Shown piece by piece: positions 1-64,000 of a stretch of DNA of 64,000 bases. Numbering within the stretch: position 1 is the first letter of the stretch; the number at the start of each line of letters is the position of its first letter. Under the pieces are notes generated by a model that was not told the DNA's origin, searched no databases, and saw nothing but the letters and a program-made list of their open reading frames with translations. This stretch comes from Armatimonadota bacterium (GTDB lineage: Bacteria > Vulcanimicrobiota > JACPDS01 > JBDRKI01). The stretch lies in the NCBI GenBank assembly GCA_043814095.1, contig JBDRKI010000037.1, positions 1-64,000 on the forward strand. The letters are read 5' to 3'. The position numbers and the translations under genes were made by a program.

Positions 1-65
1 CTTATTATATTAAGCTTTGTCTTACTATTATGAATAATTTTTAAAAAAGGAAATAATTAAAAATC

Positions 66-1871
66 ATGGTTAATAAAGAAAATTTAGATATAAGGAATGT
101 TGCTATTATCGCGCATGTGGATCACGGCAAGACTACTTTAGTGGATGCCCTGCTCAGACAAAGCGGAATTTTCCGCTCTAATGAAGCGGTGCCTGAAAGA
201 GTTATGGATTCCATGGACTTAGAGAGAGAGCGCGGTATTACCATCTCTGCTAAAAATTGCTGCCTGGAATGGGAAAACATTATAATCAATATTGTTGATA
301 CACCGGGGCATGCCGATTTCGGCGGGGAAGTAGAACGCACCTTATCAATGGTTGACGGGGCTCTGCTTCTTGTTGACGCGGCTGAGGGGCCTTTACCCCA
401 GACCCGTTTTGTTGTAAAAAAAGCGCTTGAAGCCAAACTTCCGCTTGTTTTAATCATAAATAAAATTGACCGCAAAGACGCGCAGACCAAAGAAGTGGAG
501 CAGGAAGTATTAAATCTTCTTCTGGAATGCGATGCTGATGTAAGTTATCTTGACAGTCCCGTGATATACGCGGATTCGAAGGCAGGATGTGCCACTTTGG
601 ATTTAGACGCAGAGCTTACCGATATGAGGCCTGTATTTGAAGCTATCAGAGATTATATCCCCAAACCGGAAGTAGAGTATGATGAGCCGTTGAGTATGAT
701 TGTGGCAAATTTAGGATATTCGGATTATGTTGGACGGCTGGCTATAGGCAGGATGAAGTCCGGCAGGATAAATGTTAACGATTCCGTGCTTGTTGCCGGA
801 AAGACCGGAAATTATCAGGGCAAAATTACGCGTATTTACGGGTACAGGGGTCTTAAAATGGTGGAGTTTCCGCGTGCTATGGCAGGTCAGATAGTTGTTC
901 TTGCGGGTATAGAGGCGATAACCATAGGTGATACGGTTACTTCGGTTGAAAAACCTTTAATTCAGCCACGTATAGAGGTGGAAGAGCCGACAGTGAAGAT
1001 GCGGTTTGCGGCTAATACATCGCCTTTCGGCGGCCGTGAAGGCAAACATGTAACAGGCAATAAGCTTAAAGAGCGGTTAGAGCGCGAAGGGCGCCAGAAT
1101 GTTTCTATAAGGGTTGCGGAAGGCGCAACCCCCGAAGAATTTATGGTATCGGGCAGGGGAGAGCTTCAGCTTGCCATTATCATTGAAACAATGAGGCGTG
1201 AAGGATATGAAATGGAAGTTGGCAGGCCGTCAGTTATAGAAAAAGAAATAAACGGCGTAATTTGCGAGCCGTTTGAAGATTTAACGGTGGATATTCCGGA
1301 GCAGTATATCGGGATTGTAAAAGAGCTTCTTTCTTCAAGTAAAGGCATAATTACCAATATGATAGGGTTCGGCACGGCCAGGATGCGGCTAGATTTTCAT
1401 ATTCCCTCAAGAGGACTTATCGGCATCCGTTCAACTTTTTTAACGCTTACTCGCGGTACAGGCATCATGTATTCTATATTTCACGGATATGAGCCGTGGG
1501 CCGGAGATATTCCTTCACGTATTAATGGTGCGCTGGTAGCGGACAGGGCAGGCCGCGCGACTGCTTACGCGGTAGTCGGCCTGGAAGCAAGAGGCCGGCT
1601 TTTTGTTAAACCGGGTGATGAGGTTTATGAAGGCATGATAGTAGGGGAGCACTCCAGGGAAAATGATCTTGAAGTAAATATAACAAAGCAGAAAAATCTT
1701 ACTAATATGCGCGCCGCCTCAAGCGATCAGACAGTAGTCTTAACTCCTCCTTTAATACATACTCTGGAAAGCGCTATGGAATGGATTAAAGAAAACGAAG
1801 TTATTGAAGTAACCCCGAAATCTCTTAGATTAAGAAGATTATACGCTAAATTTGTGCCGAAAAATAAATAA
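66..1871 (+). CDS. typA: Translational GTPase TypA/BipA
   Basis: G1 AHVDHGKTT, G2 RERGITI, G3 DTPGHADFGGEVER, NKID; C-terminal EVTPKSLRLR typical of BipA; 601 aa. Confidence 0.97.
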   Translation: MVNKENLDIRNVAIIAHVDHGKTTLVDALLRQSGIFRSNEAVPERVMDSMDLERERGITISAKNCCLEWENIIINIVDTPGHADFGGEVERTLSMVDGALLLVDAAEGPLPQTRFVVKKALEAKLPLVLIINKIDRKDAQTKEVEQEVLNLLLECDADVSYLDSPVIYADSKAGCATLDLDAELTDMRPVFEAIRDYIPKPEVEYDEPLSMIVANLGYSDYVGRLAIGRMKSGRINVNDSVLVAGKTGNYQGKITRIYGYRGLKMVEFPRAMAGQIVVLAGIEAITIGDTVTSVEKPLIQPRIEVEEPTVKMRFAANTSPFGGREGKHVTGNKLKERLEREGRQNVSIRVAEGATPEEFMVSGRGELQLAIIIETMRREGYEMEVGRPSVIEKEINGVICEPFEDLTVDIPEQYIGIVKELLSSSKGIITNMIGFGTARMRLDFHIPSRGLIGIRSTFLTLTRGTGIMYSIFHGYEPWAGDIPSRINGALVADRAGRATAYAVVGLEARGRLFVKPGDEVYEGMIVGEHSRENDLEVNITKQKNLTNMRAASSDQTVVLTPPLIHTLESAMEWIKENEVIEVTPKSLRLRRLYAKFVPKNK

Positions 1872-1890
1872 ATTTATTTTTGTATTTTCA

Positions 1891-1919
1891 TTGCTATTAT
1901 TTACGATACATGCTACAAT
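1891..1919 (+). promoter_or_regulatory. Sigma70-type promoter of the RRM gene
   Basis: TTGCTA (1891-1896), 17 bp spacer, TG-c-TACAAT extended -10 (1911-1919). Confidence 0.65.
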
Positions 1920-2086
1920 ATATGAGTTGGTTAGATGTTCGTCGAAATAGTACTTGTTTCGCAACAAGCGGGTTTATCCCGCAGGCTTCCTTTAATGAGA
2001 GTAATTGCGGCTACAAGAATGTTTAAGATTGAATGACAGCCGATAATTATTACACCGGCAAAGACCGGAAGAAGGGAGCCATCTAA

Positions 2087-2395
2087 ATGGCTAAGAAATT
2101 ATATGTAGGAAACCTTTCCTACGACACAACTGAAGAGAGCTTAAAGACTCTTTTCACACAGTACGGTGAAGTTGAATCAGTAGCGATAATTACTGATCGC
2201 GACACCGGCAGAAAAAAAGGATTTGGCTTTGTTGAAATGTCAACTGACGAATCAGCAAAATCAGCAATCGAAAGCCTCAATGAAAAAGAATTTGAGGGAA
2301 GAAATCTGAACGTAAACGAAGCCAGAGAAAAGACCTCAAGAGGACCGGGAAGCGGTTCTTCAAGAGGCGGTTACGGCAACAGAAGAAGCTATTAA
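2087..2395 (+). CDS. RNA-binding protein, single RRM domain with Gly/Arg-rich tail
   Basis: RNP2 LYVGNL, RNP1 KGFGFVEM, tail SSRGGYGNRRSY; SD AAGGGAG. Confidence 0.95.
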   Translation: MAKKLYVGNLSYDTTEESLKTLFTQYGEVESVAIITDRDTGRKKGFGFVEMSTDESAKSAIESLNEKEFEGRNLNVNEAREKTSRGPGSGSSRGGYGNRRSY

Positions 2396-2420
2396 TTAAT
2401 AGTTAATCTATTTCGTAATA

Positions 2421-2454
2421 AAAGAGGCTGTCTGAGAAATCAGACAGCCTCTTT
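2421..2454. terminator. Bidirectional intrinsic terminator
   Basis: AAAGAGGCTGTCTGA-gaaa-TCAGACAGCCTCTTT perfect 15-bp stem between convergent genes. Confidence 0.85.
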
Positions 2455-2458
2455 ACTA

Positions 2459-2794
2459 TTACTTCTCACAAGGTACTTTTTGGAGCATCTTATTTCTCTG
2501 CCATGGCCAGCATCCTTCAACTTCCAGCTGCATGGACATGCTAAGGAATGTTCTTATTAAAACTATGATGCCCAGTGTGATTACATTGGGGATAGTAGGC
2601 GCGATAACAACGGTGCGGATGATATCTCCGGCTACAAGTAGCTCTAACCCCAGCAATATGGCTTTTCCCAAAGAAGTGCGGTATGCCTGGAATGAACGTC
2701 CCTGTTTTTTGAAAACGTATACAACACTGGCAAGTATGGTTCCTATTACAATTACCAGCACTCCTACGGCGTCAATAAACATTCCTAATGCCAT
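2459..2794 (-). CDS. DUF1622 family small membrane protein
   Basis: R.SLGKAILLGLELLVAGDIIRTV...LGIIVLIRTFLS...EVEG.WPWQ signature. Confidence 0.88.
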   Translation of the reverse strand: MALGMFIDAVGVLVIVIGTILASVVYVFKKQGRSFQAYRTSLGKAILLGLELLVAGDIIRTVVIAPTIPNVITLGIIVLIRTFLSMSMQLEVEGCWPWQRNKMLQKVPCEK

Positions 2795-2825
2795 TATAAT
2801 ATCTTTATAATCTGTAATATTAATG

Positions 2826-3380
2826 TTACACCTCCGTTGATCTTAGAAATTCTAATAAGCTTTCAACCGGTTTAGGGAGAGCAGCTTTTTCCATAGCAGC
2901 CTGAAAAAAATTATCACGGCTTGCCTGAGGACAGAATGCGATAAGCTTCTGTATAAATGCCTGCACGTTAATATTCAGTGAATATGCGGCATCGGCTCCC
3001 AGGGCTTTACGGAAGTTAAAGGATGAGGCCATAAGATACCAAAATTCTTTTACGTTTTTAACCCTCATACCCAGAACATACTGCAGGTCTTCTGTCGTGG
3101 TTGCTTTTTCTTTTGTTTTTTTAGAGAGGGGATTAACAGGGATACCTATGGCTAAAAGGGCTGTAGATCCTAATGCGCTCCCGCCTTTTTTCTCGGTTGT
3201 AAAATGAAGTGATTCCCTGCGGATGCGCGCTCCGTGAATGGATAATATATCATCCACGGGTACTTTATGGGTGGAGCCGTCTTCCAGTTCTATGGAGAGA
3301 GCTTTCTCGTCTTGCATAAAGCAGACAGTTATAATACGGGTATGCGGCGGAAAGCTTGTTTCTTCAAAGTTTTCTGTCAT
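2826..3380 (-). CDS. Hypothetical protein
   Basis: 184-aa ORF with AAGGA SD and an upstream SigH-like promoter; no family recognised. Confidence 0.7.
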   Translation of the reverse strand: MTENFEETSFPPHTRIITVCFMQDEKALSIELEDGSTHKVPVDDILSIHGARIRRESLHFTTEKKGGSALGSTALLAIGIPVNPLSKKTKEKATTTEDLQYVLGMRVKNVKEFWYLMASSFNFRKALGADAAYSLNINVQAFIQKLIAFCPQASRDNFFQAAMEKAALPKPVESLLEFLRSTEV

Positions 3381-3456
3381 AATTTTATCCTTTAAGTGTA
3401 TATTTAATGGTTAAACATATATTTCTTCACTGTTACTGTTTGTCCTCCGGATATAA

Positions 3457-3482
3457 AGGAAATTCTGGATTTTTGTTGAAAT
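3457..3482 (+). promoter_or_regulatory. SigH-like promoter
   Basis: AGGAAAT at 3457, GAAAT 21 nt later at 3478. Confidence 0.5.
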
Positions 3483-3527
3483 TAAATGTTAGAAAGGGTA
3501 ATTTTTTAATTAAGGAAAACATGTTTT

Positions 3528-3737
3528 ATGATGAAAAACCCGGAATATTTTGAAAAATTTGAGAAAGATTTTATCGCAAAACAAAAGCTTCCATATGAAA
3601 AAGCGTTAAAAATATTTGAAGCGATGTGGGAAGAAGGCGTCTCTTTAGGCGTTTTGCCCGCCAAAAATCCGATGGAAGGCATAGAAGTAGATATAAGAGT
3701 CGCGAGGATTTTAAATTCATGTTTAAAGAGCTTATAA
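3528..3737 (+). CDS. Small protein, putative antitoxin partner of the downstream nucleotidyltransferase
   Basis: 69 aa, AAGGA SD, overlaps the start of the next gene. Confidence 0.65.
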   Translation: MMKNPEYFEKFEKDFIAKQKLPYEKALKIFEAMWEEGVSLGVLPAKNPMEGIEVDIRVARILNSCLKSL

Positions 3738-4279
3738 CAAAACTTGCAAAAATTTTCAATAAAAATTTAACTCCTTATATGATAATAGGAGGGCAGGCAG
3801 TTATTCTTTACGGGGAGCCGCGCCTTACAAGAGATATTGATATAACGCTTGGCATAGGCACGGAAAAACTTGACAATATTTTAAATATAGTAAAAGAGCT
3901 GAACCTTAAAATACTGGCTGAAGACATACCGTCTTTTGTTAAAAAAACAATGGTACTGCCCGTCATGGATGAACCCACGGGAATAAGAATAGATTTTATA
4001 TTTTCGTTTACTCCGTATGAAAAACAGGCGATACAGAGAGGTAAAAAAGTTTTACTTGATAACGTCGAGGTTAATTTTGCTTCAGTTGAAGACCTTATAA
4101 TACATAAAATTTTTGCCAATAGGGCAAGGGACTTAGAAGATGTAAAAAATATTATTCTTAAAAATTCGGATATTGACGAAATATATATAAAGAAATGGCT
4201 TCGAGAATTTGACACCGCCTTACAAGAAAGTAGTTTTATAAGCGTTTTTGAAAATATCTTAAAAGATTTTAAGATATAG
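3719..4279 (+). CDS. Nucleotidyltransferase (DUF6036/AbiEii-like), putative TA toxin
   Basis: YMIIGGQAVILYGEPRLTRDIDI and EDLIIHKIFANRARDLEDV motifs; start moved from 3626 to ATG 3719 (MFKELITKL). Confidence 0.8.
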   Translation: MFKELITKLAKIFNKNLTPYMIIGGQAVILYGEPRLTRDIDITLGIGTEKLDNILNIVKELNLKILAEDIPSFVKKTMVLPVMDEPTGIRIDFIFSFTPYEKQAIQRGKKVLLDNVEVNFASVEDLIIHKIFANRARDLEDVKNIILKNSDIDEIYIKKWLREFDTALQESSFISVFENILKDFKI

Positions 4280-4315
4280 CCCCGTCTCCTATTTTTTCTC
4301 TAAATTTACAAAATT

Positions 4316-5773
4316 ATGAAAAAAATATTAAGTAAAACAAGATATCTTTTAGGAAAGCAATGTCATAAGCTCATCTGGCATTATTATAATGCGAAAGACC
4401 GGATTCCGGATGCTGGTGATGCTCTTCTTGCCATATTTGAAGAAGGGAAATTTGTCGGGAGATACGCAAGGAAGCTTTTTCCGGGCGGGATAGAGATAAA
4501 GTATGATCCCGATGTATATAATACCCATAAAAAGAGCATGGAATCATTAAAACACAGAAGGCCTCTTTTTGAACCCGGCTTTCTATATGATAACTGTTAT
4601 GCGAAGCCCGATATACTTCTGCCCGTGGAAGATGATTTATGGGATATAGTTGAGGTTAAATCAGCCACAAAGGTTAAAGAGGTAAATTATGAGGATGTGG
4701 CTTTCCAGAAGTATGTTTACCAGAACTGCGGGATAAAGGTAAGGAAGTGTTATATAGTCCATATAAATAATGAGTATGTAAGGGATGGCGCTGTTAATGT
4801 TAAAGAATTATTTAATATGGTTGATGTTACGGATGAAGTTGATAATATAGAGCTTAATATAGGGGAAATATTAGATGTAATAGGGGAGAAGAACTATAGG
4901 GATATAAGTATAGGGAAACACTGCAGTGATCCTTATGATTGCCCTTTAAAAGAGAACTGTTTCTCTTTTTTACCCGAGCATAATGTTTTATCTTTATACA
5001 GGTTCAGTAAAGATGACGCGTACAATCTTATAAAAGAGGGCGTATTAAATATAGTTGATATCCCCCCTTATACTAATTTAAATGAGAAGCAGCAGATCCA
5101 GGCAGAATCTGTAAGAGATAATAAGGCTAATATAGATAAAAACGGCATTAAGGATATATTATCTAAAATAGAATATCCGGCTCATTATCTTGATTTTGAG
5201 ACAATAGGCCCTGCAATACCTTTATTTGATAAAACAAAACCTTACCAGCATATACCTTTCCAGTTTTCCCTGCATATTGTAGATACCCCCGGAGGGAACC
5301 CCAAACATTACTCTTTCCTTTATGATGGCAAAGATGATCCAAGGCATGAATTTATGAGAAAGCTTAAAGAGTATATAAAAGATAAAGGCAGTATAATTGT
5401 TTATTATAAATCTTTTGAAGAGGGTATATTAGAAGGATGCTCTTCCTTTTTACCTGAATATTCGGAATGGGTGGAAGATATTACAGGGAGGGTTTTTGAC
5501 CTGTATGAAGTCTTTAAATCTTTTTGTTATTACCATCCCGCTCAGAAAGGGAGCGCGTCCATAAAAAGCGTTTTACCCGTTCTTACAGAAAGAAAATACA
5601 GCGACCTTGATATAACCAAGGGGGATATGGCAAGCAGGGAGTATTACAGGGTTATGTATACGGATAATAATAAAGATAAAGAAAAAGTATTTAAAAATCT
5701 TAAAGATTACTGTTTCTTAGATACTATAGGTATGGTAGATATAGTAGATAGGCTTAACCGCTTTCTTCTATAA
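4316..5773 (+). CDS. DUF2779-domain protein with N-terminal Cas4/RecB-like PD-(D/E)XK nuclease
   Basis: KPDIL...DIVEVKS motif; Cys in QCHK plus HCSDPYDCPLKENC; C-terminal YLDFET...PYQHIPFQFSLH. Confidence 0.85.
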   Translation: MKKILSKTRYLLGKQCHKLIWHYYNAKDRIPDAGDALLAIFEEGKFVGRYARKLFPGGIEIKYDPDVYNTHKKSMESLKHRRPLFEPGFLYDNCYAKPDILLPVEDDLWDIVEVKSATKVKEVNYEDVAFQKYVYQNCGIKVRKCYIVHINNEYVRDGAVNVKELFNMVDVTDEVDNIELNIGEILDVIGEKNYRDISIGKHCSDPYDCPLKENCFSFLPEHNVLSLYRFSKDDAYNLIKEGVLNIVDIPPYTNLNEKQQIQAESVRDNKANIDKNGIKDILSKIEYPAHYLDFETIGPAIPLFDKTKPYQHIPFQFSLHIVDTPGGNPKHYSFLYDGKDDPRHEFMRKLKEYIKDKGSIIVYYKSFEEGILEGCSSFLPEYSEWVEDITGRVFDLYEVFKSFCYYHPAQKGSASIKSVLPVLTERKYSDLDITKGDMASREYYRVMYTDNNKDKEKVFKNLKDYCFLDTIGMVDIVDRLNRFLL

Positions 5774-6968
5774 TCTTCTCGGCAAGCTCTTCATAAGAGA
5801 GAGCGCGTCTTGCAAGAAAATCTTTACCGTCTTTAATTATTACTTCGGCAGGCATAGGCCTTAAGTTATATACCCCGCCCATGGAGTAGCAGTATGCGCC
5901 TGCATTTAATACGGCAAGGTAATCTCCTTCCCTTATTCCGGGAAGTTCTCTTTCTTTGGCGAAGAAATCGCCTGATTCGCATATATTGCCGTAAATATCG
6001 TATTTTTCTGTTTTCCCGTTAGGGTTTGACAGGTTCCATATATGGTGGTAGGCATTATAAAGTACCGGCCTTATAAGGTGAGGGAATCCGGAATCTGTCC
6101 CCGCTATATTAAGGTTTTCTGTGTGTTTTATGGTATTAACGCGTACTATAAGGAAACCGGCTTCTGCGGTGATATATTTACCCGGTTCAAAGTAAAGGTT
6201 AAGTTTCCTGCCGTAATTTTTGCAGAATTTATCAAACATTTCAACTGTTTTATCACCGAATAAGGAGTAATCGGTTCTTTTGCCTTCGGGTTTATAAGGG
6301 ACGCTGAATCCTCCTCCGAAATCGATAAATTCAAGGTGTGGGAAATTTTTTATAGATGCAATATCCAACAGTTCTTCCATACTTTCAAATATTTTTTCCG
6401 TATCGCCTATGCCTGAGCCTGTATGTTCATGAAGTCCAGTTACTTTTAAATTATATTTTTTAGATATCTCTATAACTTTATCAAGGTCTCTTAACATTAT
6501 ACCGAACTTAGAATCTTCACCTGATGTTATGACAAAATCATGTTCGCCTGCTCCTATGCCTGTGTTAAATCTTACGCAGATCTTCCCGCCCGGGAAGTTT
6601 TTCCCGAACATCTCAAGTGAGGATAGCGCGTCAATATTCTGTATGACGCCGAGCGCGTATACTTTTTTCATCTCATCAAGGGATATATTGTTAGCTGTAT
6701 AGAGAATGTCTTTTTTGTTAAAACCTGCTTTTAAAGCAAGGATAACCTCGCCCAGGCTTACCGCGTCAATTCCCGCGCCGAGCTCTTTAAGGAGTTTAAG
6801 TATATGGAAATTATAGTTTGCCTTCATGGCGTAGAAAATTTTTACACCCGGCCATTTTATAGATGTACACAGCTCTGTATACCTTTTCTCTACGGTATCT
6901 GCATCATAAACATAAAGAGGTGTCCCGTATTTTTTTCCAAGCTCAAGCAGTTTATTTTTAAGAGGCAT
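5754..6968 (-). CDS. lysA: Diaminopimelate decarboxylase
   Basis: YAMKAN PLP lysine, HxGS, DFGGGF, EPGKY, GNICESGD, AGAY; directly downstream of aspartate kinase. Confidence 0.93.
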   Translation of the reverse strand: MPLKNKLLELGKKYGTPLYVYDADTVEKRYTELCTSIKWPGVKIFYAMKANYNFHILKLLKELGAGIDAVSLGEVILALKAGFNKKDILYTANNISLDEMKKVYALGVIQNIDALSSLEMFGKNFPGGKICVRFNTGIGAGEHDFVITSGEDSKFGIMLRDLDKVIEISKKYNLKVTGLHEHTGSGIGDTEKIFESMEELLDIASIKNFPHLEFIDFGGGFSVPYKPEGKRTDYSLFGDKTVEMFDKFCKNYGRKLNLYFEPGKYITAEAGFLIVRVNTIKHTENLNIAGTDSGFPHLIRPVLYNAYHHIWNLSNPNGKTEKYDIYGNICESGDFFAKERELPGIREGDYLAVLNAGAYCYSMGGVYNLRPMPAEVIIKDGKDFLARRALSYEELAEKIIEESG

Positions 6969-6981
6969 GGTATCTACTCCT

Positions 6982-8316
6982 TTATCTGAAAAACGCTTTA
7001 TGGAGTTCGGTTAAAGCTTTTTTTAATTCTTTATCGTTGAATATAAAGCTGATGTTTACTTTGGAAGAGCCCTGGCTTATCATCTGCACGTTTATCTTTT
7101 TCTTGAGAAGCACGTCAAAGACTTTTTCAAGTATTTTTGAAGACTTCTTAACATCGCAGATTACGGTAACCATGGCTTTATTCGTGCTTACCGAAACATT
7201 GGCTATTTCCTCAAGTTCTTTTGTGAGCTTATCAAGCTTTTTAGAAAGATTCTGTTCTTTATTGAGGGTTAAGGATATGCTTATCTCACTTGAAGCTATC
7301 ATATCAACTGATATCTCGTATTTCGCGAATAGATGGAATACTTTCTCTAAGAAGCCGTGAAGCCCGAGCATCCTTGTGCTTACTATATCTATAAGGGTTA
7401 TATGCCTCTGGGAGGTAATAACTTTTACAAGTTTATTTGAAGTAATTTTTTTCTTTATAACCGTTCCGGGGTGCTCCGGGTTATAGGAATTTTTAACCCT
7501 TACCGGTATATTTTTCTCCATCGCGGGGATGATGCTCCTGGGATGGAGTATCTTAGCCCCGAAATACGCAAGCTCTGATGCTTCTTCAAATGATATTTCG
7601 TTTACGGGTTTTGCGCCGGGTACTGTTTTGGGATCTGTTGACATTAATCCGTCAACATCTTTCCAGACCTGTACTTCTTTAACCGAAAGCGCTGCTCCTA
7701 TAAGTGATGCGGTAAGATCGCTCCCGCCTCTCCCGAATGTCGTTATGTTCCCTTTTTTGTCTTTGCCTATGAATCCGGTTATAAAGGGGGTGTAGGTGTA
7801 TTTCTTTTTTAGATCTCCCAGGTTTTTCTGTAAGTTTTTCAAGCTTTCAGGAAGAGGGGAGGAGTTCTGGAATTCAGATGTTGTTATGATTCCTAAGTCC
7901 CATGAGTCGAAGCATTTTGATTTTATACCGGTTTTTTCAAAATATGAAGATATTATCCTTATACTTAATCTCTCACCGAAAGATACAAGCAGGTCTTTTG
8001 TTCTTTTGGAAAGCTCTTTTATAAGGGAGATGCCTGATAGGAGCTCTTTAAGTTCGCTTAAGATTCGGTTTATGCCTTTTAAGGGTATACCCAGCTCCCT
8101 TGCTGTTGTTTTATGAAGTTCTTCAATCTCTTTTATATCAACTTTTCTTTCATGCAGGGCTTTTTCCCCGCTTTTTATGAGAAGATCCGTTGTATCGCCC
8201 ATAGCGGATAAAACCACAACAGGTTTTTTGCTTAAATTATCTTTTATTATTTCCGATATATGAATAATACGCCGGCTGTCTTTTATAGAGCTCCCGCCGA
8301 ATTTCATTATAATCAT
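6982..8316 (-). CDS. lysC: Aspartate kinase
   Basis: MKFGGSS, SAMGDTTD, FGRGGSDLTA, WKDVDG, ELAYFGAKILHP, C-terminal ACT domains. Confidence 0.93.
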   Translation of the reverse strand: MIIMKFGGSSIKDSRRIIHISEIIKDNLSKKPVVVLSAMGDTTDLLIKSGEKALHERKVDIKEIEELHKTTARELGIPLKGINRILSELKELLSGISLIKELSKRTKDLLVSFGERLSIRIISSYFEKTGIKSKCFDSWDLGIITTSEFQNSSPLPESLKNLQKNLGDLKKKYTYTPFITGFIGKDKKGNITTFGRGGSDLTASLIGAALSVKEVQVWKDVDGLMSTDPKTVPGAKPVNEISFEEASELAYFGAKILHPRSIIPAMEKNIPVRVKNSYNPEHPGTVIKKKITSNKLVKVITSQRHITLIDIVSTRMLGLHGFLEKVFHLFAKYEISVDMIASSEISISLTLNKEQNLSKKLDKLTKELEEIANVSVSTNKAMVTVICDVKKSSKILEKVFDVLLKKKINVQMISQGSSKVNISFIFNDKELKKALTELHKAFFR

Positions 8317-8449
8317 AATGCTGCCTCGGTGTATTAATAATACCTATAATTAATACCTTATTTTAACATAAAAAGCAATAAGGAAATGGAAATATAAAGA
8401 AAAGATTTATTTGTTTTTAAGAATGAAACAGATAAATTAGCTTTTCTAC

Positions 8450-8477
8450 TTGACTGTTATATCAAATTTGATATAAT
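8450..8477 (+). promoter_or_regulatory. Sigma70 promoter with overlapping 20-bp palindromic operator of the TA locus
   Basis: TTGACT (8450-8455) and TG-a-TATAAT (8469-8477); perfect palindrome TTATATCAAA/TTTGATATAA at 8457-8476. Confidence 0.75.
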
Positions 8478-8483
8478 CATATT

Positions 8484-8644
8484 CTGAAATGGACAATAGA
8501 ATTATACAGTGATATTAAATATTTCTTTTTAGAATTTTATATTTTTTAATCAAAGATACTTTTGTGGTTGTACATGCATTTATAAAGAAAAGACAAAAAA
8601 TTCAAAAAAATGAAATGCGTATAGCTCTAAAAAGGAAGGGTTAA
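8484..8644 (+). pseudogene. Remnant of a RelE/HigB-family (Gp49-like) toxin gene
   Basis: N-terminal fragment (CTG)KWTIELYSD from 8484; in another frame FRILYFLIKDTFVVVHAFIKKRQKIQKNEMRIALKRKG* at 8528-8644; central part missing. Confidence 0.75.
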
Positions 8645-8648
8645 TAAA

Positions 8649-8930
8649 ATGGAAAAATGGAAAAATGTTAGAAAAGAAATATTAAGCAATTCGAAAGTTG
8701 CTAAAGAATACGACAAGTTAACTTCTGTTGATATTGCCGCACAAATAATAAATGCCAGAGAGAAAAAAGGCATTACCCAGTCTGAACTTGCGGATATGGC
8801 TGGAACTAGTCAATCCGCGATTGCCAGACTTGAAAGCGGGAGACACTGCGGATGTTCTATTAGAACCCTGGTAAAAATTGCCCGTGCTCTGGGATTTACT
8901 TTGAAAGTTAGTCTTCAACCTGCATTATAA
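8649..8930 (+). CDS. XRE/HTH protein, HigA-like antitoxin
   Basis: AREKKGITQSELADMAGTSQSAIARLESG...SIRTLVKIARALG; directly after the toxin remnant. Confidence 0.85.
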   Translation: MEKWKNVRKEILSNSKVAKEYDKLTSVDIAAQIINAREKKGITQSELADMAGTSQSAIARLESGRHCGCSIRTLVKIARALGFTLKVSLQPAL

Positions 8931-8998
8931 AATGCGGTAATGCTGTTCAGAAAATATAATATAAATAAGGAACGGGATTTTCTCCGGGAGGATTAATA

Positions 8999-9895
8999 AT
9001 GCGAGAAATAGGCAGAATTGAGGATAAAAAGGCGGCGGCCGTTTTCAGTAATTATCTTTATATGCAGGGAATTGATAATATAATTAAGCCTGACGCGGAG
9101 GCGGGGTGGGCTGTTTGGATATATTCGGAAGACCGTATTCCCGAGGCGAAAGAAAAGCTCGCGCAGTTTTTTATAAATCCCGGAAGCCCCAGGTACTTGG
9201 AAGCAAATAAGGATGCGGAGATTAAAAAAAGACAGGATGAAAAAGAAGAAGCTCTCTCGCAGATTAAGTTAAGAAAACAAGTCGGCAGATTTGAAAGATT
9301 GGGTATTAATTCCAGCGGGCCGCTGACGCTCGGGCTTATTGTCTTAAGCTGTATTATAACGCTTCTGTGTATGTTCGGCAGTAATACCGGGTTTGTGGAT
9401 CTTTTCAGGATCTCGAATTATGTTTCCACAAGCGGCAGATTCTGGGACGGGCTTGTGGAAGTAAGCCGGGGCCAGGTCTGGCGGCTTATAACGCCTATCT
9501 TTATGCACTTCAGTATTATGCATATCTTTTTTAATATGCTCTGGCTCAAAAATCTGGGAAGCATGATTGAAAATAAAAAGGGGTGGCAGCTTCTTGCCGT
9601 TCTTGTTATCGTTATCGGAGTATCTTCAAACCTTGCGGAGTACGCTTTTTCCGGGCCTAATTTCGGCGGCATGTCTGGTGTTGTGTACGGGCTTTTCGGT
9701 TTTGTCTGGATGCAGTGGAGATTTAATCCCTTCTCGGGGTTTTATATGGACAGGTTCACCGTAATCACTATGATAATATGGTTCTTCCTTTGCTGGATGG
9801 GCATGATGGGGTCAATAGCCAATCTCGCACATACAGGCGGTCTTGCCATCGGTGTAATATGGGGATATCTTTACGCCAAACTTGTCAGGAAATAA
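8999..9895 (+). CDS. glpG: Rhomboid intramembrane serine protease (GlpG-like, with N-terminal soluble domain)
   Basis: WRLITPIFMHFSIMHIFFNMLW, GMSG catalytic Ser, ANLAHTGG catalytic His. Confidence 0.88.
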   Translation: MREIGRIEDKKAAAVFSNYLYMQGIDNIIKPDAEAGWAVWIYSEDRIPEAKEKLAQFFINPGSPRYLEANKDAEIKKRQDEKEEALSQIKLRKQVGRFERLGINSSGPLTLGLIVLSCIITLLCMFGSNTGFVDLFRISNYVSTSGRFWDGLVEVSRGQVWRLITPIFMHFSIMHIFFNMLWLKNLGSMIENKKGWQLLAVLVIVIGVSSNLAEYAFSGPNFGGMSGVVYGLFGFVWMQWRFNPFSGFYMDRFTVITMIIWFFLCWMGMMGSIANLAHTGGLAIGVIWGYLYAKLVRK

Positions 9896-9909
9896 AAATA
9901 AAAGAGAGT

Positions 9910-11235
<1,326 letters not shown>

Positions 11236-11257
11236 TTTTTTGTTCCAAAGTTATATA

Positions 11258-11818
11258 TTAAATATTTTTCAATATCCATTTTACAGCCTGTTTCTGGCGC
11301 TGTAATCCTTCATTTGTTATCTCCGCCAGCTGTTCATAAGATACGGTGCTAGGGACACTGCCAGGATTAACGGCTTTATGCAGTTTTTTAACCTGAGCAG
11401 GGGTTACGGGTTTACGGTTTAATTCTTTTTTGAGGATAATAATTACAGATTTGTCTTTTTTAGCTAAATGTATCAGTTTAGCAGCGGCTTTTTTCCTTAC
11501 GTCGTCAGTACGTGAGGTAAGGTTATGTATTGAATTCATTATTACTTCATATTTTTTATTTAACCTGTTGATTTTTTCTTCTGTTAAAGTAGGATTGTTT
11601 TTAAGTGCCAGCTGCAGAAAATTTTTCCATTCACCTTTATCAATCTTGGCATTATTATTTTGATCAAAATAATTAAAAAGGCCGGCCAGTTTAGCCTTTG
11701 TTTCAGCTTTTAATTTGCTAATATCGATATTTTTACCTCCGCCTAGAGGGATGCTCTTTAATTTGCTTTTCGGGTTCCATACATCGAATATTTTAAAACC
11801 TGCATTGATTTTATCCAT
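11258..11818 (-). CDS. Hypothetical protein with EF-hand-like loop and HEAT-like helix pair; member of the GACCTATATT regulon
   Basis: FDQNNNAKIDKGEW loop; LTSRTDDVRKKAAAKL; GGAGG SD. Confidence 0.7.
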   Translation of the reverse strand: MDKINAGFKIFDVWNPKSKLKSIPLGGGKNIDISKLKAETKAKLAGLFNYFDQNNNAKIDKGEWKNFLQLALKNNPTLTEEKINRLNKKYEVIMNSIHNLTSRTDDVRKKAAAKLIHLAKKDKSVIIILKKELNRKPVTPAQVKKLHKAVNPGSVPSTVSYEQLAEITNEGLQRQKQAVKWILKNI

Positions 11819-11842
11819 AAAAACCTCCGTTTTTAATATCTT

Positions 11843-11901
11843 CCTAATTTAATTATACATAAAATATTTATTAATGAATATAGGTCGAAAGAACTAATTT
11901 A
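11843..11901 (-). promoter_or_regulatory. GACCTATATT-box promoter, copy 1
   Basis: Minus strand: GACCTATATT starts at 11886, TATAAT at 11857 (+29), TTAAATTAGG at 11852 (+34). Confidence 0.75.
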
Positions 11902-11923
11902 TAATAGAAAGTACCGTTAATCA

Positions 11924-11948
11924 AGGATTTTTTTGTATTCTATAGAAA
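11924..11948 (+). promoter_or_regulatory. SigH-like promoter of treS
   Basis: AGGATTT at 11924, GAAA 21 nt later. Confidence 0.5.
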
Positions 11949-11988
11949 AATAATAATATTAATCATATTTTTTCCGTATGGAGGCCTT

Positions 11989-14118
11989 ATGAAGCGTGTA
12001 AGAAGTTTTTCCTCTGTTATTTTCACCTTTATCTTTATCGCGGTATTTGTATTAAACTTTTCAGCTTTAAGCGCGGATGAAAATTATACTAAGTGGCTGG
12101 AAGATCAGTCAATGCTTTACCAGGGAGGAGTGCTCGCACAGGAGTATTCGGGCTCATCAAAACAGTGGCAGTATCCTTACGGCAACCCTGAGCCCGCAAA
12201 ACTTTGCGGGGAAGCCTCTTTATGGTTCAGTTCGTATCCCGCTTCCATAATTACAAAAGAAGGACAGAGCGTCCTTCAGTATCTGGCACAGGAAAAATTA
12301 TGGGAAGTCTTTGACGGTATAGGCATACACGCTCTTCATACCGGCCCCTTAAAAAGATCGGGCGGTATTGACGGGAAAGAATATACACCCACCGTTGACG
12401 GTTATTTTGACCGTATAAGCTTAGAGATAGCGCCGGAGTTCGGCACAGAAGCACAGTATAAGGAGATGGTTAAAAATGCCGCTGAGTACAGTTCGGTAAT
12501 AGCGGGCGATGTTGTGCCCGGGCATACCGGCAAGGGCGCTGATTTTCTTCTTGCAACTATGAAATACAAAGATTATCCGGGTATTTATCATATTATAGAG
12601 ATTAATGAAAAAGACTGGGATATGCTACCCTCGGTTCCTGAAGGAAAAAGCAGTATTAATCTTTCACCTGATGAGGTTTTAAAACTTAAGAAAGCCGGTT
12701 ATATCGTAGGGAAACTGCGGAGAGTTATTTTTTACGCTAAAGGGATAAAAGAAACAAACTGGAGCGCTACCGATACCGTAAAAGGAACCGACGGGAAAGA
12801 AAGAAGATGGGTTTACCTTCATTATTTCAAGGAAGGCCAGCCCACAATGGACTGGCTTGATCCTTCATTCGCCGCGGACAGGCTGATTGCCGGGGACGTT
12901 ATTAAAACAGTAGGGGTATTAGGCGCTAAAATTATAAGGCTGGACGCTAACGGTTTTTTAGGTATTGAGCCTGTTGAAGATTCCGTTACCGCCTGGTCGG
13001 AAGGCCATCCGCTCTCTGTCAATTCCACTAATTTAGTATCAATGCTTACAAGAAAGCTCGGCGGGTTCTCTTTCCAGGAGCTTAACTTAAGTTTTGAAGA
13101 TATTAAGAAATTCTCGGTTAACGGGCCCGATATGTCATATGATTTTATAACGCGCCCGGCGTATTGCCACGCGCTTCTTACAGGGGATGCTTCTTTCCTG
13201 CGGTTATGCCTTAATTTAATGCATAAATATGATATAGACCCCGGAGCTTTGATACATTCCATGCAGGTGCATGATGAGCTTACCTATGAGCTTGTTCATT
13301 TTGCGGACCACGGAAGTGAAATGTTCCCGTTTCACGGAAAAGAGATATCGGGAAATGACCTGCGCGACTTTATAATAAATCAGATGAAGGAGATAGCGGC
13401 AGGCAAAAACGCCCCCTATAACATGTTAAGCGGGAACGGGCTCTGCGCCACCTTTGCGAGCCTCTGCACAGCAGCCTTCGGCATTAAAGACCCTTATAAT
13501 ATGACAGAAGAAGAAACAGAACTTGTTAAACGGGGGCATCTGCTTCTCGCGTTTTACAATGCCATGCAGCCCGGGGTTATGTCTGTTTCGGGCTGGGATT
13601 TAGTTGGTGCGCTTCCATTACCTCTTTCATCAGTTAAAGAGCTTGTAGCGGATGAGGATTATAGATGGATTATAAGGGGGGCTTATGATCTGCTCGGCGA
13701 GAATCCCGGAGCGGATAAGGCATTATCATCAGGGCTTCCTAAAGCGGCGTGCATTTACGGATCTCTCCTAGCACAGTTTAAAGACCCTGATTCATTTGCA
13801 TCGCGGCTTAAAGATATTATGCAGATAAGAGAAAAATACAAGATAAATCTATCAGAGCAGATAGCGGTGCCTGAAGTTAAGAACAACGGTGTAGTCATAA
13901 TGGTGCACCGCCTGCCTGACGGAGCCGGCATAGAGATGACCGCTATTAATTTCGGGAGAACTCCCGCAGAGGAAACGGTTAATATGAAAGAACTCTGCAA
14001 TACGGAAATTACCGATATTATAAATGAAAAAGCAATAGGAGAAGTTGCAGGGGAAGGTTCTTTTACTTTTAAGATGGAGCCTCTTTCCGCAAATGCTTAT
14101 TTATTTACTTCCAAGTGA
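11989..14118 (+). CDS. treS: Trehalose synthase (maltose alpha-D-glucosyltransferase, Pseudomonas stutzeri type GH13) with predicted signal peptide
   Basis: WLEDQSML, DVVPGHTGKGADF, RWVYLHYFKEGQP, RLDANGFLG, FQELNL, HDELTYELVHF. Confidence 0.85.
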   Translation: MKRVRSFSSVIFTFIFIAVFVLNFSALSADENYTKWLEDQSMLYQGGVLAQEYSGSSKQWQYPYGNPEPAKLCGEASLWFSSYPASIITKEGQSVLQYLAQEKLWEVFDGIGIHALHTGPLKRSGGIDGKEYTPTVDGYFDRISLEIAPEFGTEAQYKEMVKNAAEYSSVIAGDVVPGHTGKGADFLLATMKYKDYPGIYHIIEINEKDWDMLPSVPEGKSSINLSPDEVLKLKKAGYIVGKLRRVIFYAKGIKETNWSATDTVKGTDGKERRWVYLHYFKEGQPTMDWLDPSFAADRLIAGDVIKTVGVLGAKIIRLDANGFLGIEPVEDSVTAWSEGHPLSVNSTNLVSMLTRKLGGFSFQELNLSFEDIKKFSVNGPDMSYDFITRPAYCHALLTGDASFLRLCLNLMHKYDIDPGALIHSMQVHDELTYELVHFADHGSEMFPFHGKEISGNDLRDFIINQMKEIAAGKNAPYNMLSGNGLCATFASLCTAAFGIKDPYNMTEEETELVKRGHLLLAFYNAMQPGVMSVSGWDLVGALPLPLSSVKELVADEDYRWIIRGAYDLLGENPGADKALSSGLPKAACIYGSLLAQFKDPDSFASRLKDIMQIREKYKINLSEQIAVPEVKNNGVVIMVHRLPDGAGIEMTAINFGRTPAEETVNMKELCNTEITDIINEKAIGEVAGEGSFTFKMEPLSANAYLFTSK

Positions 14119-14179
14119 ATAAATAATAAATCAATAAAAAAACAGCAAAGGTGCAGTCTGGAGAAATAGGCATATCTAC

Positions 14180-14208
14180 TTGATTGTAAATTTACGGTGG
14201 ATTATAAT
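14180..14208 (+). promoter_or_regulatory. Sigma70-type promoter
   Basis: TTGATT-17 bp-TATAAT. Confidence 0.6.
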
Positions 14209-14241
14209 TAATATGTAATGTATATAAAATGGGGGGTAATT

Positions 14242-16071
14242 ATGAGAAAGAATATCTTTATTCTGGCAGCTCTTTCTTTATTATTTTTATGCCTTGTTTT
14301 TGTTCTGCCGGGGTGCGGAGGCGGAAGCGGGGGAGGAGGAGGCGGTGGCGGCGGCGGAAGCAGCAGTGATAACACGACTACTGATGATACCGCGTCTCCC
14401 GCCGAGCCTGAAGTTACGGTAACTCCGGAACCTGCGAATAAAGGAGCGCTAATCACCGTAACTATGCCGGATAATTCCGCGGTTGCCGTTTTTGCAGGCG
14501 TAACTGATTATCCGGAAGGCGAGTATGATTTAAATTATACCGCTAATGACGCTATAGATTTTAAAAACGCCCTTATAGGGAATGAGCTATGGAACGGGGC
14601 TTCGGTATCTGTTCAGAATAATGTTCAGGTAACTAAGTCCATGATAAGAAATGCGGTTGAGTCCGCGAAAAACAGGATAAACAGCGACGGCCTTTTTATA
14701 TTCATGTATTCCGGTCACGGTACAAGTTCCGGTACTACCGGCTACATTGTTCCTTATGATGCGCTAATAGATTTAGACAACCTTATAAGCGAAGATGAGC
14801 TTAAAAGTTGGCTGGGCGAATTTGCTTCAAACGTTAAAAAATATGTTGTTATAGATTCATGCTACAGCGGTGAGTTTATAGATAAGAAAGCGGATATTAA
14901 AGGCAGCTGCGTTGATATTAAGGCTAAGTTTGTAAAAATACCGGGTTTTGACGGGAAATATGATAATGATAAATTCGCGAAGTCACTTTCAAGCGTATCA
15001 AATATTAGCGTGCTAACAGCATGCAGCCGGGACGAAATAAGTTATGAGTACGGCCCTGTTCAGAACGGTTTATTGATATATGCGGTTGATCATGCGTTAT
15101 GGCCCGGGTCTGTTATAGGTCCGTCTGATGAAGAAGGAGATAATGTAATATATACCAATGAGCTGGGTGATTATGCAAAGGCTTTTGTGCCTGCCATGAT
15201 CAGTTCACAGAATCCGCAGTCATACGAGAGCTGTCAGATGAAGATAAAAAGTTCCTGTATACCGGGATATAATAAAGGCACGCTTATAACCATAACAAAT
15301 CCGGATAAAACAAAATGTGCCGTTATTGTAGGAGTAAATGATTATCCCGGCGAGGTAAATGATTTAAATTATACAGTTACCGATGCCGCGGATGTAAAAA
15401 GCAGCCTGCTTGGAGCTGTTTTCCCGCTTGATTCCACTGTTAGTGTTCAGAATAATGTCCAGGTTACTAAATCAATGATAGAAACAGCCATTACTAATGC
15501 GAAAAACAGTATTGCGGGCAATGGTCTTTTTATATTTACCTATTCCGGTCACGGTACGAGTTCGGGAGACACAGGTTATATTATTCCATACGACGCTCTT
15601 ATAGATATAGATAATCTTATAAGTGAGGATGAACTGAGAATATTGCTGGATGGTTTTTCTTCAAGCGTAAAAAAATGTGTTTTACTTGATTCCTGTTACA
15701 GCGGTAGTTTTATTGATAAAAGCTCCGGCAGGAAAACAAGATTTGTGCCTATAGAAGGATTTAATCCCGGTTACAGGAGTGAAAAATTTGCAAAATCAAT
15801 AGTAGGTTCTTCCAATACTTATGTAATTACCGCTTCCCGCGGGGATGAAACTTGCTGGGAATTCGAATTTTTAGAAAACGGATTATTTACATATTATGTA
15901 TATAACGGATTGGGGCCCGGAGCCTTTGTCGGGTTGGCTGATTCAAACGGTGACTGCTATGTAACGGCAGAAGAGCTGTATTCTTATGTATCGTCTAAAG
16001 TTACAAGCGCGGTAGCTAACCAGCACCCCCAGTCTTATGATAATTATTCAGGGAGCCTTACAATTAAATAA
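14242..16071 (+). CDS. Lipoprotein with two tandem caspase-family (peptidase C14, clan CD) domains
   Basis: Lipobox LPGC plus poly-Gly linker; two copies of F.YSGHG...DSCYSG (His-Cys dyad); start at ATG 14242 after GGGGG SD. Confidence 0.88.
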   Translation: MRKNIFILAALSLLFLCLVFVLPGCGGGSGGGGGGGGGGSSSDNTTTDDTASPAEPEVTVTPEPANKGALITVTMPDNSAVAVFAGVTDYPEGEYDLNYTANDAIDFKNALIGNELWNGASVSVQNNVQVTKSMIRNAVESAKNRINSDGLFIFMYSGHGTSSGTTGYIVPYDALIDLDNLISEDELKSWLGEFASNVKKYVVIDSCYSGEFIDKKADIKGSCVDIKAKFVKIPGFDGKYDNDKFAKSLSSVSNISVLTACSRDEISYEYGPVQNGLLIYAVDHALWPGSVIGPSDEEGDNVIYTNELGDYAKAFVPAMISSQNPQSYESCQMKIKSSCIPGYNKGTLITITNPDKTKCAVIVGVNDYPGEVNDLNYTVTDAADVKSSLLGAVFPLDSTVSVQNNVQVTKSMIETAITNAKNSIAGNGLFIFTYSGHGTSSGDTGYIIPYDALIDIDNLISEDELRILLDGFSSSVKKCVLLDSCYSGSFIDKSSGRKTRFVPIEGFNPGYRSEKFAKSIVGSSNTYVITASRGDETCWEFEFLENGLFTYYVYNGLGPGAFVGLADSNGDCYVTAEELYSYVSSKVTSAVANQHPQSYDNYSGSLTIK

Positions 16072-16092
16072 ATAATAGTAATAACAATAAAT

Positions 16093-16133
16093 ATTACAAG
16101 AAATACATGATTTTACTATGTATTTCTTGTAAT
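16093..16133 (+). terminator. AT-rich inverted repeat, probable terminator
   Basis: ATTACAAGAAATACAT-9 nt-ATGTATTTCTTGTAAT. Confidence 0.55.
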
Positions 16134-16169
16134 TCATTTAATCTTTCCGTTATTTTTCTTGTTTTTCAT

Positions 16170-16250
16170 AAAAATACTCCATGTATCCTCTAAAAATACT
16201 CCTTTTGACCTATATTTTAATTCCTCATTTTGTTTTAAAGTTAAATTAGG
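16170..16250 (+). promoter_or_regulatory. GACCTATATT-box promoter, copy 2
   Basis: AAAAATACTCC at 16170 and 16192, GACCTATATT at 16207, TAAAGT at 16236 (+29), TTAAATTAGG at 16241. Confidence 0.8.
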
Positions 16251-16283
16251 GGGATAATATAGTACTTTAAAGGAGTGGTTTAA

Positions 16284-17300
16284 ATGTCAGATGCTGTTTA
16301 CAGGGTCACACCTGTAAAGAGAATTGAGCTTCATGAAGGCACTCTTAGCAAGGCGCTTAATGCGTACAGCAGAACCGTAAAACTTCTGCCGAGAGCGCTG
16401 AAAGCGCCTTCAGTAAAGCCTTCTGGGGCGGGTATTTCCAGATTTGCTTTAAGAGTAATAGATAAACTGGGAGAGATAAGGCATATTTTAATTAAGGACG
16501 GGGGAGCATCTGAAAGAGCCGTGGATGAAGTGCTTGGCAAGCTGCTTGAAAAACGGGGGCTTTCATTTAAAGATCTTCCCAAGGCGGATATAAGGGTATT
16601 GAAAGAGCTGGATAAAGCTTTGACTTCAAGAAATGCTTTAAAAATAATAGTTGATGAAGTTAAACTGGTAATGCAGAGAAACTTGATTATAAAAGAAATA
16701 ATGGAGTTTATTAAATATCTAGCCGATAAATTGAAAATGACGCGTCAGGAAGTTTTCAATATGCTGAAAAATAATCTTAACCAGCTTTACAGGTATATAT
16801 CTGTTCAGTTGTCTGACGGCGGAGCGGATGAGGTTGAGATGCTTGCCATGCGCCGCAACCTTGAGGTTATACATAATTTACTTAATAATGTTGAAAATTT
16901 AACGGCAAAGACTCTCTCCAGATTTAGTGTAAGGGAATTAACCAGAATTTTAAGGGCCATAAAGAATACTATGGATGTTCAGACTATAAGAACGGCCGGG
17001 GCTGTAACAAATGTTTTAGTTATCGCCCAGCAGGAAGTTATAGTGCCTGCCGCAAGCGCTCTGGGAAGAGTTCTTTTAGGTGCAGGTGCCGTTACCGTGG
17101 GTGCTACGGTCGGCTGGATTGCCGGCAGGCTTATAGGAGAACACTTCTATATTAAAAACAATAAGGGTAAATATGTAAATGTAGATACCCATGTCCAGAA
17201 ATTCTTTGAAAATAAGATGGACTGGGCTTTGTTCGTGTCGCGCTATGATACCGAATGGGGTTCTGCCGCAAAAGACAAGTTATTTAAGAAGAAAAAGTAA
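16284..17300 (+). CDS. Hypothetical helical protein with C-terminal glycine-zipper hydrophobic segment (paralog A)
   Basis: LLGAGAVTVGATVGWIAGRLIG; ends VSRYDTEWGSAAK; AAGGAG SD; paralog of 31094..32164. Confidence 0.75.
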   Translation: MSDAVYRVTPVKRIELHEGTLSKALNAYSRTVKLLPRALKAPSVKPSGAGISRFALRVIDKLGEIRHILIKDGGASERAVDEVLGKLLEKRGLSFKDLPKADIRVLKELDKALTSRNALKIIVDEVKLVMQRNLIIKEIMEFIKYLADKLKMTRQEVFNMLKNNLNQLYRYISVQLSDGGADEVEMLAMRRNLEVIHNLLNNVENLTAKTLSRFSVRELTRILRAIKNTMDVQTIRTAGAVTNVLVIAQQEVIVPAASALGRVLLGAGAVTVGATVGWIAGRLIGEHFYIKNNKGKYVNVDTHVQKFFENKMDWALFVSRYDTEWGSAAKDKLFKKKK

Positions 17301-17329
17301 CAGAAAAATTTTAACAATAATAATCTTAA

Positions 17330-17362
17330 AGACCGCTTTTATAAAAAGGCGGTCTGTTTTTT
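17330..17362 (+). terminator. Intrinsic terminator
   Basis: AGACCGC...GCGGTCT stem followed by a T-run. Confidence 0.7.
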
Positions 17363-17469
17363 CTTCTTTTCTTCTTTTCTTTGTAATTAACAATAAAGGG
17401 AGAAATTCTTAATTGTGGAATAATTAAGTTTAAAAAATAATCTCACTTTGTTTCTAATGAGGATTTATT

Positions 17470-18027
17470 ATGAAAAGATGCCCGTGGCCTGGGGATGATG
17501 AGCTATACATAAAATACCATGATGAAGAATGGGGTGTCCCGGTTCATAATGACAGGAAGCATTTTGAATTTCTGGTTCTGGAATCGGCCCAGGCAGGATT
17601 AAGCTGGATAACTATACTGAGAAAAAGGGAGAATTACCGGGTTCTGTATGACAATTTTGATCCGGTAAAAGTTGCTAACTACGGCAAAAAGAAAATTGAC
17701 GAGCTTATCAAAAATGCGGGCATAATCAGGAACCGCAAGAAAATAGAAGCATCTGTAAATAACGCGAAAAGGTTTCTTGCAATTGTGGATGAGTTCGGCA
17801 GTTTTGATAAATATATATGGAAGTTTGTAAATTACAAGCCCGTTAAGAATAAGTGGAAGAATATATCCCGGATTCCGGCTAAAACGGAATTATCCGACAT
17901 GGTAAGCAATGATCTTAAGAAAAGAGGTTTTAAATTCCTGGGTTCTGTAATTATTTATGCCCATATGCAGGCAACAGGACTTGTAAATGACCATCTTATT
18001 TCATGCCACAGGTATAAAATCAAATAA
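17470..18027 (+). CDS. tag: DNA-3-methyladenine glycosylase I
   Basis: RCPW, YHDEEWGVP, LESAQAGLSW, GIIRNRKKI, GLVNDHLISC. Confidence 0.95.
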   Translation: MKRCPWPGDDELYIKYHDEEWGVPVHNDRKHFEFLVLESAQAGLSWITILRKRENYRVLYDNFDPVKVANYGKKKIDELIKNAGIIRNRKKIEASVNNAKRFLAIVDEFGSFDKYIWKFVNYKPVKNKWKNISRIPAKTELSDMVSNDLKKRGFKFLGSVIIYAHMQATGLVNDHLISCHRYKIK

Positions 18028-18045
18028 TAAATGAGGCATAATAAT

Positions 18046-19334
18046 ATGAACTTGTATAAAGAAATAATTAAAAATGAAGTATTTCCGGCCATGGGATGCA
18101 CAGAACCCATATCAATAGCGTACGCGGCATCCATTGCGGCAGAAGGCACGGGAGAGGTACCCGAAGAGCTCCTTATACTGGTTAACCAGGGCTCTTATAA
18201 GAACGGGCTTGCCGTTACAATACCAAATACGGGCGGGGAGAAAGGCACCTTATAGCAGGGATACTGGGTTCCCTTATTGTCAAACCCGAGCTTAAGATGG
18301 AGATATTAAAAGACGTTACTCCTTCAATTCTTGCAAATGCTAAAAAACTTGCCGGTAATAAAAAGTTTTCCATAAATGTTCACCCGCATATCCAGGAATT
18401 TTATGTTGAGGTACAGCTTAAGACAAAATCGCATAGTAACATATGTATAATATCGGGAAGCCATACTAACTGTGTTTATCTTGAGAAAAACGGGAAAGTA
18501 ATTATTGATAAACGCGGTGAGGTCCATGAAAAAGAATCAGCTTCCTATAAAGACAAGGTGAGGAATCTAACTCTTTCCGAGCTTGTTGATCTTGCGGAAA
18601 ATATTGATGAAAAGGACATGGAATATTTAAAAAAAGGCATAGAGATGAACATGGAAATATTCCGTGCGGGCCAGAAACTTAAAAAAATCGGCTGGTTCAT
18701 GACAGATCTCATTAATAAAAAAATGCTGCTGGACGATATATTTTCATCCACAAAAGTAATGGTTGCATGCGCGGTTGACGCGAGAATGGACGGTTTTCCG
18801 CTTCCCGCCATGGCAAGCGGCGGGAGCGGCAACCAGGGAATAGTTGCAACACTCGTCCCTTATAATGTTGGTAAGGAATTTAAAGTTGATGAAAAAGTAA
18901 TACTTAAAAGCATAGCTCTTTCACATGTATTAAATTCATATATTAAATGCTTTACAGGGGACCTTGCTCCTATATGCGGGTGCGCCATAGCGGCCGGGGT
19001 AGGGGCGGCAAGCGCAATTGTATACCAGCAGAAAGGCAAGGATATAGAATCTATAACGTTTGCCATAAACAACCTTATAAGCGACTTAGGCGGCATGTTA
19101 TGCGACGGGGCCAAAAGCGGGTGCGCGTTAAAGGTTGTAAGCTCAGCTGATGCGGCTATAAGATCGGGTTATCTTGGTATCCATAATTACGGCATCACAA
19201 GCATAGAAGGTTTTATAGGGGCAAGTGCTGAGGAAACCATAAGAAATTTAAATAAAATTACAAAAATAGGTATGGCAAATATGGATGATACCATAATAAA
19301 TATAATGCTTGAAAAAAGCCGTATAGGAGGATAA
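18046..19334 (+). pseudogene. L-cysteine desulfidase-like (YhaM/CyuA, UPF0597) gene split by a 1-bp frameshift near 18247
   Basis: PAMGCTEP in the 5' part; ARMDG...SGGSGNQG, CGC and GMLCDGAKSGCALK in the 3' part; adding one base gives continuous GEKG(N)LIAGILGSLIVKPELKMEIL. Confidence 0.8.
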
Positions 19335-19335
19335 G

Positions 19336-20355
19336 ATGGGAAAAGCTTTTAAGGTTTTAACCGGTTGTTTGATTGTTATTATGTTTATGGGATGTGTAAG
19401 TACTGTTTGTGCCCAGGAAAAGTGGGGATTTATAAACACATCGGGTGAAGAAGTTGTTTCTTTAAAATATGACACTGTTACTGATTTTGAAGACGGTTTT
19501 GCCGCTGTTGAGCTTAACGGCAAATGGGGATTTATAGATAAAACAGGGCAGGAAGTCGTCTCTGTTAAATACGACTCGGTAGGTACGGAAGATGTCTGCT
19601 TCAGTGAAGGGTTTGCCGCAGTAAAGATTGATGATAAATACGGTTTTGTAAATAAGAACGGGTCTCTTGTTATTGCCGCTAAATATGACAGTGTTAAAGA
19701 TTTCAAGGAAGGCCTTGCAGGTGTGGAACTTAACGGTCTCTGGGGCTTTATAGATACAACAGGCAGGGAGGTTATTCCTTTAGAATACGGTTTTGCCGAG
19801 GATTTCCAGGACGGTTTTTCAGCCGTTGAAAAAGAGACGCTATGGGGATTTATAGATAAGGCGGGAAATAAAGTTGTTCCTTTAAAATACGAGAACGCCT
19901 GGTCATTTACGGAAGGTCTTGCCGCTGTTGAGCTTAATGGGCAGTGGGGCTTTATAAATACAGCGGGTAAATTTGTTGTTCCTTTAAGATATGATGATGT
20001 GAATAATTTTTATGAGGGACTTGCCGTTGTTGAGCTTGACGGTAAATACGGTCTTGTAGATACAACCGGCAAAGACGTTGTATCTGCTAAGTACAGCAGT
20101 ATTAATAATTTTGCCGGAGGTTTTGCCGCTGTTGAACTTAATGAAAAATGGGGTTTTATAGATAAAACCGGGAAAGTTGCAGTAACAATAAAATATTACT
20201 CCGTAGAAGATTTCCATGAGGGACTGGCTTCTGTTGAGTTAAACGGCAAATACGGCTTTATAAATAATGCTGATGAGCAGGTTGTCCCCGTTGAATATGA
20301 TTACGCGTATTCTTTCAGCAACGGCATGGCCGCTGTTTTTCTTAATGATAAATAA
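19336..20355 (+). CDS. Secreted WG (KWG) repeat protein, truncated by an in-frame TAA
   Basis: Signal peptide; repeats F.EGLAAVELNGKWGFIDKTG; the repeat pattern continues in frame to TAA 20548-20550. Confidence 0.88.
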   Translation: MGKAFKVLTGCLIVIMFMGCVSTVCAQEKWGFINTSGEEVVSLKYDTVTDFEDGFAAVELNGKWGFIDKTGQEVVSVKYDSVGTEDVCFSEGFAAVKIDDKYGFVNKNGSLVIAAKYDSVKDFKEGLAGVELNGLWGFIDTTGREVIPLEYGFAEDFQDGFSAVEKETLWGFIDKAGNKVVPLKYENAWSFTEGLAAVELNGQWGFINTAGKFVVPLRYDDVNNFYEGLAVVELDGKYGLVDTTGKDVVSAKYSSINNFAGGFAAVELNEKWGFIDKTGKVAVTIKYYSVEDFHEGLASVELNGKYGFINNADEQVVPVEYDYAYSFSNGMAAVFLNDK

Positions 20356-20556
20356 GGTTTTGCGGACGTAACAGGGAAGCTCGCTGTCGGTTTGAAATAT
20401 GACAGTGTTCTGAGTTTTACTGACGGGCTCGGAGCTGTTGAGATTGAAAATAAATGGGGTTTTGTTGATAAAACGGGAAATCTTACGGTTCTCCTTAAAT
20501 ACAGTGAAGTAAATATATTTAAAGAAGGGCTTGCACGGGTAAAGAAATAAAAACTT

Positions 20557-22410
20557 TTATTGACTCGCCGGCAGTCTTACATAGAATTTTGATCCTTTTC
20601 CCGGGGTGCTTTCACATAATATCTTGCCATTGTGGGCTTCTATGATTTTTCTGCAGATGTAAAGGCCGTTGCCGAGACCTTCGAATCTTCTTGTTGATGA
20701 CATATCAACCTGGTAGAATGGATCAAATATTTTTTTAATCTGATCTTCAGATATGCCTATCCCGTGATCTTCGAATACGATGTTAATCATTTTAATATTA
20801 TCTTTTTTAGTAAATCCTATCGATATATTTATGTTCCCGCCCTCCGGTGAGAATTTAACGGCATTATCGAGTATATGGCGGAAACAGTGTGTCAGTTTAT
20901 CTCTGTCGGCGTTTACCGTTAACTGTATTCCCGGAGATGTTTCTGCGACATTAATGCTTATAACATTGGGAACCCCGCGCTGCCTTATATTCTCGGCTTC
21001 TTCCCTTATAATCGCTTCAATGTTGCAGATACCGTAATTTATCTGTTTCTCAACGCCTTCTATGTCATTAACTACGAAAAGATCATATATAAGCATATTT
21101 AAATGCTTTGATTCTCTGGCAATTACATTTAAGCTTTCGGAAACTGTTTCATTTTGGGTAGAATCAAGTTCATCTTTTAAAAGATCATTGTACCCGGTTA
21201 TCATTGTGACAGGTGTCATAAGTTCGTGTGATATAGATGCAAGGAAGATTTCCCTTTTTTTCTGTTCCTCAAAGAGCTGTTCTATATAATCCTCAATAGC
21301 GTTACCCATAACGTTAAACGCATGAGATAGTTTTCTTATCTCAAGAATTCCTTTTTTATCATCTAGGCGGGCTTCAAAATTTCCCTGTGCGAAGTTTTCG
21401 GTTTGTTTTACAAGCTCTGATACGGGTGAAAGTGAATTCCCGATAATTATAATAATGAGTATAATAAGGAATAAAATTACTATTGCAGAAGCAATAATAG
21501 TGATACTTGTATATTTTACAAGCGGCCCGAATACAGCCGTGCTTGATTCAACGATTATAAGGTCCCAGTTGGTCCCTGTTATGGGACTTACCGCCATACA
21601 TGATAGTTTGCCGGTGAACGGGTCCTTGATATTTTCCAGAAGAGCATCTTTGTCCCGGTGTATAGCTCCTATGAAACGTCTCATATCAGGGTTTTTAGAT
21701 AAATCTTTTAGATTGAAAATTGATTCAGTTGAAATTAAGTTTTTCATGGGATGAGCAATAAGATGACCTTTTTTATCAACAATAAACCCGTAGCCGGTAG
21801 CGCCTATCTGCAGGGATTTAAGTTTTCTTATCATGGAATCCAGAGAAACATCTACGGTGGCAACTCCTTTAATCTTGCCGCCTCTTACAACAGGCACGGA
21901 ATAGGTTATCATAAGTTTATTCCCGCCGCCTTCATCATAATAGGGCTGTGACCATATCCCTTTATTTTGCTTAACAGCTTTGGTAAACCACGGTTTATTC
22001 ACATAATCGTATGAAGGCGTATTAAGAGATGTGTATTTAGTTTGATCTCCTGATTTATAATAATAAGGGGAGTATAATCCCAAAGAAGTTTCTGAAGGTA
22101 TAAGCGCGAGGGTTGAACCGTAAATACTAGGATTTTTTTGCAGGGTTTTGTATATTATATCCCTTATATTCTTATCGGTAAAATTCGGGAGAACTTCATA
22201 AGTATTTGCCATCCCTTCAGCTATTTTTTCAGCCATAGCTATAAGGCCTGAAAATTCGCACGCATAGTAGGTGCTTACAGATTCGGCTTCATACTTGATT
22301 CGTTTTAAGAGAGTATCTTTAGAAATTGTATAATTAACAAATACAACAAGCCCGAATAATAATATAATAATGGGAATAAGTATTAATAAAAGTTTTTTTC
22401 TTAAACTCAT
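20557..22410 (-). CDS. Sensor histidine kinase (dCache-HAMP-HisKA-HATPase)
   Basis: Cache motifs PWFTKA, WSQPYYD, GVATVD; ASISHELMTP; DNAVKFS, DHGIGI, FYQVD, GLGNGL. Confidence 0.92.
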   Translation of the reverse strand: MSLRKKLLLILIPIIILLFGLVVFVNYTISKDTLLKRIKYEAESVSTYYACEFSGLIAMAEKIAEGMANTYEVLPNFTDKNIRDIIYKTLQKNPSIYGSTLALIPSETSLGLYSPYYYKSGDQTKYTSLNTPSYDYVNKPWFTKAVKQNKGIWSQPYYDEGGGNKLMITYSVPVVRGGKIKGVATVDVSLDSMIRKLKSLQIGATGYGFIVDKKGHLIAHPMKNLISTESIFNLKDLSKNPDMRRFIGAIHRDKDALLENIKDPFTGKLSCMAVSPITGTNWDLIIVESSTAVFGPLVKYTSITIIASAIVILFLIILIIIIIGNSLSPVSELVKQTENFAQGNFEARLDDKKGILEIRKLSHAFNVMGNAIEDYIEQLFEEQKKREIFLASISHELMTPVTMITGYNDLLKDELDSTQNETVSESLNVIARESKHLNMLIYDLFVVNDIEGVEKQINYGICNIEAIIREEAENIRQRGVPNVISINVAETSPGIQLTVNADRDKLTHCFRHILDNAVKFSPEGGNINISIGFTKKDNIKMINIVFEDHGIGISEDQIKKIFDPFYQVDMSSTRRFEGLGNGLYICRKIIEAHNGKILCESTPGKGSKFYVRLPASQ

Positions 22411-22463
22411 AAAAATAAAATTCCAGATGAATTATAAAACACCTTTTTATAGTATTGTTTAAA

Positions 22464-22490
22464 AGGATTAAATTTTATCTATGAAGAATT
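22464..22490 (+). promoter_or_regulatory. SigH-like promoter
   Basis: AGGATTA at 22464, GAATT at 22486. Confidence 0.5.
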
Positions 22491-22498
22491 AAAGCTTT

Positions 22499-23644
22499 AT
22501 GAATAAAGACATATGGAAAGACAGGCTATACGCGGTATGCTTTGCCATAGGCGTGCTGGTTCTTGTTTTTATTATTCTGCGGCTTTTAAGTTCTGTTAAA
22601 ATCGTTGTTGTAATGCTTGCGATCTCAATACTCCTTGCCTATATTCTGGTCCCGGCTGTCAGGTTCTTCAATTCTCCCATTGTGATTATTTATCCGGGGT
22701 ATATATCGTTTTTCAGAAAAAAGATTAAGCTTTCCAAAGAGAAAAAAATTATATTGAAAAAAGAAGGATTTCCTAAGATACTGGCAATTTCAATAGTATA
22801 TATTTTCTTACTGGTATTACTCTGGATCTCGGTATCGTATGTTCTTCCGAAGATAGCTTTTGAGTTTCAAAAATTTAAATATAATCTGCCCCAGCTTCAT
22901 TTAGATATGAAGACATCCTTTAAGAGTATTTCGGCATGGCTTGACTCAAAACTCCCATCTTATTTTTCAAGATCCGTTCTGCCCCAGGTAATAGATACTT
23001 TTCTTACGGAAGTTAAAAATATGGGGCTGGGTATTTTGCGCCAGACCGTGCCGATTGTAATAAGGATATTTTCTAATGTAGCCATAGCCCTTATTATACC
23101 GCTTCTTACCTTTTATATACTTATGGACGCGGATAAATACAGAAAAGGGTTTATGAGTTTAATACCCGCCCGCAGGAGGGAAGATACATCAGAGCTTTTA
23201 AAGAAAATTGACCTTGTTTTAGGAAGATTTATAAGGGGGCAGTTGATTGTCTGCTTTTGTATAGGCGTATCGGTAACGATTGTCTTAAAGCTGTGGGGGA
23301 TTGAATACGCATTTTTAATCGGTGTCTTCTCAGGGATTGTGGAAATAATACCCTATGTGGGTGTTGTGGTAAGTATGGTTCCTGCCGTTCTGCTTGCTCT
23401 TTTAAAGTCTCCCTGGATCGCTCTGGGAGTATTCGCGACCTTAATAGCGCTTCACTGGTCTGAAGGCCATATTATTATCCCGTTAGTTGTGGGTCAGGTA
23501 GTGGGCCTCCCTCCTCTTGTTATAATAGTAGCTCTTTTGGTAGGCGCCGAACTTATGGGTATCCCGGGCATGTTTTTAGCGGTTCCTGCCGCAGCTGTTA
23601 TAAGGGTGGTGCTGAACCATTACCTTGAGAAGTTGAAAAACTGA
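22499..23644 (+). CDS. AI-2E (PerM/TqsA) family transporter
   Basis: LAYILVPAV, RFIRGQL, IPYVG, GIPGMFLAVP. Confidence 0.9.
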   Translation: MNKDIWKDRLYAVCFAIGVLVLVFIILRLLSSVKIVVVMLAISILLAYILVPAVRFFNSPIVIIYPGYISFFRKKIKLSKEKKIILKKEGFPKILAISIVYIFLLVLLWISVSYVLPKIAFEFQKFKYNLPQLHLDMKTSFKSISAWLDSKLPSYFSRSVLPQVIDTFLTEVKNMGLGILRQTVPIVIRIFSNVAIALIIPLLTFYILMDADKYRKGFMSLIPARRREDTSELLKKIDLVLGRFIRGQLIVCFCIGVSVTIVLKLWGIEYAFLIGVFSGIVEIIPYVGVVVSMVPAVLLALLKSPWIALGVFATLIALHWSEGHIIIPLVVGQVVGLPPLVIIVALLVGAELMGIPGMFLAVPAAAVIRVVLNHYLEKLKN

Positions 23645-23804
23645 CCTTTATTAGAAGCTGCAAAAAAATATTTTTCTTAAATTTAAATATTTTCTTTCAT
23701 TAATTTCCATATCAAAAATCGCTGGGGAAGGGTTTTTTATATTTTACAAGAAATTTAAATAAATTAAGCTTTATATGTTTTTAAAAAAATAAGGAGAGTG
23801 AAGA

Positions 23805-26800
23805 ATGAGAAAAACAAATTTATTTTTAGTACTTGCCTTTCTTATGGTGCTTGTCGCGCAGCCGGTTTTTTCCGCTGCTGACGCGAATGTCGCCATTACT
23901 AATCCGCCGGTAAACAGTTCTGTATATCCGGGGCAGGATTTAAGTATAACTGTCAGTATAAATCCCGCGGTTGTAGAGGTAGCCCAAAAACTGCTTGTCA
24001 GCATAGTGCAGAATAATTCTACTATCGTTCAAACAATAATTGCCGGTCCTCAGGCTAATAATAATGTAAGATTGCAGATACCCGGTAATGCGGCGCTTGG
24101 AAACGCGTCCATAAAGGCTTATCTGTCGACCAGTCGGGCCGTGGAAAATTTTGAAACCTCCATGCCTATAAGAATTGACAGAATTGACGCCGATCTTCGC
24201 ATTACAAGCCCCGCGCCAAACGCGCCGGTAAATCAGGGTCAGAACGTTCCCGTTGCAGTTACAATGAACAGGGAAGCCGCGGGCTTTGCGGCCAAACTGG
24301 TCGTTAAGATAGTGCAGAATAACTCTGCGATTGCACAAACTGTTGTTGCCAACCCCCAGGCAAATAACAGGATTAACCTGCAACTGCCAGCGAACGCGGC
24401 CGTAGGCAACGCTTCAATAGAAGCATATATTGCTCCCTCCGACAATTTAAATAATCACAGTGTTGCTATCCCGATAAGGATAAGCGGTGTTAATGCCAAC
24501 CTGCGCATTACTTCCCCCGCGGCCAATACAGTGGTATATCCGGGTCAGAGCTTAAATGTCGGGCTTGCAATTAATCAGGAAGCTGTCGGTGTAGCCAACA
24601 GGATTGCCGTACTGATTAACCAGAACAACCGCACTATACTGCAGACTAACATTAATAATCCGGGACAGGTTAATAATGTTAGGATAGAGGTTCCAGAAAA
24701 TATAGAGCTCGGCCAAGCTGATATTCAGGCATTTGTATATCCTACGGAGATTTTAGAAAATCATAGAGCTTTAGTTCGTCTAACTGTAAGCAAGGTTGAC
24801 GCCGGGCTTCAGATTACAAGGCCTGCGGCAAATACTTCTGTTTCTCAGGGTGAGAATGTGAGTATTACTGTAGCCATGAACAGGGAAGCCGTCGGCGCGG
24901 TAAACAGGATTCTTGTAAGAATTTATCAGAATAACAGATCAGTGGTGCAGGAAATTATAAATAATCCGCGTTCCGCCGCGAATACGGTTACACTGCAGCT
25001 TCCCGCGAATGCGGCTGCCGGGAACGCGTCAATTCAGGCATTTGCTTATCCGAATAACATTTTAACTCATTTCAGCGCTTCACTGCCGATAAGTGTAGGC
25101 GCGGTTGATGCCGGTTTAAGGATAACGGGTCCCGCTGCTAATTCAAGCATATATTTAGAGCAGGATGTTCCTGTTACGGTTAATATGAACAGGGATGCTG
25201 TGGGTACTGCCCATAGATTACTTGTTAAGATAGAGAAAAACAATACTGTGGTGGCGCAGACCGTTGTTAATAATCCCCAGACAGTCAACCGTGTTACCCT
25301 GCATGTTCCCGGTAATACGGTTTTAGGTCCTGTTGTCATAAGGGCTGTTGTTGAGCCCGAAGGTATGAGTAATTCCAATGTTTCAATACCCATTGCCGTT
25401 GAGAAAGCCGATGCGGGTGTTCAGATTGTAAGACCTGCCGCCAATGAGGTAATATCACCGGATCAGGATATTGATATTTTAGTTAATATGAACGCCGTAG
25501 CAGTCGGTATAGCCAGCAGTATGGATATCGCTTTAATGCAGGGCGGGCGCATACTTGCCCGGACATCGGTTAATAATCCCCGCACTGCCACGCGTGTAAC
25601 CCTGCATGTTCCGGCTAATGCCGCTGTGGGCGAGGCTAATATCCAGGCGGTTGTGAGTCCCAGTAACAGTCTTAATAACCGCAACGCTCTGGTGAATGTA
25701 AGTATAAATAAAGTTAATGCTAATCTGCGGATAACATCTCCCAATGCAAATGCCAATCTGTTACAGGGACAGGATGTGCCTATAACGGTTGTTATGAACC
25801 GCGAAGCACAGGGAGTAGCCGAGAGTATGCGGGTCAGGATAGAACAGAACGGTGTCGCCATAGCGCAAACCGTCATAAATAATCCACAGATAACTAACAG
25901 GGTAACTTTACATGTTCCGGCAAATGCCGCTGTACGCAATGCATCAATACAGGCATTTGTATATCCGTCAGAAAGAATGATAGGACACAGTGCAGCCATC
26001 CCGGTTAATATAGGCAGTGTCAATGCCAATCTGCGCATTACTTCTCCCGCGGCTGATGCTGTTATATATCCGGGCCAGAGTTTAAATGTCGGGCTTACCA
26101 TTAATCCGGAAGCAGTTGGTATAGCTGACAGGATTCACGTAACGCTGACACAGAATGGCCGCAGTATAGTGCAAACTGATATTAATAATCCCAGACAGGT
26201 AAATAATATAACGATAGAGATTCCCGCGGATGCCGCTCTTGGCGAAGCAACTGTTAACGCTTTTGTGTATCCTTTGGATAATTTGGGTAATCACAGTGCC
26301 TTAGTGCGGTTAACTGTAAGCAAGATTGATGCAGGGCTTCAGATTACAAGGCCTGCGGCAAATACTTCTGTTTCTCAGGGTGAGAATGTGAGTATTACGG
26401 TAGCCATGAACAGGGATGCCGTCGGTGCAGTAAACAGGATTCTTGTAAGAATTTATCAGAATAACAGATCAATTGTCCAGAAAATTATAAATAATCCGCG
26501 TTCCGCCGCGAGTACGGTTACACTGCAGCTGCCTGCGAATGCGGCTGCCGGGAACGCGTCAATTCAGGCATTTGCTTATCCGAATAACATTTTAACTCAT
26601 TTCAGCGCTTCACTGCCGATAAGCGTGGGCGCGGTTGATGCCGGTTTAAGGATAACGGGTCCTGCTGCGAATTCCAGCATATATTTAGAGCAGGATGTTC
26701 CCGTAACGGTTACGATGAACAGGGATGCAGTAGGTACTGCTCAGAGATTACTTGTTAAGATAGAGAAGAACAATAATGTGGTTGCGCAGACTGTAGTTAA

Positions 26801-28469
26801 TAATCCCCAGACAAGCAACCGTGTAACCCTGCATGTTCCCGGTAATACGGTTTTAGGTCCTGTTGTTATCAGAGCCATTGTGGAGCCTGAAGGTATGAGT
26901 AATTCCAATGTTTCAATACCTGTTGCCGTTGAGAAAGCGAATGCTAATCTTCAGATAACAAGGCCTGCCGCCAACGCGGTAATATCGCCTGACCAGGATA
27001 TAGATGTTTCGGTTACCATGAATGCGGAGGCTGTCGGTATAGTTAACAGGATGGAGATAGCTTTAATGCAGGGAGGGCGCATACTTGTCCGGACATCGGT
27101 TGATAATCCGCGCACTGCGACCCGTGTAACTCTCCATGTTCCGGCTAATATCGCTGCGGGGGAGGCCAATATCCAGGCGGTTGTGAGCCCTAGTAACAGT
27201 CTTAATGGCCGCAACGCTCTGGTTAATGTAAGTATAAACGCGGTTGATGCCGGTTTAAGGATAACAGAGCCGGTTATTAATACTGCGTTGTTCCAGGGCC
27301 AGGAAGTACCTGTTGTAGTTACGATGAACAAGGACGCGCTTGATACTGCAGAGAGAATACTTGTAAGGATTGTACAGAACAATCAGACGCTTGTGCAGAC
27401 AAATATCAACAATCCGCGTATAAGCAACCGTATTACTTTAACTGTGCCGGCTAATGCCGCCGGAGGCAATGCTTTCATACAGGCAGTAGCCTATCCTACT
27501 GAGAGAATGAGGAATTATAATGTTGTCATCCCCGTAAGAATTAATACAGTTGACGCTAACCTGCAGATTACTTCCCCTGCAGGGAACACAGTTATGTTCC
27601 CCGGTCAGGATTTAGTTGTCAGAGTTACCATGAACGCCGATGCGGTAGGTATAGCCGAGAGACTGATTGTAAGTATCAATCAGAATAACAGAAACATAGC
27701 TGAAACCGTTGTGGATAACCCCAGGCAGACAAGCAATGTAAGGATACAGATACCGGCTAATACAGCCGTCGGAAACGCTTTAATACGGGCGGTTGTAGAG
27801 CCTTCAGCAAGAATGAATAGGAACAGTGTCTCAATACCTATCCAAGTTAACGTAGTGGATGCGGCTATGGTTATCTCAAGACCTGCCGCCAATGCGACTG
27901 TTTATAAAGGATTGGAAGCAGACATAACAGTAGCCATAAACAGGGCGGCTGTTGATACCGCAGAGAGAATTCTTGTAAGGATTGTGCAGAATAATAATAC
28001 TTTGGTTGAAACTATGGTAAATAACCCGCAAGCGGTAAACAGGGTTAATCTCGTTATACCTGTTAATGCCTCTCTCGGTAATGCCGTGATTCAATCATTT
28101 GTATATCCTGCAGAGAGAATGAGCAATAACAGAGCAACTTCTAATATTACGATAGCCAAATTTAATCCCAGCTTAAGATTTGTAAGACCTCCTTCCAATA
28201 CAAATGTAAGGCGCGGGCATGAATTTAATGTCAGTGTGGCAATGGACCGTCAGGCTATCGGTATTTCTACCAGATTGCAGGTCAGGATAGAACAAAATAA
28301 CAGAGTAATTGTCAGTGTTAACATAGATAATCCTCAAGTATCAAATGATGTTGTGCTCCAGGTGCCGGCTAATGCCGCGCCTGGAAATGTTACATTGAAA
28401 GCAGAGCTATATCCTGCCGCGAACTTTGAAGGGAACACCGTTACCAGGCCTATAACTATTGTCAGATAG
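23805..28469 (+). CDS. Large secreted surface protein, 15 tandem ~102-aa Ig-like repeats
   Basis: 24-aa signal peptide plus 15 x 102 aa = 1554 aa; repeat consensus DA.L.IT.PA.N....GQ...V.V.MN..A.G.A.R......QNN. Confidence 0.85.
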   Translation: MRKTNLFLVLAFLMVLVAQPVFSAADANVAITNPPVNSSVYPGQDLSITVSINPAVVEVAQKLLVSIVQNNSTIVQTIIAGPQANNNVRLQIPGNAALGNASIKAYLSTSRAVENFETSMPIRIDRIDADLRITSPAPNAPVNQGQNVPVAVTMNREAAGFAAKLVVKIVQNNSAIAQTVVANPQANNRINLQLPANAAVGNASIEAYIAPSDNLNNHSVAIPIRISGVNANLRITSPAANTVVYPGQSLNVGLAINQEAVGVANRIAVLINQNNRTILQTNINNPGQVNNVRIEVPENIELGQADIQAFVYPTEILENHRALVRLTVSKVDAGLQITRPAANTSVSQGENVSITVAMNREAVGAVNRILVRIYQNNRSVVQEIINNPRSAANTVTLQLPANAAAGNASIQAFAYPNNILTHFSASLPISVGAVDAGLRITGPAANSSIYLEQDVPVTVNMNRDAVGTAHRLLVKIEKNNTVVAQTVVNNPQTVNRVTLHVPGNTVLGPVVIRAVVEPEGMSNSNVSIPIAVEKADAGVQIVRPAANEVISPDQDIDILVNMNAVAVGIASSMDIALMQGGRILARTSVNNPRTATRVTLHVPANAAVGEANIQAVVSPSNSLNNRNALVNVSINKVNANLRITSPNANANLLQGQDVPITVVMNREAQGVAESMRVRIEQNGVAIAQTVINNPQITNRVTLHVPANAAVRNASIQAFVYPSERMIGHSAAIPVNIGSVNANLRITSPAADAVIYPGQSLNVGLTINPEAVGIADRIHVTLTQNGRSIVQTDINNPRQVNNITIEIPADAALGEATVNAFVYPLDNLGNHSALVRLTVSKIDAGLQITRPAANTSVSQGENVSITVAMNRDAVGAVNRILVRIYQNNRSIVQKIINNPRSAASTVTLQLPANAAAGNASIQAFAYPNNILTHFSASLPISVGAVDAGLRITGPAANSSIYLEQDVPVTVTMNRDAVGTAQRLLVKIEKNNNVVAQTVVNNPQTSNRVTLHVPGNTVLGPVVIRAIVEPEGMSNSNVSIPVAVEKANANLQITRPAANAVISPDQDIDVSVTMNAEAVGIVNRMEIALMQGGRILVRTSVDNPRTATRVTLHVPANIAAGEANIQAVVSPSNSLNGRNALVNVSINAVDAGLRITEPVINTALFQGQEVPVVVTMNKDALDTAERILVRIVQNNQTLVQTNINNPRISNRITLTVPANAAGGNAFIQAVAYPTERMRNYNVVIPVRINTVDANLQITSPAGNTVMFPGQDLVVRVTMNADAVGIAERLIVSINQNNRNIAETVVDNPRQTSNVRIQIPANTAVGNALIRAVVEPSARMNRNSVSIPIQVNVVDAAMVISRPAANATVYKGLEADITVAINRAAVDTAERILVRIVQNNNTLVETMVNNPQAVNRVNLVIPVNASLGNAVIQSFVYPAERMSNNRATSNITIAKFNPSLRFVRPPSNTNVRRGHEFNVSVAMDRQAIGISTRLQVRIEQNNRVIVSVNIDNPQVSNDVVLQVPANAAPGNVTLKAELYPAANFEGNTVTRPITIVR
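24489..27548 (+). repeat. Intragenic 1530-bp (5-repeat) tandem duplication
   Basis: Same sequences recur at +1530 (24489/26019, 24811/26341); repeats 4-6 and 9-11 nearly identical at DNA level. Confidence 0.85.
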
Positions 28470-28507
28470 GGTTTTGGTCCTGAAGTTAAAATAGAAAGTA
28501 TAAGATA

Positions 28508-28543
28508 AAGCAGGGACTGTGCATATATGAACAGTCCCTGCTT
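28508..28543. terminator. Bidirectional terminator
   Basis: AAGCAGGGACTGT-10 nt-ACAGTCCCTGCTT between convergent genes. Confidence 0.8.
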
Positions 28544-28598
28544 ATTTTCTTAATTAAAATCTTTCTTTCTTTCTTTCTTTCTCTTGTTTTTTTATTAT

Positions 28599-29987
28599 TT
28601 ACGCTTTTACTTTTTTACCAGCAGGTGCAAGGTGAGCAGTAAAATGCCTTAAAAAAGGCGCATGGTAGGTTACGGCATATCCCTTTAATTTATCTTTATT
28701 CTTTAATACTTCTTCTGTAACTTCTATAAGGTAATCAACATGGCTCTGGGTATATACTCTTCTGGGGAATGCAAGCCTTACAAGCTCCATGTGTGATGGT
28801 ATAAGTTTTTCTTCTTTATCGTATTTACCGAACATTAAAGAACCGATCTCAACCGCGCGCACTCCGCCTTCTATATATAATGCGTTGCAGAGCGCTATGC
28901 CAGGGTATTCATGGGGAGGTATATGGGGAAGCATCTCTTTTGCGTCAATATAAACGGCATGACCTCCCACCGGCCTTATAATCGGGATGCCTGCTTTTAA
29001 TATTTTTTCGCCGAAATATTCAACTGATCTTATGCGGTATCTCATGTAATCTTCTTCAAGAACTTCTTTTAAGCCAACTGCCATTGCGGCGAGATCGCGT
29101 CCTGCAAGGCCGCCGTAGGTGGGGAACCCTTCTGTAAGTATAAGGAGGTTTCTGCATTCCATGGCGAGAGTATCATCATTTACCGCAAGAAATCCTCCTA
29201 TATTTACAAGGGCGTCTTTTTTGGCGCTCATTGTGCATCCGTCGGCATAAGAGAACATCTCTTGGGCTATCTCAAGAAGACTCTTATTCTCATAACCCTT
29301 TCCCCTTTTCTTAATGAAATAGGCATTTTCGGCAAACCTGCATGCATCTATATAGAAGGGGATAGAGTGTGATTTTGCTATATGCGAAACCTCTTTTATA
29401 TTCTCCATTGATACCGGCTGGCCGCCTCCGGAATTATTAGTGACTGTTATCATAATGGCGGGTATATTTTCCCTGCCTTTCTCTTTTATAAATACTTCCA
29501 GTTTTTTAGTATCCATATTGCCCTTAAACGGATGTTCAAGGGAAGGTATTTTTCCTTCGTCAATCACTAAATCAACAGCTTCGGCACCGGTATATTCCAC
29601 ATTGGCTCTTGTTGTGTCAAAATGGGTATTATTGGGTATGGCTTTTCCTTTGCCGCCGATTATGGAAAAAAGTATCTTCTCTGCCGATCTTCCCTGATGG
29701 GTAGGTATTATATTTTTAAAGCCGGTAATATCTTTAACCGCGCTTTCAAATTCATAGAAAGATTCACCCCCCGCGTAGGATTCGTCGCCCTTCATTATTG
29801 CGGCCCACTGGTTAGCGCTCATGGCGCTTGTTCCGCTGTCCGTTAAAAGATCAATCATTACATCACGAGCTTTTATCATAAAGACATTGTAACGGGCTTC
29901 CTCCAGAATCTTCTCCCTCTGTTCGCGGGTGGTCATTTGAATGGGCTCTACGGTTTTAATTTTAAAGGGTTCAATAATTGTTTTCAT
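28599..29987 (-). CDS. tnaA: Tryptophanase (beta-eliminating lyase)
   Basis: EPFKIKTVE, DLLTDSGT, THQGR, SAKKD PLP site; C-terminal LRHFTA (His as in tryptophanase; tyrosine phenol-lyase has Phe). Confidence 0.85.
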   Translation of the reverse strand: MKTIIEPFKIKTVEPIQMTTREQREKILEEARYNVFMIKARDVMIDLLTDSGTSAMSANQWAAIMKGDESYAGGESFYEFESAVKDITGFKNIIPTHQGRSAEKILFSIIGGKGKAIPNNTHFDTTRANVEYTGAEAVDLVIDEGKIPSLEHPFKGNMDTKKLEVFIKEKGRENIPAIMITVTNNSGGGQPVSMENIKEVSHIAKSHSIPFYIDACRFAENAYFIKKRGKGYENKSLLEIAQEMFSYADGCTMSAKKDALVNIGGFLAVNDDTLAMECRNLLILTEGFPTYGGLAGRDLAAMAVGLKEVLEEDYMRYRIRSVEYFGEKILKAGIPIIRPVGGHAVYIDAKEMLPHIPPHEYPGIALCNALYIEGGVRAVEIGSLMFGKYDKEEKLIPSHMELVRLAFPRRVYTQSHVDYLIEVTEEVLKNKDKLKGYAVTYHAPFLRHFTAHLAPAGKKVKA

Positions 29988-30139
29988 AATTTAAGCTCCT
30001 TAAATTAAATATAGGTTTATTGACAGGTGTCTGGTTTTAATTAAATAGAAGGCTTTGTTTTTCCTGCAACAAAAGGTATTTATATTAAAACAGCAAAATA
30101 TTATATAAAGTTTTATCCTGAAAATAAGGATGTTTTTAA

Positions 30140-30976
30140 TTGAATAGAAAGTTTCACATATTATTAATAGTTATTTCATTTATTATCCTTTTCCTTATTC
30201 TTCCGGTATATACTGCTGATATTATTGAAGAAGCCGAATCATGGGAGAAAGGGCGTTATGAGGATATTTATAAACAGAGAGATGTTCCAGTATATAAATA
30301 CAAAGTAATTAAACAATATAACCATAACGAATCATATTTTACAGAAGGATTTGTATTTGATAAAGGTATATTATATGAAAGCACCGGGTTATGGAATAAA
30401 TCAAAACTTGTTAAATATAATATTATAACCGGCAAAGTTATAAAAGAAAGTAAGCTTAGGCCTAAATATTTTGGTGAAGGCATTACTGTTATAGGGGATG
30501 ATATATTCCAGATTACTTACCGGTCTAATACGGGATTTGTATATGATAAGAACACATTTAAATTAAAGAAAACATTCAGCTACCCGTCTGAAGGATGGGG
30601 GCTTACAACAGACGGCAAGAGCCTTATTATGAGCAACGGTTCATCATCCCTTATCTTTCTTGATCCGGTAACTTTTAAGGTTAAAAAATATGTAAAAGTT
30701 TTAGATAAAACAGGCCAGGTAGGCAACTTAAATGAACTTGAATATATTAAAGGTAATATTTACGCTAATATCTGGCATACAGACCTTATTGCTATAATAT
30801 CTCCAGATACGGGCGCTGTAACGGGATGGATAGATCTTACAGGCATAAATCCCGATAAGGACAAGACAGATGACTCTTTTGTTCTTAACGGCATAGCATA
30901 TAATCATAAAACGGGACATATCTTAATAACCGGTAAATGCTGGCCAAAAATCTATGAAATAGAGCTTATCAGGTAA
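30140..30976 (+). CDS. Glutaminyl-peptide cyclotransferase, exported (beta-propeller type)
   Basis: FTEG, LYESTG, FGEGIT, EGWGLT, LNELEY, VLNGIA, TGKCW; TTG start and signal peptide. Confidence 0.9.
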   Translation: MNRKFHILLIVISFIILFLILPVYTADIIEEAESWEKGRYEDIYKQRDVPVYKYKVIKQYNHNESYFTEGFVFDKGILYESTGLWNKSKLVKYNIITGKVIKESKLRPKYFGEGITVIGDDIFQITYRSNTGFVYDKNTFKLKKTFSYPSEGWGLTTDGKSLIMSNGSSSLIFLDPVTFKVKKYVKVLDKTGQVGNLNELEYIKGNIYANIWHTDLIAIISPDTGAVTGWIDLTGINPDKDKTDDSFVLNGIAYNHKTGHILITGKCWPKIYEIELIR

Positions 30977-31055
30977 AAATACTTCTTTTATCAACAAAAA
31001 ATACTCCTTTTGACCTATATTATATATCATCATTCCGCCTTAAAATTAAATTAGG
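30975..31055 (+). promoter_or_regulatory. GACCTATATT-box promoter, copy 3
   Basis: AAAAATACT(T/C)C at 30975 and 30997, GACCTATATT at 31012, TAAAAT at 31041 (+29), TTAAATTAGG at 31046. Confidence 0.8.
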
Positions 31056-31093
31056 AGATAAATATCCTATTTACATTAAAGCGGAGTTGATTT

Positions 31094-32164
31094 ATGGGAA
31101 ACGGCCAGATAAGCGGTATAGGCAGCGTAGGAAATGTAGCCAATATGTATAATATTTTTAAGCCTCCTGTCAGCTTGGGTTCCGGCGGCACAGCGGCAAT
31201 GAAGAGTTATGTTTCATCAGGTACTGTAGATACTTCAACTATAAGTCAAGAGGGACAAAAATATTTGAGGGCATTTAAAGAAGTAAGGAGTAATATTATA
31301 GAAATAGGCCGGCCTTTTAAAGAGGCTGCGAAAACGGCCGGCAATGATCTTAAAAAAGATGTTAACAGTTCATACCTGAAAACAATTAATGAATGGCTGA
31401 AAAGGAATTTTAACGGCGCTACTCTTAATAAATTAAAAGATTTGAGTACTGAAAGCCTGCAGAAAATAAATAATGCGCTGAGGACTAAAGCGGGAGGACT
31501 GGGAAGAATGCTGACCGATCCCCTGGTAAGAGTGAAAAATGCCGTATCATCGGAAAAGTCAATATGGAAAATAGCAGGTCATATAAGAAAAATAGCGGCA
31601 GAACTTAAGATGCCGAAGAGTGAAGTCTGGAAGCTTGTAAGGAGTAATATAGGCAAGGTCGACAGCCGGGCCTGTACAAACAGCCAGAATTATAATTTAT
31701 CCGTAATTAGCAATGTATTGAGAAATACGGGCGGAAAAATTACAGGCGGAACTCTTAGGGCTCTTTCCAGAATAGATTTGAATTCACTCCAGAATTTTGA
31801 AAAAGCTTTTCTGGAAGGCGTAAAAACTCAAACTCTAACTGTTCAGCAGGCAGGCCGTAATATTTCTTCAACCGTAATGAATTTAGGTGGAAAAGAAATT
31901 GCTATTCCGGCGATGAGCGCTTTAGTGCAGGCTCTTCACGCTTCTGCGGGCGCTTCGGCAGGGGCTACTGCCGCAGGAGTTACGGTTGCCGCGGTAGGCG
32001 GATGGTACATCGGCCGGGGTATAGGCAATATACCCATAGGAAACGGCAGGAAAGTGGATAATGCAATAGAGGACTTTCTGAAAAAGCATAAAATAGATGG
32101 TGTTTCATATCATGATACTCAGTGGGGAGATTCAGCGAAAAAATACATTAAAGACAATAAATAA
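31094..32164 (+). CDS. Hypothetical helical protein with C-terminal glycine zipper (paralog B)
   Basis: AGASAGATAAGVTVAAVGGWYIGRGIG; ends VSYHDTQWGDSAK; paralog of 16284..17300. Confidence 0.75.
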   Translation: MGNGQISGIGSVGNVANMYNIFKPPVSLGSGGTAAMKSYVSSGTVDTSTISQEGQKYLRAFKEVRSNIIEIGRPFKEAAKTAGNDLKKDVNSSYLKTINEWLKRNFNGATLNKLKDLSTESLQKINNALRTKAGGLGRMLTDPLVRVKNAVSSEKSIWKIAGHIRKIAAELKMPKSEVWKLVRSNIGKVDSRACTNSQNYNLSVISNVLRNTGGKITGGTLRALSRIDLNSLQNFEKAFLEGVKTQTLTVQQAGRNISSTVMNLGGKEIAIPAMSALVQALHASAGASAGATAAGVTVAAVGGWYIGRGIGNIPIGNGRKVDNAIEDFLKKHKIDGVSYHDTQWGDSAKKYIKDNK

Positions 32165-32275
32165 AATACAAAAATAAAAAAACAAACCTTTAAGTTTAAA
32201 GAAGCAGGTAAATTTACCCGCTTCTTTAATTATTATAAGGGAATATATTAAAAAAACTGTTAGATAAGGTGATTT

Positions 32276-32644
32276 ATGGACAGAAAAGAATTTGAAGAAA
32301 CAGTTATAGAAGCTCTGGATGAGCTGCCTGATTTTTTTAAGAAGAAGATAGAGAACCTCTCTGTTGTTGTGGAAGACGAGCCGACACCCGAACAGCTTGA
32401 TCAGGTTCATGTTTCGGGCAGGGATGTACTCTTAGGTCTTTATCAGGGTATCCCGCTTGCGGAGAGAACGCATTTCTACGGGTCCGTAATGCCCGATAAG
32501 ATTACAATATTTAAAAAGAGTATAGAGAGAGTTTACAGGACCAGGGATGAGGTAAAAAAAGCGGTTATACATACCGTACAGCATGAGCTTGCGCATCATT
32601 TCGGTATAACCGATGAAGAGCTTAAAAAATGGGGGAAGTATTAA
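32276..32644 (+). CDS. Minimal zincin-like metallopeptidase (Zincin_1)
   Basis: LLGLYQGIPL..R, PDKITIF, HELAHHFG. Confidence 0.9.
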   Translation: MDRKEFEETVIEALDELPDFFKKKIENLSVVVEDEPTPEQLDQVHVSGRDVLLGLYQGIPLAERTHFYGSVMPDKITIFKKSIERVYRTRDEVKKAVIHTVQHELAHHFGITDEELKKWGKY

Positions 32645-32650
32645 TATAAA

Positions 32651-32676
32651 AGGAAATTTTTTAAGAAAATAGAATC
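32651..32676 (+). promoter_or_regulatory. SigH-like promoter
   Basis: AGGAAAT at 32651, GAAT at 32672. Confidence 0.55.
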
Positions 32677-32745
32677 TTTTATAGTATGTACAAATCTTAT
32701 AATTTATTTGCTTTATACTATGAGATGTTTTATAAAAAGAAACTT

Positions 32746-34521
32746 ATGAAAAATTTCCATAAGTTTTTGTTAATAATTTTCTTATTTGTATTTATTGTAA
32801 GTATCGGTGGGTGTTCAGGTCCCGGTATGTTCGAGTCTGATTCTACTTCACAAAGCGGCAAAACCGCTACCGGTACTGCGGCATTTAAAATCAACTGGCC
32901 GCAGCAAAGTAAATCTAAATTTATCTCCTCTGCAACTACATCGTTTTACATAAGCATAAGAGGGGAGGGGCTCGATCCGGCTTATACCACAACAGTTAAT
33001 TACGGTTCATCCTCGGTAAGGATTTCCGATCTTCCTGCCGGTATTAAGAGAGCTGAAATTTCCGCACTAGATACTTTAGGTAACATCTTATCTGCCGGTA
33101 TAGCATCATTTACGATTGAAGCTGAGAAAACTGTGAATGTTAGTCTTAGCTTAGGAGTTATAATATCAAGCACCGGCTTCAGCCCTTCCAATATAACGGT
33201 TGATTCAGGAACTACTCTCTTCTTTTATAATTCTGATAACAGGACTCACCAGCTGGCAGGGGCCTCCGTTTTTAATAATGCGGTTATTGAACCTGGTTCT
33301 TCAAGGTCATTTTTATTTACTGCAGGCAGCAGCTGTACCTATTATCTTGACAGCGTAAATTCCGGCATCTCCGGTACGGTTATCGTTGGTACTCCTTCTG
33401 TAACGGATATAGATCCTTTGAGCGGTTCATCAGGCGAGACGGTAACCATAACAGGTAGCGGTTTCGGTTCTTCTCAAGGCACATCAAGTGTATCTTTTAA
33501 CGGTACCGATGCAACTTCGGTAACGAGCTGGTCAGATACCCGGATTGTATGTGAGATTCCTCCGGGTGCTTCTACAGGAAATGTTTCGGTTACTGTTAAT
33601 TCCGTATCTTCAAGCGGGTATGCCTTTACCGTATTTTACAGGGCATATGTGCTTAACGGTGATTCCAATACAATATCAATTATTAGAACTTCTGATCATA
33701 CAGCAATAGGTACTATAGGCGGGTTCAGCGCTCCAGATAATGCATCTATCGCAGTTACCTCTAACGGAAGTTTTATATATGTAACAAATTCTGACGCGAA
33801 TACAGTATCAGTTATAAGAAGGTCTGATTACGGGCTTGCCGCTACAATAGATGTAGGATCTAACCCTAACGGTATTTCAATTAATCCGGACAGCAGCTTG
33901 GTATATGTTGTAAACCGTGATTCCGGCAATGTATCTGTTATAAGGACGTCTGATAATACAGTTACGGCAACTATAGCGGTAGGGGTTAATCCTAACGGTG
34001 TTTGTTTTACCCCTGACGGCAGTTTCGCGTATGTGACAAATTCCGGATCAAACAACGTGTCCGTTATAAATGTATCAAATAATACGGTATCAGAAACAGT
34101 TAATGTGGGGACAGAACCGATAAATCCCGCTATTACTCCCAACGGTAATTTTGTATATGTTACAAACGGCACGTCAAATAATGTATCTGTTATAAGGACG
34201 TCCGATAATACAGTTACGGCAACTATAGCGGTAGGGGTAAGGCCTTTCGGTCTGACGGTTACCCCTGACGGCTCTGGTGTATATGTGGGAAATGCCACAT
34301 CAAGCAACATGTCTGTTATAAGGACGTCCGATAATACGGTAATAGCGACCATAGGCATAGGGTTATGGGCAAACGGCGTTGCCGTTACCCCTGACGGGAG
34401 TTTTGTGTATGCAGCGAACAACGGTTCAAACAATGTATCGGTTGTAAGGACATCGGATAATACCGTTGTTTCGACCGTTTCTGTCGGGAGTGGACCTGCC
34501 GGTGTGGCAATTGCGAGATAA
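32746..34521 (+). CDS. Lipoprotein: INWP domain, cupredoxin-like domain, IPT/TIG, YVTN beta-propeller
   Basis: Lipobox IGGC; KINWP...SKFIS; GSGFGSSQG...SWSDT IPT; about 7 YVTN...VSVI repeats; start ATG 32746 preferred. Confidence 0.85.
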   Translation: MKNFHKFLLIIFLFVFIVSIGGCSGPGMFESDSTSQSGKTATGTAAFKINWPQQSKSKFISSATTSFYISIRGEGLDPAYTTTVNYGSSSVRISDLPAGIKRAEISALDTLGNILSAGIASFTIEAEKTVNVSLSLGVIISSTGFSPSNITVDSGTTLFFYNSDNRTHQLAGASVFNNAVIEPGSSRSFLFTAGSSCTYYLDSVNSGISGTVIVGTPSVTDIDPLSGSSGETVTITGSGFGSSQGTSSVSFNGTDATSVTSWSDTRIVCEIPPGASTGNVSVTVNSVSSSGYAFTVFYRAYVLNGDSNTISIIRTSDHTAIGTIGGFSAPDNASIAVTSNGSFIYVTNSDANTVSVIRRSDYGLAATIDVGSNPNGISINPDSSLVYVVNRDSGNVSVIRTSDNTVTATIAVGVNPNGVCFTPDGSFAYVTNSGSNNVSVINVSNNTVSETVNVGTEPINPAITPNGNFVYVTNGTSNNVSVIRTSDNTVTATIAVGVRPFGLTVTPDGSGVYVGNATSSNMSVIRTSDNTVIATIGIGLWANGVAVTPDGSFVYAANNGSNNVSVVRTSDNTVVSTVSVGSGPAGVAIAR

Positions 34522-34576
34522 ATAAATGTGTGGAATTTTTTTATAAAAATATTTATATAAATAAAAAGGAGGATTT

Positions 34577-35341
34577 ATGAAAAAATCATTATTTACAAGG
34601 CTTCTTATTTTAATTGTTATGACGGGATTCTTTTTTGGTTCTATGCCGGTATTTGCTCAGGATGTCCCGGCAGATAAAAAAGAGGCCATACTGGAACTGC
34701 TGCGCATAACAGAAATCAATAGTCAGATAAAACAAACAATGGATGAAATGTTTGGAATTATTGAGGATAATTATTCAGAATTTGATGCTTGTAAAGAATT
34801 TATAAATGAATTTAAAAGTAAATATGATATAAATGAAGTCATTGAGCTTCTGGTGCCTATTTACAGCAAATATTACACATATGAAGATATAAAAGAGATG
34901 ATCAAGTTTTACAAATCACCTATCGGTCAGAAAATGATATCCGCAGCGCCCGGCATAGATTCGGAAGCAATAAAAGCAGGCGCGGAATACGCCGATAAGG
35001 TAATGAAAGAAACAGAGAGTTATAAAAAAATAGTGAGTGAAGCAGAACTTACAGCGTGCAAATGTAATATCAAGAATACCGCAACAGCGCTTGAGATGTA
35101 TGCTTGTGATCATGAAGGGAAATATGCGCCTGATCTTAAAAGCTTAATTCCCGAATATCTTAAGGAGCTTCCTGTCTGCCCTGTTAGCGGAAACGGATAT
35201 GTTTTTGAGCTTTCTGAAAACGGCGAAAATTATATATTATACTGCCCCGGAGAACAGCATAAAGATCTGAACATTACCGGTCCCGCATGGAGCAGCAAAA
35301 CAGGGCTTGTGGATAATGTTGAAGATGCAAAAGGGAAATAA
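34577..35341 (+). CDS. Secreted DUF2059 protein fused to a pilin-like Cys/His domain
   Basis: VPIYSKYYTYEDIKEMIKFYKSPIGQK (DUF2059); ACKCNIKNTATALEMYACDHEGKY. Confidence 0.8.
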   Translation: MKKSLFTRLLILIVMTGFFFGSMPVFAQDVPADKKEAILELLRITEINSQIKQTMDEMFGIIEDNYSEFDACKEFINEFKSKYDINEVIELLVPIYSKYYTYEDIKEMIKFYKSPIGQKMISAAPGIDSEAIKAGAEYADKVMKETESYKKIVSEAELTACKCNIKNTATALEMYACDHEGKYAPDLKSLIPEYLKELPVCPVSGNGYVFELSENGENYILYCPGEQHKDLNITGPAWSSKTGLVDNVEDAKGK

Positions 35342-35343
35342 TC

Positions 35344-36243
35344 ATGAGAATTTTTAAACAAATTTTAATTTTTATGTGCTTTTTGTTTTTTTTTACGGGG
35401 CTTATCTATGCTCAAACAGCGCAGGAATATTATAATAAGGGCTTAGAATACGGCATTGCAGGGAAATTCGGTGAGGCAAAGATTGAATTTGAGAAGGCTT
35501 TAAAACTGGAACCTTATTATGAAGATGCCGGTTTGTGTGCGGAAATTATTGAACTTACCGGTACCGGCAAAATAAAAAAAGAAACAGTTGTTCATGTTTT
35601 TAAGGCTCTTAAGTATGAAGAAGATTCAAAATTTGATGAAGCTGTAATTTCCTATAGGGAAGCTTTAAAGTTTGACCAGTATCCTTTTATTTATAATAAT
35701 CTGGGAAAGGTTTACGGGGATAAGGGCATCCTTGATAAAGCAAAGATTGAGTTTGAAAAGGCGGTTGAAATTGATCCGGGCTTTGCCAGAGGATACAATA
35801 ATCTGGGGATTATTTATGCCAGAGAAGGAGATCTTGATACAGCCATAGGTTATTTTAAAAAATCGCTGGAGATCTCACCTTCGGCCCTGCCTCCTCTTTT
35901 TAATCTTGCAAGGGCTTATGCAAAAAAAGATAATTTTGACGCAGCCGAACAGGTTTATAAAAAGATAATAGAGATTGATCCGGAAGACGCCGAAGCCCAT
36001 TATTACCTGGGAGTGGTTTATATTAACAAAGAGATGGCTGATGAGGCCATTTCCGAGCTTAAAAAAGCGATAGAACTTTATCCTGATTACGCCGCGGCAA
36101 ATAATGATATAGCGGTGGTATATTATTTTAAAGAGGATTATGAGCTGGCAATTAAATACTGCGACAGGGCGATAGAACTGGGATATGAACCTAATGAGAA
36201 ATTTCTGGAAGCTCTTAAACCTTACAGAAAGCAAAAAGAATAA
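35344..36243 (+). CDS. Secreted TPR-repeat protein
   Basis: Signal peptide; several YNNLG..Y...G....A...F.KA.EI.P repeats. Confidence 0.9.
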   Translation: MRIFKQILIFMCFLFFFTGLIYAQTAQEYYNKGLEYGIAGKFGEAKIEFEKALKLEPYYEDAGLCAEIIELTGTGKIKKETVVHVFKALKYEEDSKFDEAVISYREALKFDQYPFIYNNLGKVYGDKGILDKAKIEFEKAVEIDPGFARGYNNLGIIYAREGDLDTAIGYFKKSLEISPSALPPLFNLARAYAKKDNFDAAEQVYKKIIEIDPEDAEAHYYLGVVYINKEMADEAISELKKAIELYPDYAAANNDIAVVYYFKEDYELAIKYCDRAIELGYEPNEKFLEALKPYRKQKE

Positions 36244-37713
<1,470 letters not shown>

Positions 37714-37739
37714 TAATATAATGTTGGGGAGATAATATT

Positions 37740-38405
37740 ATGGAATTAATAAACAGTAAAAATATTTATGATATAAGTGTTGTTCTGGGAGAAGAAGATG
37801 TTGTTTTCCCGGAAGATATGCCGTTCTCAAGGAAACTTAGGATTTCTCTTAAAGACGGTTCTTTCTGTGATCTTTCCGAACTATATATGACTTCCCACTG
37901 CGGGACCCATATAGATATGCCTTCTCATTTTATTATAAACGGTTTGTCTCTGGATGATTATTCTGTTAAGGATTTTATTCTGCCGGCAAAGATTATTGAG
38001 ATTAAAGATAAAGAATCGGTTAACCTGGCGGAGATAGAGAATGAAGATATTAAGGAAGGTCAGGCGGTTTTATTTAAAACCGCCAATTCCTTAACCGGCA
38101 TATGCAGTAATGGCAAATTCAGTGAAGAATTTGTATATATAACACCTGAAGCGGCAGAGTTTTGCATAAATAAAAAGGTCAGCCTTATAGGTATTGATTA
38201 TGCCACTGTTGACAAATACGGAGGATATGATTTTCCCGTACACAAACTTCTTTTAAAAAACAATATACTTATTCTTGAAGATATAAATCTTAAAGAAGTA
38301 CTTCCCGGGGAATATACTTTAATATGCCTGCCTTTAAAGATAATGGCAGGGGAGGCGTCCCCGGTAAGAGCCGTATTATTTTCTAATCAAGAGAAAAAAA
38401 TATGA
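37740..38405 (+). CDS. Cyclase family metal hydrolase (KynB-like)
   Basis: HCGTHIDMPSH, GIDY, HKLLL, CLPLK..GEASPVRA. Confidence 0.88.
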   Translation: MELINSKNIYDISVVLGEEDVVFPEDMPFSRKLRISLKDGSFCDLSELYMTSHCGTHIDMPSHFIINGLSLDDYSVKDFILPAKIIEIKDKESVNLAEIENEDIKEGQAVLFKTANSLTGICSNGKFSEEFVYITPEAAEFCINKKVSLIGIDYATVDKYGGYDFPVHKLLLKNNILILEDINLKEVLPGEYTLICLPLKIMAGEASPVRAVLFSNQEKKI

Positions 38406-39028
38406 ATATTATGAAAAACTTATGGACTAAAAAAGAAGTTGATTTTTTTAAGAAGCTTAAAAACCCCGATGGAATACAAAAGCTTGTAAGCTCATTATCT
38501 TATAACACCGATCCCGTATGCAGGTCCCCGAGGTATGTTATAAAAACAAGGAAAGCCCATTGCTTTGACGGAGCTTTATTTGCCGCAGCGGCGTTGAGAC
38601 AACAGGGATACAAATCTTTAATTATTGATTTAAGAGCGCATAATGATGATGACCATGTTATTGCTGTATTTAAAAAGAACGGTCACTGGGGGGCAATAGC
38701 AAAATCAAATTTTACCACCCTCCAGTACAGGGAACCTGTTTACAGGACTTTGCGGGAACTTGTGATGAGCTACTTTGATTTTTATTTTAACAGCATGGGC
38801 GAGAAGACGTTAAGGGAATATTCCGTACCTCTTGATCTTTCAAGATTTGATAAAAGTGACTGGATGAGAACAGAAGAAGATATAAGTTATATAGGGGATT
38901 ATCTTGACGGTATAAAACATTATAAGATAGTAACGCCTTCAATGATAAGAAATCTCGCTAAAACAGATAAAAAGCTTCTTAAAGCGGGTCTTTTAGGGTC
39001 TGATCCCAGAGGGCTTTATAGGCCTTGA
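38402..39028 (+). CDS. Conserved protein, possible transglutaminase-like fold
   Basis: AHCFDGALFAAAAL...DDDHVIAVF...WGAIAKSN...YREPVYRTLRELVMSYF. Confidence 0.7.
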   Translation: MNIMKNLWTKKEVDFFKKLKNPDGIQKLVSSLSYNTDPVCRSPRYVIKTRKAHCFDGALFAAAALRQQGYKSLIIDLRAHNDDDHVIAVFKKNGHWGAIAKSNFTTLQYREPVYRTLRELVMSYFDFYFNSMGEKTLREYSVPLDLSRFDKSDWMRTEEDISYIGDYLDGIKHYKIVTPSMIRNLAKTDKKLLKAGLLGSDPRGLYRP

Positions 39029-39047
39029 TAACACAGGAGGATGAAAA

Positions 39048-40367
39048 ATGTTTAATCAAAAAACTTGCAACGCGTACCGGTTTTTTTTCGTACTGTTTAT
39101 TTTAGCGGCGTTTATACTGCCGTTTTTTTCAACAGGCGTTTGTTTTGCTGATGAGCATGTTCTTACTGATAACCAGAAGGATATTATTAATTTCGCATCT
39201 GCCTGCGGCAAATATGCTCTTGAAAACGGGAATTACCCCGAGGATTCTCAAATTCTTGTAAAAGAAGGATACTTAGACAAAATACCCGTTTTTCCGGAAG
39301 CGGGTAATAAAGAATATCTTTATAAATTACTTGGGGATGCCTATATTATGTTTTATCCCAATATTTATGCTCAATCCGATATGGAATACGTCGTATTCGT
39401 CTCGGGTTTTAGTAAAACTCTGGCAGATTATTTTACTTATATGAAATTAAAAGGTTTGTTCAGTTCGTGCTGCGCGAATTTAAAAGTTCTAAGTTCCGGG
39501 TGTGAGATTTATTCTATTGATAATAACGGAAAATATCCTAAAGATTTAGAAGAGCTTGTTGAAACAGGATATTTTGATGAACTGCCTGAATGTCCTGCTT
39601 GCGGTGAGATGAGTTATATTTGTGTGCCGGATAATGAAGGGAATTATATAATATATTGCTCCGGTAAACATCATAAGGAATTGATCGGGAATAAAGACGG
39701 TCCTGTGTTTAATTTACAGACAGGTTTAGAGATTTATAATATTAAGAAATTTTCCGGGAGGAAATTTGATTTAACGGGGTGCAGGCGCAATTTAATGGAA
39801 CTGGTAACTGTATGTCAGGAATATACCGTTAAAAAGGGGTTTTACCCCGATAGCTTTAATGAACTTATAAAAAGCGGATTTCTGAAAAAACTTCCAGTAT
39901 GTCCCTTAAGCGGACAGAACACATATAAATTTATCTCTATGAATGAAAACGACTCAAGGGGATTTGCCGTTGGATGTACGTGTGAAGAACATAAAAAAGA
40001 TCCGGATTTTACAAGTGTTATATCTATCATTCTATCCGAGACACCGGAAGATTTTATTTCTCAACAAAAAAAGGAAGCATTGATAAGCTGCAAAAATAAT
40101 ATTAAAAATATCGCTATAGCGATTGAAATGTACGGGACTGATAATAATGGACATTACCCGCCCTGTCTTGAAAGTATAATACCTAGATATCTCCATAAAC
40201 TCTCGGAATGTCCTGTCTGTGGAAAAATGAACTATGTTTATAAACGAATAGGAGATAGCGATTTTATAATATACTGTTCGGGCGGATGTCATAAAGACAC
40301 CGGAATTACCGGGCCGGCTTATTCCAGCATGAAGGGGCTTGTGGATAATATAGAAGATGCTAAGTGA
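39048..40367 (+). CDS. Secreted protein with four tandem pilin/GspG-like domains
   Basis: Signal peptide; repeats of C..N.K.....E.Y..DN.G.YP..L..L...Y...LP.CP (first copy degenerate). Confidence 0.75.
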   Translation: MFNQKTCNAYRFFFVLFILAAFILPFFSTGVCFADEHVLTDNQKDIINFASACGKYALENGNYPEDSQILVKEGYLDKIPVFPEAGNKEYLYKLLGDAYIMFYPNIYAQSDMEYVVFVSGFSKTLADYFTYMKLKGLFSSCCANLKVLSSGCEIYSIDNNGKYPKDLEELVETGYFDELPECPACGEMSYICVPDNEGNYIIYCSGKHHKELIGNKDGPVFNLQTGLEIYNIKKFSGRKFDLTGCRRNLMELVTVCQEYTVKKGFYPDSFNELIKSGFLKKLPVCPLSGQNTYKFISMNENDSRGFAVGCTCEEHKKDPDFTSVISIILSETPEDFISQQKKEALISCKNNIKNIAIAIEMYGTDNNGHYPPCLESIIPRYLHKLSECPVCGKMNYVYKRIGDSDFIIYCSGGCHKDTGITGPAYSSMKGLVDNIEDAK

Positions 40368-40388
40368 ATGAAAAAGCAATTAAGGTAA

Positions 40389-40425
40389 TAAAAAGCAGGG
40401 ATAGGAATACTGTCCCTGCTTTTTA
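40389..40425. terminator. Bidirectional terminator
   Basis: TAAAAAGCAGGGATAG-gaata-CTGTCCCTGCTTTTTA. Confidence 0.8.
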
Positions 40426-40459
40426 CATCAATATTACTTATTTAAGTATTTAAACTTAA

Positions 40460-40654
40460 TTATTTGCCGAAAATTTCAGGATGATTTTTAAGCATATCAC
40501 TTATTTCAATATTAGTTTTTATAAAAGCGTCTTTAATTTTTCTGGCAGCTTCTCCAATTCTGTTTAAAGTTGAAGAAATAGCTTTGCGTACATTAGGTTT
40601 TTTAACACTTTCCTGAATTATCTTTCCCATTGTAATTTTACTGAGTTCGCTCAT
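40460..40654 (-). CDS. Small hypothetical protein (64 aa)
   Basis: AGGGGG SD, upstream TATAAT, downstream terminator. Confidence 0.6.
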   Translation of the reverse strand: MSELSKITMGKIIQESVKKPNVRKAISSTLNRIGEAARKIKDAFIKTNIEISDMLKNHPEIFGK

Positions 40655-40720
40655 TTTATACCCCCTATAAAGTTCTTCTTTTACTTATATTATAAGCTAT
40701 TTATATTGCAAAATTATTGC

Positions 40721-40749
40721 CAAAATGTTAACAAATTGTTAACATTTTG
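40721..40749. promoter_or_regulatory. 29-bp palindromic operator-like site in a divergent intergenic region
   Basis: CAAAATGTTAACAA-a-TTGTTAACATTTTG. Confidence 0.7.
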
Positions 40750-40801
40750 AATATTCTTGTTATTTATGCTTAAAATCGTTAAAAAGTAAGAAATAGATTA
40801 A

Positions 40802-40827
40802 AGGATTTATCCGTAATTATTTGAAAT
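40802..40827 (+). promoter_or_regulatory. SigH-like promoter
   Basis: AGGATTT at 40802, GAAAT at 40823. Confidence 0.5.
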
Positions 40828-40856
40828 GGTAATCATTAAAATTTTAGGGGGCATTT

Positions 40857-42218
40857 ATGTCAGAAGAAAAGCTTACCTGGAAATTCTCGCGCGAGTTCTG
40901 GACGGCTAACGGGGTTGAACTCTTAGAAAGAGCCGCTTATTACGGCATGTTTATAGCTCTTACCCTTTACCTTACGAATCTTGTGGGGTTTACCGATATT
41001 GAAGCCGGCTGGATAGCCGGTCTTTTTGCGGCTATTCTGTATTTTATGCCCACTTTCAGCGGAGCATGGGCTGATTCTATGGGTTTCAGAAGGGCGCTTC
41101 TTCTGGCATTCGGGCTTCTTACAATAGGGTACGGCATGCTGGGTTTTTTCGCGACTAAGCCCTCAACAATAATGGCGCTGGCTATAATAATGATGGGCGG
41201 ATCTTTTATAAAATCAATTATTACCGGTACTGTCGCCAAATGTTCCGATCCTACAAACAGGGCTAGAGCATTCTCTATTTTTTACCAGATGGTAAATATC
41301 GGAGCTTTTACAGGAAAGATGCTGGCCAAACCTTTAAGGGTTGAACTCGGCATCCAGTACATTAATATAGCGTCGGCTTGCTACTGCTTGCTGGCTCTCG
41401 GAATAGTGTTTTTCCTTTACCGCAATATCGATACACATGGCATGGGAAAAAACATGAAGGAAAGCTGGGCGGGTTTTGTAAAAGTACTCGGCAATTTACG
41501 TTTCATGGCTATTATAATAATTGTGGGCGGGTTCTGGGCTATACAGCACCAGCTTTACGCCACAATGCCCAAATATATTCTAAGAACGGTAGGGGCGGGG
41601 GCGTCTCCCGAATGGTACGCTAATGTAAATCCCCTTGTTGTTGTGCTATTAGTTATACCGATTACCCAGCTTACGAGAAAATTTAAACCTATGGTATCAA
41701 TAGGTATAGGCTTATTTATAATCCCGTTATCCGCGCTTACAATGAGTTTAAGCCCTATTCTGCAGAAAACATTCGGCAATTCAATGCCTCTTATAGGCAA
41801 GATATTTATTAACCCCATAACCCTTGTCTTTATAATAGGAATAGCAATTCAGGCGCTTGCGGAATGCTTTCTTTCTCCCAGGTTTCTTGAGTATGCTTCC
41901 CACCAGGCGCCTCCCGGAGAGACCGGATTATATATGGGATACGCGCACATAAACAGCTTCTTCGGGAACCTTCTTGGATTCGGTATTTCGGGCTATCTTC
42001 TTAACGCCTGGTGCCCGGACCCCAAGACTCTTTCTCCCCAGGTACAATCCGCATGGCAGAACGCACTGGCAGGGCAGGGGGCTATGCCGGCGGCTTATTC
42101 GCACGCCTATTATATATGGTATGTGTTTGCCGGGATAGGATTTGCGACTTTTGCGGTATTCCTGCTGTATTCGTTTATCACTAATATGCTTGATAAAAAA
42201 AGGGGTGTAGTTAGTTAA
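40857..42218 (+). CDS. MFS transporter, POT-like
   Basis: ELLERAAYYG, FSIFYQMVNIG, AECFLSPRFLEY. Confidence 0.88.
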   Translation: MSEEKLTWKFSREFWTANGVELLERAAYYGMFIALTLYLTNLVGFTDIEAGWIAGLFAAILYFMPTFSGAWADSMGFRRALLLAFGLLTIGYGMLGFFATKPSTIMALAIIMMGGSFIKSIITGTVAKCSDPTNRARAFSIFYQMVNIGAFTGKMLAKPLRVELGIQYINIASACYCLLALGIVFFLYRNIDTHGMGKNMKESWAGFVKVLGNLRFMAIIIIVGGFWAIQHQLYATMPKYILRTVGAGASPEWYANVNPLVVVLLVIPITQLTRKFKPMVSIGIGLFIIPLSALTMSLSPILQKTFGNSMPLIGKIFINPITLVFIIGIAIQALAECFLSPRFLEYASHQAPPGETGLYMGYAHINSFFGNLLGFGISGYLLNAWCPDPKTLSPQVQSAWQNALAGQGAMPAAYSHAYYIWYVFAGIGFATFAVFLLYSFITNMLDKKRGVVS

Positions 42219-42241
42219 AAAATAATAACAGAATCAGACAG

Positions 42242-42288
42242 AAACCATAATGCCGCCGGATAAAGTTTTGGCGGCATTATGGTTTTTT
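42242..42288. terminator. Intrinsic terminator
   Basis: AAACCATAATGCCGCC-12 nt-GGCGGCATTATGGTTT plus T-run. Confidence 0.85.
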
Positions 42289-42335
42289 GTTTTTTAATAA
42301 TAACTTTTCAAATTGAAATTATTCTGTAAAGGGGT

Positions 42336-43076
42336 CTATTTAACTAACTTTTCCATATGAATTAAAACTTCCATAAGTTCTTCTTTTGACGGCAGGTAAT
42401 TATTTTTCTCAAGTAAAACAAAAGAGCCGGCTTCTTTCCATAGATTGAACGAATTAGAAGATAAATTCAGAAAACAGTTAAGTATAGTATTTATATTTGT
42501 TGCACCGCCGGATATTTTAAAAAGGCCGAAGCTGTTATTCTGCCTGACTTCTTCATCGGCAGATGTTGAAGACAGTTCCTTCAGTAATTCGGGCTGTGAT
42601 TTAACCATGGCAATTTTTATAAAATCTTTTTTAAAGAAGTCGTTTATAAGTTCACAGCGCCAGGTGTTTAAAAACTGTTTTGTTTTAACTTCGTCATCGC
42701 TTTGTATAATGTATTCGCGATCAAACCCGGGCAATCCTATTTCTATATCTTTATATCCGAATGCTTTTTTAAATATGTTCTGGAGAGCTGTTTCTGAGGA
42801 TATTACAAGGCTGATCGGGATATCCCGGTAAAAGTATATATGGAATTTTGAAGGAGAGTGTTTGTCTCCGGGAATTAGTTCCAAGTTTACTTTTTTCCCG
42901 TTCCAGTATCCCGTTAAAGAAAATGTTCTGAATATCAGGTCGCTTTTTAATTCTCCGGGTATTATTTTCATAAAGCTTTCAAATTTTTTCTTTTTTGACA
43001 TCCTGTCAAAATAAATTGCACAGATAATTAAAATAAAGACAGCGGCAAAGATTACTGAAAAAATATGATCTTCCAT
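42336..43076 (-). CDS. Hypothetical protein with single N-terminal TM anchor
   Basis: Hydrophobic residues ~5-23; abuts the stop of the upstream gene. Confidence 0.7.
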   Translation of the reverse strand: MEDHIFSVIFAAVFILIICAIYFDRMSKKKKFESFMKIIPGELKSDLIFRTFSLTGYWNGKKVNLELIPGDKHSPSKFHIYFYRDIPISLVISSETALQNIFKKAFGYKDIEIGLPGFDREYIIQSDDEVKTKQFLNTWRCELINDFFKKDFIKIAMVKSQPELLKELSSTSADEEVRQNNSFGLFKISGGATNINTILNCFLNLSSNSFNLWKEAGSFVLLEKNNYLPSKEELMEVLIHMEKLVK

Positions 43077-43808
43077 TTAATTTTCTCCCGTTATTAATTT
43101 TCTTATTCTGTACAGTATGCCGAAGCAGTAAAGCTGGTCTCCCGCGAGGATTTGCGTGTCATCACATGGCGCAGGAATGGTTTCGTGGTTTCTTTCAATT
43201 GCAAGAACTATAAGTTTCTCGTTTGTTTGTTTTAGGTCGCTTATTTTTTTATTCATTATGGGGCTGTTCTCATCTATAGAAACTCTGGTTACGCCGTATC
43301 CGCCCGTTGATACAGCAAGTTCTTCAAAAGTAACCGGCTCAATCATGCTTTTTTTAATCATGTGTTTGCGTATTATATCCGTAATTTTGGCTGAGAATTT
43401 TGACTTTACAAAGAAAGTATAGCTTATATATAAAAAAATAACTATCAGGAAAACATTTATAAGGGGAACCAATTTTACAGGTATCCCGAAATCCATAAGA
43501 GGTATTGTATACTTATCTACAACATCGTCCGATCTTAAAGCGTTTGCGAACGTGGCAACAAGCGCTATTATTCCGGCATGGCCCAGTATCATAAGGATTG
43601 ACGCTATTTTCCTTCTCTGCAGGTTTCCTGTTATAAGTTCGGCTTCTTTTGTGGTGAAGCCGGTGCCCGTAAAGCAGGATAAAGCCTGGAACCTCGCGAT
43701 TGAACCGTTAAGCCCGGTAAGTTCAAAAGCAACGGCTCCTATCCTGTTTACAATGAACGAGCATACGATGGTAAGTATAAACAGAGTTAAATTTAATATT
43801 ACGTTCAT
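43077..43808 (-). CDS. TrkA-C (RCK_C) domain membrane protein
   Basis: AFELTGL...ARFQALSCFTGTGFTTKEAE...RRKI; C-terminal VLAIERN...P..DTQILAGD. Confidence 0.85.
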   Translation of the reverse strand: MNVILNLTLFILTIVCSFIVNRIGAVAFELTGLNGSIARFQALSCFTGTGFTTKEAELITGNLQRRKIASILMILGHAGIIALVATFANALRSDDVVDKYTIPLMDFGIPVKLVPLINVFLIVIFLYISYTFFVKSKFSAKITDIIRKHMIKKSMIEPVTFEELAVSTGGYGVTRVSIDENSPIMNKKISDLKQTNEKLIVLAIERNHETIPAPCDDTQILAGDQLYCFGILYRIRKLITGEN

Positions 43809-43983
43809 AACGCCTCCTGGTATATTTCAGCTTTATTTTTCATGTATTGATCATGATTAAAAAATTCGGTTTAACCGGATTTTCCCCTTTTGTTTTGCAA
43901 CAGCTTTGAATTATATGAAAAAGGGTATTTTAAGCCAAAGTATAATTAATTTTCTGAAATAAGATTATTGTAAGGGGGATAGA

Positions 43984-44427
43984 GTGATTAACTTAATTAA
44001 AAACAGTTTTTCAAATTATAATTCATATCTTAAAGAATCAGGCGCTAAAAAAGAAGAAAATAAAGAAGTATCCACGCATTATACTTTGGATTACGGTATT
44101 GACGCTTCTTTGAAAATAAATTATAAACCCTCAGGCGTTAGAATTATAAATTTTTCCATGAACTGCCGTACAAACATAAATACACCCGAATCAGACTGGG
44201 ATTATGAATACAAGTTCCGTGAATACCCGGACGGCAAACTTGAGTTTGTAGATGCCAACCTTTATACATACTATCCCAGTTATCATGAGGAAAACAGCAT
44301 AACGGGCAGCGGGTTTAAGAATATACTGCTGAATAATATTCAAAAGATAAATGCAGAAAAAGAAAAAGATTATGAAACAAGAAAAAAAATAAAAGTTATA
44401 TATGACGGTACTTACCTGCTGGATTGA
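43984..44427 (+). CDS. Hypothetical protein
   Basis: 147-aa ORF, GTG start after AAGGGGG. Confidence 0.6.
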   Translation: MINLIKNSFSNYNSYLKESGAKKEENKEVSTHYTLDYGIDASLKINYKPSGVRIINFSMNCRTNINTPESDWDYEYKFREYPDGKLEFVDANLYTYYPSYHEENSITGSGFKNILLNNIQKINAEKEKDYETRKKIKVIYDGTYLLD

Positions 44428-44459
44428 AATTCAAAAAAGAATAAAAGGGAGAAGCGTGT

Positions 44460-45702
44460 ATGCCGTATTTTTTAAAGATAAAGAATGTCATGATCTGTAT
44501 CCTTGTGTTTTTTATATTTCTTGTGTTTTCTCCTTTATTCGCGTCAGAAGAAGATATACAGAAAGCGAAAGCAATAAGCGAAATTTTTTCCAAAGCCAGG
44601 TTAACCGGGCTTATCCGTTCTTAATTATATGAACAGAACTTTCGGCGACGGCACGATACAGCAGAGCACGGCGATAGGGGCGTGGCTTAACTACCGCAGT
44701 GCCCAGTGGAATAAACTCTCGTTTACTTTAACAGGATATACTTCACAGCCGTTTTTCAATAATCTGCCTCAGTACGGAGGCGCTAACCTTCTTACCAGGG
44801 ACCAGAAGGGTTTTGCGGTGCTGGGGCGGGCTTTCGCGGAGGTTGAGCTGGGCAAAAGCAAACTGCGTCTTTACCGCCAGTCTATGGAGACCCCGTTTAT
44901 AAATCTTAATGATGTAAGAATGGTGCCTGTAACGCTTGAAGCTTATACATGTGAAGGCGCTGCTTCGGACAAACTTAATTTTATGGTTTCGCACGTTACA
45001 AAGATAAAAGGTTGGTCAATGAACGGATTCCAATCTATGTCGGCGTATGCGGGCTATCCCGGAACAGATAAGCCGGTTACGCTAGCCGGAGTCAGATTTA
45101 TACCGGATGATAAATATAAATTTCAGTTATGGAATTATGTTTGTTACGACTACATGAACATAGTTTATTTTCAGGGTGACGCAAAATGGCCTGTTGAGAA
45201 AGATACATTTTTGACGCTTTCAGCCCAATATATCGACCAGCATGATATAGGGCAGAATCCTCTTGCGGGAAAATTTTCAACGGGCGCATCAGGCGTGCTT
45301 GCGGGTGTTCTATGCAACGGGTTAGGCGTTACTTTAGGCCATACATCCACACAGGAAGGCCATGATATAGTAAACCCCTGGGGTTCATATCAGGGATACG
45401 CTTCGCTTATTGAAGAAGACTGCGATCTTGCGGGTGAGAAAGCCTGGGTTGCGGGGATATCTTATGATTTCAGGCATATAGGATTAAAAAATGTAAGCGC
45501 GTTTATGAATCATTCCCACGCTTTTCTTTCGCGTAGCGGTTCAGTGCTTGATCCCAGGCAGAATGAAAATAACTTTACGATAGATTACAGGCCTGATGGG
45601 GATCTCTGGTTAAGGTTCCGTGCGGCAAAAGTTGACAGCGCGCTGGATATGAATGATCTTAACATATCCGACTGCCGTATTATTTTAAATTACAGTTTTT
45701 AA
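44460..45702 (+). pseudogene. OprD-family outer membrane porin, frameshifted near 44621
   Basis: 44460-44624 encodes a signal peptide plus EIFSKARLTGLIRS*; the barrel continues in the +1 frame (NYMNRTF...RQSMETPFI...DVRMVP...LNYSF). Confidence 0.75.
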
Positions 45703-45738
45703 TTTTTATTGGCAGTTTCTATTTCAGTTTTTGAAAAT

Positions 45739-45776
45739 TAAAACGCCCGCTTTCTTTTTGAGAGCGGACGTTTTAA
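45739..45776. terminator. Bidirectional terminator
   Basis: TAAAACGCCCGCT...AGCGGACGTTTTA imperfect stem between convergent genes. Confidence 0.7.
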
Positions 45777-45813
45777 TTTAAATCATAACCTTTTTAACAG
45801 TGTTTTCTGAAAA

Positions 45814-47232
45814 TTAATTTTGAGTTTTATTCTGCCAGCCGGGCTTTCTTAACTGGTAAATAATTATCGGCGATAAAGTGAATAACAGAATTCCTATTAT
45901 AAGGAACCAGACGTAAAAAGCGGGGCTTCCTACTGTAAGCTGTGCCGGAGGAAAGAATCCCACAACTATCGCGAACAGCGCTCCGAGTATGCCTACAGCC
46001 GATATAACCCACATACCGAAATTTCCGCCCGGCACTTTATACGCGCGGGGCACATCCGGTTTCGTATATCTCAGAGTAATGGCTGCGGCAAAGAGCATTA
46101 AGTACATTATAAGATAAAGTATCGCGGTTAAAGCGGTTAAAAGAAAGAACGCACTGCTTACGGTGGGCATTAATAAATATACAAGAGACAGTACGGTTAC
46201 TATTAATGCCTGCAGGATAAGGATATGCACAGGCACTCCCTGATTGTTGGTGTATTGAAGAAACGGCGGGAGATCTCCGTCCTGCGCGGTGGAAAGAAGG
46301 CCTTTACTGGGGCCGACGATCCATGCCGTTACGCTGCCCAAAGCTCCGAAAGCCACAAGGAAGCACATTATGGGAACGAGCCACCCCATGTGAAACTGGT
46401 TCAGCATATCTTTAAAAGCCTGCATTATTCCGGCAGTTAAGCTTATCTTGCCTGCGGGGAGTACAGCCGCGATAGCAAGAGAGCTGAATGTAAATATTGT
46501 GAGAATTATTATAACTGCCAGGAAGATGGCTTTCGGGAAATCTTTATTCGGATTTTTAACTTCGCGCGCGTGAACCGCCGAGACTTCCATGCCTGCGAAC
46601 AGAAGCACTATCCCCGCAAGAAATGAAATATTCGTAAAATTGGAAAGGTTGGGAATTATGCTTTGATGGGTTCCGGTAAAAGCGATGGGTTTTCCTGTCA
46701 GCCACCATATTAATCCCAGAATAATAATTACCGCTCCCGGGAATATGGTGCCTCCCATTACGCATACGGTTGTTACCCAACCGGAAGTTTTTATTCCCCT
46801 GAAATTTAAAAGTGTCGCCCCCCAAAAGGCTAAAAGTATTATAGCTATATTATAAATCTTATTGGTTGCCAGAGCGGGGTCTAAAAACATATAAGATAAA
46901 GCAGCCGCCACAAATGCCAGGACGGTAGGGTACCATATAACATTCTGTATCCACTGCAGCCATATTGCCAGAAAACCCATCCGGCCTCCGAAAGCTTCCT
47001 TTACCCACCTGAATACGCCGCCGCCGTCCGACCAGCCAGTGGCAAGTTCAGCCGATACAAGCGCTACCGGTATTAGAAAGATAAATGCGGCAAATAACAG
47101 GTAGAAAATCATAGAGAGACCTTCTTTTGCCATCATTGGCAGGCCCCTCAAGTTCATGACAATGGCTACATTCATCATTGCCAGAACAAATACACCCAGA
47201 TAATGAGGTTTTGGATTGTTGTTTTCAGCCAC
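45814..47232 (-). CDS. APC-family amino acid permease, GadC-like
   Basis: LVSAELAT, GGVFRWV..AFG, FAGMEVSAVH, WIVGPSKGL, LRY..PD..R.YKVPGG; GTG start after AGGAGG. Confidence 0.88.
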   Translation of the reverse strand: MAENNNPKPHYLGVFVLAMMNVAIVMNLRGLPMMAKEGLSMIFYLLFAAFIFLIPVALVSAELATGWSDGGGVFRWVKEAFGGRMGFLAIWLQWIQNVIWYPTVLAFVAAALSYMFLDPALATNKIYNIAIILLAFWGATLLNFRGIKTSGWVTTVCVMGGTIFPGAVIIILGLIWWLTGKPIAFTGTHQSIIPNLSNFTNISFLAGIVLLFAGMEVSAVHAREVKNPNKDFPKAIFLAVIIILTIFTFSSLAIAAVLPAGKISLTAGIMQAFKDMLNQFHMGWLVPIMCFLVAFGALGSVTAWIVGPSKGLLSTAQDGDLPPFLQYTNNQGVPVHILILQALIVTVLSLVYLLMPTVSSAFFLLTALTAILYLIMYLMLFAAAITLRYTKPDVPRAYKVPGGNFGMWVISAVGILGALFAIVVGFFPPAQLTVGSPAFYVWFLIIGILLFTLSPIIIYQLRKPGWQNKTQN

Positions 47233-47305
47233 CGTTCCCTCCTTTTTCTTTTCAAGAAAAATATTATTTTACAATGTTTTTCTACAATAAACGAATAATA
47301 CCTTT

Positions 47306-47366
47306 AAAAATACTCCAAAAGACCTATATTATTAGCTTGATTTTTGTTTTATAATATAATTGAAGG
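47306..47366 (+). promoter_or_regulatory. GACCTATATT-box promoter, copy 4
   Basis: AAAAATACTCC at 47306, GACCTATATT at 47321, TATAAT at 47350 (+29). Confidence 0.78.
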
Positions 47367-47390
47367 AAATAAACATAGGGAGGTATTTAT

Positions 47391-47990
47391 ATGTCAGATT
47401 TTTCAATAAGAGCTCCGCAAAATCAAATCTCAAGTACTATTTTTAATCCCGCGAAAGAGAATGATCTTTCCAGTTTTAATAAGTTTGATTTTCTTCCCGG
47501 CAGGTATTTAATGCTTTCTAATACAAACGGGAGCTGCCTTGTTTACAGCGATCATAAATTTATGGCCCAGTTAAAAGGCAAAAGAATAAGCAACATGACG
47601 GACGAGCAGTTTAATCATTTTGTAAAACAGGTAAGCGCGAAAGTCGGCAAGATGCCCGCAGACCATCCCGATAAAAAAGCCGCATTATCAATGTTGAAAA
47701 AAATGAAGGGCGATATAAAGCTTTTCGAAAACAATTATCCTATAGCAACTAATACCCAGATGTCTTTTAGAATTCCCGGCACAAAACTCAGTGTTGATTA
47801 TGACAGGATTAAACATAAAATAAAGTTTTTTGAAAACGGAAAAGAAATTGCCTCTCCTAAAAACGCGAAAGATATTCTGAAAAAATACATAATGGATATG
47901 AAAGATAAGCTGCGTCCGGGTGACGGAAAAGACAAGACAGTGTTTAATATGCTTAAAGAAATGTTAGGGGATTATTTAAAGAGCAGATAA
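47391..47990 (+). CDS. Hypothetical protein; member of the GACCTATATT regulon
   Basis: 199 aa, GGGAGG SD, no signal peptide, Ser/Asn-rich N-terminus. Confidence 0.72.
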   Translation: MSDFSIRAPQNQISSTIFNPAKENDLSSFNKFDFLPGRYLMLSNTNGSCLVYSDHKFMAQLKGKRISNMTDEQFNHFVKQVSAKVGKMPADHPDKKAALSMLKKMKGDIKLFENNYPIATNTQMSFRIPGTKLSVDYDRIKHKIKFFENGKEIASPKNAKDILKKYIMDMKDKLRPGDGKDKTVFNMLKEMLGDYLKSR

Positions 47991-48007
47991 GGTATTAAAT
48001 AATTTAT

Positions 48008-48044
48008 AAAACAGGCTGTCATAAAAAATCAGACAGCCTGTTTT
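48008..48044. terminator. Bidirectional terminator
   Basis: AAAACAGGCTGTC-11 nt-GACAGCCTGTTTT. Confidence 0.8.
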
Positions 48045-48065
48045 GTTATATCCACTCTTAATTTT

Positions 48066-49283
48066 TCAAGACTGTTTCAGTATGAAAGTTATTATCACGG
48101 AAACGATAAAAAGCAGTATTACCGGTCCCCATAGATATTTATATACCCTTGATATCTTTGTATGAAAGTATTCTGATGTAAGGACAAGACAGAGGTGGAC
48201 AGGGGATAGGAATACTCCAAGAATCCCGCACAGAAAGGCAAAGCCGAATAAAGGAAGGTTCCCTGCGACAGGCAGCATAGCCATAAGTACGGGAAAAGTT
48301 ATGCCTACAAAGGCCTGGGTTACGCCGGTGAGTATCCCCGCAAGAAGAGGTATTATTAAGAATAATATGTTTGTATGGATGCCTATCCCGGATAAATACT
48401 GTGATGTTCCGGCGGCAAGCCCCGATGTTTGCAGTAGGTCTTTAAAAATAAATATGCTTGCGACGCTTAACAGCACTTTATAAGAGATGCTTTTTTTAAG
48501 CATTACGGGAATATTTTTAGCCGGAATTTTATATGACAGTATCATTACAAGAAGTATCAGCAGCAGGGATAAAGCCATATCTGTTTTAAAAACTATAACC
48601 ATGAAAAGAAGCGCCGCTATAGGGAGTATCCCGAAAAAAAGTTCTTTCACCGTTTCTTTCTCTATTTTAAATATATGCCTCTGTCTTTTTCCGAGTTTTA
48701 AAGGCAGAAGCCCGAATATAATGCCACCTATTACGGCAGTGGGGGTATAAAGCCATACAAGTTTTAAGAAAACATCATAAGAAACATTTAAAAGCGCGAA
48801 TGTGACTATGACACCGGGGTATATAGGCAGGAAATACTCCCATATATGCCTGAACCAGTAGTTTATAAAAGTCTTCTGTTCCGCATTTATATTAAGCTCT
48901 TTAGAAGCTTTCTCCACAAAGGGCGCGGAGAACATAGCCCCGCCCGGGGATGCCAGAAACCCCAGAAAAGCGGGCATTATTATTAATCGTATCCTTCTTG
49001 AAGGAATGAACCGCTCCAGGGCTTTTATCATTTTTTCAAGCTGGCCGCTCTCGTTTAATATTTTTTCAAGGAAAGAAATCATTATAAGGAAGAGGAGAAG
49101 AAGTATAGTTGTTCTTTCAGTAACTGAATAAAATACCGTTTTTATAAATTCAAGAGGAGATATAAAGCATAGCAAACCCAGAAGCACGGAATTTATGAGC
49201 ATAACCATGCCTAAATTAAAGCCTCTCCTTATAAGGAGAATTATGGAAGCCAGTATAATAATAAATTTTACAAGATCAATCAT
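48066..49283 (-). CDS. DUF401 family membrane protein
   Basis: PAFLGFLASPGGAMFSAP, INYWFRHIWE...PIYPG, LSPVHLCLVLT.EYF. Confidence 0.88.
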   Translation of the reverse strand: MIDLVKFIIILASIILLIRRGFNLGMVMLINSVLLGLLCFISPLEFIKTVFYSVTERTTILLLLFLIMISFLEKILNESGQLEKMIKALERFIPSRRIRLIIMPAFLGFLASPGGAMFSAPFVEKASKELNINAEQKTFINYWFRHIWEYFLPIYPGVIVTFALLNVSYDVFLKLVWLYTPTAVIGGIIFGLLPLKLGKRQRHIFKIEKETVKELFFGILPIAALLFMVIVFKTDMALSLLLILLVMILSYKIPAKNIPVMLKKSISYKVLLSVASIFIFKDLLQTSGLAAGTSQYLSGIGIHTNILFLIIPLLAGILTGVTQAFVGITFPVLMAMLPVAGNLPLFGFAFLCGILGVFLSPVHLCLVLTSEYFHTKISRVYKYLWGPVILLFIVSVIITFILKQS

Positions 49284-49837
49284 GATTTATACTTATTCCG
49301 GAAAAGAATTTCTTCCAATTCTTTCTTTTTAGCTCTTACCGGGAGCTCTTCTTCGTTGTAATAACCCGCGGCTATAAGGGAAAGGACTTTTATCTTTGAG
49401 GGTATATTCAATATTTTTTTCAAGGGCTTTTCCTTAAACCATCCTATCCAGCATGTTCCGATTCCTAACTCCTGCGCCCTTAAGACAAGATGTTCTCCGG
49501 CTATGCCTGTATCTATCTGGTGGTAATTTATCCCTTTATATGCTTCGGCAAGTGTATTGGTTACAAAATTTTTATCAGAGCATAAGACTATTATAAGGGG
49601 GGCGGATCCGGCAAACTGGTTTGCTACAATCCCGCCAAGCGCTTTTTCCGCAATCTCACTTATTATATTATCATCCGTAACAGCGATAAATCTCCAGGGC
49701 TGGATATTGCATGCCGAAGGAGCTAATCGTGCCGCCTCAACCATCTGCTTTATTTTCCATTCTTCTATTTTTTGAGGCAGGAATTTTCTTACACTGCGCC
49801 TTTTTTGAATTATCTCCATAAGTGGTGATTTTTGCAT
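49280..49837 (-). CDS. Nitroreductase family protein
   Basis: RRSVRKF, ARLAPSACNIQPWRF, LGIGTCWIG. Confidence 0.92.
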   Translation of the reverse strand: MQKSPLMEIIQKRRSVRKFLPQKIEEWKIKQMVEAARLAPSACNIQPWRFIAVTDDNIISEIAEKALGGIVANQFAGSAPLIIVLCSDKNFVTNTLAEAYKGINYHQIDTGIAGEHLVLRAQELGIGTCWIGWFKEKPLKKILNIPSKIKVLSLIAAGYYNEEELPVRAKKKELEEILFRNKYKS

Positions 49838-49948
49838 ATATTTCTCCTGAATTTAACCTAATATAACGAATTTTTCTGTTTTTAACTGTTATATCCTTTT
49901 TTAAATTTTATAATATAGTAAAAAAAAACTTATATTTTTTTTAAAAAA

Positions 49949-49974
49949 AGGAAATTTATCAATAATAAGGAATT
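49949..49974 (+). promoter_or_regulatory. SigH-like promoter of the lipoprotein cluster
   Basis: AGGAAAT at 49949, GAATT at 49970. Confidence 0.55.
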
Positions 49975-50025
49975 GAAAAATTAATACAATGTAATATTTA
50001 AGCCGTTTCCGGGGGAATAATATCT

Positions 50026-52065
50026 GTGAGAGGAATATTTTTTAAAAAACAAAATACGTTTTCTCTGTTTGCCTTTATTATAATTTTAAGCATGTTATTG
50101 TTGGTTCTTAATAACTGCGGCGGAGGGGCTTCTTCAGGTTCTGCTTCCGTAAGTTCGGTTTCTTCAGCCGATACATCTCTTGATAATATTCAAACAGGCT
50201 CATTCAGAGCTGAGATTCTATGGCCGGAAAGAGCGGGCAGTAAACTAATTCCATCAGATACCCAGCAGGTAGTTTTTACCGTAAGCGGACAGGGTTTAAC
50301 AACCGAAAGAACCGAAAGGATAGTCTACGGGACAACAACAGTTACTTTCGAGGAGCTGCCTGTCGGGACAAAAACAGCCGAGGTAAAAGCAATAAACGGC
50401 GAAGGAACAACTCTTGCTCACAGAATAGTTGATTTTGTCGTAAGTTCCGGTCAGACCGCGACTTCCAGCATTATATTAGGGGTCTCAATAACTTCAACAG
50501 GCTATATCCCGCAGAATATAACTATATCCGCTAATGATACATTATACTGGGTTAACTCAGACAGCACAGGGAGCCATCAGATTATATCCGTAGGCGGCAA
50601 ATTTACAAACTCAGGAAGCTTGGCTTACGGACAGTCATATAATTACCAGTTCACAACAGTAGATACCTGTGAATATTATGATAACGGCAACCATACTTTA
50701 AGGGGAAGCGTTATTGTAGAAGCAGAACCGTATATTGATTCTCTAATCGTTTCCACAGGGACTGTCGGAACGGCTGTTACGATAAACGGAGGAAATTTCG
50801 GGTCCTCGCAGGGCACATCAACCGTTACATTTAACGGTATAACCGCTTCAAATATTACAAGCTGGTCAAGCACGCAGATTCAGTGCACCGTGCCGGCTTA
50901 CGCGACAAGCGGGAATGTCGTGGCAACCGTGGGCGGGCAGGCAAGTAACGGCATATCATTTACCATGAATACACCTTCAATTACAACCCTAAGCATTGAT
51001 ACCGGTATAGTAGGAGCTTCTGTCACGATAACAGGCACTAATTTCGGGAGTGCCCAGGGTTCATCAACCGTCACCTTCAACGGTGTTTCAGCTTCAATAA
51101 CAAGCTGGTCTAATACACAGATTGTCTGTACCGTTCCTAGCTGTACTACAGGAGATGTTGTTGTAACGGTTGCGGGCAACGCTTCAGACGGAAGTTCATT
51201 CACTCCCGCAACGGGCTGGACAGCACAGACAAGCGGTGTGTCGGGCTGGCTTAACGGCATTATATTTACCGATGCAAATAACGGCTGGGCGACGGGAACA
51301 CAGGATTGTTTAAGAACAACAAACGGCGGTACTAACTGGACTACGGTTTATAGTATAGGAGGAGCCACTTTTTATACTATTTACGCGTTAAATAATCTAA
51401 AGGCATGGGCAGGCGGAAGTAAAGAGAATTGTTATTATACCACAGATGGCGGCTCAAACTGGACAGGTGTATGGGTTAACACATATCATATAACTACAAT
51501 TTTTATGATCAATGAAAATATAGGGTGGCTGGCATGTAATGATTACGGACAGACAGTTAAAAGAACCGGGGGCGCTGGAACCAGCTGGTCTAATGTTTAT
51601 GATGCAGGTTCGTACCGTATAAAATCAATTCATGCCGAGAATGTAAATCAGGTATGGGGTGTCGGTACAAGCGGAAGAATTATTTATTCATCAAATAGCG
51701 GCTCAAGCTGGACAGTACAGACAAGCGGTACGGCATATAATCTTTACAGTGTCTGGTTTACGGATACAAGCAACGGCTGGGCCGTAGGAGAAGCAGGCAC
51801 TATAATTCATACAATAGACGGGGGAAGTAACTGGGCATCCCAGACAAGCGGTACGAACGAATGTTTATACGGCGTATGTTTTGTTGATTCCAGCCACGGC
51901 TGGGCGGTAGGCGGCGGCGGCACGGTTATATATACCACCGACGGAGGCACTACATGGACAGCCCAGGCAAGCGGCACGGTGAAAAGTTTAAGAAGTGTCA
52001 GCTTTGTTGATATAACTCACGGATGGGTATCGGGTGAGAGCGGAACAATCCTTTATTACTATTAA
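50026..52065 (+). CDS. Lipoprotein: INWP domain, cupredoxin-like, 2x IPT/TIG, YCF48/BNR beta-propeller (copy 1)
   Basis: LNNC lipobox-like; EILWPERAGSKLIP; GNFGSSQG; GWAVG...TTDGG..W..QTSG repeats; GTG start. Confidence 0.85.
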   Translation: MRGIFFKKQNTFSLFAFIIILSMLLLVLNNCGGGASSGSASVSSVSSADTSLDNIQTGSFRAEILWPERAGSKLIPSDTQQVVFTVSGQGLTTERTERIVYGTTTVTFEELPVGTKTAEVKAINGEGTTLAHRIVDFVVSSGQTATSSIILGVSITSTGYIPQNITISANDTLYWVNSDSTGSHQIISVGGKFTNSGSLAYGQSYNYQFTTVDTCEYYDNGNHTLRGSVIVEAEPYIDSLIVSTGTVGTAVTINGGNFGSSQGTSTVTFNGITASNITSWSSTQIQCTVPAYATSGNVVATVGGQASNGISFTMNTPSITTLSIDTGIVGASVTITGTNFGSAQGSSTVTFNGVSASITSWSNTQIVCTVPSCTTGDVVVTVAGNASDGSSFTPATGWTAQTSGVSGWLNGIIFTDANNGWATGTQDCLRTTNGGTNWTTVYSIGGATFYTIYALNNLKAWAGGSKENCYYTTDGGSNWTGVWVNTYHITTIFMINENIGWLACNDYGQTVKRTGGAGTSWSNVYDAGSYRIKSIHAENVNQVWGVGTSGRIIYSSNSGSSWTVQTSGTAYNLYSVWFTDTSNGWAVGEAGTIIHTIDGGSNWASQTSGTNECLYGVCFVDSSHGWAVGGGGTVIYTTDGGTTWTAQASGTVKSLRSVSFVDITHGWVSGESGTILYYY

Positions 52066-52073
52066 GGGTATAT

Positions 52074-54116
52074 ATGAGAAATATTTTAAAATATACAAAG
52101 AGTAAACAGTTGCTGTACTTATGTCTTTCTGCTGTTATTTTAAGTTGTGTTTTTTCTCTATGTGCGGGATGCGGTAGTAATACCGTACAAACATTGCCGG
52201 TATCCGAAAATAATAATGTTTCTCTTGATAGTACCCAATCTACTGCAGGGGGAGATGTAAGAGTTAAGATTTACTGGCCCGAAAAGGCGGTTAAGAATAA
52301 ATTAATACCTTCATCCACTCAAAGCATAATTTTTACGGTAAGCGGTCAGGGGTTAGACAGTGAAAGAATTACGGTTATCCCGTACGGCACAACGGAGACA
52401 ACAATAGAAAATCTTCCGTCTGGGAATAAAACTCTTAAAATTAAAGCGGTAAACGGAAGCGGCGCGACTTTGGCTCACAGGATTGTCGCTTTTGTTGTAA
52501 ATTCGGGACAAACGACAAACATCAGCGCCATACTGGGTGTTTCAATAACTTCAACAGGATTTATCCCGCAGAATATAACCATATCTGCCAATGATACTTT
52601 ATACTGGGTTAATTCGGATGATTCCGCCAGCCATAAGATTATATCCGACGGAGGCGGGTTTCCCGACTCCGGTGTGCTGGCATACGGGGAATCTTATAAT
52701 CATCAGTTTACCGCCGCGGACACATATAATTATTACGATAACGGCAATCATGCTTTAAGAGGCAGTGTAATTGTAAAAGGCGCGCCTACTATTACTTCTT
52801 TAAGTACTTCAACAGTTACATTCGGTACGGCAGTTACAATAAACGGTACTAATTTCGGGGGCTCTCAGGGCACTTCAACAGTTACATTTAACGGTACAAC
52901 GGCAACAAATATTACAAGCTGGTCAGGCACACAGATCCAGTGTACGGTACCGGTTAATGTGACAAGCGGGAATGTTGTAGTAACAGTTGATAATCAGGCA
53001 AGCAACGGTTCCGCGTTTACAATAAATACGCCTTCTATTTCAGGCTTAAATGTTGATACGGGCATGGTGGGCGGTTCCGTTACAATAACAGGCACTAATT
53101 TCGGATCATCTCAAGGCACATCAACAGTTACCTTTAATAGCGTTTCAGCTTCAATAACAAGCTGGTCAAATACGCAGATTGTCTGTACTATACCAAGCAC
53201 AACTACGGGTAATGTGATTGTAACGGTAGCGGGCAACACTTCAAATGGAGTCAGTTTTACGGTTTCAAGCGGCTGGACAGCTCAGACGAGCGGGGTAACT
53301 TCTACTATAATGCAGATTGTTTTTCTTGACGCGAGCAACGGCTGGGCGGCCGGAGGAAGTTATTGTTTTAAAACCGTAAACGGAGGCAGTAACTGGACTG
53401 CATATAATATAGGGGGGTATGCGCTTCAGAGTATTTCGGCGGTAAGCACCCAGAAAGCATGGGCAGTGGGTTCTCCGAGGAATTTTCCTTACACAACAAA
53501 CGGAGGTTCCTCCTGGTCATACGGCGATTTATGGGCTTACAATTCAGTCGAGATATTTATGATTAATGAAAGTATCGGCTGGGTAACATATGATTACGGC
53601 AGGAACTTTAGAAAAACGAGTAATGGCGGAGCTAACTGGTCTTTTATTTATGATGCCAACCCTTATTACATATACTCGCTTCATGCCGAAAATACAAGCC
53701 AGATCTGGGGCGCGGGTTCAGGCGGCAGGATTGTTTATTCCTCAAACGGCGGTAGCGGTTGGTCAGCCCAGACAAGCGGCACTACAAATTCTCTTTATTG
53801 CATCTGGTTTACCGATGTAAATAACGGCTGGGCGGTAGGTGAAGCAGGCACAATACTCCATACCGTAAACGGCGGCACAAACTGGTCAACCCAGACAAGC
53901 GGCACGAACCATCCTTTATACGGTGTCTGTTTTGTTGATTCCACCCACGGCTGGGCGGTGGGCGCAAGCGGCATAATTCTATATACCACGGACGGAGGCA
54001 GTAACTGGATATCCCAGACAAGCGGTACATTCAGGAGTTTAAAAAGCGTAAGTTTTATTGATATAACTCACGGATGGGTATGCGGTGAAGGCGGTGTAAT
54101 CCTTTACTATAATTAA
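52074..54116 (+). CDS. Lipoprotein, same architecture (copy 2)
   Basis: CAGC lipobox; KIYWPEKAVKNKLIP; IPT/TIG x2; BNR repeats. Confidence 0.85.
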   Translation: MRNILKYTKSKQLLYLCLSAVILSCVFSLCAGCGSNTVQTLPVSENNNVSLDSTQSTAGGDVRVKIYWPEKAVKNKLIPSSTQSIIFTVSGQGLDSERITVIPYGTTETTIENLPSGNKTLKIKAVNGSGATLAHRIVAFVVNSGQTTNISAILGVSITSTGFIPQNITISANDTLYWVNSDDSASHKIISDGGGFPDSGVLAYGESYNHQFTAADTYNYYDNGNHALRGSVIVKGAPTITSLSTSTVTFGTAVTINGTNFGGSQGTSTVTFNGTTATNITSWSGTQIQCTVPVNVTSGNVVVTVDNQASNGSAFTINTPSISGLNVDTGMVGGSVTITGTNFGSSQGTSTVTFNSVSASITSWSNTQIVCTIPSTTTGNVIVTVAGNTSNGVSFTVSSGWTAQTSGVTSTIMQIVFLDASNGWAAGGSYCFKTVNGGSNWTAYNIGGYALQSISAVSTQKAWAVGSPRNFPYTTNGGSSWSYGDLWAYNSVEIFMINESIGWVTYDYGRNFRKTSNGGANWSFIYDANPYYIYSLHAENTSQIWGAGSGGRIVYSSNGGSGWSAQTSGTTNSLYCIWFTDVNNGWAVGEAGTILHTVNGGTNWSTQTSGTNHPLYGVCFVDSTHGWAVGASGIILYTTDGGSNWISQTSGTFRSLKSVSFIDITHGWVCGEGGVILYYN

Positions 54117-54119
54117 GGA

Positions 54120-56192
54120 TTGAAAATATTTATGATGAAAAAGTTAAAAAATATAAAACAAAGATATTTATTACGGCTTTGTGCGGCAGTAATTATACTT
54201 TGCTTTGTCTTTTCATTAAGTGCGGGATGCAGTTCAAATACGGCTGATACTTTACCTGGCTCTGAAAACAGCATAGCATCTGCTTCAGTTGACGGTACGG
54301 TATTATACGGTGAAGGAGATGTAAGGGTTAAGGTTTACTGGCCTGAGAAAGAGATTAAGAGTAAATTAATACCTTCAAATACACAGCATATACTTATTAC
54401 AATAAGCGGGCAGGGATTAACTACCGACAGGGAAGCGCAGATTCCCTACGGCACGACCGAAGCCACAATAGAAAACCTGCCTGCCGGAAATAAAACCGCC
54501 GAGATCCAAGCTGTGGCAGGGAGCGGTTCGATTTTAGCTCACAGGTTTGTTGATTTTGTTATAAGTTCCGGCCAGACAACGGATGTCAGCGCCATATTAG
54601 GTGTTTCAATAACCGCAGATGGCTATATTCCCCAGAATATTACCATATCGCCTAATGATACATTATACTGGATAAATTCAGACAGTGCGGCAAATCATCA
54701 GATTATATCCGTGGGGGGCAAATTTACCAATTCGGGCAATCTGGCATACGGGCAATCATATAATTATCAGTTTACAACCGCTAATACCTGTGAATATTAT
54801 GATAATGCGGATCCTTCCATAAGAGGCAATGTAATAGTAAAGGCTTCACCGTATATTGATTCAATAAGCCCGTCTTCGGGGACGATAGGCACTTCTGTTA
54901 CGATAAACGGGGGGAATTTCGGGTCCTCGCAGGGCACATCAACCGTTACTTTTAACGGAGTAACCGCAACCAGCATAAGCAGCTGGGGTAATACGCAGAT
55001 AACATGTACGGTTCCTACTTATTCAACTACAGGTACTGTAATTGTAACGGTAGCAGGACAAGCCAGCAATGCCCAGAGCTTTACAATGAGCATTCCTTCC
55101 ATTTCAGGTTTAAGTGTTGATAACGGGGCGATAGGCACTTCCGTTACCATAAACGGAAATTATTTCGGGTCAACCCAGGGAACATCAAAAGTTACATTTA
55201 ACGGTATAACCGCATCAATTACAAGCTGGGGTAATACTCAGATAATATGTACTGTTCCTGATGCGACAACAGGCAATGTAGTTGTTACCGTGAGCGGTAA
55301 TGCCTCAAACGGGGTTGCTTTTACAGTGAACAACAGCTGGTCAGCCCAGGCAAGCGCTATAACGGGTGATGTTAGAAGTATTATATTTACCGATGCAAAC
55401 AACGGCTGGGCGGCGGGACTTCAATATTGTGTAAGAACTACAAACGGCGGTACTGACTGGACTACGGTTTACGATTTAGGGGGCGGTACTACTCTTTATA
55501 CTATTTCGGCATTAAATAATATGAGGGCATGGACAGCCGGAAGTCCCACTAATTGTTATTATACCACAGACGGCGGTTCAAGCTGGACAGGTGTATGGTT
55601 TAATACATCTAGTGCCAGTTCGGTCTTTATGATTAATGAAAATATCGGCTGGATGTCCTGCGGCTGGGAATATGGACAGACAGTTAAAAAAACCAGTAAC
55701 GGGGGGGCTAGCTGGTCTAATATTTACGATGCAGGCGCGTACCGTATAAAATCAATTCATGCCGAGAATGCAAATCAGGTATGGATGGTCGGTACAGGCG
55801 GCAGGATTCTTTATTCATTAGACGGTGGTAGTAGTAGGGCGGTACAGACAAGCGGCACTGCAAATAACCTGTGGAGTGTCTTCTTTACCGATACAAGCAA
55901 CGGCTGGGCGGTAGGCGATTCAGGCACGATTCTTCATACTTCAAACGGCGGATCTTCCTGGTCAGCACAGACAAGCGGCACGGCACAGCATTTATACGGT
56001 GTCTGCTTTGTTGATTCTGACTGGGGCTGGGCGTGCGGCGCGAACGGCACAATCCTTTATACCAGCAACGGCGGTACAAACTGGTCAGCCCAGACAAGCG
56101 GTACGGCACAGCATTTATACGGAATAAATTTTGTTGATGTAACTCACGGCTGGTGCTGCGGCGCAAGCGGCACTATCCTTTATTATCATTAA
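54120..56192 (+). CDS. Lipoprotein, same architecture (copy 3)
   Basis: SAGC lipobox; KVYWPEKEIKSKLIP; IPT/TIG x2; BNR repeats; true start may be a few codons downstream. Confidence 0.85.
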   Translation: MKIFMMKKLKNIKQRYLLRLCAAVIILCFVFSLSAGCSSNTADTLPGSENSIASASVDGTVLYGEGDVRVKVYWPEKEIKSKLIPSNTQHILITISGQGLTTDREAQIPYGTTEATIENLPAGNKTAEIQAVAGSGSILAHRFVDFVISSGQTTDVSAILGVSITADGYIPQNITISPNDTLYWINSDSAANHQIISVGGKFTNSGNLAYGQSYNYQFTTANTCEYYDNADPSIRGNVIVKASPYIDSISPSSGTIGTSVTINGGNFGSSQGTSTVTFNGVTATSISSWGNTQITCTVPTYSTTGTVIVTVAGQASNAQSFTMSIPSISGLSVDNGAIGTSVTINGNYFGSTQGTSKVTFNGITASITSWGNTQIICTVPDATTGNVVVTVSGNASNGVAFTVNNSWSAQASAITGDVRSIIFTDANNGWAAGLQYCVRTTNGGTDWTTVYDLGGGTTLYTISALNNMRAWTAGSPTNCYYTTDGGSSWTGVWFNTSSASSVFMINENIGWMSCGWEYGQTVKKTSNGGASWSNIYDAGAYRIKSIHAENANQVWMVGTGGRILYSLDGGSSRAVQTSGTANNLWSVFFTDTSNGWAVGDSGTILHTSNGGSSWSAQTSGTAQHLYGVCFVDSDWGWACGANGTILYTSNGGTNWSAQTSGTAQHLYGINFVDVTHGWCCGASGTILYYH

Positions 56193-56208
56193 ATTAACGG
56201 GGTGTATT

Positions 56209-57201
56209 ATGATACATAAAAGAAAAATAATTGCATACATAATCTGTATCATCTCTCTTTTATTTGCCGCGGGCATTATAGCCGGCTGCGGGGGGGGAAG
56301 CGGATCATCCGGTGGCGGAGGGACCTCGGCAACGGCAGTTGTAAATAATCCCACTTCCCCGGTTACTCCTGTTGAGTATGGCACGCTTGAGGTATGGGCA
56401 TATGAGGATACAGAGAGCACTAAAGGCACTCGGCCTCTGCGCGGCGCTCTGGTTACGGTTGTAGGTGCGGGAAGTAAATGGGCTTATACGGATTCTGCAG
56501 GGTATGCAAGAATAATAGATATAGAAACAGGAAGCTATTGTGTGACAATTACAAAAGCGGGTTATGATTCATATTCAAACATGGTTACGATAAGCACTAA
56601 TTTAACCTCTGCGGTAGGCACAAACGAAGCTCCTGTGGCACTGGGATTATCCACGAATCCTGCTGTTGCAAATGTTACACCTACCAAGGCGCTGGTAGGT
56701 AATGAGGTTGTAATAAGCGGTGTTAATTTCGGTACTGAAGAAGGCACGGTTAAATTTATTGATCCTGTATATAATAAAGAGAAAAATCTTACGGTAATTA
56801 CATGGTCAGATACCGAGATTATATGCGAGATGGTTGCCGGTGTTTCCAGCGGCTATATATATGTTTATAACAGTTCAAATGATATAAGCAGGCCGGTTAA
56901 AAATGTTAAATCTGGTCCGAGTATAAATCTTATCGCGAACCTGACGAGAAATACATCTAATTCGGGTTCTATAAGTGATGTTGTTATGATTCACGGGAGC
57001 GGTTTCGGTGATGACGCCACAGCCGTAAGTATAGCATTTAACGGTACATCAGCAGTGGTTACAAACTGCAGTCCTTACCAGCTAGTCTGTTCCGTGCCTT
57101 CCGGTGCCGCAACAGGCAACGTAGTGGTAACGGCTTCAGGGGCCTCATCAACAGGGTTATCATTTACGGTAAACGGCAATGCAGATGTTACTGTACAGTA
57201 A
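56209..57201 (+). CDS. Lipoprotein: carboxypeptidase-regulatory-like (transthyretin-fold) domain plus 2x IPT/TIG
   Basis: IAGC lipobox; PLRGALVTV...TDSAGY...G.Y.VTITKAGY; GVNFG, GSGFG; ends GNADVTVQ. Confidence 0.8.
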   Translation: MIHKRKIIAYIICIISLLFAAGIIAGCGGGSGSSGGGGTSATAVVNNPTSPVTPVEYGTLEVWAYEDTESTKGTRPLRGALVTVVGAGSKWAYTDSAGYARIIDIETGSYCVTITKAGYDSYSNMVTISTNLTSAVGTNEAPVALGLSTNPAVANVTPTKALVGNEVVISGVNFGTEEGTVKFIDPVYNKEKNLTVITWSDTEIICEMVAGVSSGYIYVYNSSNDISRPVKNVKSGPSINLIANLTRNTSNSGSISDVVMIHGSGFGDDATAVSIAFNGTSAVVTNCSPYQLVCSVPSGAATGNVVVTASGASSTGLSFTVNGNADVTVQ

Positions 57202-57239
57202 TAAAAAAGATAGGATAAATTAAAAAGCGGTAAAAAGGT

Positions 57240-58181
57240 ATGAGAAAAATATTTTTAGTTTTATTAAGTTGTATGTTTTTCGCTTATGGATGCGGGGGTG
57301 GAGGTATTTCTGGTAGTTCTACGCCTGCCGTAAGCAGTGATAATTCAACGGGTTTGTTTTGCTGTAAAATAAACTGGCCGGAGAAAGATTCATCTTCCGG
57401 TTCCCGCTATATTTCATCTTCTACTTCCACTATTAATATTACTATTACCGGAGACGGCATAACAGGTTCAATGACAAAGTCAGTGGCTTACGGGAGTTCG
57501 GAGATACTGGTTTATTCCGTGCCGGTGGGGAATAAGCAGGCTACCCTGTCCGCAGTAAATTCCAGCGGTACGGTTTTATCGCACAGGATTGTAAATTATA
57601 TTCAGGCAGGCGGTCAGATAACGTCTGTACAGGCGAATATGGGAGTAACGGTAAAAGATAATGAAGTTATCCCTTCTTCTATGACTATCCCTGTCAGTAC
57701 GAGTTTAACATTTAAAAATAACGGCAGCAAAAGTTATTCTATAAAGATTACTCCTCCTAACGCGGGAACGGTAACTACAAATTATATAGTTACAAACGCT
57801 TCTTTTACATATGCTTTTAATACTGCAGGCACTTATACGGGTTATGTGGTAGAAGAACCTGCACTGACATTTACCATTACGGTAACGGATGACCCACAGC
57901 CGTATTCAGGGCCTCTTGCTATTAACGCATTGGTACCTTCAAGCGGATCAGTAGGGACTACGGTAAATATTATAGGTTCGGGGTTCGGTTCCGTTCAAGG
58001 GACGAGCACGGTTACATTTAACGGTACGGCTGTAACCCCTATCTCTTGGAGCCCTTACCAGATAGTATGCCTGGTGCCTTCGGGCGCATCTACGGGCAAT
58101 GTAGTAGTTACGGTAAGCGGTACGGCTTCAAATGCGGAAGCATTTACAGTAACAGGGGGCTGGACGCCTACTGTGCAGTAA
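57240..58181 (+). CDS. Lipoprotein: INWP domain, cupredoxin-like, IPT/TIG
   Basis: AYGC lipobox; KINWPEKDSSSGSRYIS; FNTAGTY; GSGFGSVQG; ends GGWTPTVQ. Confidence 0.8.
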   Translation: MRKIFLVLLSCMFFAYGCGGGGISGSSTPAVSSDNSTGLFCCKINWPEKDSSSGSRYISSSTSTINITITGDGITGSMTKSVAYGSSEILVYSVPVGNKQATLSAVNSSGTVLSHRIVNYIQAGGQITSVQANMGVTVKDNEVIPSSMTIPVSTSLTFKNNGSKSYSIKITPPNAGTVTTNYIVTNASFTYAFNTAGTYTGYVVEEPALTFTITVTDDPQPYSGPLAINALVPSSGSVGTTVNIIGSGFGSVQGTSTVTFNGTAVTPISWSPYQIVCLVPSGASTGNVVVTVSGTASNAEAFTVTGGWTPTVQ

Positions 58182-58245
58182 ATAAAAATTAGAAATTGCG
58201 AATTTCTGCCGGACATCCGGGATAAAATAGCTAAGGAGCAGAACA

Positions 58246-59043
58246 ATGGTTGATAATTATTTTAAAAGCGGATTTTTTGTGCGAGAAGTTAAAAATGATG
58301 ATGCAGAAGGGACAATTTTTTATATCCACGGACTGGGCGAGTCAGGACTTTGTTTTGAAGAGCTTATGACTGACACTAGGATAAATAAGTGGAACCACAT
58401 CTCACTGGATATACCTGGGTACGGCAAATCGCCACGGGAAGAGAATCCTCTTAGTTTTAAACAGATGGTAAGTCTTTTTTCAAAATGGATTAAGAAAAAC
58501 ATAAAAGAGCCGGTTGTCCTGCTGGGCCATTCCATGGGAGGGGTAATCGGCACTATCTTATGTGAGAAACACCCCGGTCTTATCAAAGCCTTTATAAATG
58601 TTGAGGGAAACTTATCTTTACAGGACTGTACTTTCAGCTGGAAAGCCGCGGAATATACCCTTCCAGAGTTCAAAGAGGGCGGTTTTGAGAACATGTGCAA
58701 CATTATTTACAAAGCAGGTATTAAAGAAACATCTTTAAGAGGTTATTATGCCAGCCTGCGCATGTGTGATATAAACGCTTATTACAAAAACAGCTTAGAG
58801 CTTGTGGAATTATCCAAAAAAGAACAGCTTGCAGAGCGTCTTTTTAAATTAAAGATACCTGTATCATATATACTTGGCCACCCGGGCGGGGTAGGCGAGT
58901 ATTCCAGATCTCTTCTTTCCCGAGCGGGTATTAAATATCATGTTATTGAAGGCGCGGGACACTGGCCTTTAACCGATCAGCCGGATAAGTTTATAGAGAA
59001 TATATCTTCCTTTCTGAATTCGGTAGATACTTGCAGGTTATAA
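58246..59043 (+). CDS. Alpha/beta hydrolase
   Basis: IHGLG, DIPGYGKS, GHSMGG, GAGHWP. Confidence 0.9.
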   Translation: MVDNYFKSGFFVREVKNDDAEGTIFYIHGLGESGLCFEELMTDTRINKWNHISLDIPGYGKSPREENPLSFKQMVSLFSKWIKKNIKEPVVLLGHSMGGVIGTILCEKHPGLIKAFINVEGNLSLQDCTFSWKAAEYTLPEFKEGGFENMCNIIYKAGIKETSLRGYYASLRMCDINAYYKNSLELVELSKKEQLAERLFKLKIPVSYILGHPGGVGEYSRSLLSRAGIKYHVIEGAGHWPLTDQPDKFIENISSFLNSVDTCRL

Positions 59044-59113
59044 CAAAGGTATTTTCCGGTAAATATAGAAAATACTGTAAAATAACACTTTTTTATATTC
59101 CGGAGGATAAAAT

Positions 59114-60133
59114 ATGTCCAGAAAAATCCTTTTTACCGTTATTTCCCTTTTTATTCTTGTATTTTGTATGCAGTTAAGCCTCTATGCGGATAAGGATATA
59201 ATTGATGCCGGCCTTCAAATTACAAGTCCCGCTCAGGGGGCTTCTTTTGAGCCGGGGCAGGACTGTGTAATAAACGTAACTATGAATAAGGATGCCGCTC
59301 AGACTGCAAAAAGTTTATTAATCCGGTTTACCCAGAATAACCGCATAACAGATAAATTAATAGAGGAAGGCATTCAACCTCTTACTCAAGTTACAATACA
59401 TATTCCTTCTAACATATCAGCGGGGCCGGTGGAGATTTATGTCCAGCTTAATTCGGATAGTGAGCTTAAAAATAATATAGCAAAGCAAACTGTAAATATT
59501 ATTAAAGAAAAACCGGATGTAGATATAGAAATAACAGAACCTGTAAAAGACGCAAAATTTTGTGCCGGTGAAGATATTAAAATTAATACAAAGATAAATT
59601 CTGAAGCTATAAGCGGGGTTAAATACATAGAGGTTAATCTGTGCAAAGATGATGAAGTTGTAGTTCGGGCAGAAATAGATAAGCCGCAGGAAAAGAATAA
59701 TACTGTCTTACAGATTCCTAAGAACGCGAAACCCGGTGATCTTTTTACGGTTAAAGCTGTAGCTATGCCGTGCAGGCATCTTTCTGATCATACGGCTAAG
59801 GTTGCCATAGGTATTAAAGAAATTGACGCGGAATTAAGACTTATAATGCCGGGTATGGGCGCTTCTATAAAACAGAGCGAAGAGTTTGAAATACAGTTCA
59901 GTATAAATGAAGATGCTTTGAAATTGGCGGAAAAAGTGCTTATTAAACTTAAAACCCCTGTAGATACAATTCTTTATACAAAGACAATAGATGATCCGCA
60001 GGCAATTAACAGTATTAGGGCAAAACTTAAAAAAAGAGATTATATGGGTGACGCTGATCTTTATATAACTTTAAGCCCGCATAAAGGTCTTAAGAATTAT
60101 GAAGTTAAGCAAGTTATAAGAGTAATAGAATAG
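59114..60133 (+). CDS. Secreted protein with three Ig-like repeats, short paralog of 23805..28469
   Basis: IDAGLQITSPAQG...GQD..INVTMNKDA...RFTQNN; three ~102-aa units. Confidence 0.8.
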   Translation: MSRKILFTVISLFILVFCMQLSLYADKDIIDAGLQITSPAQGASFEPGQDCVINVTMNKDAAQTAKSLLIRFTQNNRITDKLIEEGIQPLTQVTIHIPSNISAGPVEIYVQLNSDSELKNNIAKQTVNIIKEKPDVDIEITEPVKDAKFCAGEDIKINTKINSEAISGVKYIEVNLCKDDEVVVRAEIDKPQEKNNTVLQIPKNAKPGDLFTVKAVAMPCRHLSDHTAKVAIGIKEIDAELRLIMPGMGASIKQSEEFEIQFSINEDALKLAEKVLIKLKTPVDTILYTKTIDDPQAINSIRAKLKKRDYMGDADLYITLSPHKGLKNYEVKQVIRVIE

Positions 60134-60140
60134 GAGGATT

Positions 60141-61169
60141 ATGATGAGAAATAAATTATGGATTACCGCATTTATTTTACTTATCTTTTTTGCAGTAATA
60201 AGTACCACTGCATTCGCACAACCCCGCGAGCAGAATGCGGTCTACAAAAATTCTATCTGGCGCGTTGTTCTTAATAAGGATCATACACTGTTATGTTACG
60301 GGGCGGGTTACGGCAACTGGCTGCCTAACAAAAGTATTGTTATCGCGACCGGTGTTGATAATTTCTGGACTGACGGCTCATGGCGGGGTCCTGTTATAGT
60401 TTTCCAGAAAGGAAAAGTTTTTTACGCCACTGTACGCCAGTATGACAGCGGCAGGGATCTTATTGCGGGAAAGATATACAGCGGTGATGACGTGAATTCC
60501 ATAAATGTTAACGGCAGGATTTACGGCGCGTATATACAGATCATATTAAATAACGGGAAACGGATAAACTGGTCAATATGGCAGTATCCGGGCCTTCCCG
60601 GAAAGCTTGAAAAAGGCGAAGAAGTTATGGGAGAGCCCCCGGTTACAAACCTTCCTCCGCCTGCAGGCATTCTTCCATCAAAACCCGCGGATGCTAAAAA
60701 GCTTCTGGGCGGAGAATTAAAGAAAGTTCATTATTTTAATTATGACGGCAGGTGGGTAAACCTTTCGGATGTTGCCAAAGGCAAATCAAAGGTAGTAATC
60801 TGCACTAACAATAAATACGGGGGTACAGCAGAAGTGCTTCTCTGGCTTACTTTTAACCGGCCTGCTAAATTTACCATGTCGGAATATAATTTTCCCACCA
60901 AAGATAAAAACTATGGTGAACAGGCAAAGCTTAAGTTTATAGAACTGGACAGAAAAGATCTTGAAAAGAATAAAAACGATAAGGATGTAAAACCCTTTTA
61001 TAATATGCTTAAAGAAGCTCCTTATGTGTACATGATAAAAATAGAAGCGTTTGATCACGGTTATATGAGCGCTTACACAGTTAATTTCGGAGCGCCCTGC
61101 ACTTCTGCGGCAGGTTCGGCGAAGCTTGATGACAGCGCCGTATACAGGGCAATGATAGGGAGTTGGTAA
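60141..61169 (+). CDS. Secreted hypothetical protein with two domains and a Pro-rich linker
   Basis: Signal peptide ending AFA|Q; PPVTNLPPPAGILPSKP linker. Confidence 0.75.
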   Translation: MMRNKLWITAFILLIFFAVISTTAFAQPREQNAVYKNSIWRVVLNKDHTLLCYGAGYGNWLPNKSIVIATGVDNFWTDGSWRGPVIVFQKGKVFYATVRQYDSGRDLIAGKIYSGDDVNSINVNGRIYGAYIQIILNNGKRINWSIWQYPGLPGKLEKGEEVMGEPPVTNLPPPAGILPSKPADAKKLLGGELKKVHYFNYDGRWVNLSDVAKGKSKVVICTNNKYGGTAEVLLWLTFNRPAKFTMSEYNFPTKDKNYGEQAKLKFIELDRKDLEKNKNDKDVKPFYNMLKEAPYVYMIKIEAFDHGYMSAYTVNFGAPCTSAAGSAKLDDSAVYRAMIGSW

Positions 61170-61184
61170 AAATAAGGAGGCCGT

Positions 61185-61592
61185 ATGCCGGCAAAACAGG
61201 TTCTGCCTAAAGACAGAAATTTAATTTCATACTGCGGGCTTGATTGCTCGCAGTGTGTTATTCATACTACTGATATCTCGGGAAAGGCAAAAGCGCTGCG
61301 CAGGGAGCTACGTTCGGCTAAAGCGAAAAAGTTCTGGGGCGATATCCCGTTTCTGGGTGAGTATGGGCCGTTTAAGAAATCTCTGGACGGTCTGGCAATG
61401 CTCAGATGTGTTAAATTATGCAGGGGAGGGGGCAGTAATCCGTGGTGCAAAATAAGGAAGTGCTGTCAAAGAAAAAAAATCTGGTCCTGCGCTGAATGTG
61501 AAGAAATGTTAACCTGCACTAAGCTTGAGCCTATTACTAAAGGTTATAAAGGCAAGAATCTTAAAATACTTAAAGTCCTGCGGAAGAAATAA
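61185..61592 (+). CDS. DUF3795 family Cys-rich protein
   Basis: YCGLDCSQC...C...CR...CKIRKCC.......CAEC. Confidence 0.85.
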   Translation: MPAKQVLPKDRNLISYCGLDCSQCVIHTTDISGKAKALRRELRSAKAKKFWGDIPFLGEYGPFKKSLDGLAMLRCVKLCRGGGSNPWCKIRKCCQRKKIWSCAECEEMLTCTKLEPITKGYKGKNLKILKVLRKK

Positions 61593-61597
61593 TTATA

Positions 61598-62410
61598 ATG
61601 AAGAATAAAATGAAAATTTCAATAGCGCAAACGGATGTCCTAAGAGCTGATCCGGAAGAGAACCTAAAGAAAAGCGAATCATATATTAAAAGAGCCGCAG
61701 AGAGCGGCTCTGAACTTATATGTTTTCCAGAGATGTGGCTTACCGGTTTTGACTGGAAGTTTAATGAAGAATTTGCGCATAAGAATAAAGATATTGTAAA
61801 TATAATAGGATCTATGGCAAAGGAAAATAATATATGGATTAACGGCACAATGCCCGGGCTTGATGAAGAAAGTAACGTTTCTAATACTTCGATGCTGTTT
61901 GATAATAAAGGTGAACGCGTTGCAGTTTACAGGAAAACACATCTTTTCAGTTATATGCATGAAGATAAACATACCGCTAAAGGTACATATTTAACTCTTG
62001 CAGATACTCCGTGGGGGAAAATAGGGTTATCGGTATGTTATGATATAAGGTTTCCGGAACTTTTCAGAACATATGCTTTAAAAGGCGCAAGATTGATTTT
62101 ATCTCCCATGGCGTTCCCGTATCCCCGTCTTTCGCACTGGAAGATACTTGTGCGGGCCCGCGCCATAGAGAACCAGCTTTTTATGGTTGGAGTAAATCAA
62201 GTGGGGGATGAAGATTTCGGCAAATACGGCAAGGTAACATATTTCGGCTCATCTGTTATTGTAGACCCCTGGGGTGAGACTGTTATAGAAGCAGAGGAGA
62301 AAGAAGAAGAACTTCTTTCAACTGAAATAGATTTATCTCTTTCGGATGAGATAAGAAATAAAATGAAAGTATTATCTGACCGCAGGCCGGAGCTGTATGA
62401 ACTGGGTTAA
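61598..62410 (+). CDS. Carbon-nitrogen hydrolase (nitrilase superfamily amidase)
   Basis: FPEMW, YRKTHLF, VCYDIRFPE catalytic triad; RARAIENQ; RRPELY. Confidence 0.92.
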   Translation: MKNKMKISIAQTDVLRADPEENLKKSESYIKRAAESGSELICFPEMWLTGFDWKFNEEFAHKNKDIVNIIGSMAKENNIWINGTMPGLDEESNVSNTSMLFDNKGERVAVYRKTHLFSYMHEDKHTAKGTYLTLADTPWGKIGLSVCYDIRFPELFRTYALKGARLILSPMAFPYPRLSHWKILVRARAIENQLFMVGVNQVGDEDFGKYGKVTYFGSSVIVDPWGETVIEAEEKEEELLSTEIDLSLSDEIRNKMKVLSDRRPELYELG

Positions 62411-64000
62411 ATATCCAGCAGTGTGATTACGCCGTGAACTTTCTCCGGCGGGAATTCGTAGAACTGTACTACTTTAGGTGTTAATCTCTTTATTATATTA
62501 AAGATTTTATAGAATATATCATGTGTATGAATTTCTTCAATTCCGTAAAAGATTATTCTTTCATTTACGCTGTGTTTTTCAAGAATTTCTTCAACATTTA
62601 TTACTTCCATATACCCCAGTTTTATATAAAGGGCTTTAAGGCCCGGGGCAATATCTTCTGTAAATTCAACATCCAGACCGAACGGTTTATCCGTGACTTT
62701 TATCTCACACCCTATATTCTCCTGGTAGATAATGCCTTGTTTAAACATTACATTCGGAATATAGGTAGGTAGGTTTGCAAAATCATCCGAGATGAATATA
62801 GCCGTGCCTGTTATTTTAGGCGCGCTTTCATATACCTGATTATATTCAGATAAAAAAGCCTGGGATTTAACAGGTTTGAGCGCTTTACGTACTGCATTCT
62901 GGCCTGCTGTATAAAGCAGTATTACACTTAACGGTATAAGCGCAAGTATTATGGATATATATCCTCCGTGCGGTATCTTATGGAAGTTGGCTATTAAAAA
63001 TGCTATATCAACCACTGTTACAAATAAAGACAGGAAAGCGTAAAGCGGTTCTTTCTTTAAGGAGTATATCCATAACAGCATTAATCCGGTGATAACCATG
63101 GTTACATTAACCGAAAACCCGTATGCTACTGCCATACGGCCTGATTCCTTGAATAATAATAACATTACGGTAACACATATGAATAAAAACCAGTTTATAG
63201 ATCCTATATATATTTGGGAGTGCATCTTTTTTGAAGTATGATCTATTCTTAAGCGCGGCAGGATGTTGGTATTTATAGCCTGATATACAATGGAAAACAT
63301 CGCGCTTAACATTGCCTGTGAAGCTATTACCGTAGCGCATATGGCCAGTATAAGGAAGGGTATGTAAAATAATACTGATTGAGCGTGAATCATTCCGAAG
63401 AGCATGCTTTTTGTTCCGGGATTTTTCATAAGGTGGGCTCCCTGGCCCAAGTAGCACAGTACAAGGCATATAAAAACGAAATGCCAGGCGCGTTTAATTG
63501 AGTTTTTACCCAGGTGTCCCATATCCGCGTAAAGAGCCTCACCTCCGGTTACGCAGAGTATTACTTCGCAAAGAACAAGAAATCCTAAGAGTTTGTTTTT
63601 TGCAAAGAAGGCGAAAGCGTGTCCCGGACTTACTGCACCCAGGATACTGGGAAACTGTATTATGGATATTATTCCGGTAATACCGAGGATAAGGAACCAT
63701 ATGCCCATTACAGGGCTGAAGAATTTAGCGACTTTATCGGTCCCTTTACTCTGGAAGAAGAATATTAAGAATGTAATAACCACAGAGATCAATATCACAT
63801 TGCTAAGCGGCATATTATGGAATTTGGGCATTAGCTTTATTCCTTCAACCGCGCTTAATATGGATATCGCCGGAGTTATGATGCCGTCTCCGATTAAGAA
63901 TGAAAGCCCTATAAAAGAAAGTATGGTAATAATGCGTATCTGGCGTTTGGACTTAAGAAGCTTTCTTAAAACTTCCCTCAGTATGATTATGCCGCCTTCA
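62407..64000 (-). CDS. kup: KUP/HAK/KT potassium transporter, 5'-partial (runs off the window)
   Basis: Frame stays open upstream of 63831 (EGG...GDGIITPAISILSAVEG); TGGEALYADMGH, IASQA, HTS...QIYI. Confidence 0.93.
   Translation of the reverse strand, partial: EGGIIILREVLRKLLKSKRQIRIITILSFIGLSFLIGDGIITPAISILSAVEGIKLMPKFHNMPLSNVILISVVITFLIFFFQSKGTDKVAKFFSPVMGIWFLILGITGIISIIQFPSILGAVSPGHAFAFFAKNKLLGFLVLCEVILCVTGGEALYADMGHLGKNSIKRAWHFVFICLVLCYLGQGAHLMKNPGTKSMLFGMIHAQSVLFYIPFLILAICATVIASQAMLSAMFSIVYQAINTNILPRLRIDHTSKKMHSQIYIGSINWFLFICVTVMLLLFKESGRMAVAYGFSVNVTMVITGLMLLWIYSLKKEPLYAFLSLFVTVVDIAFLIANFHKIPHGGYISIILALIPLSVILLYTAGQNAVRKALKPVKSQAFLSEYNQVYESAPKITGTAIFISDDFANLPTYIPNVMFKQGIIYQENIGCEIKVTDKPFGLDVEFTEDIAPGLKALYIKLGYMEVINVEEILEKHSVNERIIFYGIEEIHTHDIFYKIFNIIKRLTPKVVQFYEFPPEKVHGVITLLDI

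Follow-up and report, generated by a model that had tools for sequence, protein, structure and literature searches.

A 25-nt box at a fixed distance from a sigma-A-type -10 element marks a genome-wide promoter class in an uncultured Armatimonadota bacterium

The window analysed here, the first 64,000 nucleotides of one contig of an Armatimonadota genome, contains four dispersed genes (P0001 to P0004), each preceded by an exact copy of GACCTATATT (11877-11886 on the minus strand; 16207, 31012 and 47321 on the plus strand). In each case GACCTATATT is one half of a longer, 25-nt box, which is followed by a -10 hexamer and the gene start. The four promoters and their genes are arranged as follows.

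11258..11818, minus strand: P0001, 186 aa, an orphan without a Sec signal; one EF-hand-like loop, below the Pfam cut-off
11852..11857, minus strand: -10 hexamer TATAAT, 19 nt past the box, then TAAATTAGGAAG
11877..11901, minus strand: 25-nt box, 29.0 bits, the lowest of the four; upstream half degenerate (TAAATTAGTTC), GACCTATATT half exact
16170..16180, plus strand: further half-box AAAAATACTCC, 22 nt upstream of the main box
16192..16216, plus strand: 25-nt box, full consensus, 41.7 bits
16236..16241, plus strand: -10 hexamer TAAAGT, 19 nt past the box, then TAAATTAGGGGG
16284..17300, plus strand: P0002, 338 aa, paralogous to P0003, with a helical core and, near the C-terminus, a hydrophobic segment rich in Gly and Ala
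17330..17355, plus strand: intrinsic-terminator-like hairpin and T run downstream of P0002
30975..30985, plus strand: further half-box AAAAATACTTC, 22 nt upstream of the main box
30997..31021, plus strand: 25-nt box, full consensus, 41.7 bits
31041..31046, plus strand: -10 hexamer TAAAAT, then TAAATTAGGAG
31094..32164, plus strand: P0003, 356 aa; hairpin past the stop codon
47306..47330, plus strand: 25-nt box, 33.2 bits; AAAA replaces TTTT before GACC
47350..47355, plus strand: -10 hexamer TATAAT, 19 nt past the box
47391..47990, plus strand: P0004, 199 aa, an orphan for which no homologue was found; terminator-like hairpin and T run past the stop codon

The hexamers (TATAAT, TAAAGT, TAAAAT and TATAAT) are close to TATAAT at all four window sites and start 29 nt past the G of GACC in every case, separated from the box by a non-conserved 19-nt spacer. 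The ATG codons follow 33-42 nt past the hexamer. Exact GACCTATATT occurs four times in the window against a shuffle mean of 0.32, and four or more copies were reached in 0 of 100 shuffles; with one mismatch allowed there is no enrichment (8 against a shuffle mean of 6.44). AAAAATACTCC lies 15 nt before GACCTATATT at three of the four sites, with the degenerate TAAATTAGTTC at 11886, and two sites carry an extra half-box 22 nt further upstream. Downstream of the hexamer, three sites have TAAATTAGG and the site at 47321 has ATAATTGAAGG instead. No canonical -35 element is found 17 bp before the window -10s, where the bases read TAT[T/C]nn. The original prediction had named the four identical GACCTATATT copies, the hexamers at 29 nt, the upstream boxes and the missing -35, and all of these are confirmed.

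None of the four window proteins matches a Pfam or NCBIfam family over the cut-off and none has a hydrophobic N-terminus, in agreement with their earlier description as orphans without a Sec signal. P0001 is followed after a 22-nt gap by the gene at 9940-11235, which encodes a 7TM-HD domain protein; the two are probably co-transcribed, because no terminator lies between them. P0002 ends in the terminator-like hairpin at 17330..17355 and is therefore taken to be monocistronic. A full HMMER search with P0002 and P0003 recovered only five further proteins of their family among 1.84 billion representatives, and 300 other genomes of the phylum yielded no member of it. A word-index search for homologues of near-equal length found no match to either P0003 or P0004. 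P0003 was modelled with AlphaFold2 from a six-row alignment; the model has a mean pLDDT of 62.8, with a mostly confident helical core (about residues 48-270) and low values at both ends. Foldseek searches of this model against the PDB gave nothing at E<=0.001, and the best hits in a wide VIA search (Z 6.5) are generic helical bundles. PHROGs and PADLOC returned no informative hit (a single tail family with E 0.0015, SduA with E 0.0079), and the Atlas feature neighbours all score 0.84 or less, which is the chance level.

Metatranscriptome run X1, from a groundwater metagenome, gave 11 contig pieces against positions 11250-31249, ten of them at least 99% alike, at a depth of about 2-5. Two pieces lie within P0002 (16504-16690 and 16668-16817) and none of the eight pieces listed covers a promoter; these are low-depth contigs from which starts, strand and level are not readable and in which DNA carry-over is possible.

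The four window sites are part of one genome-wide promoter class. The full 25-nt box, AAAAATACTCCnTTTGACC[T/G]ATAT[T/C], is asymmetric. With up to two mismatches allowed, the 2.5-Mb genome has 54 copies, 26 in forward and 28 in reverse orientation; the reversed pattern has none, and 30 other genomes of the order and phylum contain 0-1 matches each. Scores of a position weight matrix are bimodal: 57 sites reach at least 24 bits, while the background decays through 338, 81, 14 and 5 sites in the bins 0-5, 5-10, 10-14 and 14-18. All but one of these 57 strong sites, which lies at a contig end, could be scored for a -10. A hexamer matching TATAAT at five or more of six positions, which a random hexamer does with a chance of 1.6%, lies 16-24 nt past the box at 49 of the 56 scorable sites, 19 nt past it in 32, 20 nt in six, 18 nt in three, 21 nt in three and at other distances in five. 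Several of the seven sites without such a hexamer are upstream copies of tandem boxes. What had been proposed as a four-gene regulon thus has more than 50 sites genome-wide and comprises roughly 55-70 promoters.

Spacing separates these promoters from the ordinary ones of the same genome. The pattern TTGAC[AT]-N-TATAAT peaks at N=16 and 17 (21 and 25 cases), whereas the maxima for TTGACC-N-TATAAT lie at N=25 (21 cases) and N=26 (7 cases), and that for TTGACG-N-TATAAT at N=25 (8 cases). There are two promoter classes, one with ordinary 16-17 bp spacing and one, the box promoters, with 25 bp.

In the 28 single-copy promoters conservation is limited to the box, the -10 and the start region; the 19-nt spacers and the flanks are unrelated. 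This confinement of conservation to the motif positions is the signature of a binding site and not of recent duplication. In a 22-member paralogue family of 158-aa proteins the spacer between box and -10 is instead filled by a poly-G tract of variable length, with runs of about 7-14 G in many of its promoters, an arrangement that would be pointless if the spacing between box and -10 had no effect. Diverged relatives retain the box: it is carried by 11 metagenome contigs whose identity to the genome is limited to short patches of 78-96%, and a -10-like hexamer lies 19-20 nt downstream in 11 of 13 matrix hits, or in nine of 11 distinct sites once two pairs of hits with identical sequence are merged. 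On these contigs the boxes precede other orphan genes. An exact-match scan of species-representative genomes returned four single hits in unrelated MAGs, about the number expected by chance on a rough estimate, and we found no description of the box in the literature examined.

Under a strict filter, 18 of the 39 distinct products carry a Sec or lipoprotein signal. Among the Sec-signal targets are the 22-member pilin-like family, RHS toxins and a caspase lipoprotein. Other box-driven products are wall-remodelling enzymes and some two dozen orphans. About half of the targets are Sec-less orphans, all four window genes among them, and the idea of a regulon made up of non-Sec proteins only has to be given up. 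The regulon would rather be a co-regulated set of lineage-specific envelope, surface and exported proteins. We know of no experimental work on gene regulation in this uncultured lineage, for which a 25-nt box on more than 50 promoters provides a ready-made regulon that names its surface and exported repertoire, from the phase-variable pilin-like family, the RHS toxins and the caspase-like lipoprotein to the wall-remodelling enzymes and the roughly two dozen orphans.

In our view the box promoters are probably an activator-dependent class read by the housekeeping sigma factor. The earlier idea of a co-regulated set with activator-dependent promoters is supported by the more than 50 oriented boxes at fixed spacing and the lack of a usable -35; its core, an oriented box whose set distance to a sigma-A-type -10 is non-canonical, stands, and its scope of four genes does not. 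From the box, its orientation, fixed spacing and number, its conservation in diverged relatives and the gene content, all of them observed, we infer activator binding, the start site and co-expression at these promoters. The box would lie at about -56 to -32, in place of a -35 hexamer at 16-18 bp, and holds an A-tract and a -35-like TTGACC that would be 8 bp too far upstream. A dedicated activator would bind it, probably in the form of two protomers arranged head to tail, and the extra AAAAATACTCC half-boxes 22 nt upstream would take further protomers. The bound activator would then recruit sigma-A RNA polymerase by contact, as at a class-II-type site and in the way of ExsA, BvgA or Spo0A at over-long spacers. 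Transcription is predicted to start about 7 nt past the -10, inside the conserved TAAATTAGG, and the regulon would turn on envelope, surface and exported proteins together, with the window genes as Sec-less orphan members.

A close parallel is found in the ExsA-activated promoters of Pseudomonas aeruginosa. According to PMC4552939, their -35-like and -10-like elements are 21-22 bp apart, and of two activator sites one covers the -35-like element and the other falls on an A-rich region near -51. Like the box promoters, they combine a consensus-like -10 with a -35-like hexamer placed too far from it, and have an A-rich element further upstream. The same source describes two adjacent activator sites that cover about -55 to -33 and whose spacing is critical; the corresponding pair of sites here is putative. 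The AAAAA at the 5' end of the box, at about -56 to -52, compares with the ExsA A-rich site near -51. The two systems differ in that TTGACC lies 25 bp (or 26) from the -10 here, not 21-22, and in that no AraC/XylS-family gene was found in this genome (PF12833, HTH_18: 0 matches, the control search being positive in 8 of 14 reference genomes). The export apparatus operons discussed below lack a full box, and the regulon is far larger, about half of it consisting of Sec-dependent proteins.

The fim2, fim3 and fimX promoters of Bordetella, activated by BvgA of the NarL/FixJ family, likewise have a conserved activator box upstream of the -10, and one NarL/FixJ-type regulator is encoded here. They carry a 'fim box' and a C-stretch whose length sets activity, as stated in PMC1891110; by analogy, tract length in the homopolymer spacers of the 158-aa family should set activity as well. 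Unlike these promoters, the four in the window have no homopolymer tract, and the box sequence is unrelated. The Spo0A-activated spoIIG promoter of Bacillus subtilis, also read by sigma-A, reportedly has its -35-like element about 22 bp from the -10 and works only with the response regulator bound over that element; here the spacing is 25 bp and there is no Spo0A C-terminal domain. Of the designs that combine an over-long spacer with an activator (ExsA, fim and Spo0A), the one described here, with 25 bp between TTGACC and -10, is so far the most extreme. Compared with the direct repeats of PhoB and OmpR sites, the box shows a weak repeat, wwwKAC (AAATAC / TTTGAC), at 10 bp, and the pho box is closer to the -10 by one helical turn than the box here, which ends 19 nt from it.

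As the activator, we tentatively consider first the genome's only NarL/FixJ-type response regulator (C31:10628-11269), a possible candidate adjoined by a NarX/UhpB-type hybrid kinase; TACTCCT may fit the NarL heptamer. Otherwise the activator may be any of the three OmpR-type regulators, or it may belong to a family not yet recognised, and a 25-nt box so strictly conserved is unusually long for a response-regulator site. LytTR and Spo0A_C regulators are absent from the genome, so that the closest architectural models lack their regulator families here (AraC, LytTR and Spo0A-type alike), which counts against an activator. A scan for autoregulation found no box-like site of at least 6 bits before the NarL-type operon or two of the three OmpR-type genes, and the best upstream match at the third OmpR-type gene scores 12.7 bits; no sign of autoregulation therefore points to a regulator. 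The box offers a simple handle for the regulator search, with four candidate response regulators. CsrA-type control through two GGA motifs, one in TTAGGA at the 5' end and the other at the Shine-Dalgarno site, was also considered and dropped, as no CsrA gene was found.

A long, asymmetric, strictly oriented box with a -35-like TTGAC could also be the recognition element of an alternative sigma factor, SigH or an unrecognised sigma-like protein, and not an activator site. The SigH equivalog is well conserved in this genome (360.7 bits against a cut-off of 208). We nevertheless regard this as improbable. The -10 of the box promoters is the sigma-A consensus TATAAT, common to the promoters with 16-17 bp spacing, and the 25 bp from TTGACC to the -10 exceed the span of the sigma-70 family. 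The SigH consensus is AGGAWWT ... GAAT, and it is absent from both box and -10. The genome has only four sigma-70-family genes by Sigma70_r2 (RpoD, the SigH equivalog and two ECF sigmas); a fifth, weak region-4 match in the window (8739-8837) belongs to a 93-aa Xre-type HTH protein, probably an antitoxin. Flagellar class-3 promoters (sigma-28/FliA, with FlgM export) resemble the set in comprising dispersed monocistronic genes with one promoter type alongside a flagellar-type export gate. The sigma-28 consensus is TAAA-N15-GCCGATAA, and the CCGATAT core of the box, in its G variant only, resembles the -10 part; however, no TAAA lies 15 nt upstream, where the bases are not conserved, a separate TATAAT is fixed 19 nt downstream, and no FliA gene (nor WhiG), flagellin or FliS was found here. 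A sigma-like or appropriator protein of an unrecognised kind is a possible reader of the box. The box might otherwise be part of a promoter cassette copied by duplication or by mobile gene cassettes, with no dedicated regulator. Spacer and leader are indeed conserved along with the box in the 22-member paralogue family, and the orphan genes look inserted among housekeeping genes. This explanation is very hard to reconcile with the 28 single-copy promoters conserved only at box, -10 and start region, or with diverged relatives that have the box at equal spacing in front of different genes, and no flanking repeats were noticed in the alignments; we give it hardly any weight.

Activator-dependent sigma-A promoters are compatible with a further proposal, which concerns the products. 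The genome encodes a flagellar-type (type III) export apparatus, and although it is rated 99% complete, flagellin N-domain, FliS, MotA/ExbB and FliA sigma were not found in it. Armatimonadota genes of this kind are treated as flagella in PMC10290634, and none of the titles listed on type III secretion in Armatimonadetes concerns this topic. The half of the products that lacks a Sec signal, the four window proteins among them, could be substrates or effectors of this apparatus, with the box regulon as its 'late gene' class. FliK-type specificity-switch proteins without known late substrates leave an empty slot for such cargo. In the 21 Sec-less products the N-termini are enriched in S/T/N/Q/G/P (0.41 against 0.305, p=0.003) and poor in L/F/M/W/C (0.109 against 0.186, p=9e-5), statistics that were devised post hoc on a background set that includes spurious ORFs. 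An N-terminal profile of the P0002/P0003 family ranks five unrelated box-driven proteins in the top 45 of 5944 N-termini against about 0.4 expected, although the individual scores are not significant and a single non-family match has E<0.1. The first 47 residues of P0003 are disordered in the AlphaFold2 model, and the Atlas neighbours include T3SS-secreted families (HrpK 0.75, SopB/IpgD fragment 0.83, YopR/VscH 0.82), all below the 0.9 level and leads only. These common polar, Leu-poor N-termini with a loose M-S-x-x-I-x-P-x-G start are only suggestive; the strict INP-type start was rejected as a regulon mark, since a box precedes only five of the 46 ORFs that bear it.

On balance we find the export of these products doubtful. 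To the question whether the box also stands in front of a secretion apparatus, the answer is that no apparatus operon has a full one: two of the three upstream regions (C54 flgB-type, fliM and flgE-like operons) show no box of at least 5 bits, the FliK-like operon on C55 is preceded only by an 18.6-bit match to the upstream half of the box, and all three carry TGTTAACA arrays instead. The Sec or lipoprotein signals of 18 of the 39 products also argue against export by this route, as does the confinement of the box to one lineage when the export system is phylum-wide. Among the products and models examined with Pfam, NCBIfam, Foldseek and VIA, no homology or fold match to an effector, translocator or chaperone was found. 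In its fullest form, which we consider unlikely, at least 21 Sec-less orphans with the loose start, the four window genes included, would be late substrates of a flagellin-independent flagellar-type machine, for which no stator was found, under a two-tier cascade in which TGTTAACA arrays would control the machine and the 25-nt box its cargo: a flagellum-derived secretion system outside the known injectisome lineage. If the Sec-less products were cargo, the regulon would amount to the substrate list of a flagellum-derived secretion system not described before. In a quick tree, the FlhA of this genome falls in a paralogous lineage of 22 rows from genomes with and without flagellin, and those that encode flagellin also have a further FlhA, which belongs to a different clade.

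The 10-mer GACCTATATT occurs in the window as four exact copies, at 11877-11886 on the reverse strand and at 16207, 31012 and 47321 on the forward strand; shuffled sequences contain 0.32 copies on average, and none of 100 reached four. Allowing one mismatch gives eight matches against a shuffle mean of 6.44, so the added sites are at chance level. At each of the four sites the box, a 25-nt promoter element, is separated by 19 nt of non-conserved sequence from a -10 hexamer (TATAAT, TAAAGT, TAAAAT and TATAAT, respectively), whose first base lies 29 nt downstream of the G of GACC. At the canonical -35 position, 17 bp before the -10, the sequence is TAT[T/C]nn. TAAATTAGG directly follows the hexamer at three of the four sites, and AAAAATACTCC lies 15 nt upstream at three, being degenerate at the 11886 site; two sites have a second half-box 22 nt further upstream (16170-16180 and 30975-30985). 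Re-reading the sites bears out the copies, spacing, hexamers and flanking elements of the original prediction. The observation is solid, and bigger in extent than was stated there.

The window is C37:1-64000 of the host genome (2,498,781 bases in 129 contigs, 39% G+C), which holds 19 exact copies of the 10-mer, 13 of them within the extended motif. A position weight matrix (PWM) made from the 25-nt core of these 13 copies finds 72 sites of at least 14 bits. The scores are bimodal, with 57 sites at or above 24 bits and a background that falls through 338, 81, 14 and 5 across the bins 0-5, 5-10, 10-14 and 14-18 bits. An independent count with another tool agrees with the PWM: the pattern AATACTCCNTTTGACCKATAT with up to two mismatches matches 54 times (26 forward, 28 reverse), and the reversed-pattern control gives none. 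The regulon had been described as comprising four genes, which is wrong given these ~57 strong sites (54 by pattern). The class consensus is AAAAATACTCCnTTTGACC[T/G]ATAT[T/C] - 19 nt - TATAAT - tAaa.TaGg. Of the 57 strong sites, 56 could be scored for spacing, and the remaining one lies at a contig end; a random hexamer reaches the threshold used, at least 5/6 matches to TATAAT, in 1.6% of trials.

Distance from the box to the -10 hexamer at 56 strong sites
19 nt: 32 of 56 sites
20 nt: 6 of 56 sites
18 nt: 3 of 56 sites
21 nt: 3 of 56 sites
16, 22 or 24 nt: 5 of 56 sites
No hexamer of at least 5/6: 7 of 56 sites, several of them upstream members of tandem box pairs

Every site faces a start codon that has a Shine-Dalgarno word in front of it; in 41 of 43 cases the distance from the -10 to this codon is 14-93 nt. 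The genome-wide count with its spacing statistics is new here, as are the test for two spacing classes, the recognition of a Sec-less orphan half of the regulon (Sec-less meaning without a signal-like hydrophobic N-terminus), the regulator census and the separation from the flagellar-type operons.

For the two-class test, TTGACx-N-TATAAT was counted in the host genome at all spacings N.

Preferred spacings of TTGACx and TATAAT
TTGAC[AT]: peak at N = 16 and 17 (21 and 25 cases)
TTGACC: peak at N = 25 and 26 (21 and 7 cases)
TTGACG: peak at N = 25 (8 cases)

The two distinct peaks indicate a canonical housekeeping promoter and, apart from it, a second class made up of the box promoters. In this second class the -35-like hexamer lies 8 bp too far upstream for one sigma-70-type factor to contact both elements.

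In an alignment of the 28 single-copy promoters, conservation is limited to the box, the -10 and the bases that immediately follow it, and the spacers are unrelated. Because only motif positions are conserved, the pattern argues for a selected binding site rather than recent copying as the probable origin of the likeness. The box is lineage-specific: zero or one match occurs in each of the 30 nearest species representatives, of which one belongs to the same order and the others to the same phylum. Exact matching across 185,579 species genomes returned four isolated matches in unrelated metagenome-assembled genomes, about chance by a rough estimate. Among metagenome contigs, an exact scan found the box on 11 (L055-L065), which match the host genome at 78-96% identity in short patches only and are for that reason taken as diverged relatives. 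Counted by eye, 11 of 13 PWM matches on these contigs are followed at 19-20 nt by a -10-like hexamer. Two pairs are identical in sequence, leaving 9 of 11 distinct sites with such a hexamer. Most sites also carry TAAnnTAG-like bases after the hexamer, and the downstream genes are different orphans.

Only four sigma-70-family genes are present in the host genome, for RpoD, two ECF sigma factors and a SigH equivalog, which scores 360.7 bits (cut-off 208); FliA is not among them. With a -10 of sigma-A type, the promoters are most simply read as using sigma-A together with an activator, and we consider it probable that the box is a class-II-type activator site on sigma-A promoters. The activator would be bound at about -56 to -32, with sigma-A RNA polymerase reading the promoter. 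The activator-type promoter originally proposed is thereby supported in kind, by the sigma-A -10 and by a box at a fixed, non-canonical distance from it. A profile census found no AraC-type, LytTR or Spo0A-type regulators in the genome, and detected three OmpR-type regulators (contigs C97, C36 and C20) and a single NarL/FixJ-type one. If an activator does read the box, this last gene (C31:10628-11269), which adjoins a gene for a hybrid NarX/UhpB-type kinase, is a tentative first candidate. TACTCCT within the box fits the NarL heptamer, TACYYMT, which serves as a lead only. The regions upstream of the NarL-type and OmpR-type genes hold no box of note (best 12.7 bits).

The closest architecture is that of the ExsA promoters. 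As described in PMC4552939, their -35-like and -10-like elements are 21-22 bp apart; one activator site covers the -35-like element and a second lies on an A-rich stretch near -51. For one set of box promoters, those of a 22-member family of ~158-aa proteins with Sec signal peptides and a variable poly-G tract in the promoter spacer, the best parallel is the 'fim box plus C-stretch' of Bordetella (PMC1891110). Several promoters of this family have tandem boxes 32-33 nt apart; in each pair, the -10 is within working distance of the proximal box only.

Examples of tandem boxes in the host genome
C28:16102-16160
C49:28943-28999
C75:40127-40185
C99:66362-66408

The SigH ('sporulation sigma H') equivalog gene lies at C75:~64,512-65,168(+) (L042:1393-2049), after cysS and a TrmH-type methyltransferase gene, which is the gene order of Firmicutes; a Spo0A C-terminal domain was not found in the genome.

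Besides this family, the box drives a YkuD L,D-transpeptidase, an SLT transglycosylase, a caspase-domain lipoprotein, a protein with a weak serpin C-terminus, about two dozen proteins without any family, and two RHS/YD-repeat proteins. A FliK-like protein stands behind a weak half-box only.

RHS/YD-repeat proteins behind box promoters, both with an N-terminal hydrophobic segment
C102:137,424-142,223, reverse strand: 1599 aa
C102:145,260-148,307, forward strand: at least 1016 aa, to the contig end

A strict filter (box of at least 24 bits, -10 of at least 5/6, start codon within 130 nt, open reading frame of at least 50 aa) leaves 39 distinct products, 18 with a signal-like hydrophobic N-terminus and 21 without. 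The products of the four window genes all belong to the Sec-less group, as originally described; P0002 is missing from the filtered table solely because its TAAAGT scores 4/6.

Products downstream of the four window boxes
11258-11818, reverse strand: P0001, 186 aa, one EF-hand-like loop below the Pfam cut-off
16284-17300, forward strand: P0002, paralogue of P0003 (29% identity, E 2e-11)
31094-32164, forward strand: P0003
47391-47990, forward strand: P0004, 199 aa, no match to any family

For P0003 and P0004, word-index searching yielded no homologue. HMMER, run in full against 1.84 billion representatives, recovered five relatives of P0002/P0003, and none was found in 300 other genomes of the phylum. 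In the predicted structure of P0003 (mean pLDDT 62.8) a helical core is modelled with confidence, and confidence is low for the first 47 residues and for the hydrophobic, Gly/Ala-rich C-terminal part; fold searches with this model gave no informative match. The neighbours of the four genes are housekeeping genes (amino-acid permease, glutaminyl cyclase, beta-eliminating lyase, methyladenine glycosylase and serine dehydratase). Hairpins follow P0002, P0003 and P0004, with a T run after those of P0002 and P0004. P0001 is followed after 22 nt, with no terminator, by a 7TM-HD (HD_5) gene (9940-11235, reverse strand) and looks to be the only one of the four in a bicistronic unit. Divergent from its promoter, 11989-16071(+) encodes a 709-aa protein without a family and a 617-aa caspase (Peptidase_C14) protein; caspase-like proteins recur in the genome, and a box promoter drives one of them. 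Elsewhere in the window, a short open reading frame followed by a gene for a 93-aa Xre-type HTH protein (~8480-8930, forward strand) looks like a toxin-antitoxin module, and the HTH protein accounts for a weak sigma region-4 match.

The genome encodes a flagellar-type export apparatus (C54:7,432-23,611 and C55:~12,100-15,510), with two more rod genes adjoining a second FliK-like gene apart from the main cluster. Flagellin N-domain, FliS, MotA/ExbB and CsrA were not found in this 98.97% complete genome. The prediction had suggested looking for the box upstream of a secretion apparatus, and these operons do not carry the full element. Instead, the upstream regions of all three flagellar-type operons each have 3-4 TGTTAACA/TGTAACA units in 11-bp phase just before a TATAAT-like hexamer.

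TGTTAACA arrays with an 11-bp repeat
C54:~23,650-23,760, reverse strand: upstream of the flgB-type operon
C54:~15,500-15,560, reverse strand: upstream of the flgE-like gene
C55:~15,560-15,620, reverse strand: upstream of the FliK-like/rod operon

These arrays appear to control the export apparatus and to be distinct from the box regulon. The products had been proposed as non-Sec exported effectors or toxins, and the flagellar-type apparatus would be the route if the Sec-less box products were its cargo. Some features of the Sec-less products are compatible with export. Their N-termini are polar and Leu-poor, and the P0002/P0003 family starts in common with M-S-[D/N]-x-x-I-x-x-x-P-[V/I]-G. A profile of this start places five unrelated box-driven proteins at ranks 3, 17, 22, 27 and 43, within the top 45 of 5944 N-termini, where ~0.4 would be expected. 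These N-terminal tests were devised after the data had been seen and the individual profile scores are weak, while a tighter INP pattern is not regulon-specific, the box preceding only 5 of the 46 open reading frames that bear an INP start. We regard export of these proteins by the flagellar-type apparatus as unlikely.

PMC10290634 treats such genes in the phylum simply as flagella. In our sample of the phylum FlhA is present in 31 of 31 genomes and the flagellin N-domain in 12. A quick IQ-TREE analysis of 39 full-length FlhA segments, chosen from the full-length matches listed (G012, G024, G026 and G027 left out) and with SH-aLRT support only, gives a clade of 12 rows (support 100), 11 from flagellin-bearing genomes and one a copy from the flagellin-less G003. 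A second group, of 22 rows (support 84), unites 12 flagellin-less genomes, including the host, with second copies from 10 flagellin-bearing ones; four rows of family f12 form a long-branched clade, and one G005 copy falls outside all three. Its position in the 22-row group puts the host export gate in a lineage apparently retained with or without flagellin, and in this tree flagellin-bearing genomes have an additional FlhA from another clade.

Two extra proteins, encoded at C4:6190-7566(-) (458 aa) and C67:~7,470-8,351(-) (~430-aa open frame), consist mainly of the cytoplasmic C-terminal domain of FlhA and lack its membrane part. Relatives have many such proteins, with up to 18 FHIPEP matches in one genome, some in open frames of 900-1700 aa. 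On the same C4 contig, 154-3735(-) encodes four paralogues in tandem (283-305 aa); all of them contain an HExxH motif (e.g. YHELMH), and they are possibly a small metalloprotease family.

Follow-up and report, generated by a model that had tools for sequence, protein, structure and literature searches.

Two genes in the 64,000-nucleotide stretch of DNA analysed here (the window) raise the question of whether they constitute, as a first-pass annotation had proposed, a co-regulated pair of glycine-zipper paralogs resembling pore-forming toxins or translocators. Both open reading frames, here called A and B, were present exactly as annotated (Table 1), and the peptide pairs quoted in support of their kinship were found in the translations. 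Paralogy was borne out by BLASTP (61/213 identities, E 2e-11), which aligned residues 136–330 of A with 157–349 of B at 29% identity over 213 aa. When the whole 2.5-Mb genome was searched with tblastn, A and B found only each other (E 8.6e-8 and 1e-11), the next match having an E value of at least 0.36; a two-sequence A+B profile run against 23,196 six-frame open reading frames also returned only A and B (next E 0.74). Among 1.84 billion representatives, four full-length relatives and one partial one were found, and the family is nearly unique. Pairwise identity to A within the family, which comprises A, B and the four full-length relatives, is 25–43%, and the alignment contains 23 invariant columns, including G277, G281, R282, G285, V300, D301, W325 and G326 (A numbering). 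As had been suspected, none of the libraries searched contains the family: no matches came from Pfam, NCBIfam, PHROGs, PDB sequences or fold searches. The Pfam profiles Gly-zipper_Omp, Gly-zipper_YMGG, Rick_17kDa_Anti and transglycosylase-associated gave none at E ≤ 1 for A and B, and these glycine-zipper and small-membrane families gave none at E ≤ 0.1 for all six members. A and B represent diverged paralogs within a protein family that is very rare and has no name. Of the conserved DTxWG tail assigned to them, only the W and G are kept in every family member; the N-termini, described as different, are indeed poorly similar but can still be aligned across the six members.

Table 1. Coordinates in the window of genes A and B, their control elements and other genes of the same promoter class
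Feature	Position	Strand	Remarks
Third gene of the promoter class	11258..11901	-	186 aa, no Sec signal, weak EF-hand match; element 11877-11901
Upstream half-copy AAAAATACTCC of the element, gene A	16170..16180	+	22 nt before the main copy
Regulon element of gene A, probable activator site	16192..16216	+	25-mer with TACTCC and TTGACC
-10-like hexamer TAAAGT, gene A	16236..16241	+	25 nt after TTGACC, then TAAATTAGG
Gene A	16284..17300	+	338 aa: disordered N-terminus, basic helical domain, C-terminal glycine-zipper module
Hydrophobic Gly/Ala segment of A	17037..17138	+	codons for residues 252-285; ends GWIAGRLIG
Intrinsic terminator of gene A	17330..17355	+	11-bp stem then T run
Upstream half-copy AAAAATACTTC of the element, gene B	30975..30985	+	same 22-nt arrangement as at A
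Regulon element of gene B	30997..31021	+	25-mer, exact match to gene A copy
-10-like hexamer TAAAAT, gene B	31041..31046	+	25 nt after TTGACC, then TAAATTAGG
Gene B, paralog of A	31094..32164	+	356 aa
Gly/Ala/Ser stretch of B	31898..32026	+	codons for residues 269-311; 39 uncharged residues, ends GWYIGRGIG
Terminator-like hairpin 3′ of gene B	32200..32225	+	read by eye
Fourth gene of the promoter class	47306..47990	+	199 aa, no Sec signal; element 47306-47330

A and B stand alone, each between a promoter and a terminator of its own. Both are monocistronic and they lie ∼15 kb apart; the gaps to the adjoining genes, which encode a caspase-like peptidase, a Tag glycosylase, a glutamine cyclotransferase and Zincin_1, measure 112–212 nt and are occupied by promoter or terminator. 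The hairpin downstream of B was not called by a consensus terminator scan of the region after this gene, whose only call there was a weaker site within the following gene. RNA-library contigs identical to positions 16504–16817 of gene A were found, a weak sign of transcription since DNA carry-over into the RNA library is possible.

The upstream regions of A and B show 69% column identity over ∼130 nt, and the shared promoter architecture that had been claimed for them was confirmed by an exact 25-mer, for which 100 shuffles gave 0 matches. Within it, exact copies of TACTCCNTTTGACCKATAT occupy positions 16197–16215 (A) and 31002–31020 (B), ∼25 nt ahead of a –10 box with TAAATTAGG-like bases behind it, a location that makes the element look like an activator site. 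The spacing from TTGACC to the –10 box is 25 nt in 25/31 class-2 promoters; at gene A, the scripted pick was a tied hexamer at 23 nt rather than TAAAGT at 25 nt. Bordetella fim promoters combine an activator site with a homopolymer spacer, and the promoters of A and B resemble them in that a set distance separates an activator-type element from the –10 box downstream of it; unlike the fim promoters, they contain no homopolymer tract and keep a constant 25-nt spacing. Among the pilin-like genes of the regulon, a poly-G tract varies the distance between element and –10 box. The degenerate 19-mer form of the element occurs in 27 exact copies in this genome (reversed control, 0) and in 0 copies in 40 other genomes of the phylum, while 72 sites genome-wide match the element within 4 mismatches. 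The idea of a co-regulated pair, understood as a dedicated two-gene system, is not supported, since the element is common to ∼45 further genes: it marks A and B as members of a regulon. Since the element sits where a transcription activator could dock, A and B would be induced jointly with these ∼45 genes.

The element precedes ∼16 secreted pilin-like genes and 31 others, and a Sec-type N-terminus is absent from 26 of the 31 non-pilin proteins. When 20 of these 31 were scanned, a Pfam family above the cut-off was found in only one, an SLT lytic transglycosylase without a signal peptide. The regulon is sharply defined and lineage-specific, and consists mostly of proteins without a known family or a Sec signal. 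Compared with a background of 1,178 proteins, the N-termini of the 26 Sec-less proteins have a higher S/T/N/P/G/Q fraction (0.389 versus 0.300, P = 0.002) and a lower Leu fraction (0.043 versus 0.088, P = 4e-5), a compositional bias that is equally expected of any disordered N-terminus. An Ile-Asn(-Pro) tip opens many of these ∼26 proteins; the first 9 residues include ‘IN’, a pattern chosen post hoc, in 9/26 of them and in 80/1,178 of the background (P = 5e-5). A and B do not have the Ile-Asn pattern, B having only Ile-Ser, and they alone among the Sec-less regulon proteins carry a conserved glycine-zipper membrane module. The regulon also includes ordinary Sec-dependent proteins, so membership of it does not imply an unusual export route.

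The description of A and B as basic, helical proteins with one Gly/Ala-rich hydrophobic stretch held good, with isoelectric points, AlphaFold models and hydrophobicity in agreement. The pI is 9.97 for A and 10.04 for B (9.6–10.2 in 6/6 family members). At its N-terminus the protein has a short conserved tip, after which comes a disordered, Gly-rich stretch. Residues ∼50–230 form a helical domain that is strongly basic, and in the C-terminal module the weakly hydrophobic Gly/Ala stretch with its zipper is succeeded by a short hairpin, then a helix and finally a Trp-Gly that is invariant. In all six family members the N-terminal part is positively charged (net +8 to +21), and the net charge of the tail beyond the zipper ranges from –2 to +11, mostly non-negative. 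The AlphaFold models of A and B are all-helical up to ∼residue 250; the C-terminal module has a pLDDT below 50, with no confident transmembrane helix in the Gly/Ala stretch, and thus lends no structural support to a pore. This stretch is uncharged in A and B and ends in an invariant G[WV]xxGRxxG zipper; the glycine zipper first proposed from the two sequences is real, and no family member departs from G277, G281 and G285 (A numbering). A (G/A/S)xxxGxxxG motif is present in the hydrophobic stretch of all six members and in P0007, an acidic protein otherwise unrelated to the family, in which the zipper module alone is conserved. Behind the zipper of A and B comes a conserved hairpin-helix-WG tail that is not known from CdzC/D, TelE, EsxX or Tse4. 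The Kyte–Doolittle 19-residue maximum is 1.77 for A and 1.32 for B (1.27–1.96 in the family, below 1.6 in 3/6 members), low values that fit a conditional rather than a constitutive membrane insertion. No N-terminal hydrophobic (Sec-type) signal was seen in the translations of A and B.

Several readings have to be weighed against these properties. A and B might be soluble cytoplasmic proteins whose basic domain binds nucleic acid or a polyanion and whose Gly/Ala stretch serves as a flexible or self-associating linker, as the pI of ∼10 in 6/6 members, the sub-threshold hydrophobicity of half of them and the want of a confident AlphaFold transmembrane helix would suggest. This is very improbable, however, since the stretch runs for 19–39 residues without any charge in 5/6 members, the strictly conserved glycines at i, i+4 and i+8 belong to the packing of membrane helices, not to linkers, and the module recurs by itself in the unrelated P0007. 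That A and B are resident inner-membrane proteins, the Gly/Ala stretch forming a helical hairpin or a C-terminal anchor, is somewhat unlikely. In such proteins the basic domain would face the cytoplasm, serving the regulon's envelope or surface programme as scaffold or regulator; the charge distribution fits the positive-inside rule in 6/6 members, the stretch is long enough for a hairpin in B (39 uncharged residues) and P0004 (28), A and B have no signal peptide, the genes are monocistronic and no immunity gene would be needed. Yet the hydrophobicity is marginal for a constitutive helix, an invariant Arg lies inside the zipper, and the conserved extreme N-terminus and disordered Gly-rich leader would have no obvious role.

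A third reading, that A and B are glycine-zipper antibacterial toxins depolarising the membranes of competitors, like CdzC/CdzD, TelE, EsxX and Tse4, is improbable. As the first-pass annotation had remarked, no immunity gene adjoins either of these monocistronic genes, and the gaps, filled by promoter or terminator, leave no room for one between A or B and the enzyme genes next to them; in addition, the two genes are separated by 15 kb and do not form one operon. TssC (PF05943) was not found in the genome, and LXG and other toxin or trafficking domains were absent at E ≤ 0.1 in 6/6 members. The family also has a conserved C-terminus and a variable N-terminus, the opposite of the pattern known from polymorphic toxins. 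Glycine-zipper membrane toxins are nevertheless known, namely CdzC/CdzD of Caulobacter, the T7SS LXG effectors TelE and EsxX, and Tse4 (PMC5380434, PMC10434224, PMC12744356, PMC10240207), and A and B have in common with them a C-terminal hydrophobic stretch rich in small residues that carries the (G/A/S)xxxGxxxG motif, a helical N-terminal part and the lack of a Sec signal. The proteins are basic and their zipper is invariant; the helical N-domain followed by a C-terminal zipper is loosely like that of the LXG-type effectors (PMC10434224, PMC12744356), and a set of two paralogs recalls the two-protein CdzC/D bacteriocin (PMC5380434). Set beside these toxins, A and B have no sequence similarity to them, no adjacent immunity gene and no LXG domain, they carry the invariant Arg inside the zipper, and no T6SS sheath gene was found in their genome. 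With no sequence or fold match to any toxin, the label ‘pore-forming toxin’ is unsupported.

The translocator half of the original proposal bears on a different part of the genome. Type III hydrophobic translocators include the YopD/IpaC/SipC class, YopB and IpaB, with HrpK1 represented by PF16937. A and B resemble them in size (330–360 aa), helicity, a single Gly/Ala-rich hydrophobic region and the lack of a Sec signal, and a type III export apparatus is encoded in the same genome, although it is of the flagellar type and not an injectisome. They differ in that no chaperone gene is adjacent, the neighbours being unrelated enzymes. No Pfam or NCBIfam match to translocator families was obtained for A or B, and the sole trace of one was an Atlas HrpK1 cluster at rank 16 with a feature score of 0.75, which is within chance. 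The genes for the export gate, ATPase, MS ring, C ring and rod are on C54, in the order flgB-flgC-fliE-F-G-H-I-J-SLT-fliK-short flgE-like-fliM-N-O-P-R-flhB-flhA, and on C55, which encodes FlgF and FlgG; the C-ring and two FliK-like rulers are kept. The filament, chaperone, cap, P-ring and stator components flagellin, FliS, FliD_C, FlgI and MotA_ExbB gave no match in this 98.97%-complete genome, in which the basal-body and export genes are intact; FliA was not found above the cut-off. In a sample of the phylum, FlhA was present in 41/41 genomes and flagellin in 14/41. The presence of this filament-less export system makes the translocator reading of A and B indirectly more plausible.

These observations allow the tentative proposal that A and B are Sec-independent, membrane-inserting exported proteins, perhaps leaving the cell via the flagellar-type type III apparatus. 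The protein would be made in soluble form and, lacking a Sec signal, would exit the cytoplasm with the filament-less apparatus as the most plausible route, one that other Sec-less orphan proteins of the regulon may share; the glycine zipper would then insert and self-associate in a membrane, either in a target cell or at the bacterium's own surface. Export, its route, membrane insertion and oligomerisation are what we infer for A and B, and several findings speak against the proposal: TTAACA arrays, and not the regulon element, mark the upstream regions of the apparatus operons, A and B do not have the Ile-Asn tip, the pLDDT of the C-terminal module is low, and the positive N-terminal domain would equally suit the cytoplasm-facing part of an inner-membrane protein. 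A wider version of the proposal, in which a flagellum without filament, cap, P-ring and stator has turned into a secretion machine, with the ∼26 Sec-less proteins as its substrates and A and B as pore-forming or translocator components, is unlikely.

Precedents for parts of this proposal exist. Campylobacter jejuni exports non-flagellar proteins (Cia, Fed) through its flagellar system by an N-terminal signal (PMC2764114, PMC5223770), and those proteins resemble the present regulon in being unrelated, small and Sec-less, and in belonging to a regulon separate from the basal-body operons. The Cia and Fed proteins have an N-terminal export determinant, as the present regulon proteins putatively do; the C. 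jejuni flagellum, however, is complete and its genes are driven by sigma-28, while the present genome has no flagellin, no FliA above the cut-off, and promoters made up of a –10 box and an upstream activator-type element. In Buchnera aphidicola, a protein-export role has been proposed for filament-less flagellar basal bodies (PMC8109811); basal-body and export genes are kept there and filament genes are not found, as here. Buchnera is, however, a reduced insect endosymbiont, while the present organism is a bacterium with a 2.5-Mb genome, found in groundwater metagenomes according to run labels, that retains a C-ring and two FliK-like rulers.

Taken alone, the A/B pair is one more orphan glycine-zipper family and not surprising; its value lies in its context, a lineage-specific regulon together with a filament-less export apparatus. 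Were the wider proposal true, an injectisome-like system would have evolved independently from the flagellum, with a wholly new effector set. If the regulon proteins are substrates, this bacterium would offer a testable example, from outside the insect endosymbionts, of secretion through a re-used flagellum, with A and B as first candidates for the membrane-active parts of the export system.

The two genes under study, A and B, are true paralogs, as the first-pass annotation had proposed, and the coordinates assigned to both proved exact. A BLASTP alignment of residues 136–330 of A with residues 157–349 of B gave 29% identity (61/213; E 2e-11). When the whole 2.5-Mb genome was searched, A and B recovered only each other (E 8.6e-8 and 1e-11), the next match having an E value of at least 0.36; a profile of the shared part, run against 23,196 six-frame ORFs, likewise found only A and B (next E 0.74). 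Because of these three results, the relationship can be placed well above chance. Both proteins are basic (pI 9.97 for A and 10.04 for B), are helical by AlphaFold prediction, and contain a single uncharged Gly/Ala-rich stretch with a Kyte-Doolittle maximum over 19 residues of 1.77 for A and 1.32 for B, all in keeping with the earlier description.

Coordinates of A, B and their transcription signals, and of the flagellar-type genes of the host genome (contigs are named C plus a number; other positions refer to the window)
Feature	Position	Strand	Description
A	16284-17300	+	338 aa, reading frame open
B	31094-32164	+	356 aa, reading frame open
Terminator of A	17330-17355		stem of 11 bp
Hairpin after B	32200-32225		read by eye; terminator scan made no call
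C54 cluster	C54:7432-23611		flgB, flgC, fliE, fliF, fliG, fliH, fliI, fliJ, SLT enzyme, fliK, 273-aa FlgE/F/G-like, fliM, fliN, fliO, fliP, fliR, flhB, flhA
FlgF, FlgG, second FliK-like gene	C55:11839-15531		
(G/T)TAACA box rows before flagellar-type operons	C54:23612-23900, C55:15511-15800	-	

A and B represent a rare, new protein family with a conserved glycine-zipper module, present here as two monocistronic paralogs. Neither they nor any of the six family members gave a signal above noise in Pfam, NCBIfam or PHROGs, and a word-index search of 5.77 billion proteins returned only the queries themselves. No credible relatives were found in 40 genomes of the phylum: B had zero matches, and the one match of A (E 0.0048) contained four in-frame stops and was treated as due to chance. 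Only one of these 40 genomes belongs to the same order as the host, which is therefore an isolated lineage. Pattern searches of genome contigs with A and the relative P0003, and of metagenome contigs with the relatives P0005 and P0006, rendered 599 and 474 pattern matches, respectively, and 0 relatives in both cases. When 1.84 billion cluster representatives were searched exhaustively with a profile, seven proteins were obtained at E ≤ 1e-3, namely A, B, four full-length relatives (P0003–P0006; 331–350 aa, E 1.2e-43 to 1.4e-18) and P0007, an acidic protein of 380 aa that has only the zipper-plus-hairpin module in common with them (E 5.8e-5, 58 positions). All five relatives stem from Logan contigs of 1.2–9.2 kb; four are singletons, and the cluster of P0007 has two members.

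The six full-length proteins can be aligned end to end, with 25–43% identity to A. Their first ∼15 residues follow a loose pattern, starting with Met-Ser-Asp/Asn or Met-Gly-Asn and continuing with Ile/Val and then Pro/Gly-Arg-Val-like positions; after this tip come a variable Gly-rich stretch and a basic helical domain. In the C-terminal module, the invariant columns are G277, G281, R282, G285, V300, D301, W325 and G326 (numbering of A), and all family members contain a (G/A/S)xxxGxxxG zipper ending in G[WV]xxGRxxG. As for the ‘DTxWG’ tail attributed to the pair, the Trp-Gly dipeptide is invariant while the remaining positions vary across the six members.

AlphaFold gave a pLDDT of 45 for the single sequence and, with the 6-row alignment, a mean pLDDT of 60 and a pTM of 0.49; the basic helical domain (residues about 50–230, pLDDT 70–90) was the sole part confidently modelled. 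Foldseek, the fold search suggested in the first-pass annotation, gave 0 matches against the PDB at E ≤ 0.001. VIA-align against 48,161 chains reached at best a Z of 6.6 (dynamin-like stalks), under the tool's stated noise level for helical models, the best profile match among PDB sequences was a designed helical protein (E 0.017), and the best Atlas score was 0.80. Comparison of the predicted folds was thus uninformative. A complex prediction with four copies of residues 236–338 of A scored 0.01, which argues neither for nor against oligomerisation.

The genes flanking A and B encode a double caspase-like lipoprotein, a 3-methyladenine glycosylase, a serine dehydratase subunit, a glutamine cyclotransferase, a Zincin_1 peptidase and a beta-propeller protein, and the intergenic gaps, of 112–212 nt, are occupied by promoter or terminator; hence neither gene has a partner of the immunity or chaperone type, the lack of an adjacent immunity gene having been remarked on before. 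The lipoprotein-type product of 14218–16071 (+) contains two caspase (Peptidase_C14) domains and a run of ∼14 Gly/Ser after the lipobox Cys; a related caspase-like lipoprotein is encoded at C75:50029-51003, behind a copy of the promoter element described below. A and B had been proposed to be pore-forming toxins or translocators. Glycine-zipper toxins are well documented, and the zipper is indeed present in both proteins; however, every other defining feature tested was either absent or gave no clear outcome, so that a toxin function now appears improbable.

The shared promoter of A and B was confirmed in that an identical 25-mer, absent from 100 shuffles, lies upstream of both genes; the element is not specific to A and B, since many copies occur genome-wide. 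Allowing up to 4 mismatches, 72 sites in the genome match a 20-base core of it, while the degenerate 19-mer TACTCCNTTTGACCKATAT occurs 27 times, as compared with 0 for the reversed control and 0 in the 40 other genomes. Genes were assigned to the regulon when the element was followed, 20–32 nt downstream, by a -10-like hexamer and then by an ORF. Under these requirements, a pilin-like secreted family contributed 16 genes, and a further 40 ORFs were retrieved. Nine of the latter were excluded (five ORFs of 41–82 aa within leaders of pilin-like genes, and four with weak or oddly spaced sites, including a FliK-like gene), leaving 31 class-2 genes, among them A and B. The spacing between TTGACC and the -10 hexamer is exactly 25 nt in 25 of the 31. 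This is not the 16–18 nt of a -35 box, a role that was rejected for TTGACC; the motif therefore represents an upstream element, located at roughly -38 to -63, in agreement with its being a putative activator site. At both A and B a half-copy of the element lies 22 nt farther upstream, which suggests tandem activator binding, and conserved bases, TAAATTAGG, come after the -10 box. A sigma-28 (flagellar late) promoter, considered on account of CCGATAT-like bases in the element, was discarded: no FliA above the cut-off was found in the host genome (best score 53 bits, cut-off 189.6), and the conserved TATAAT and TAAATTAGG found 25 nt downstream would be left unexplained. The excluded FliK-like gene, on contig C55, has a site with 4 mismatches and odd spacing, its operon bearing TTAACA arrays instead; its product scored 24.9 bits for Flg_hook (cut-off 29.8). 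A and B thus are members of a large regulon of the activator type, in which secreted, surface and orphan proteins abound. Transcription of A is weakly suggested by one metatranscriptome library, which contained contigs identical to 16504–16817 within A and others identical to parts of further genes of the region, although these contigs may derive from DNA carry-over and do not reveal the start site. The sequencing runs covered 0.09–0.14 of the region's words, the uncovered parts being uninformative.

The element precedes some 16 or more genes for the pilin-like proteins, of 152–161 aa (e.g. C5:24863-25339, C28:16278-16757 and C55:322-807). In their promoters, poly-G tracts of about 7–14 G lie in the interval separating the element from the -10 box, and the spacing therefore varies between 22 and 28 nt.

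According to a crude hydropathy criterion, 26 of the 31 class-2 genes specify proteins without a Sec-type hydrophobic N-terminus. When 19 of these Sec-less members were scanned against Pfam, one reached a family cut-off, an SLT lytic transglycosylase of 464 aa without a signal peptide. Over residues 2–25, the 26 Sec-less proteins are enriched in S/T/N/P/G/Q (0.389 versus 0.300 in 1,178 other Sec-less proteins, P = 0.002) and depleted in Leu (0.043 versus 0.088, P = 4e-5). Ile-Asn occurs within the first nine residues in 9/26 (80/1,178 in the background, P = 5e-5) and Ile-(N/S/T/D)-Pro in 6/26 (17/1,178, P = 4e-6), both patterns having been picked post hoc from the data, with one start codon shifted by eye; Ile-Asn is absent from A and B. 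Several unrelated Sec-less members share a tip composed of Met, 1–4 residues and Ile-Asn-Pro (e.g. C52:12338-12511, C119:16561-17100, C123:8210-8824 and C7:1705-3264), encoded by identical codons in three of these proteins. Two further class-2 genes without a Sec signal lie in the window. The product of 47391–47990 (+), of 199 aa, gave a sub-threshold match to Bacillus HBL enterotoxin (E 0.012; 15.8 bits, cut-off 29.1), to be taken only as a lead. That of 11258–11818 (-), of 186 aa, gave sub-threshold EF-hand matches (E 1.2e-4), and its N-terminal part resembles C31:30249-30542 (48% over 27 aa, E 6.7e-4). Duplication within the regulon is common, since three paralog pairs exist besides A and B: C120:5557-8241 and C122:9004-10680 (894 and 558 aa, 26% identity, E 3.5e-40), C102:137424-142223 and C102:145260-148310 (1,599 and 1,016 aa, 38% identity), and a pair at C119:16561-17694 (159 and 179 aa, E 2.6e-4).

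The host genome, which is 98.97% complete, contains a complete flagellar-type basal-body and export gene set (see table) that resembles a flagellum pared down to an export machine; flagellin, FliS, FliD_C, FlgI and MotA_ExbB were not found in it, nor was the T6SS sheath protein TssC. FlhA is full-length and 42–49% identical over its whole length to flagellar FlhA of many phyla, with one further, partial match (residues 15–467) at 61%. Among 41 genomes of the phylum, the host included, FHIPEP (FlhA) is present in all and flagellin in 14. Many of them also encode proteins consisting of the FlhA cytoplasmic domain only, with up to 18 FHIPEP matches per genome; the host has two (C4:6190-7566 and C67:7431-8699). 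Directly downstream of flhA, C54:1909-7269 (-) specifies a Met-zincin (DUF4953/DUF5117) of 820 aa and a family-less protein of 950 aa, neither with an obvious signal peptide in its first 50 residues; both are possible cargo for this export system. No literature on filament-less systems in this phylum was found. The apparatus operons are preceded by TTAACA arrays and not by the regulon element. Regulon and apparatus are therefore separately controlled, which is compatible with a possible substrate relationship.

The marginal hydrophobicity and high pI of A and B, together with the lack of a signal peptide and of an immunity gene, suggest that they may be exported independently of Sec and inserted into a membrane via the zipper. 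The main rival explanation, which we regard as only slightly less probable, is that they are resident inner-membrane hairpin proteins with the basic domain in the cytoplasm, an arrangement that the positive-inside rule fits equally well. A soluble, non-membrane role is very doubtful. For Sec-independent export followed by zipper-mediated insertion, a possibility held tentatively, the filament-less flagellar export apparatus would be the most plausible route, given the precedents for non-flagellar cargo of flagellar export in Campylobacter (PMC2764114, PMC5223770) and for filament-less basal bodies in Buchnera (PMC8109811).
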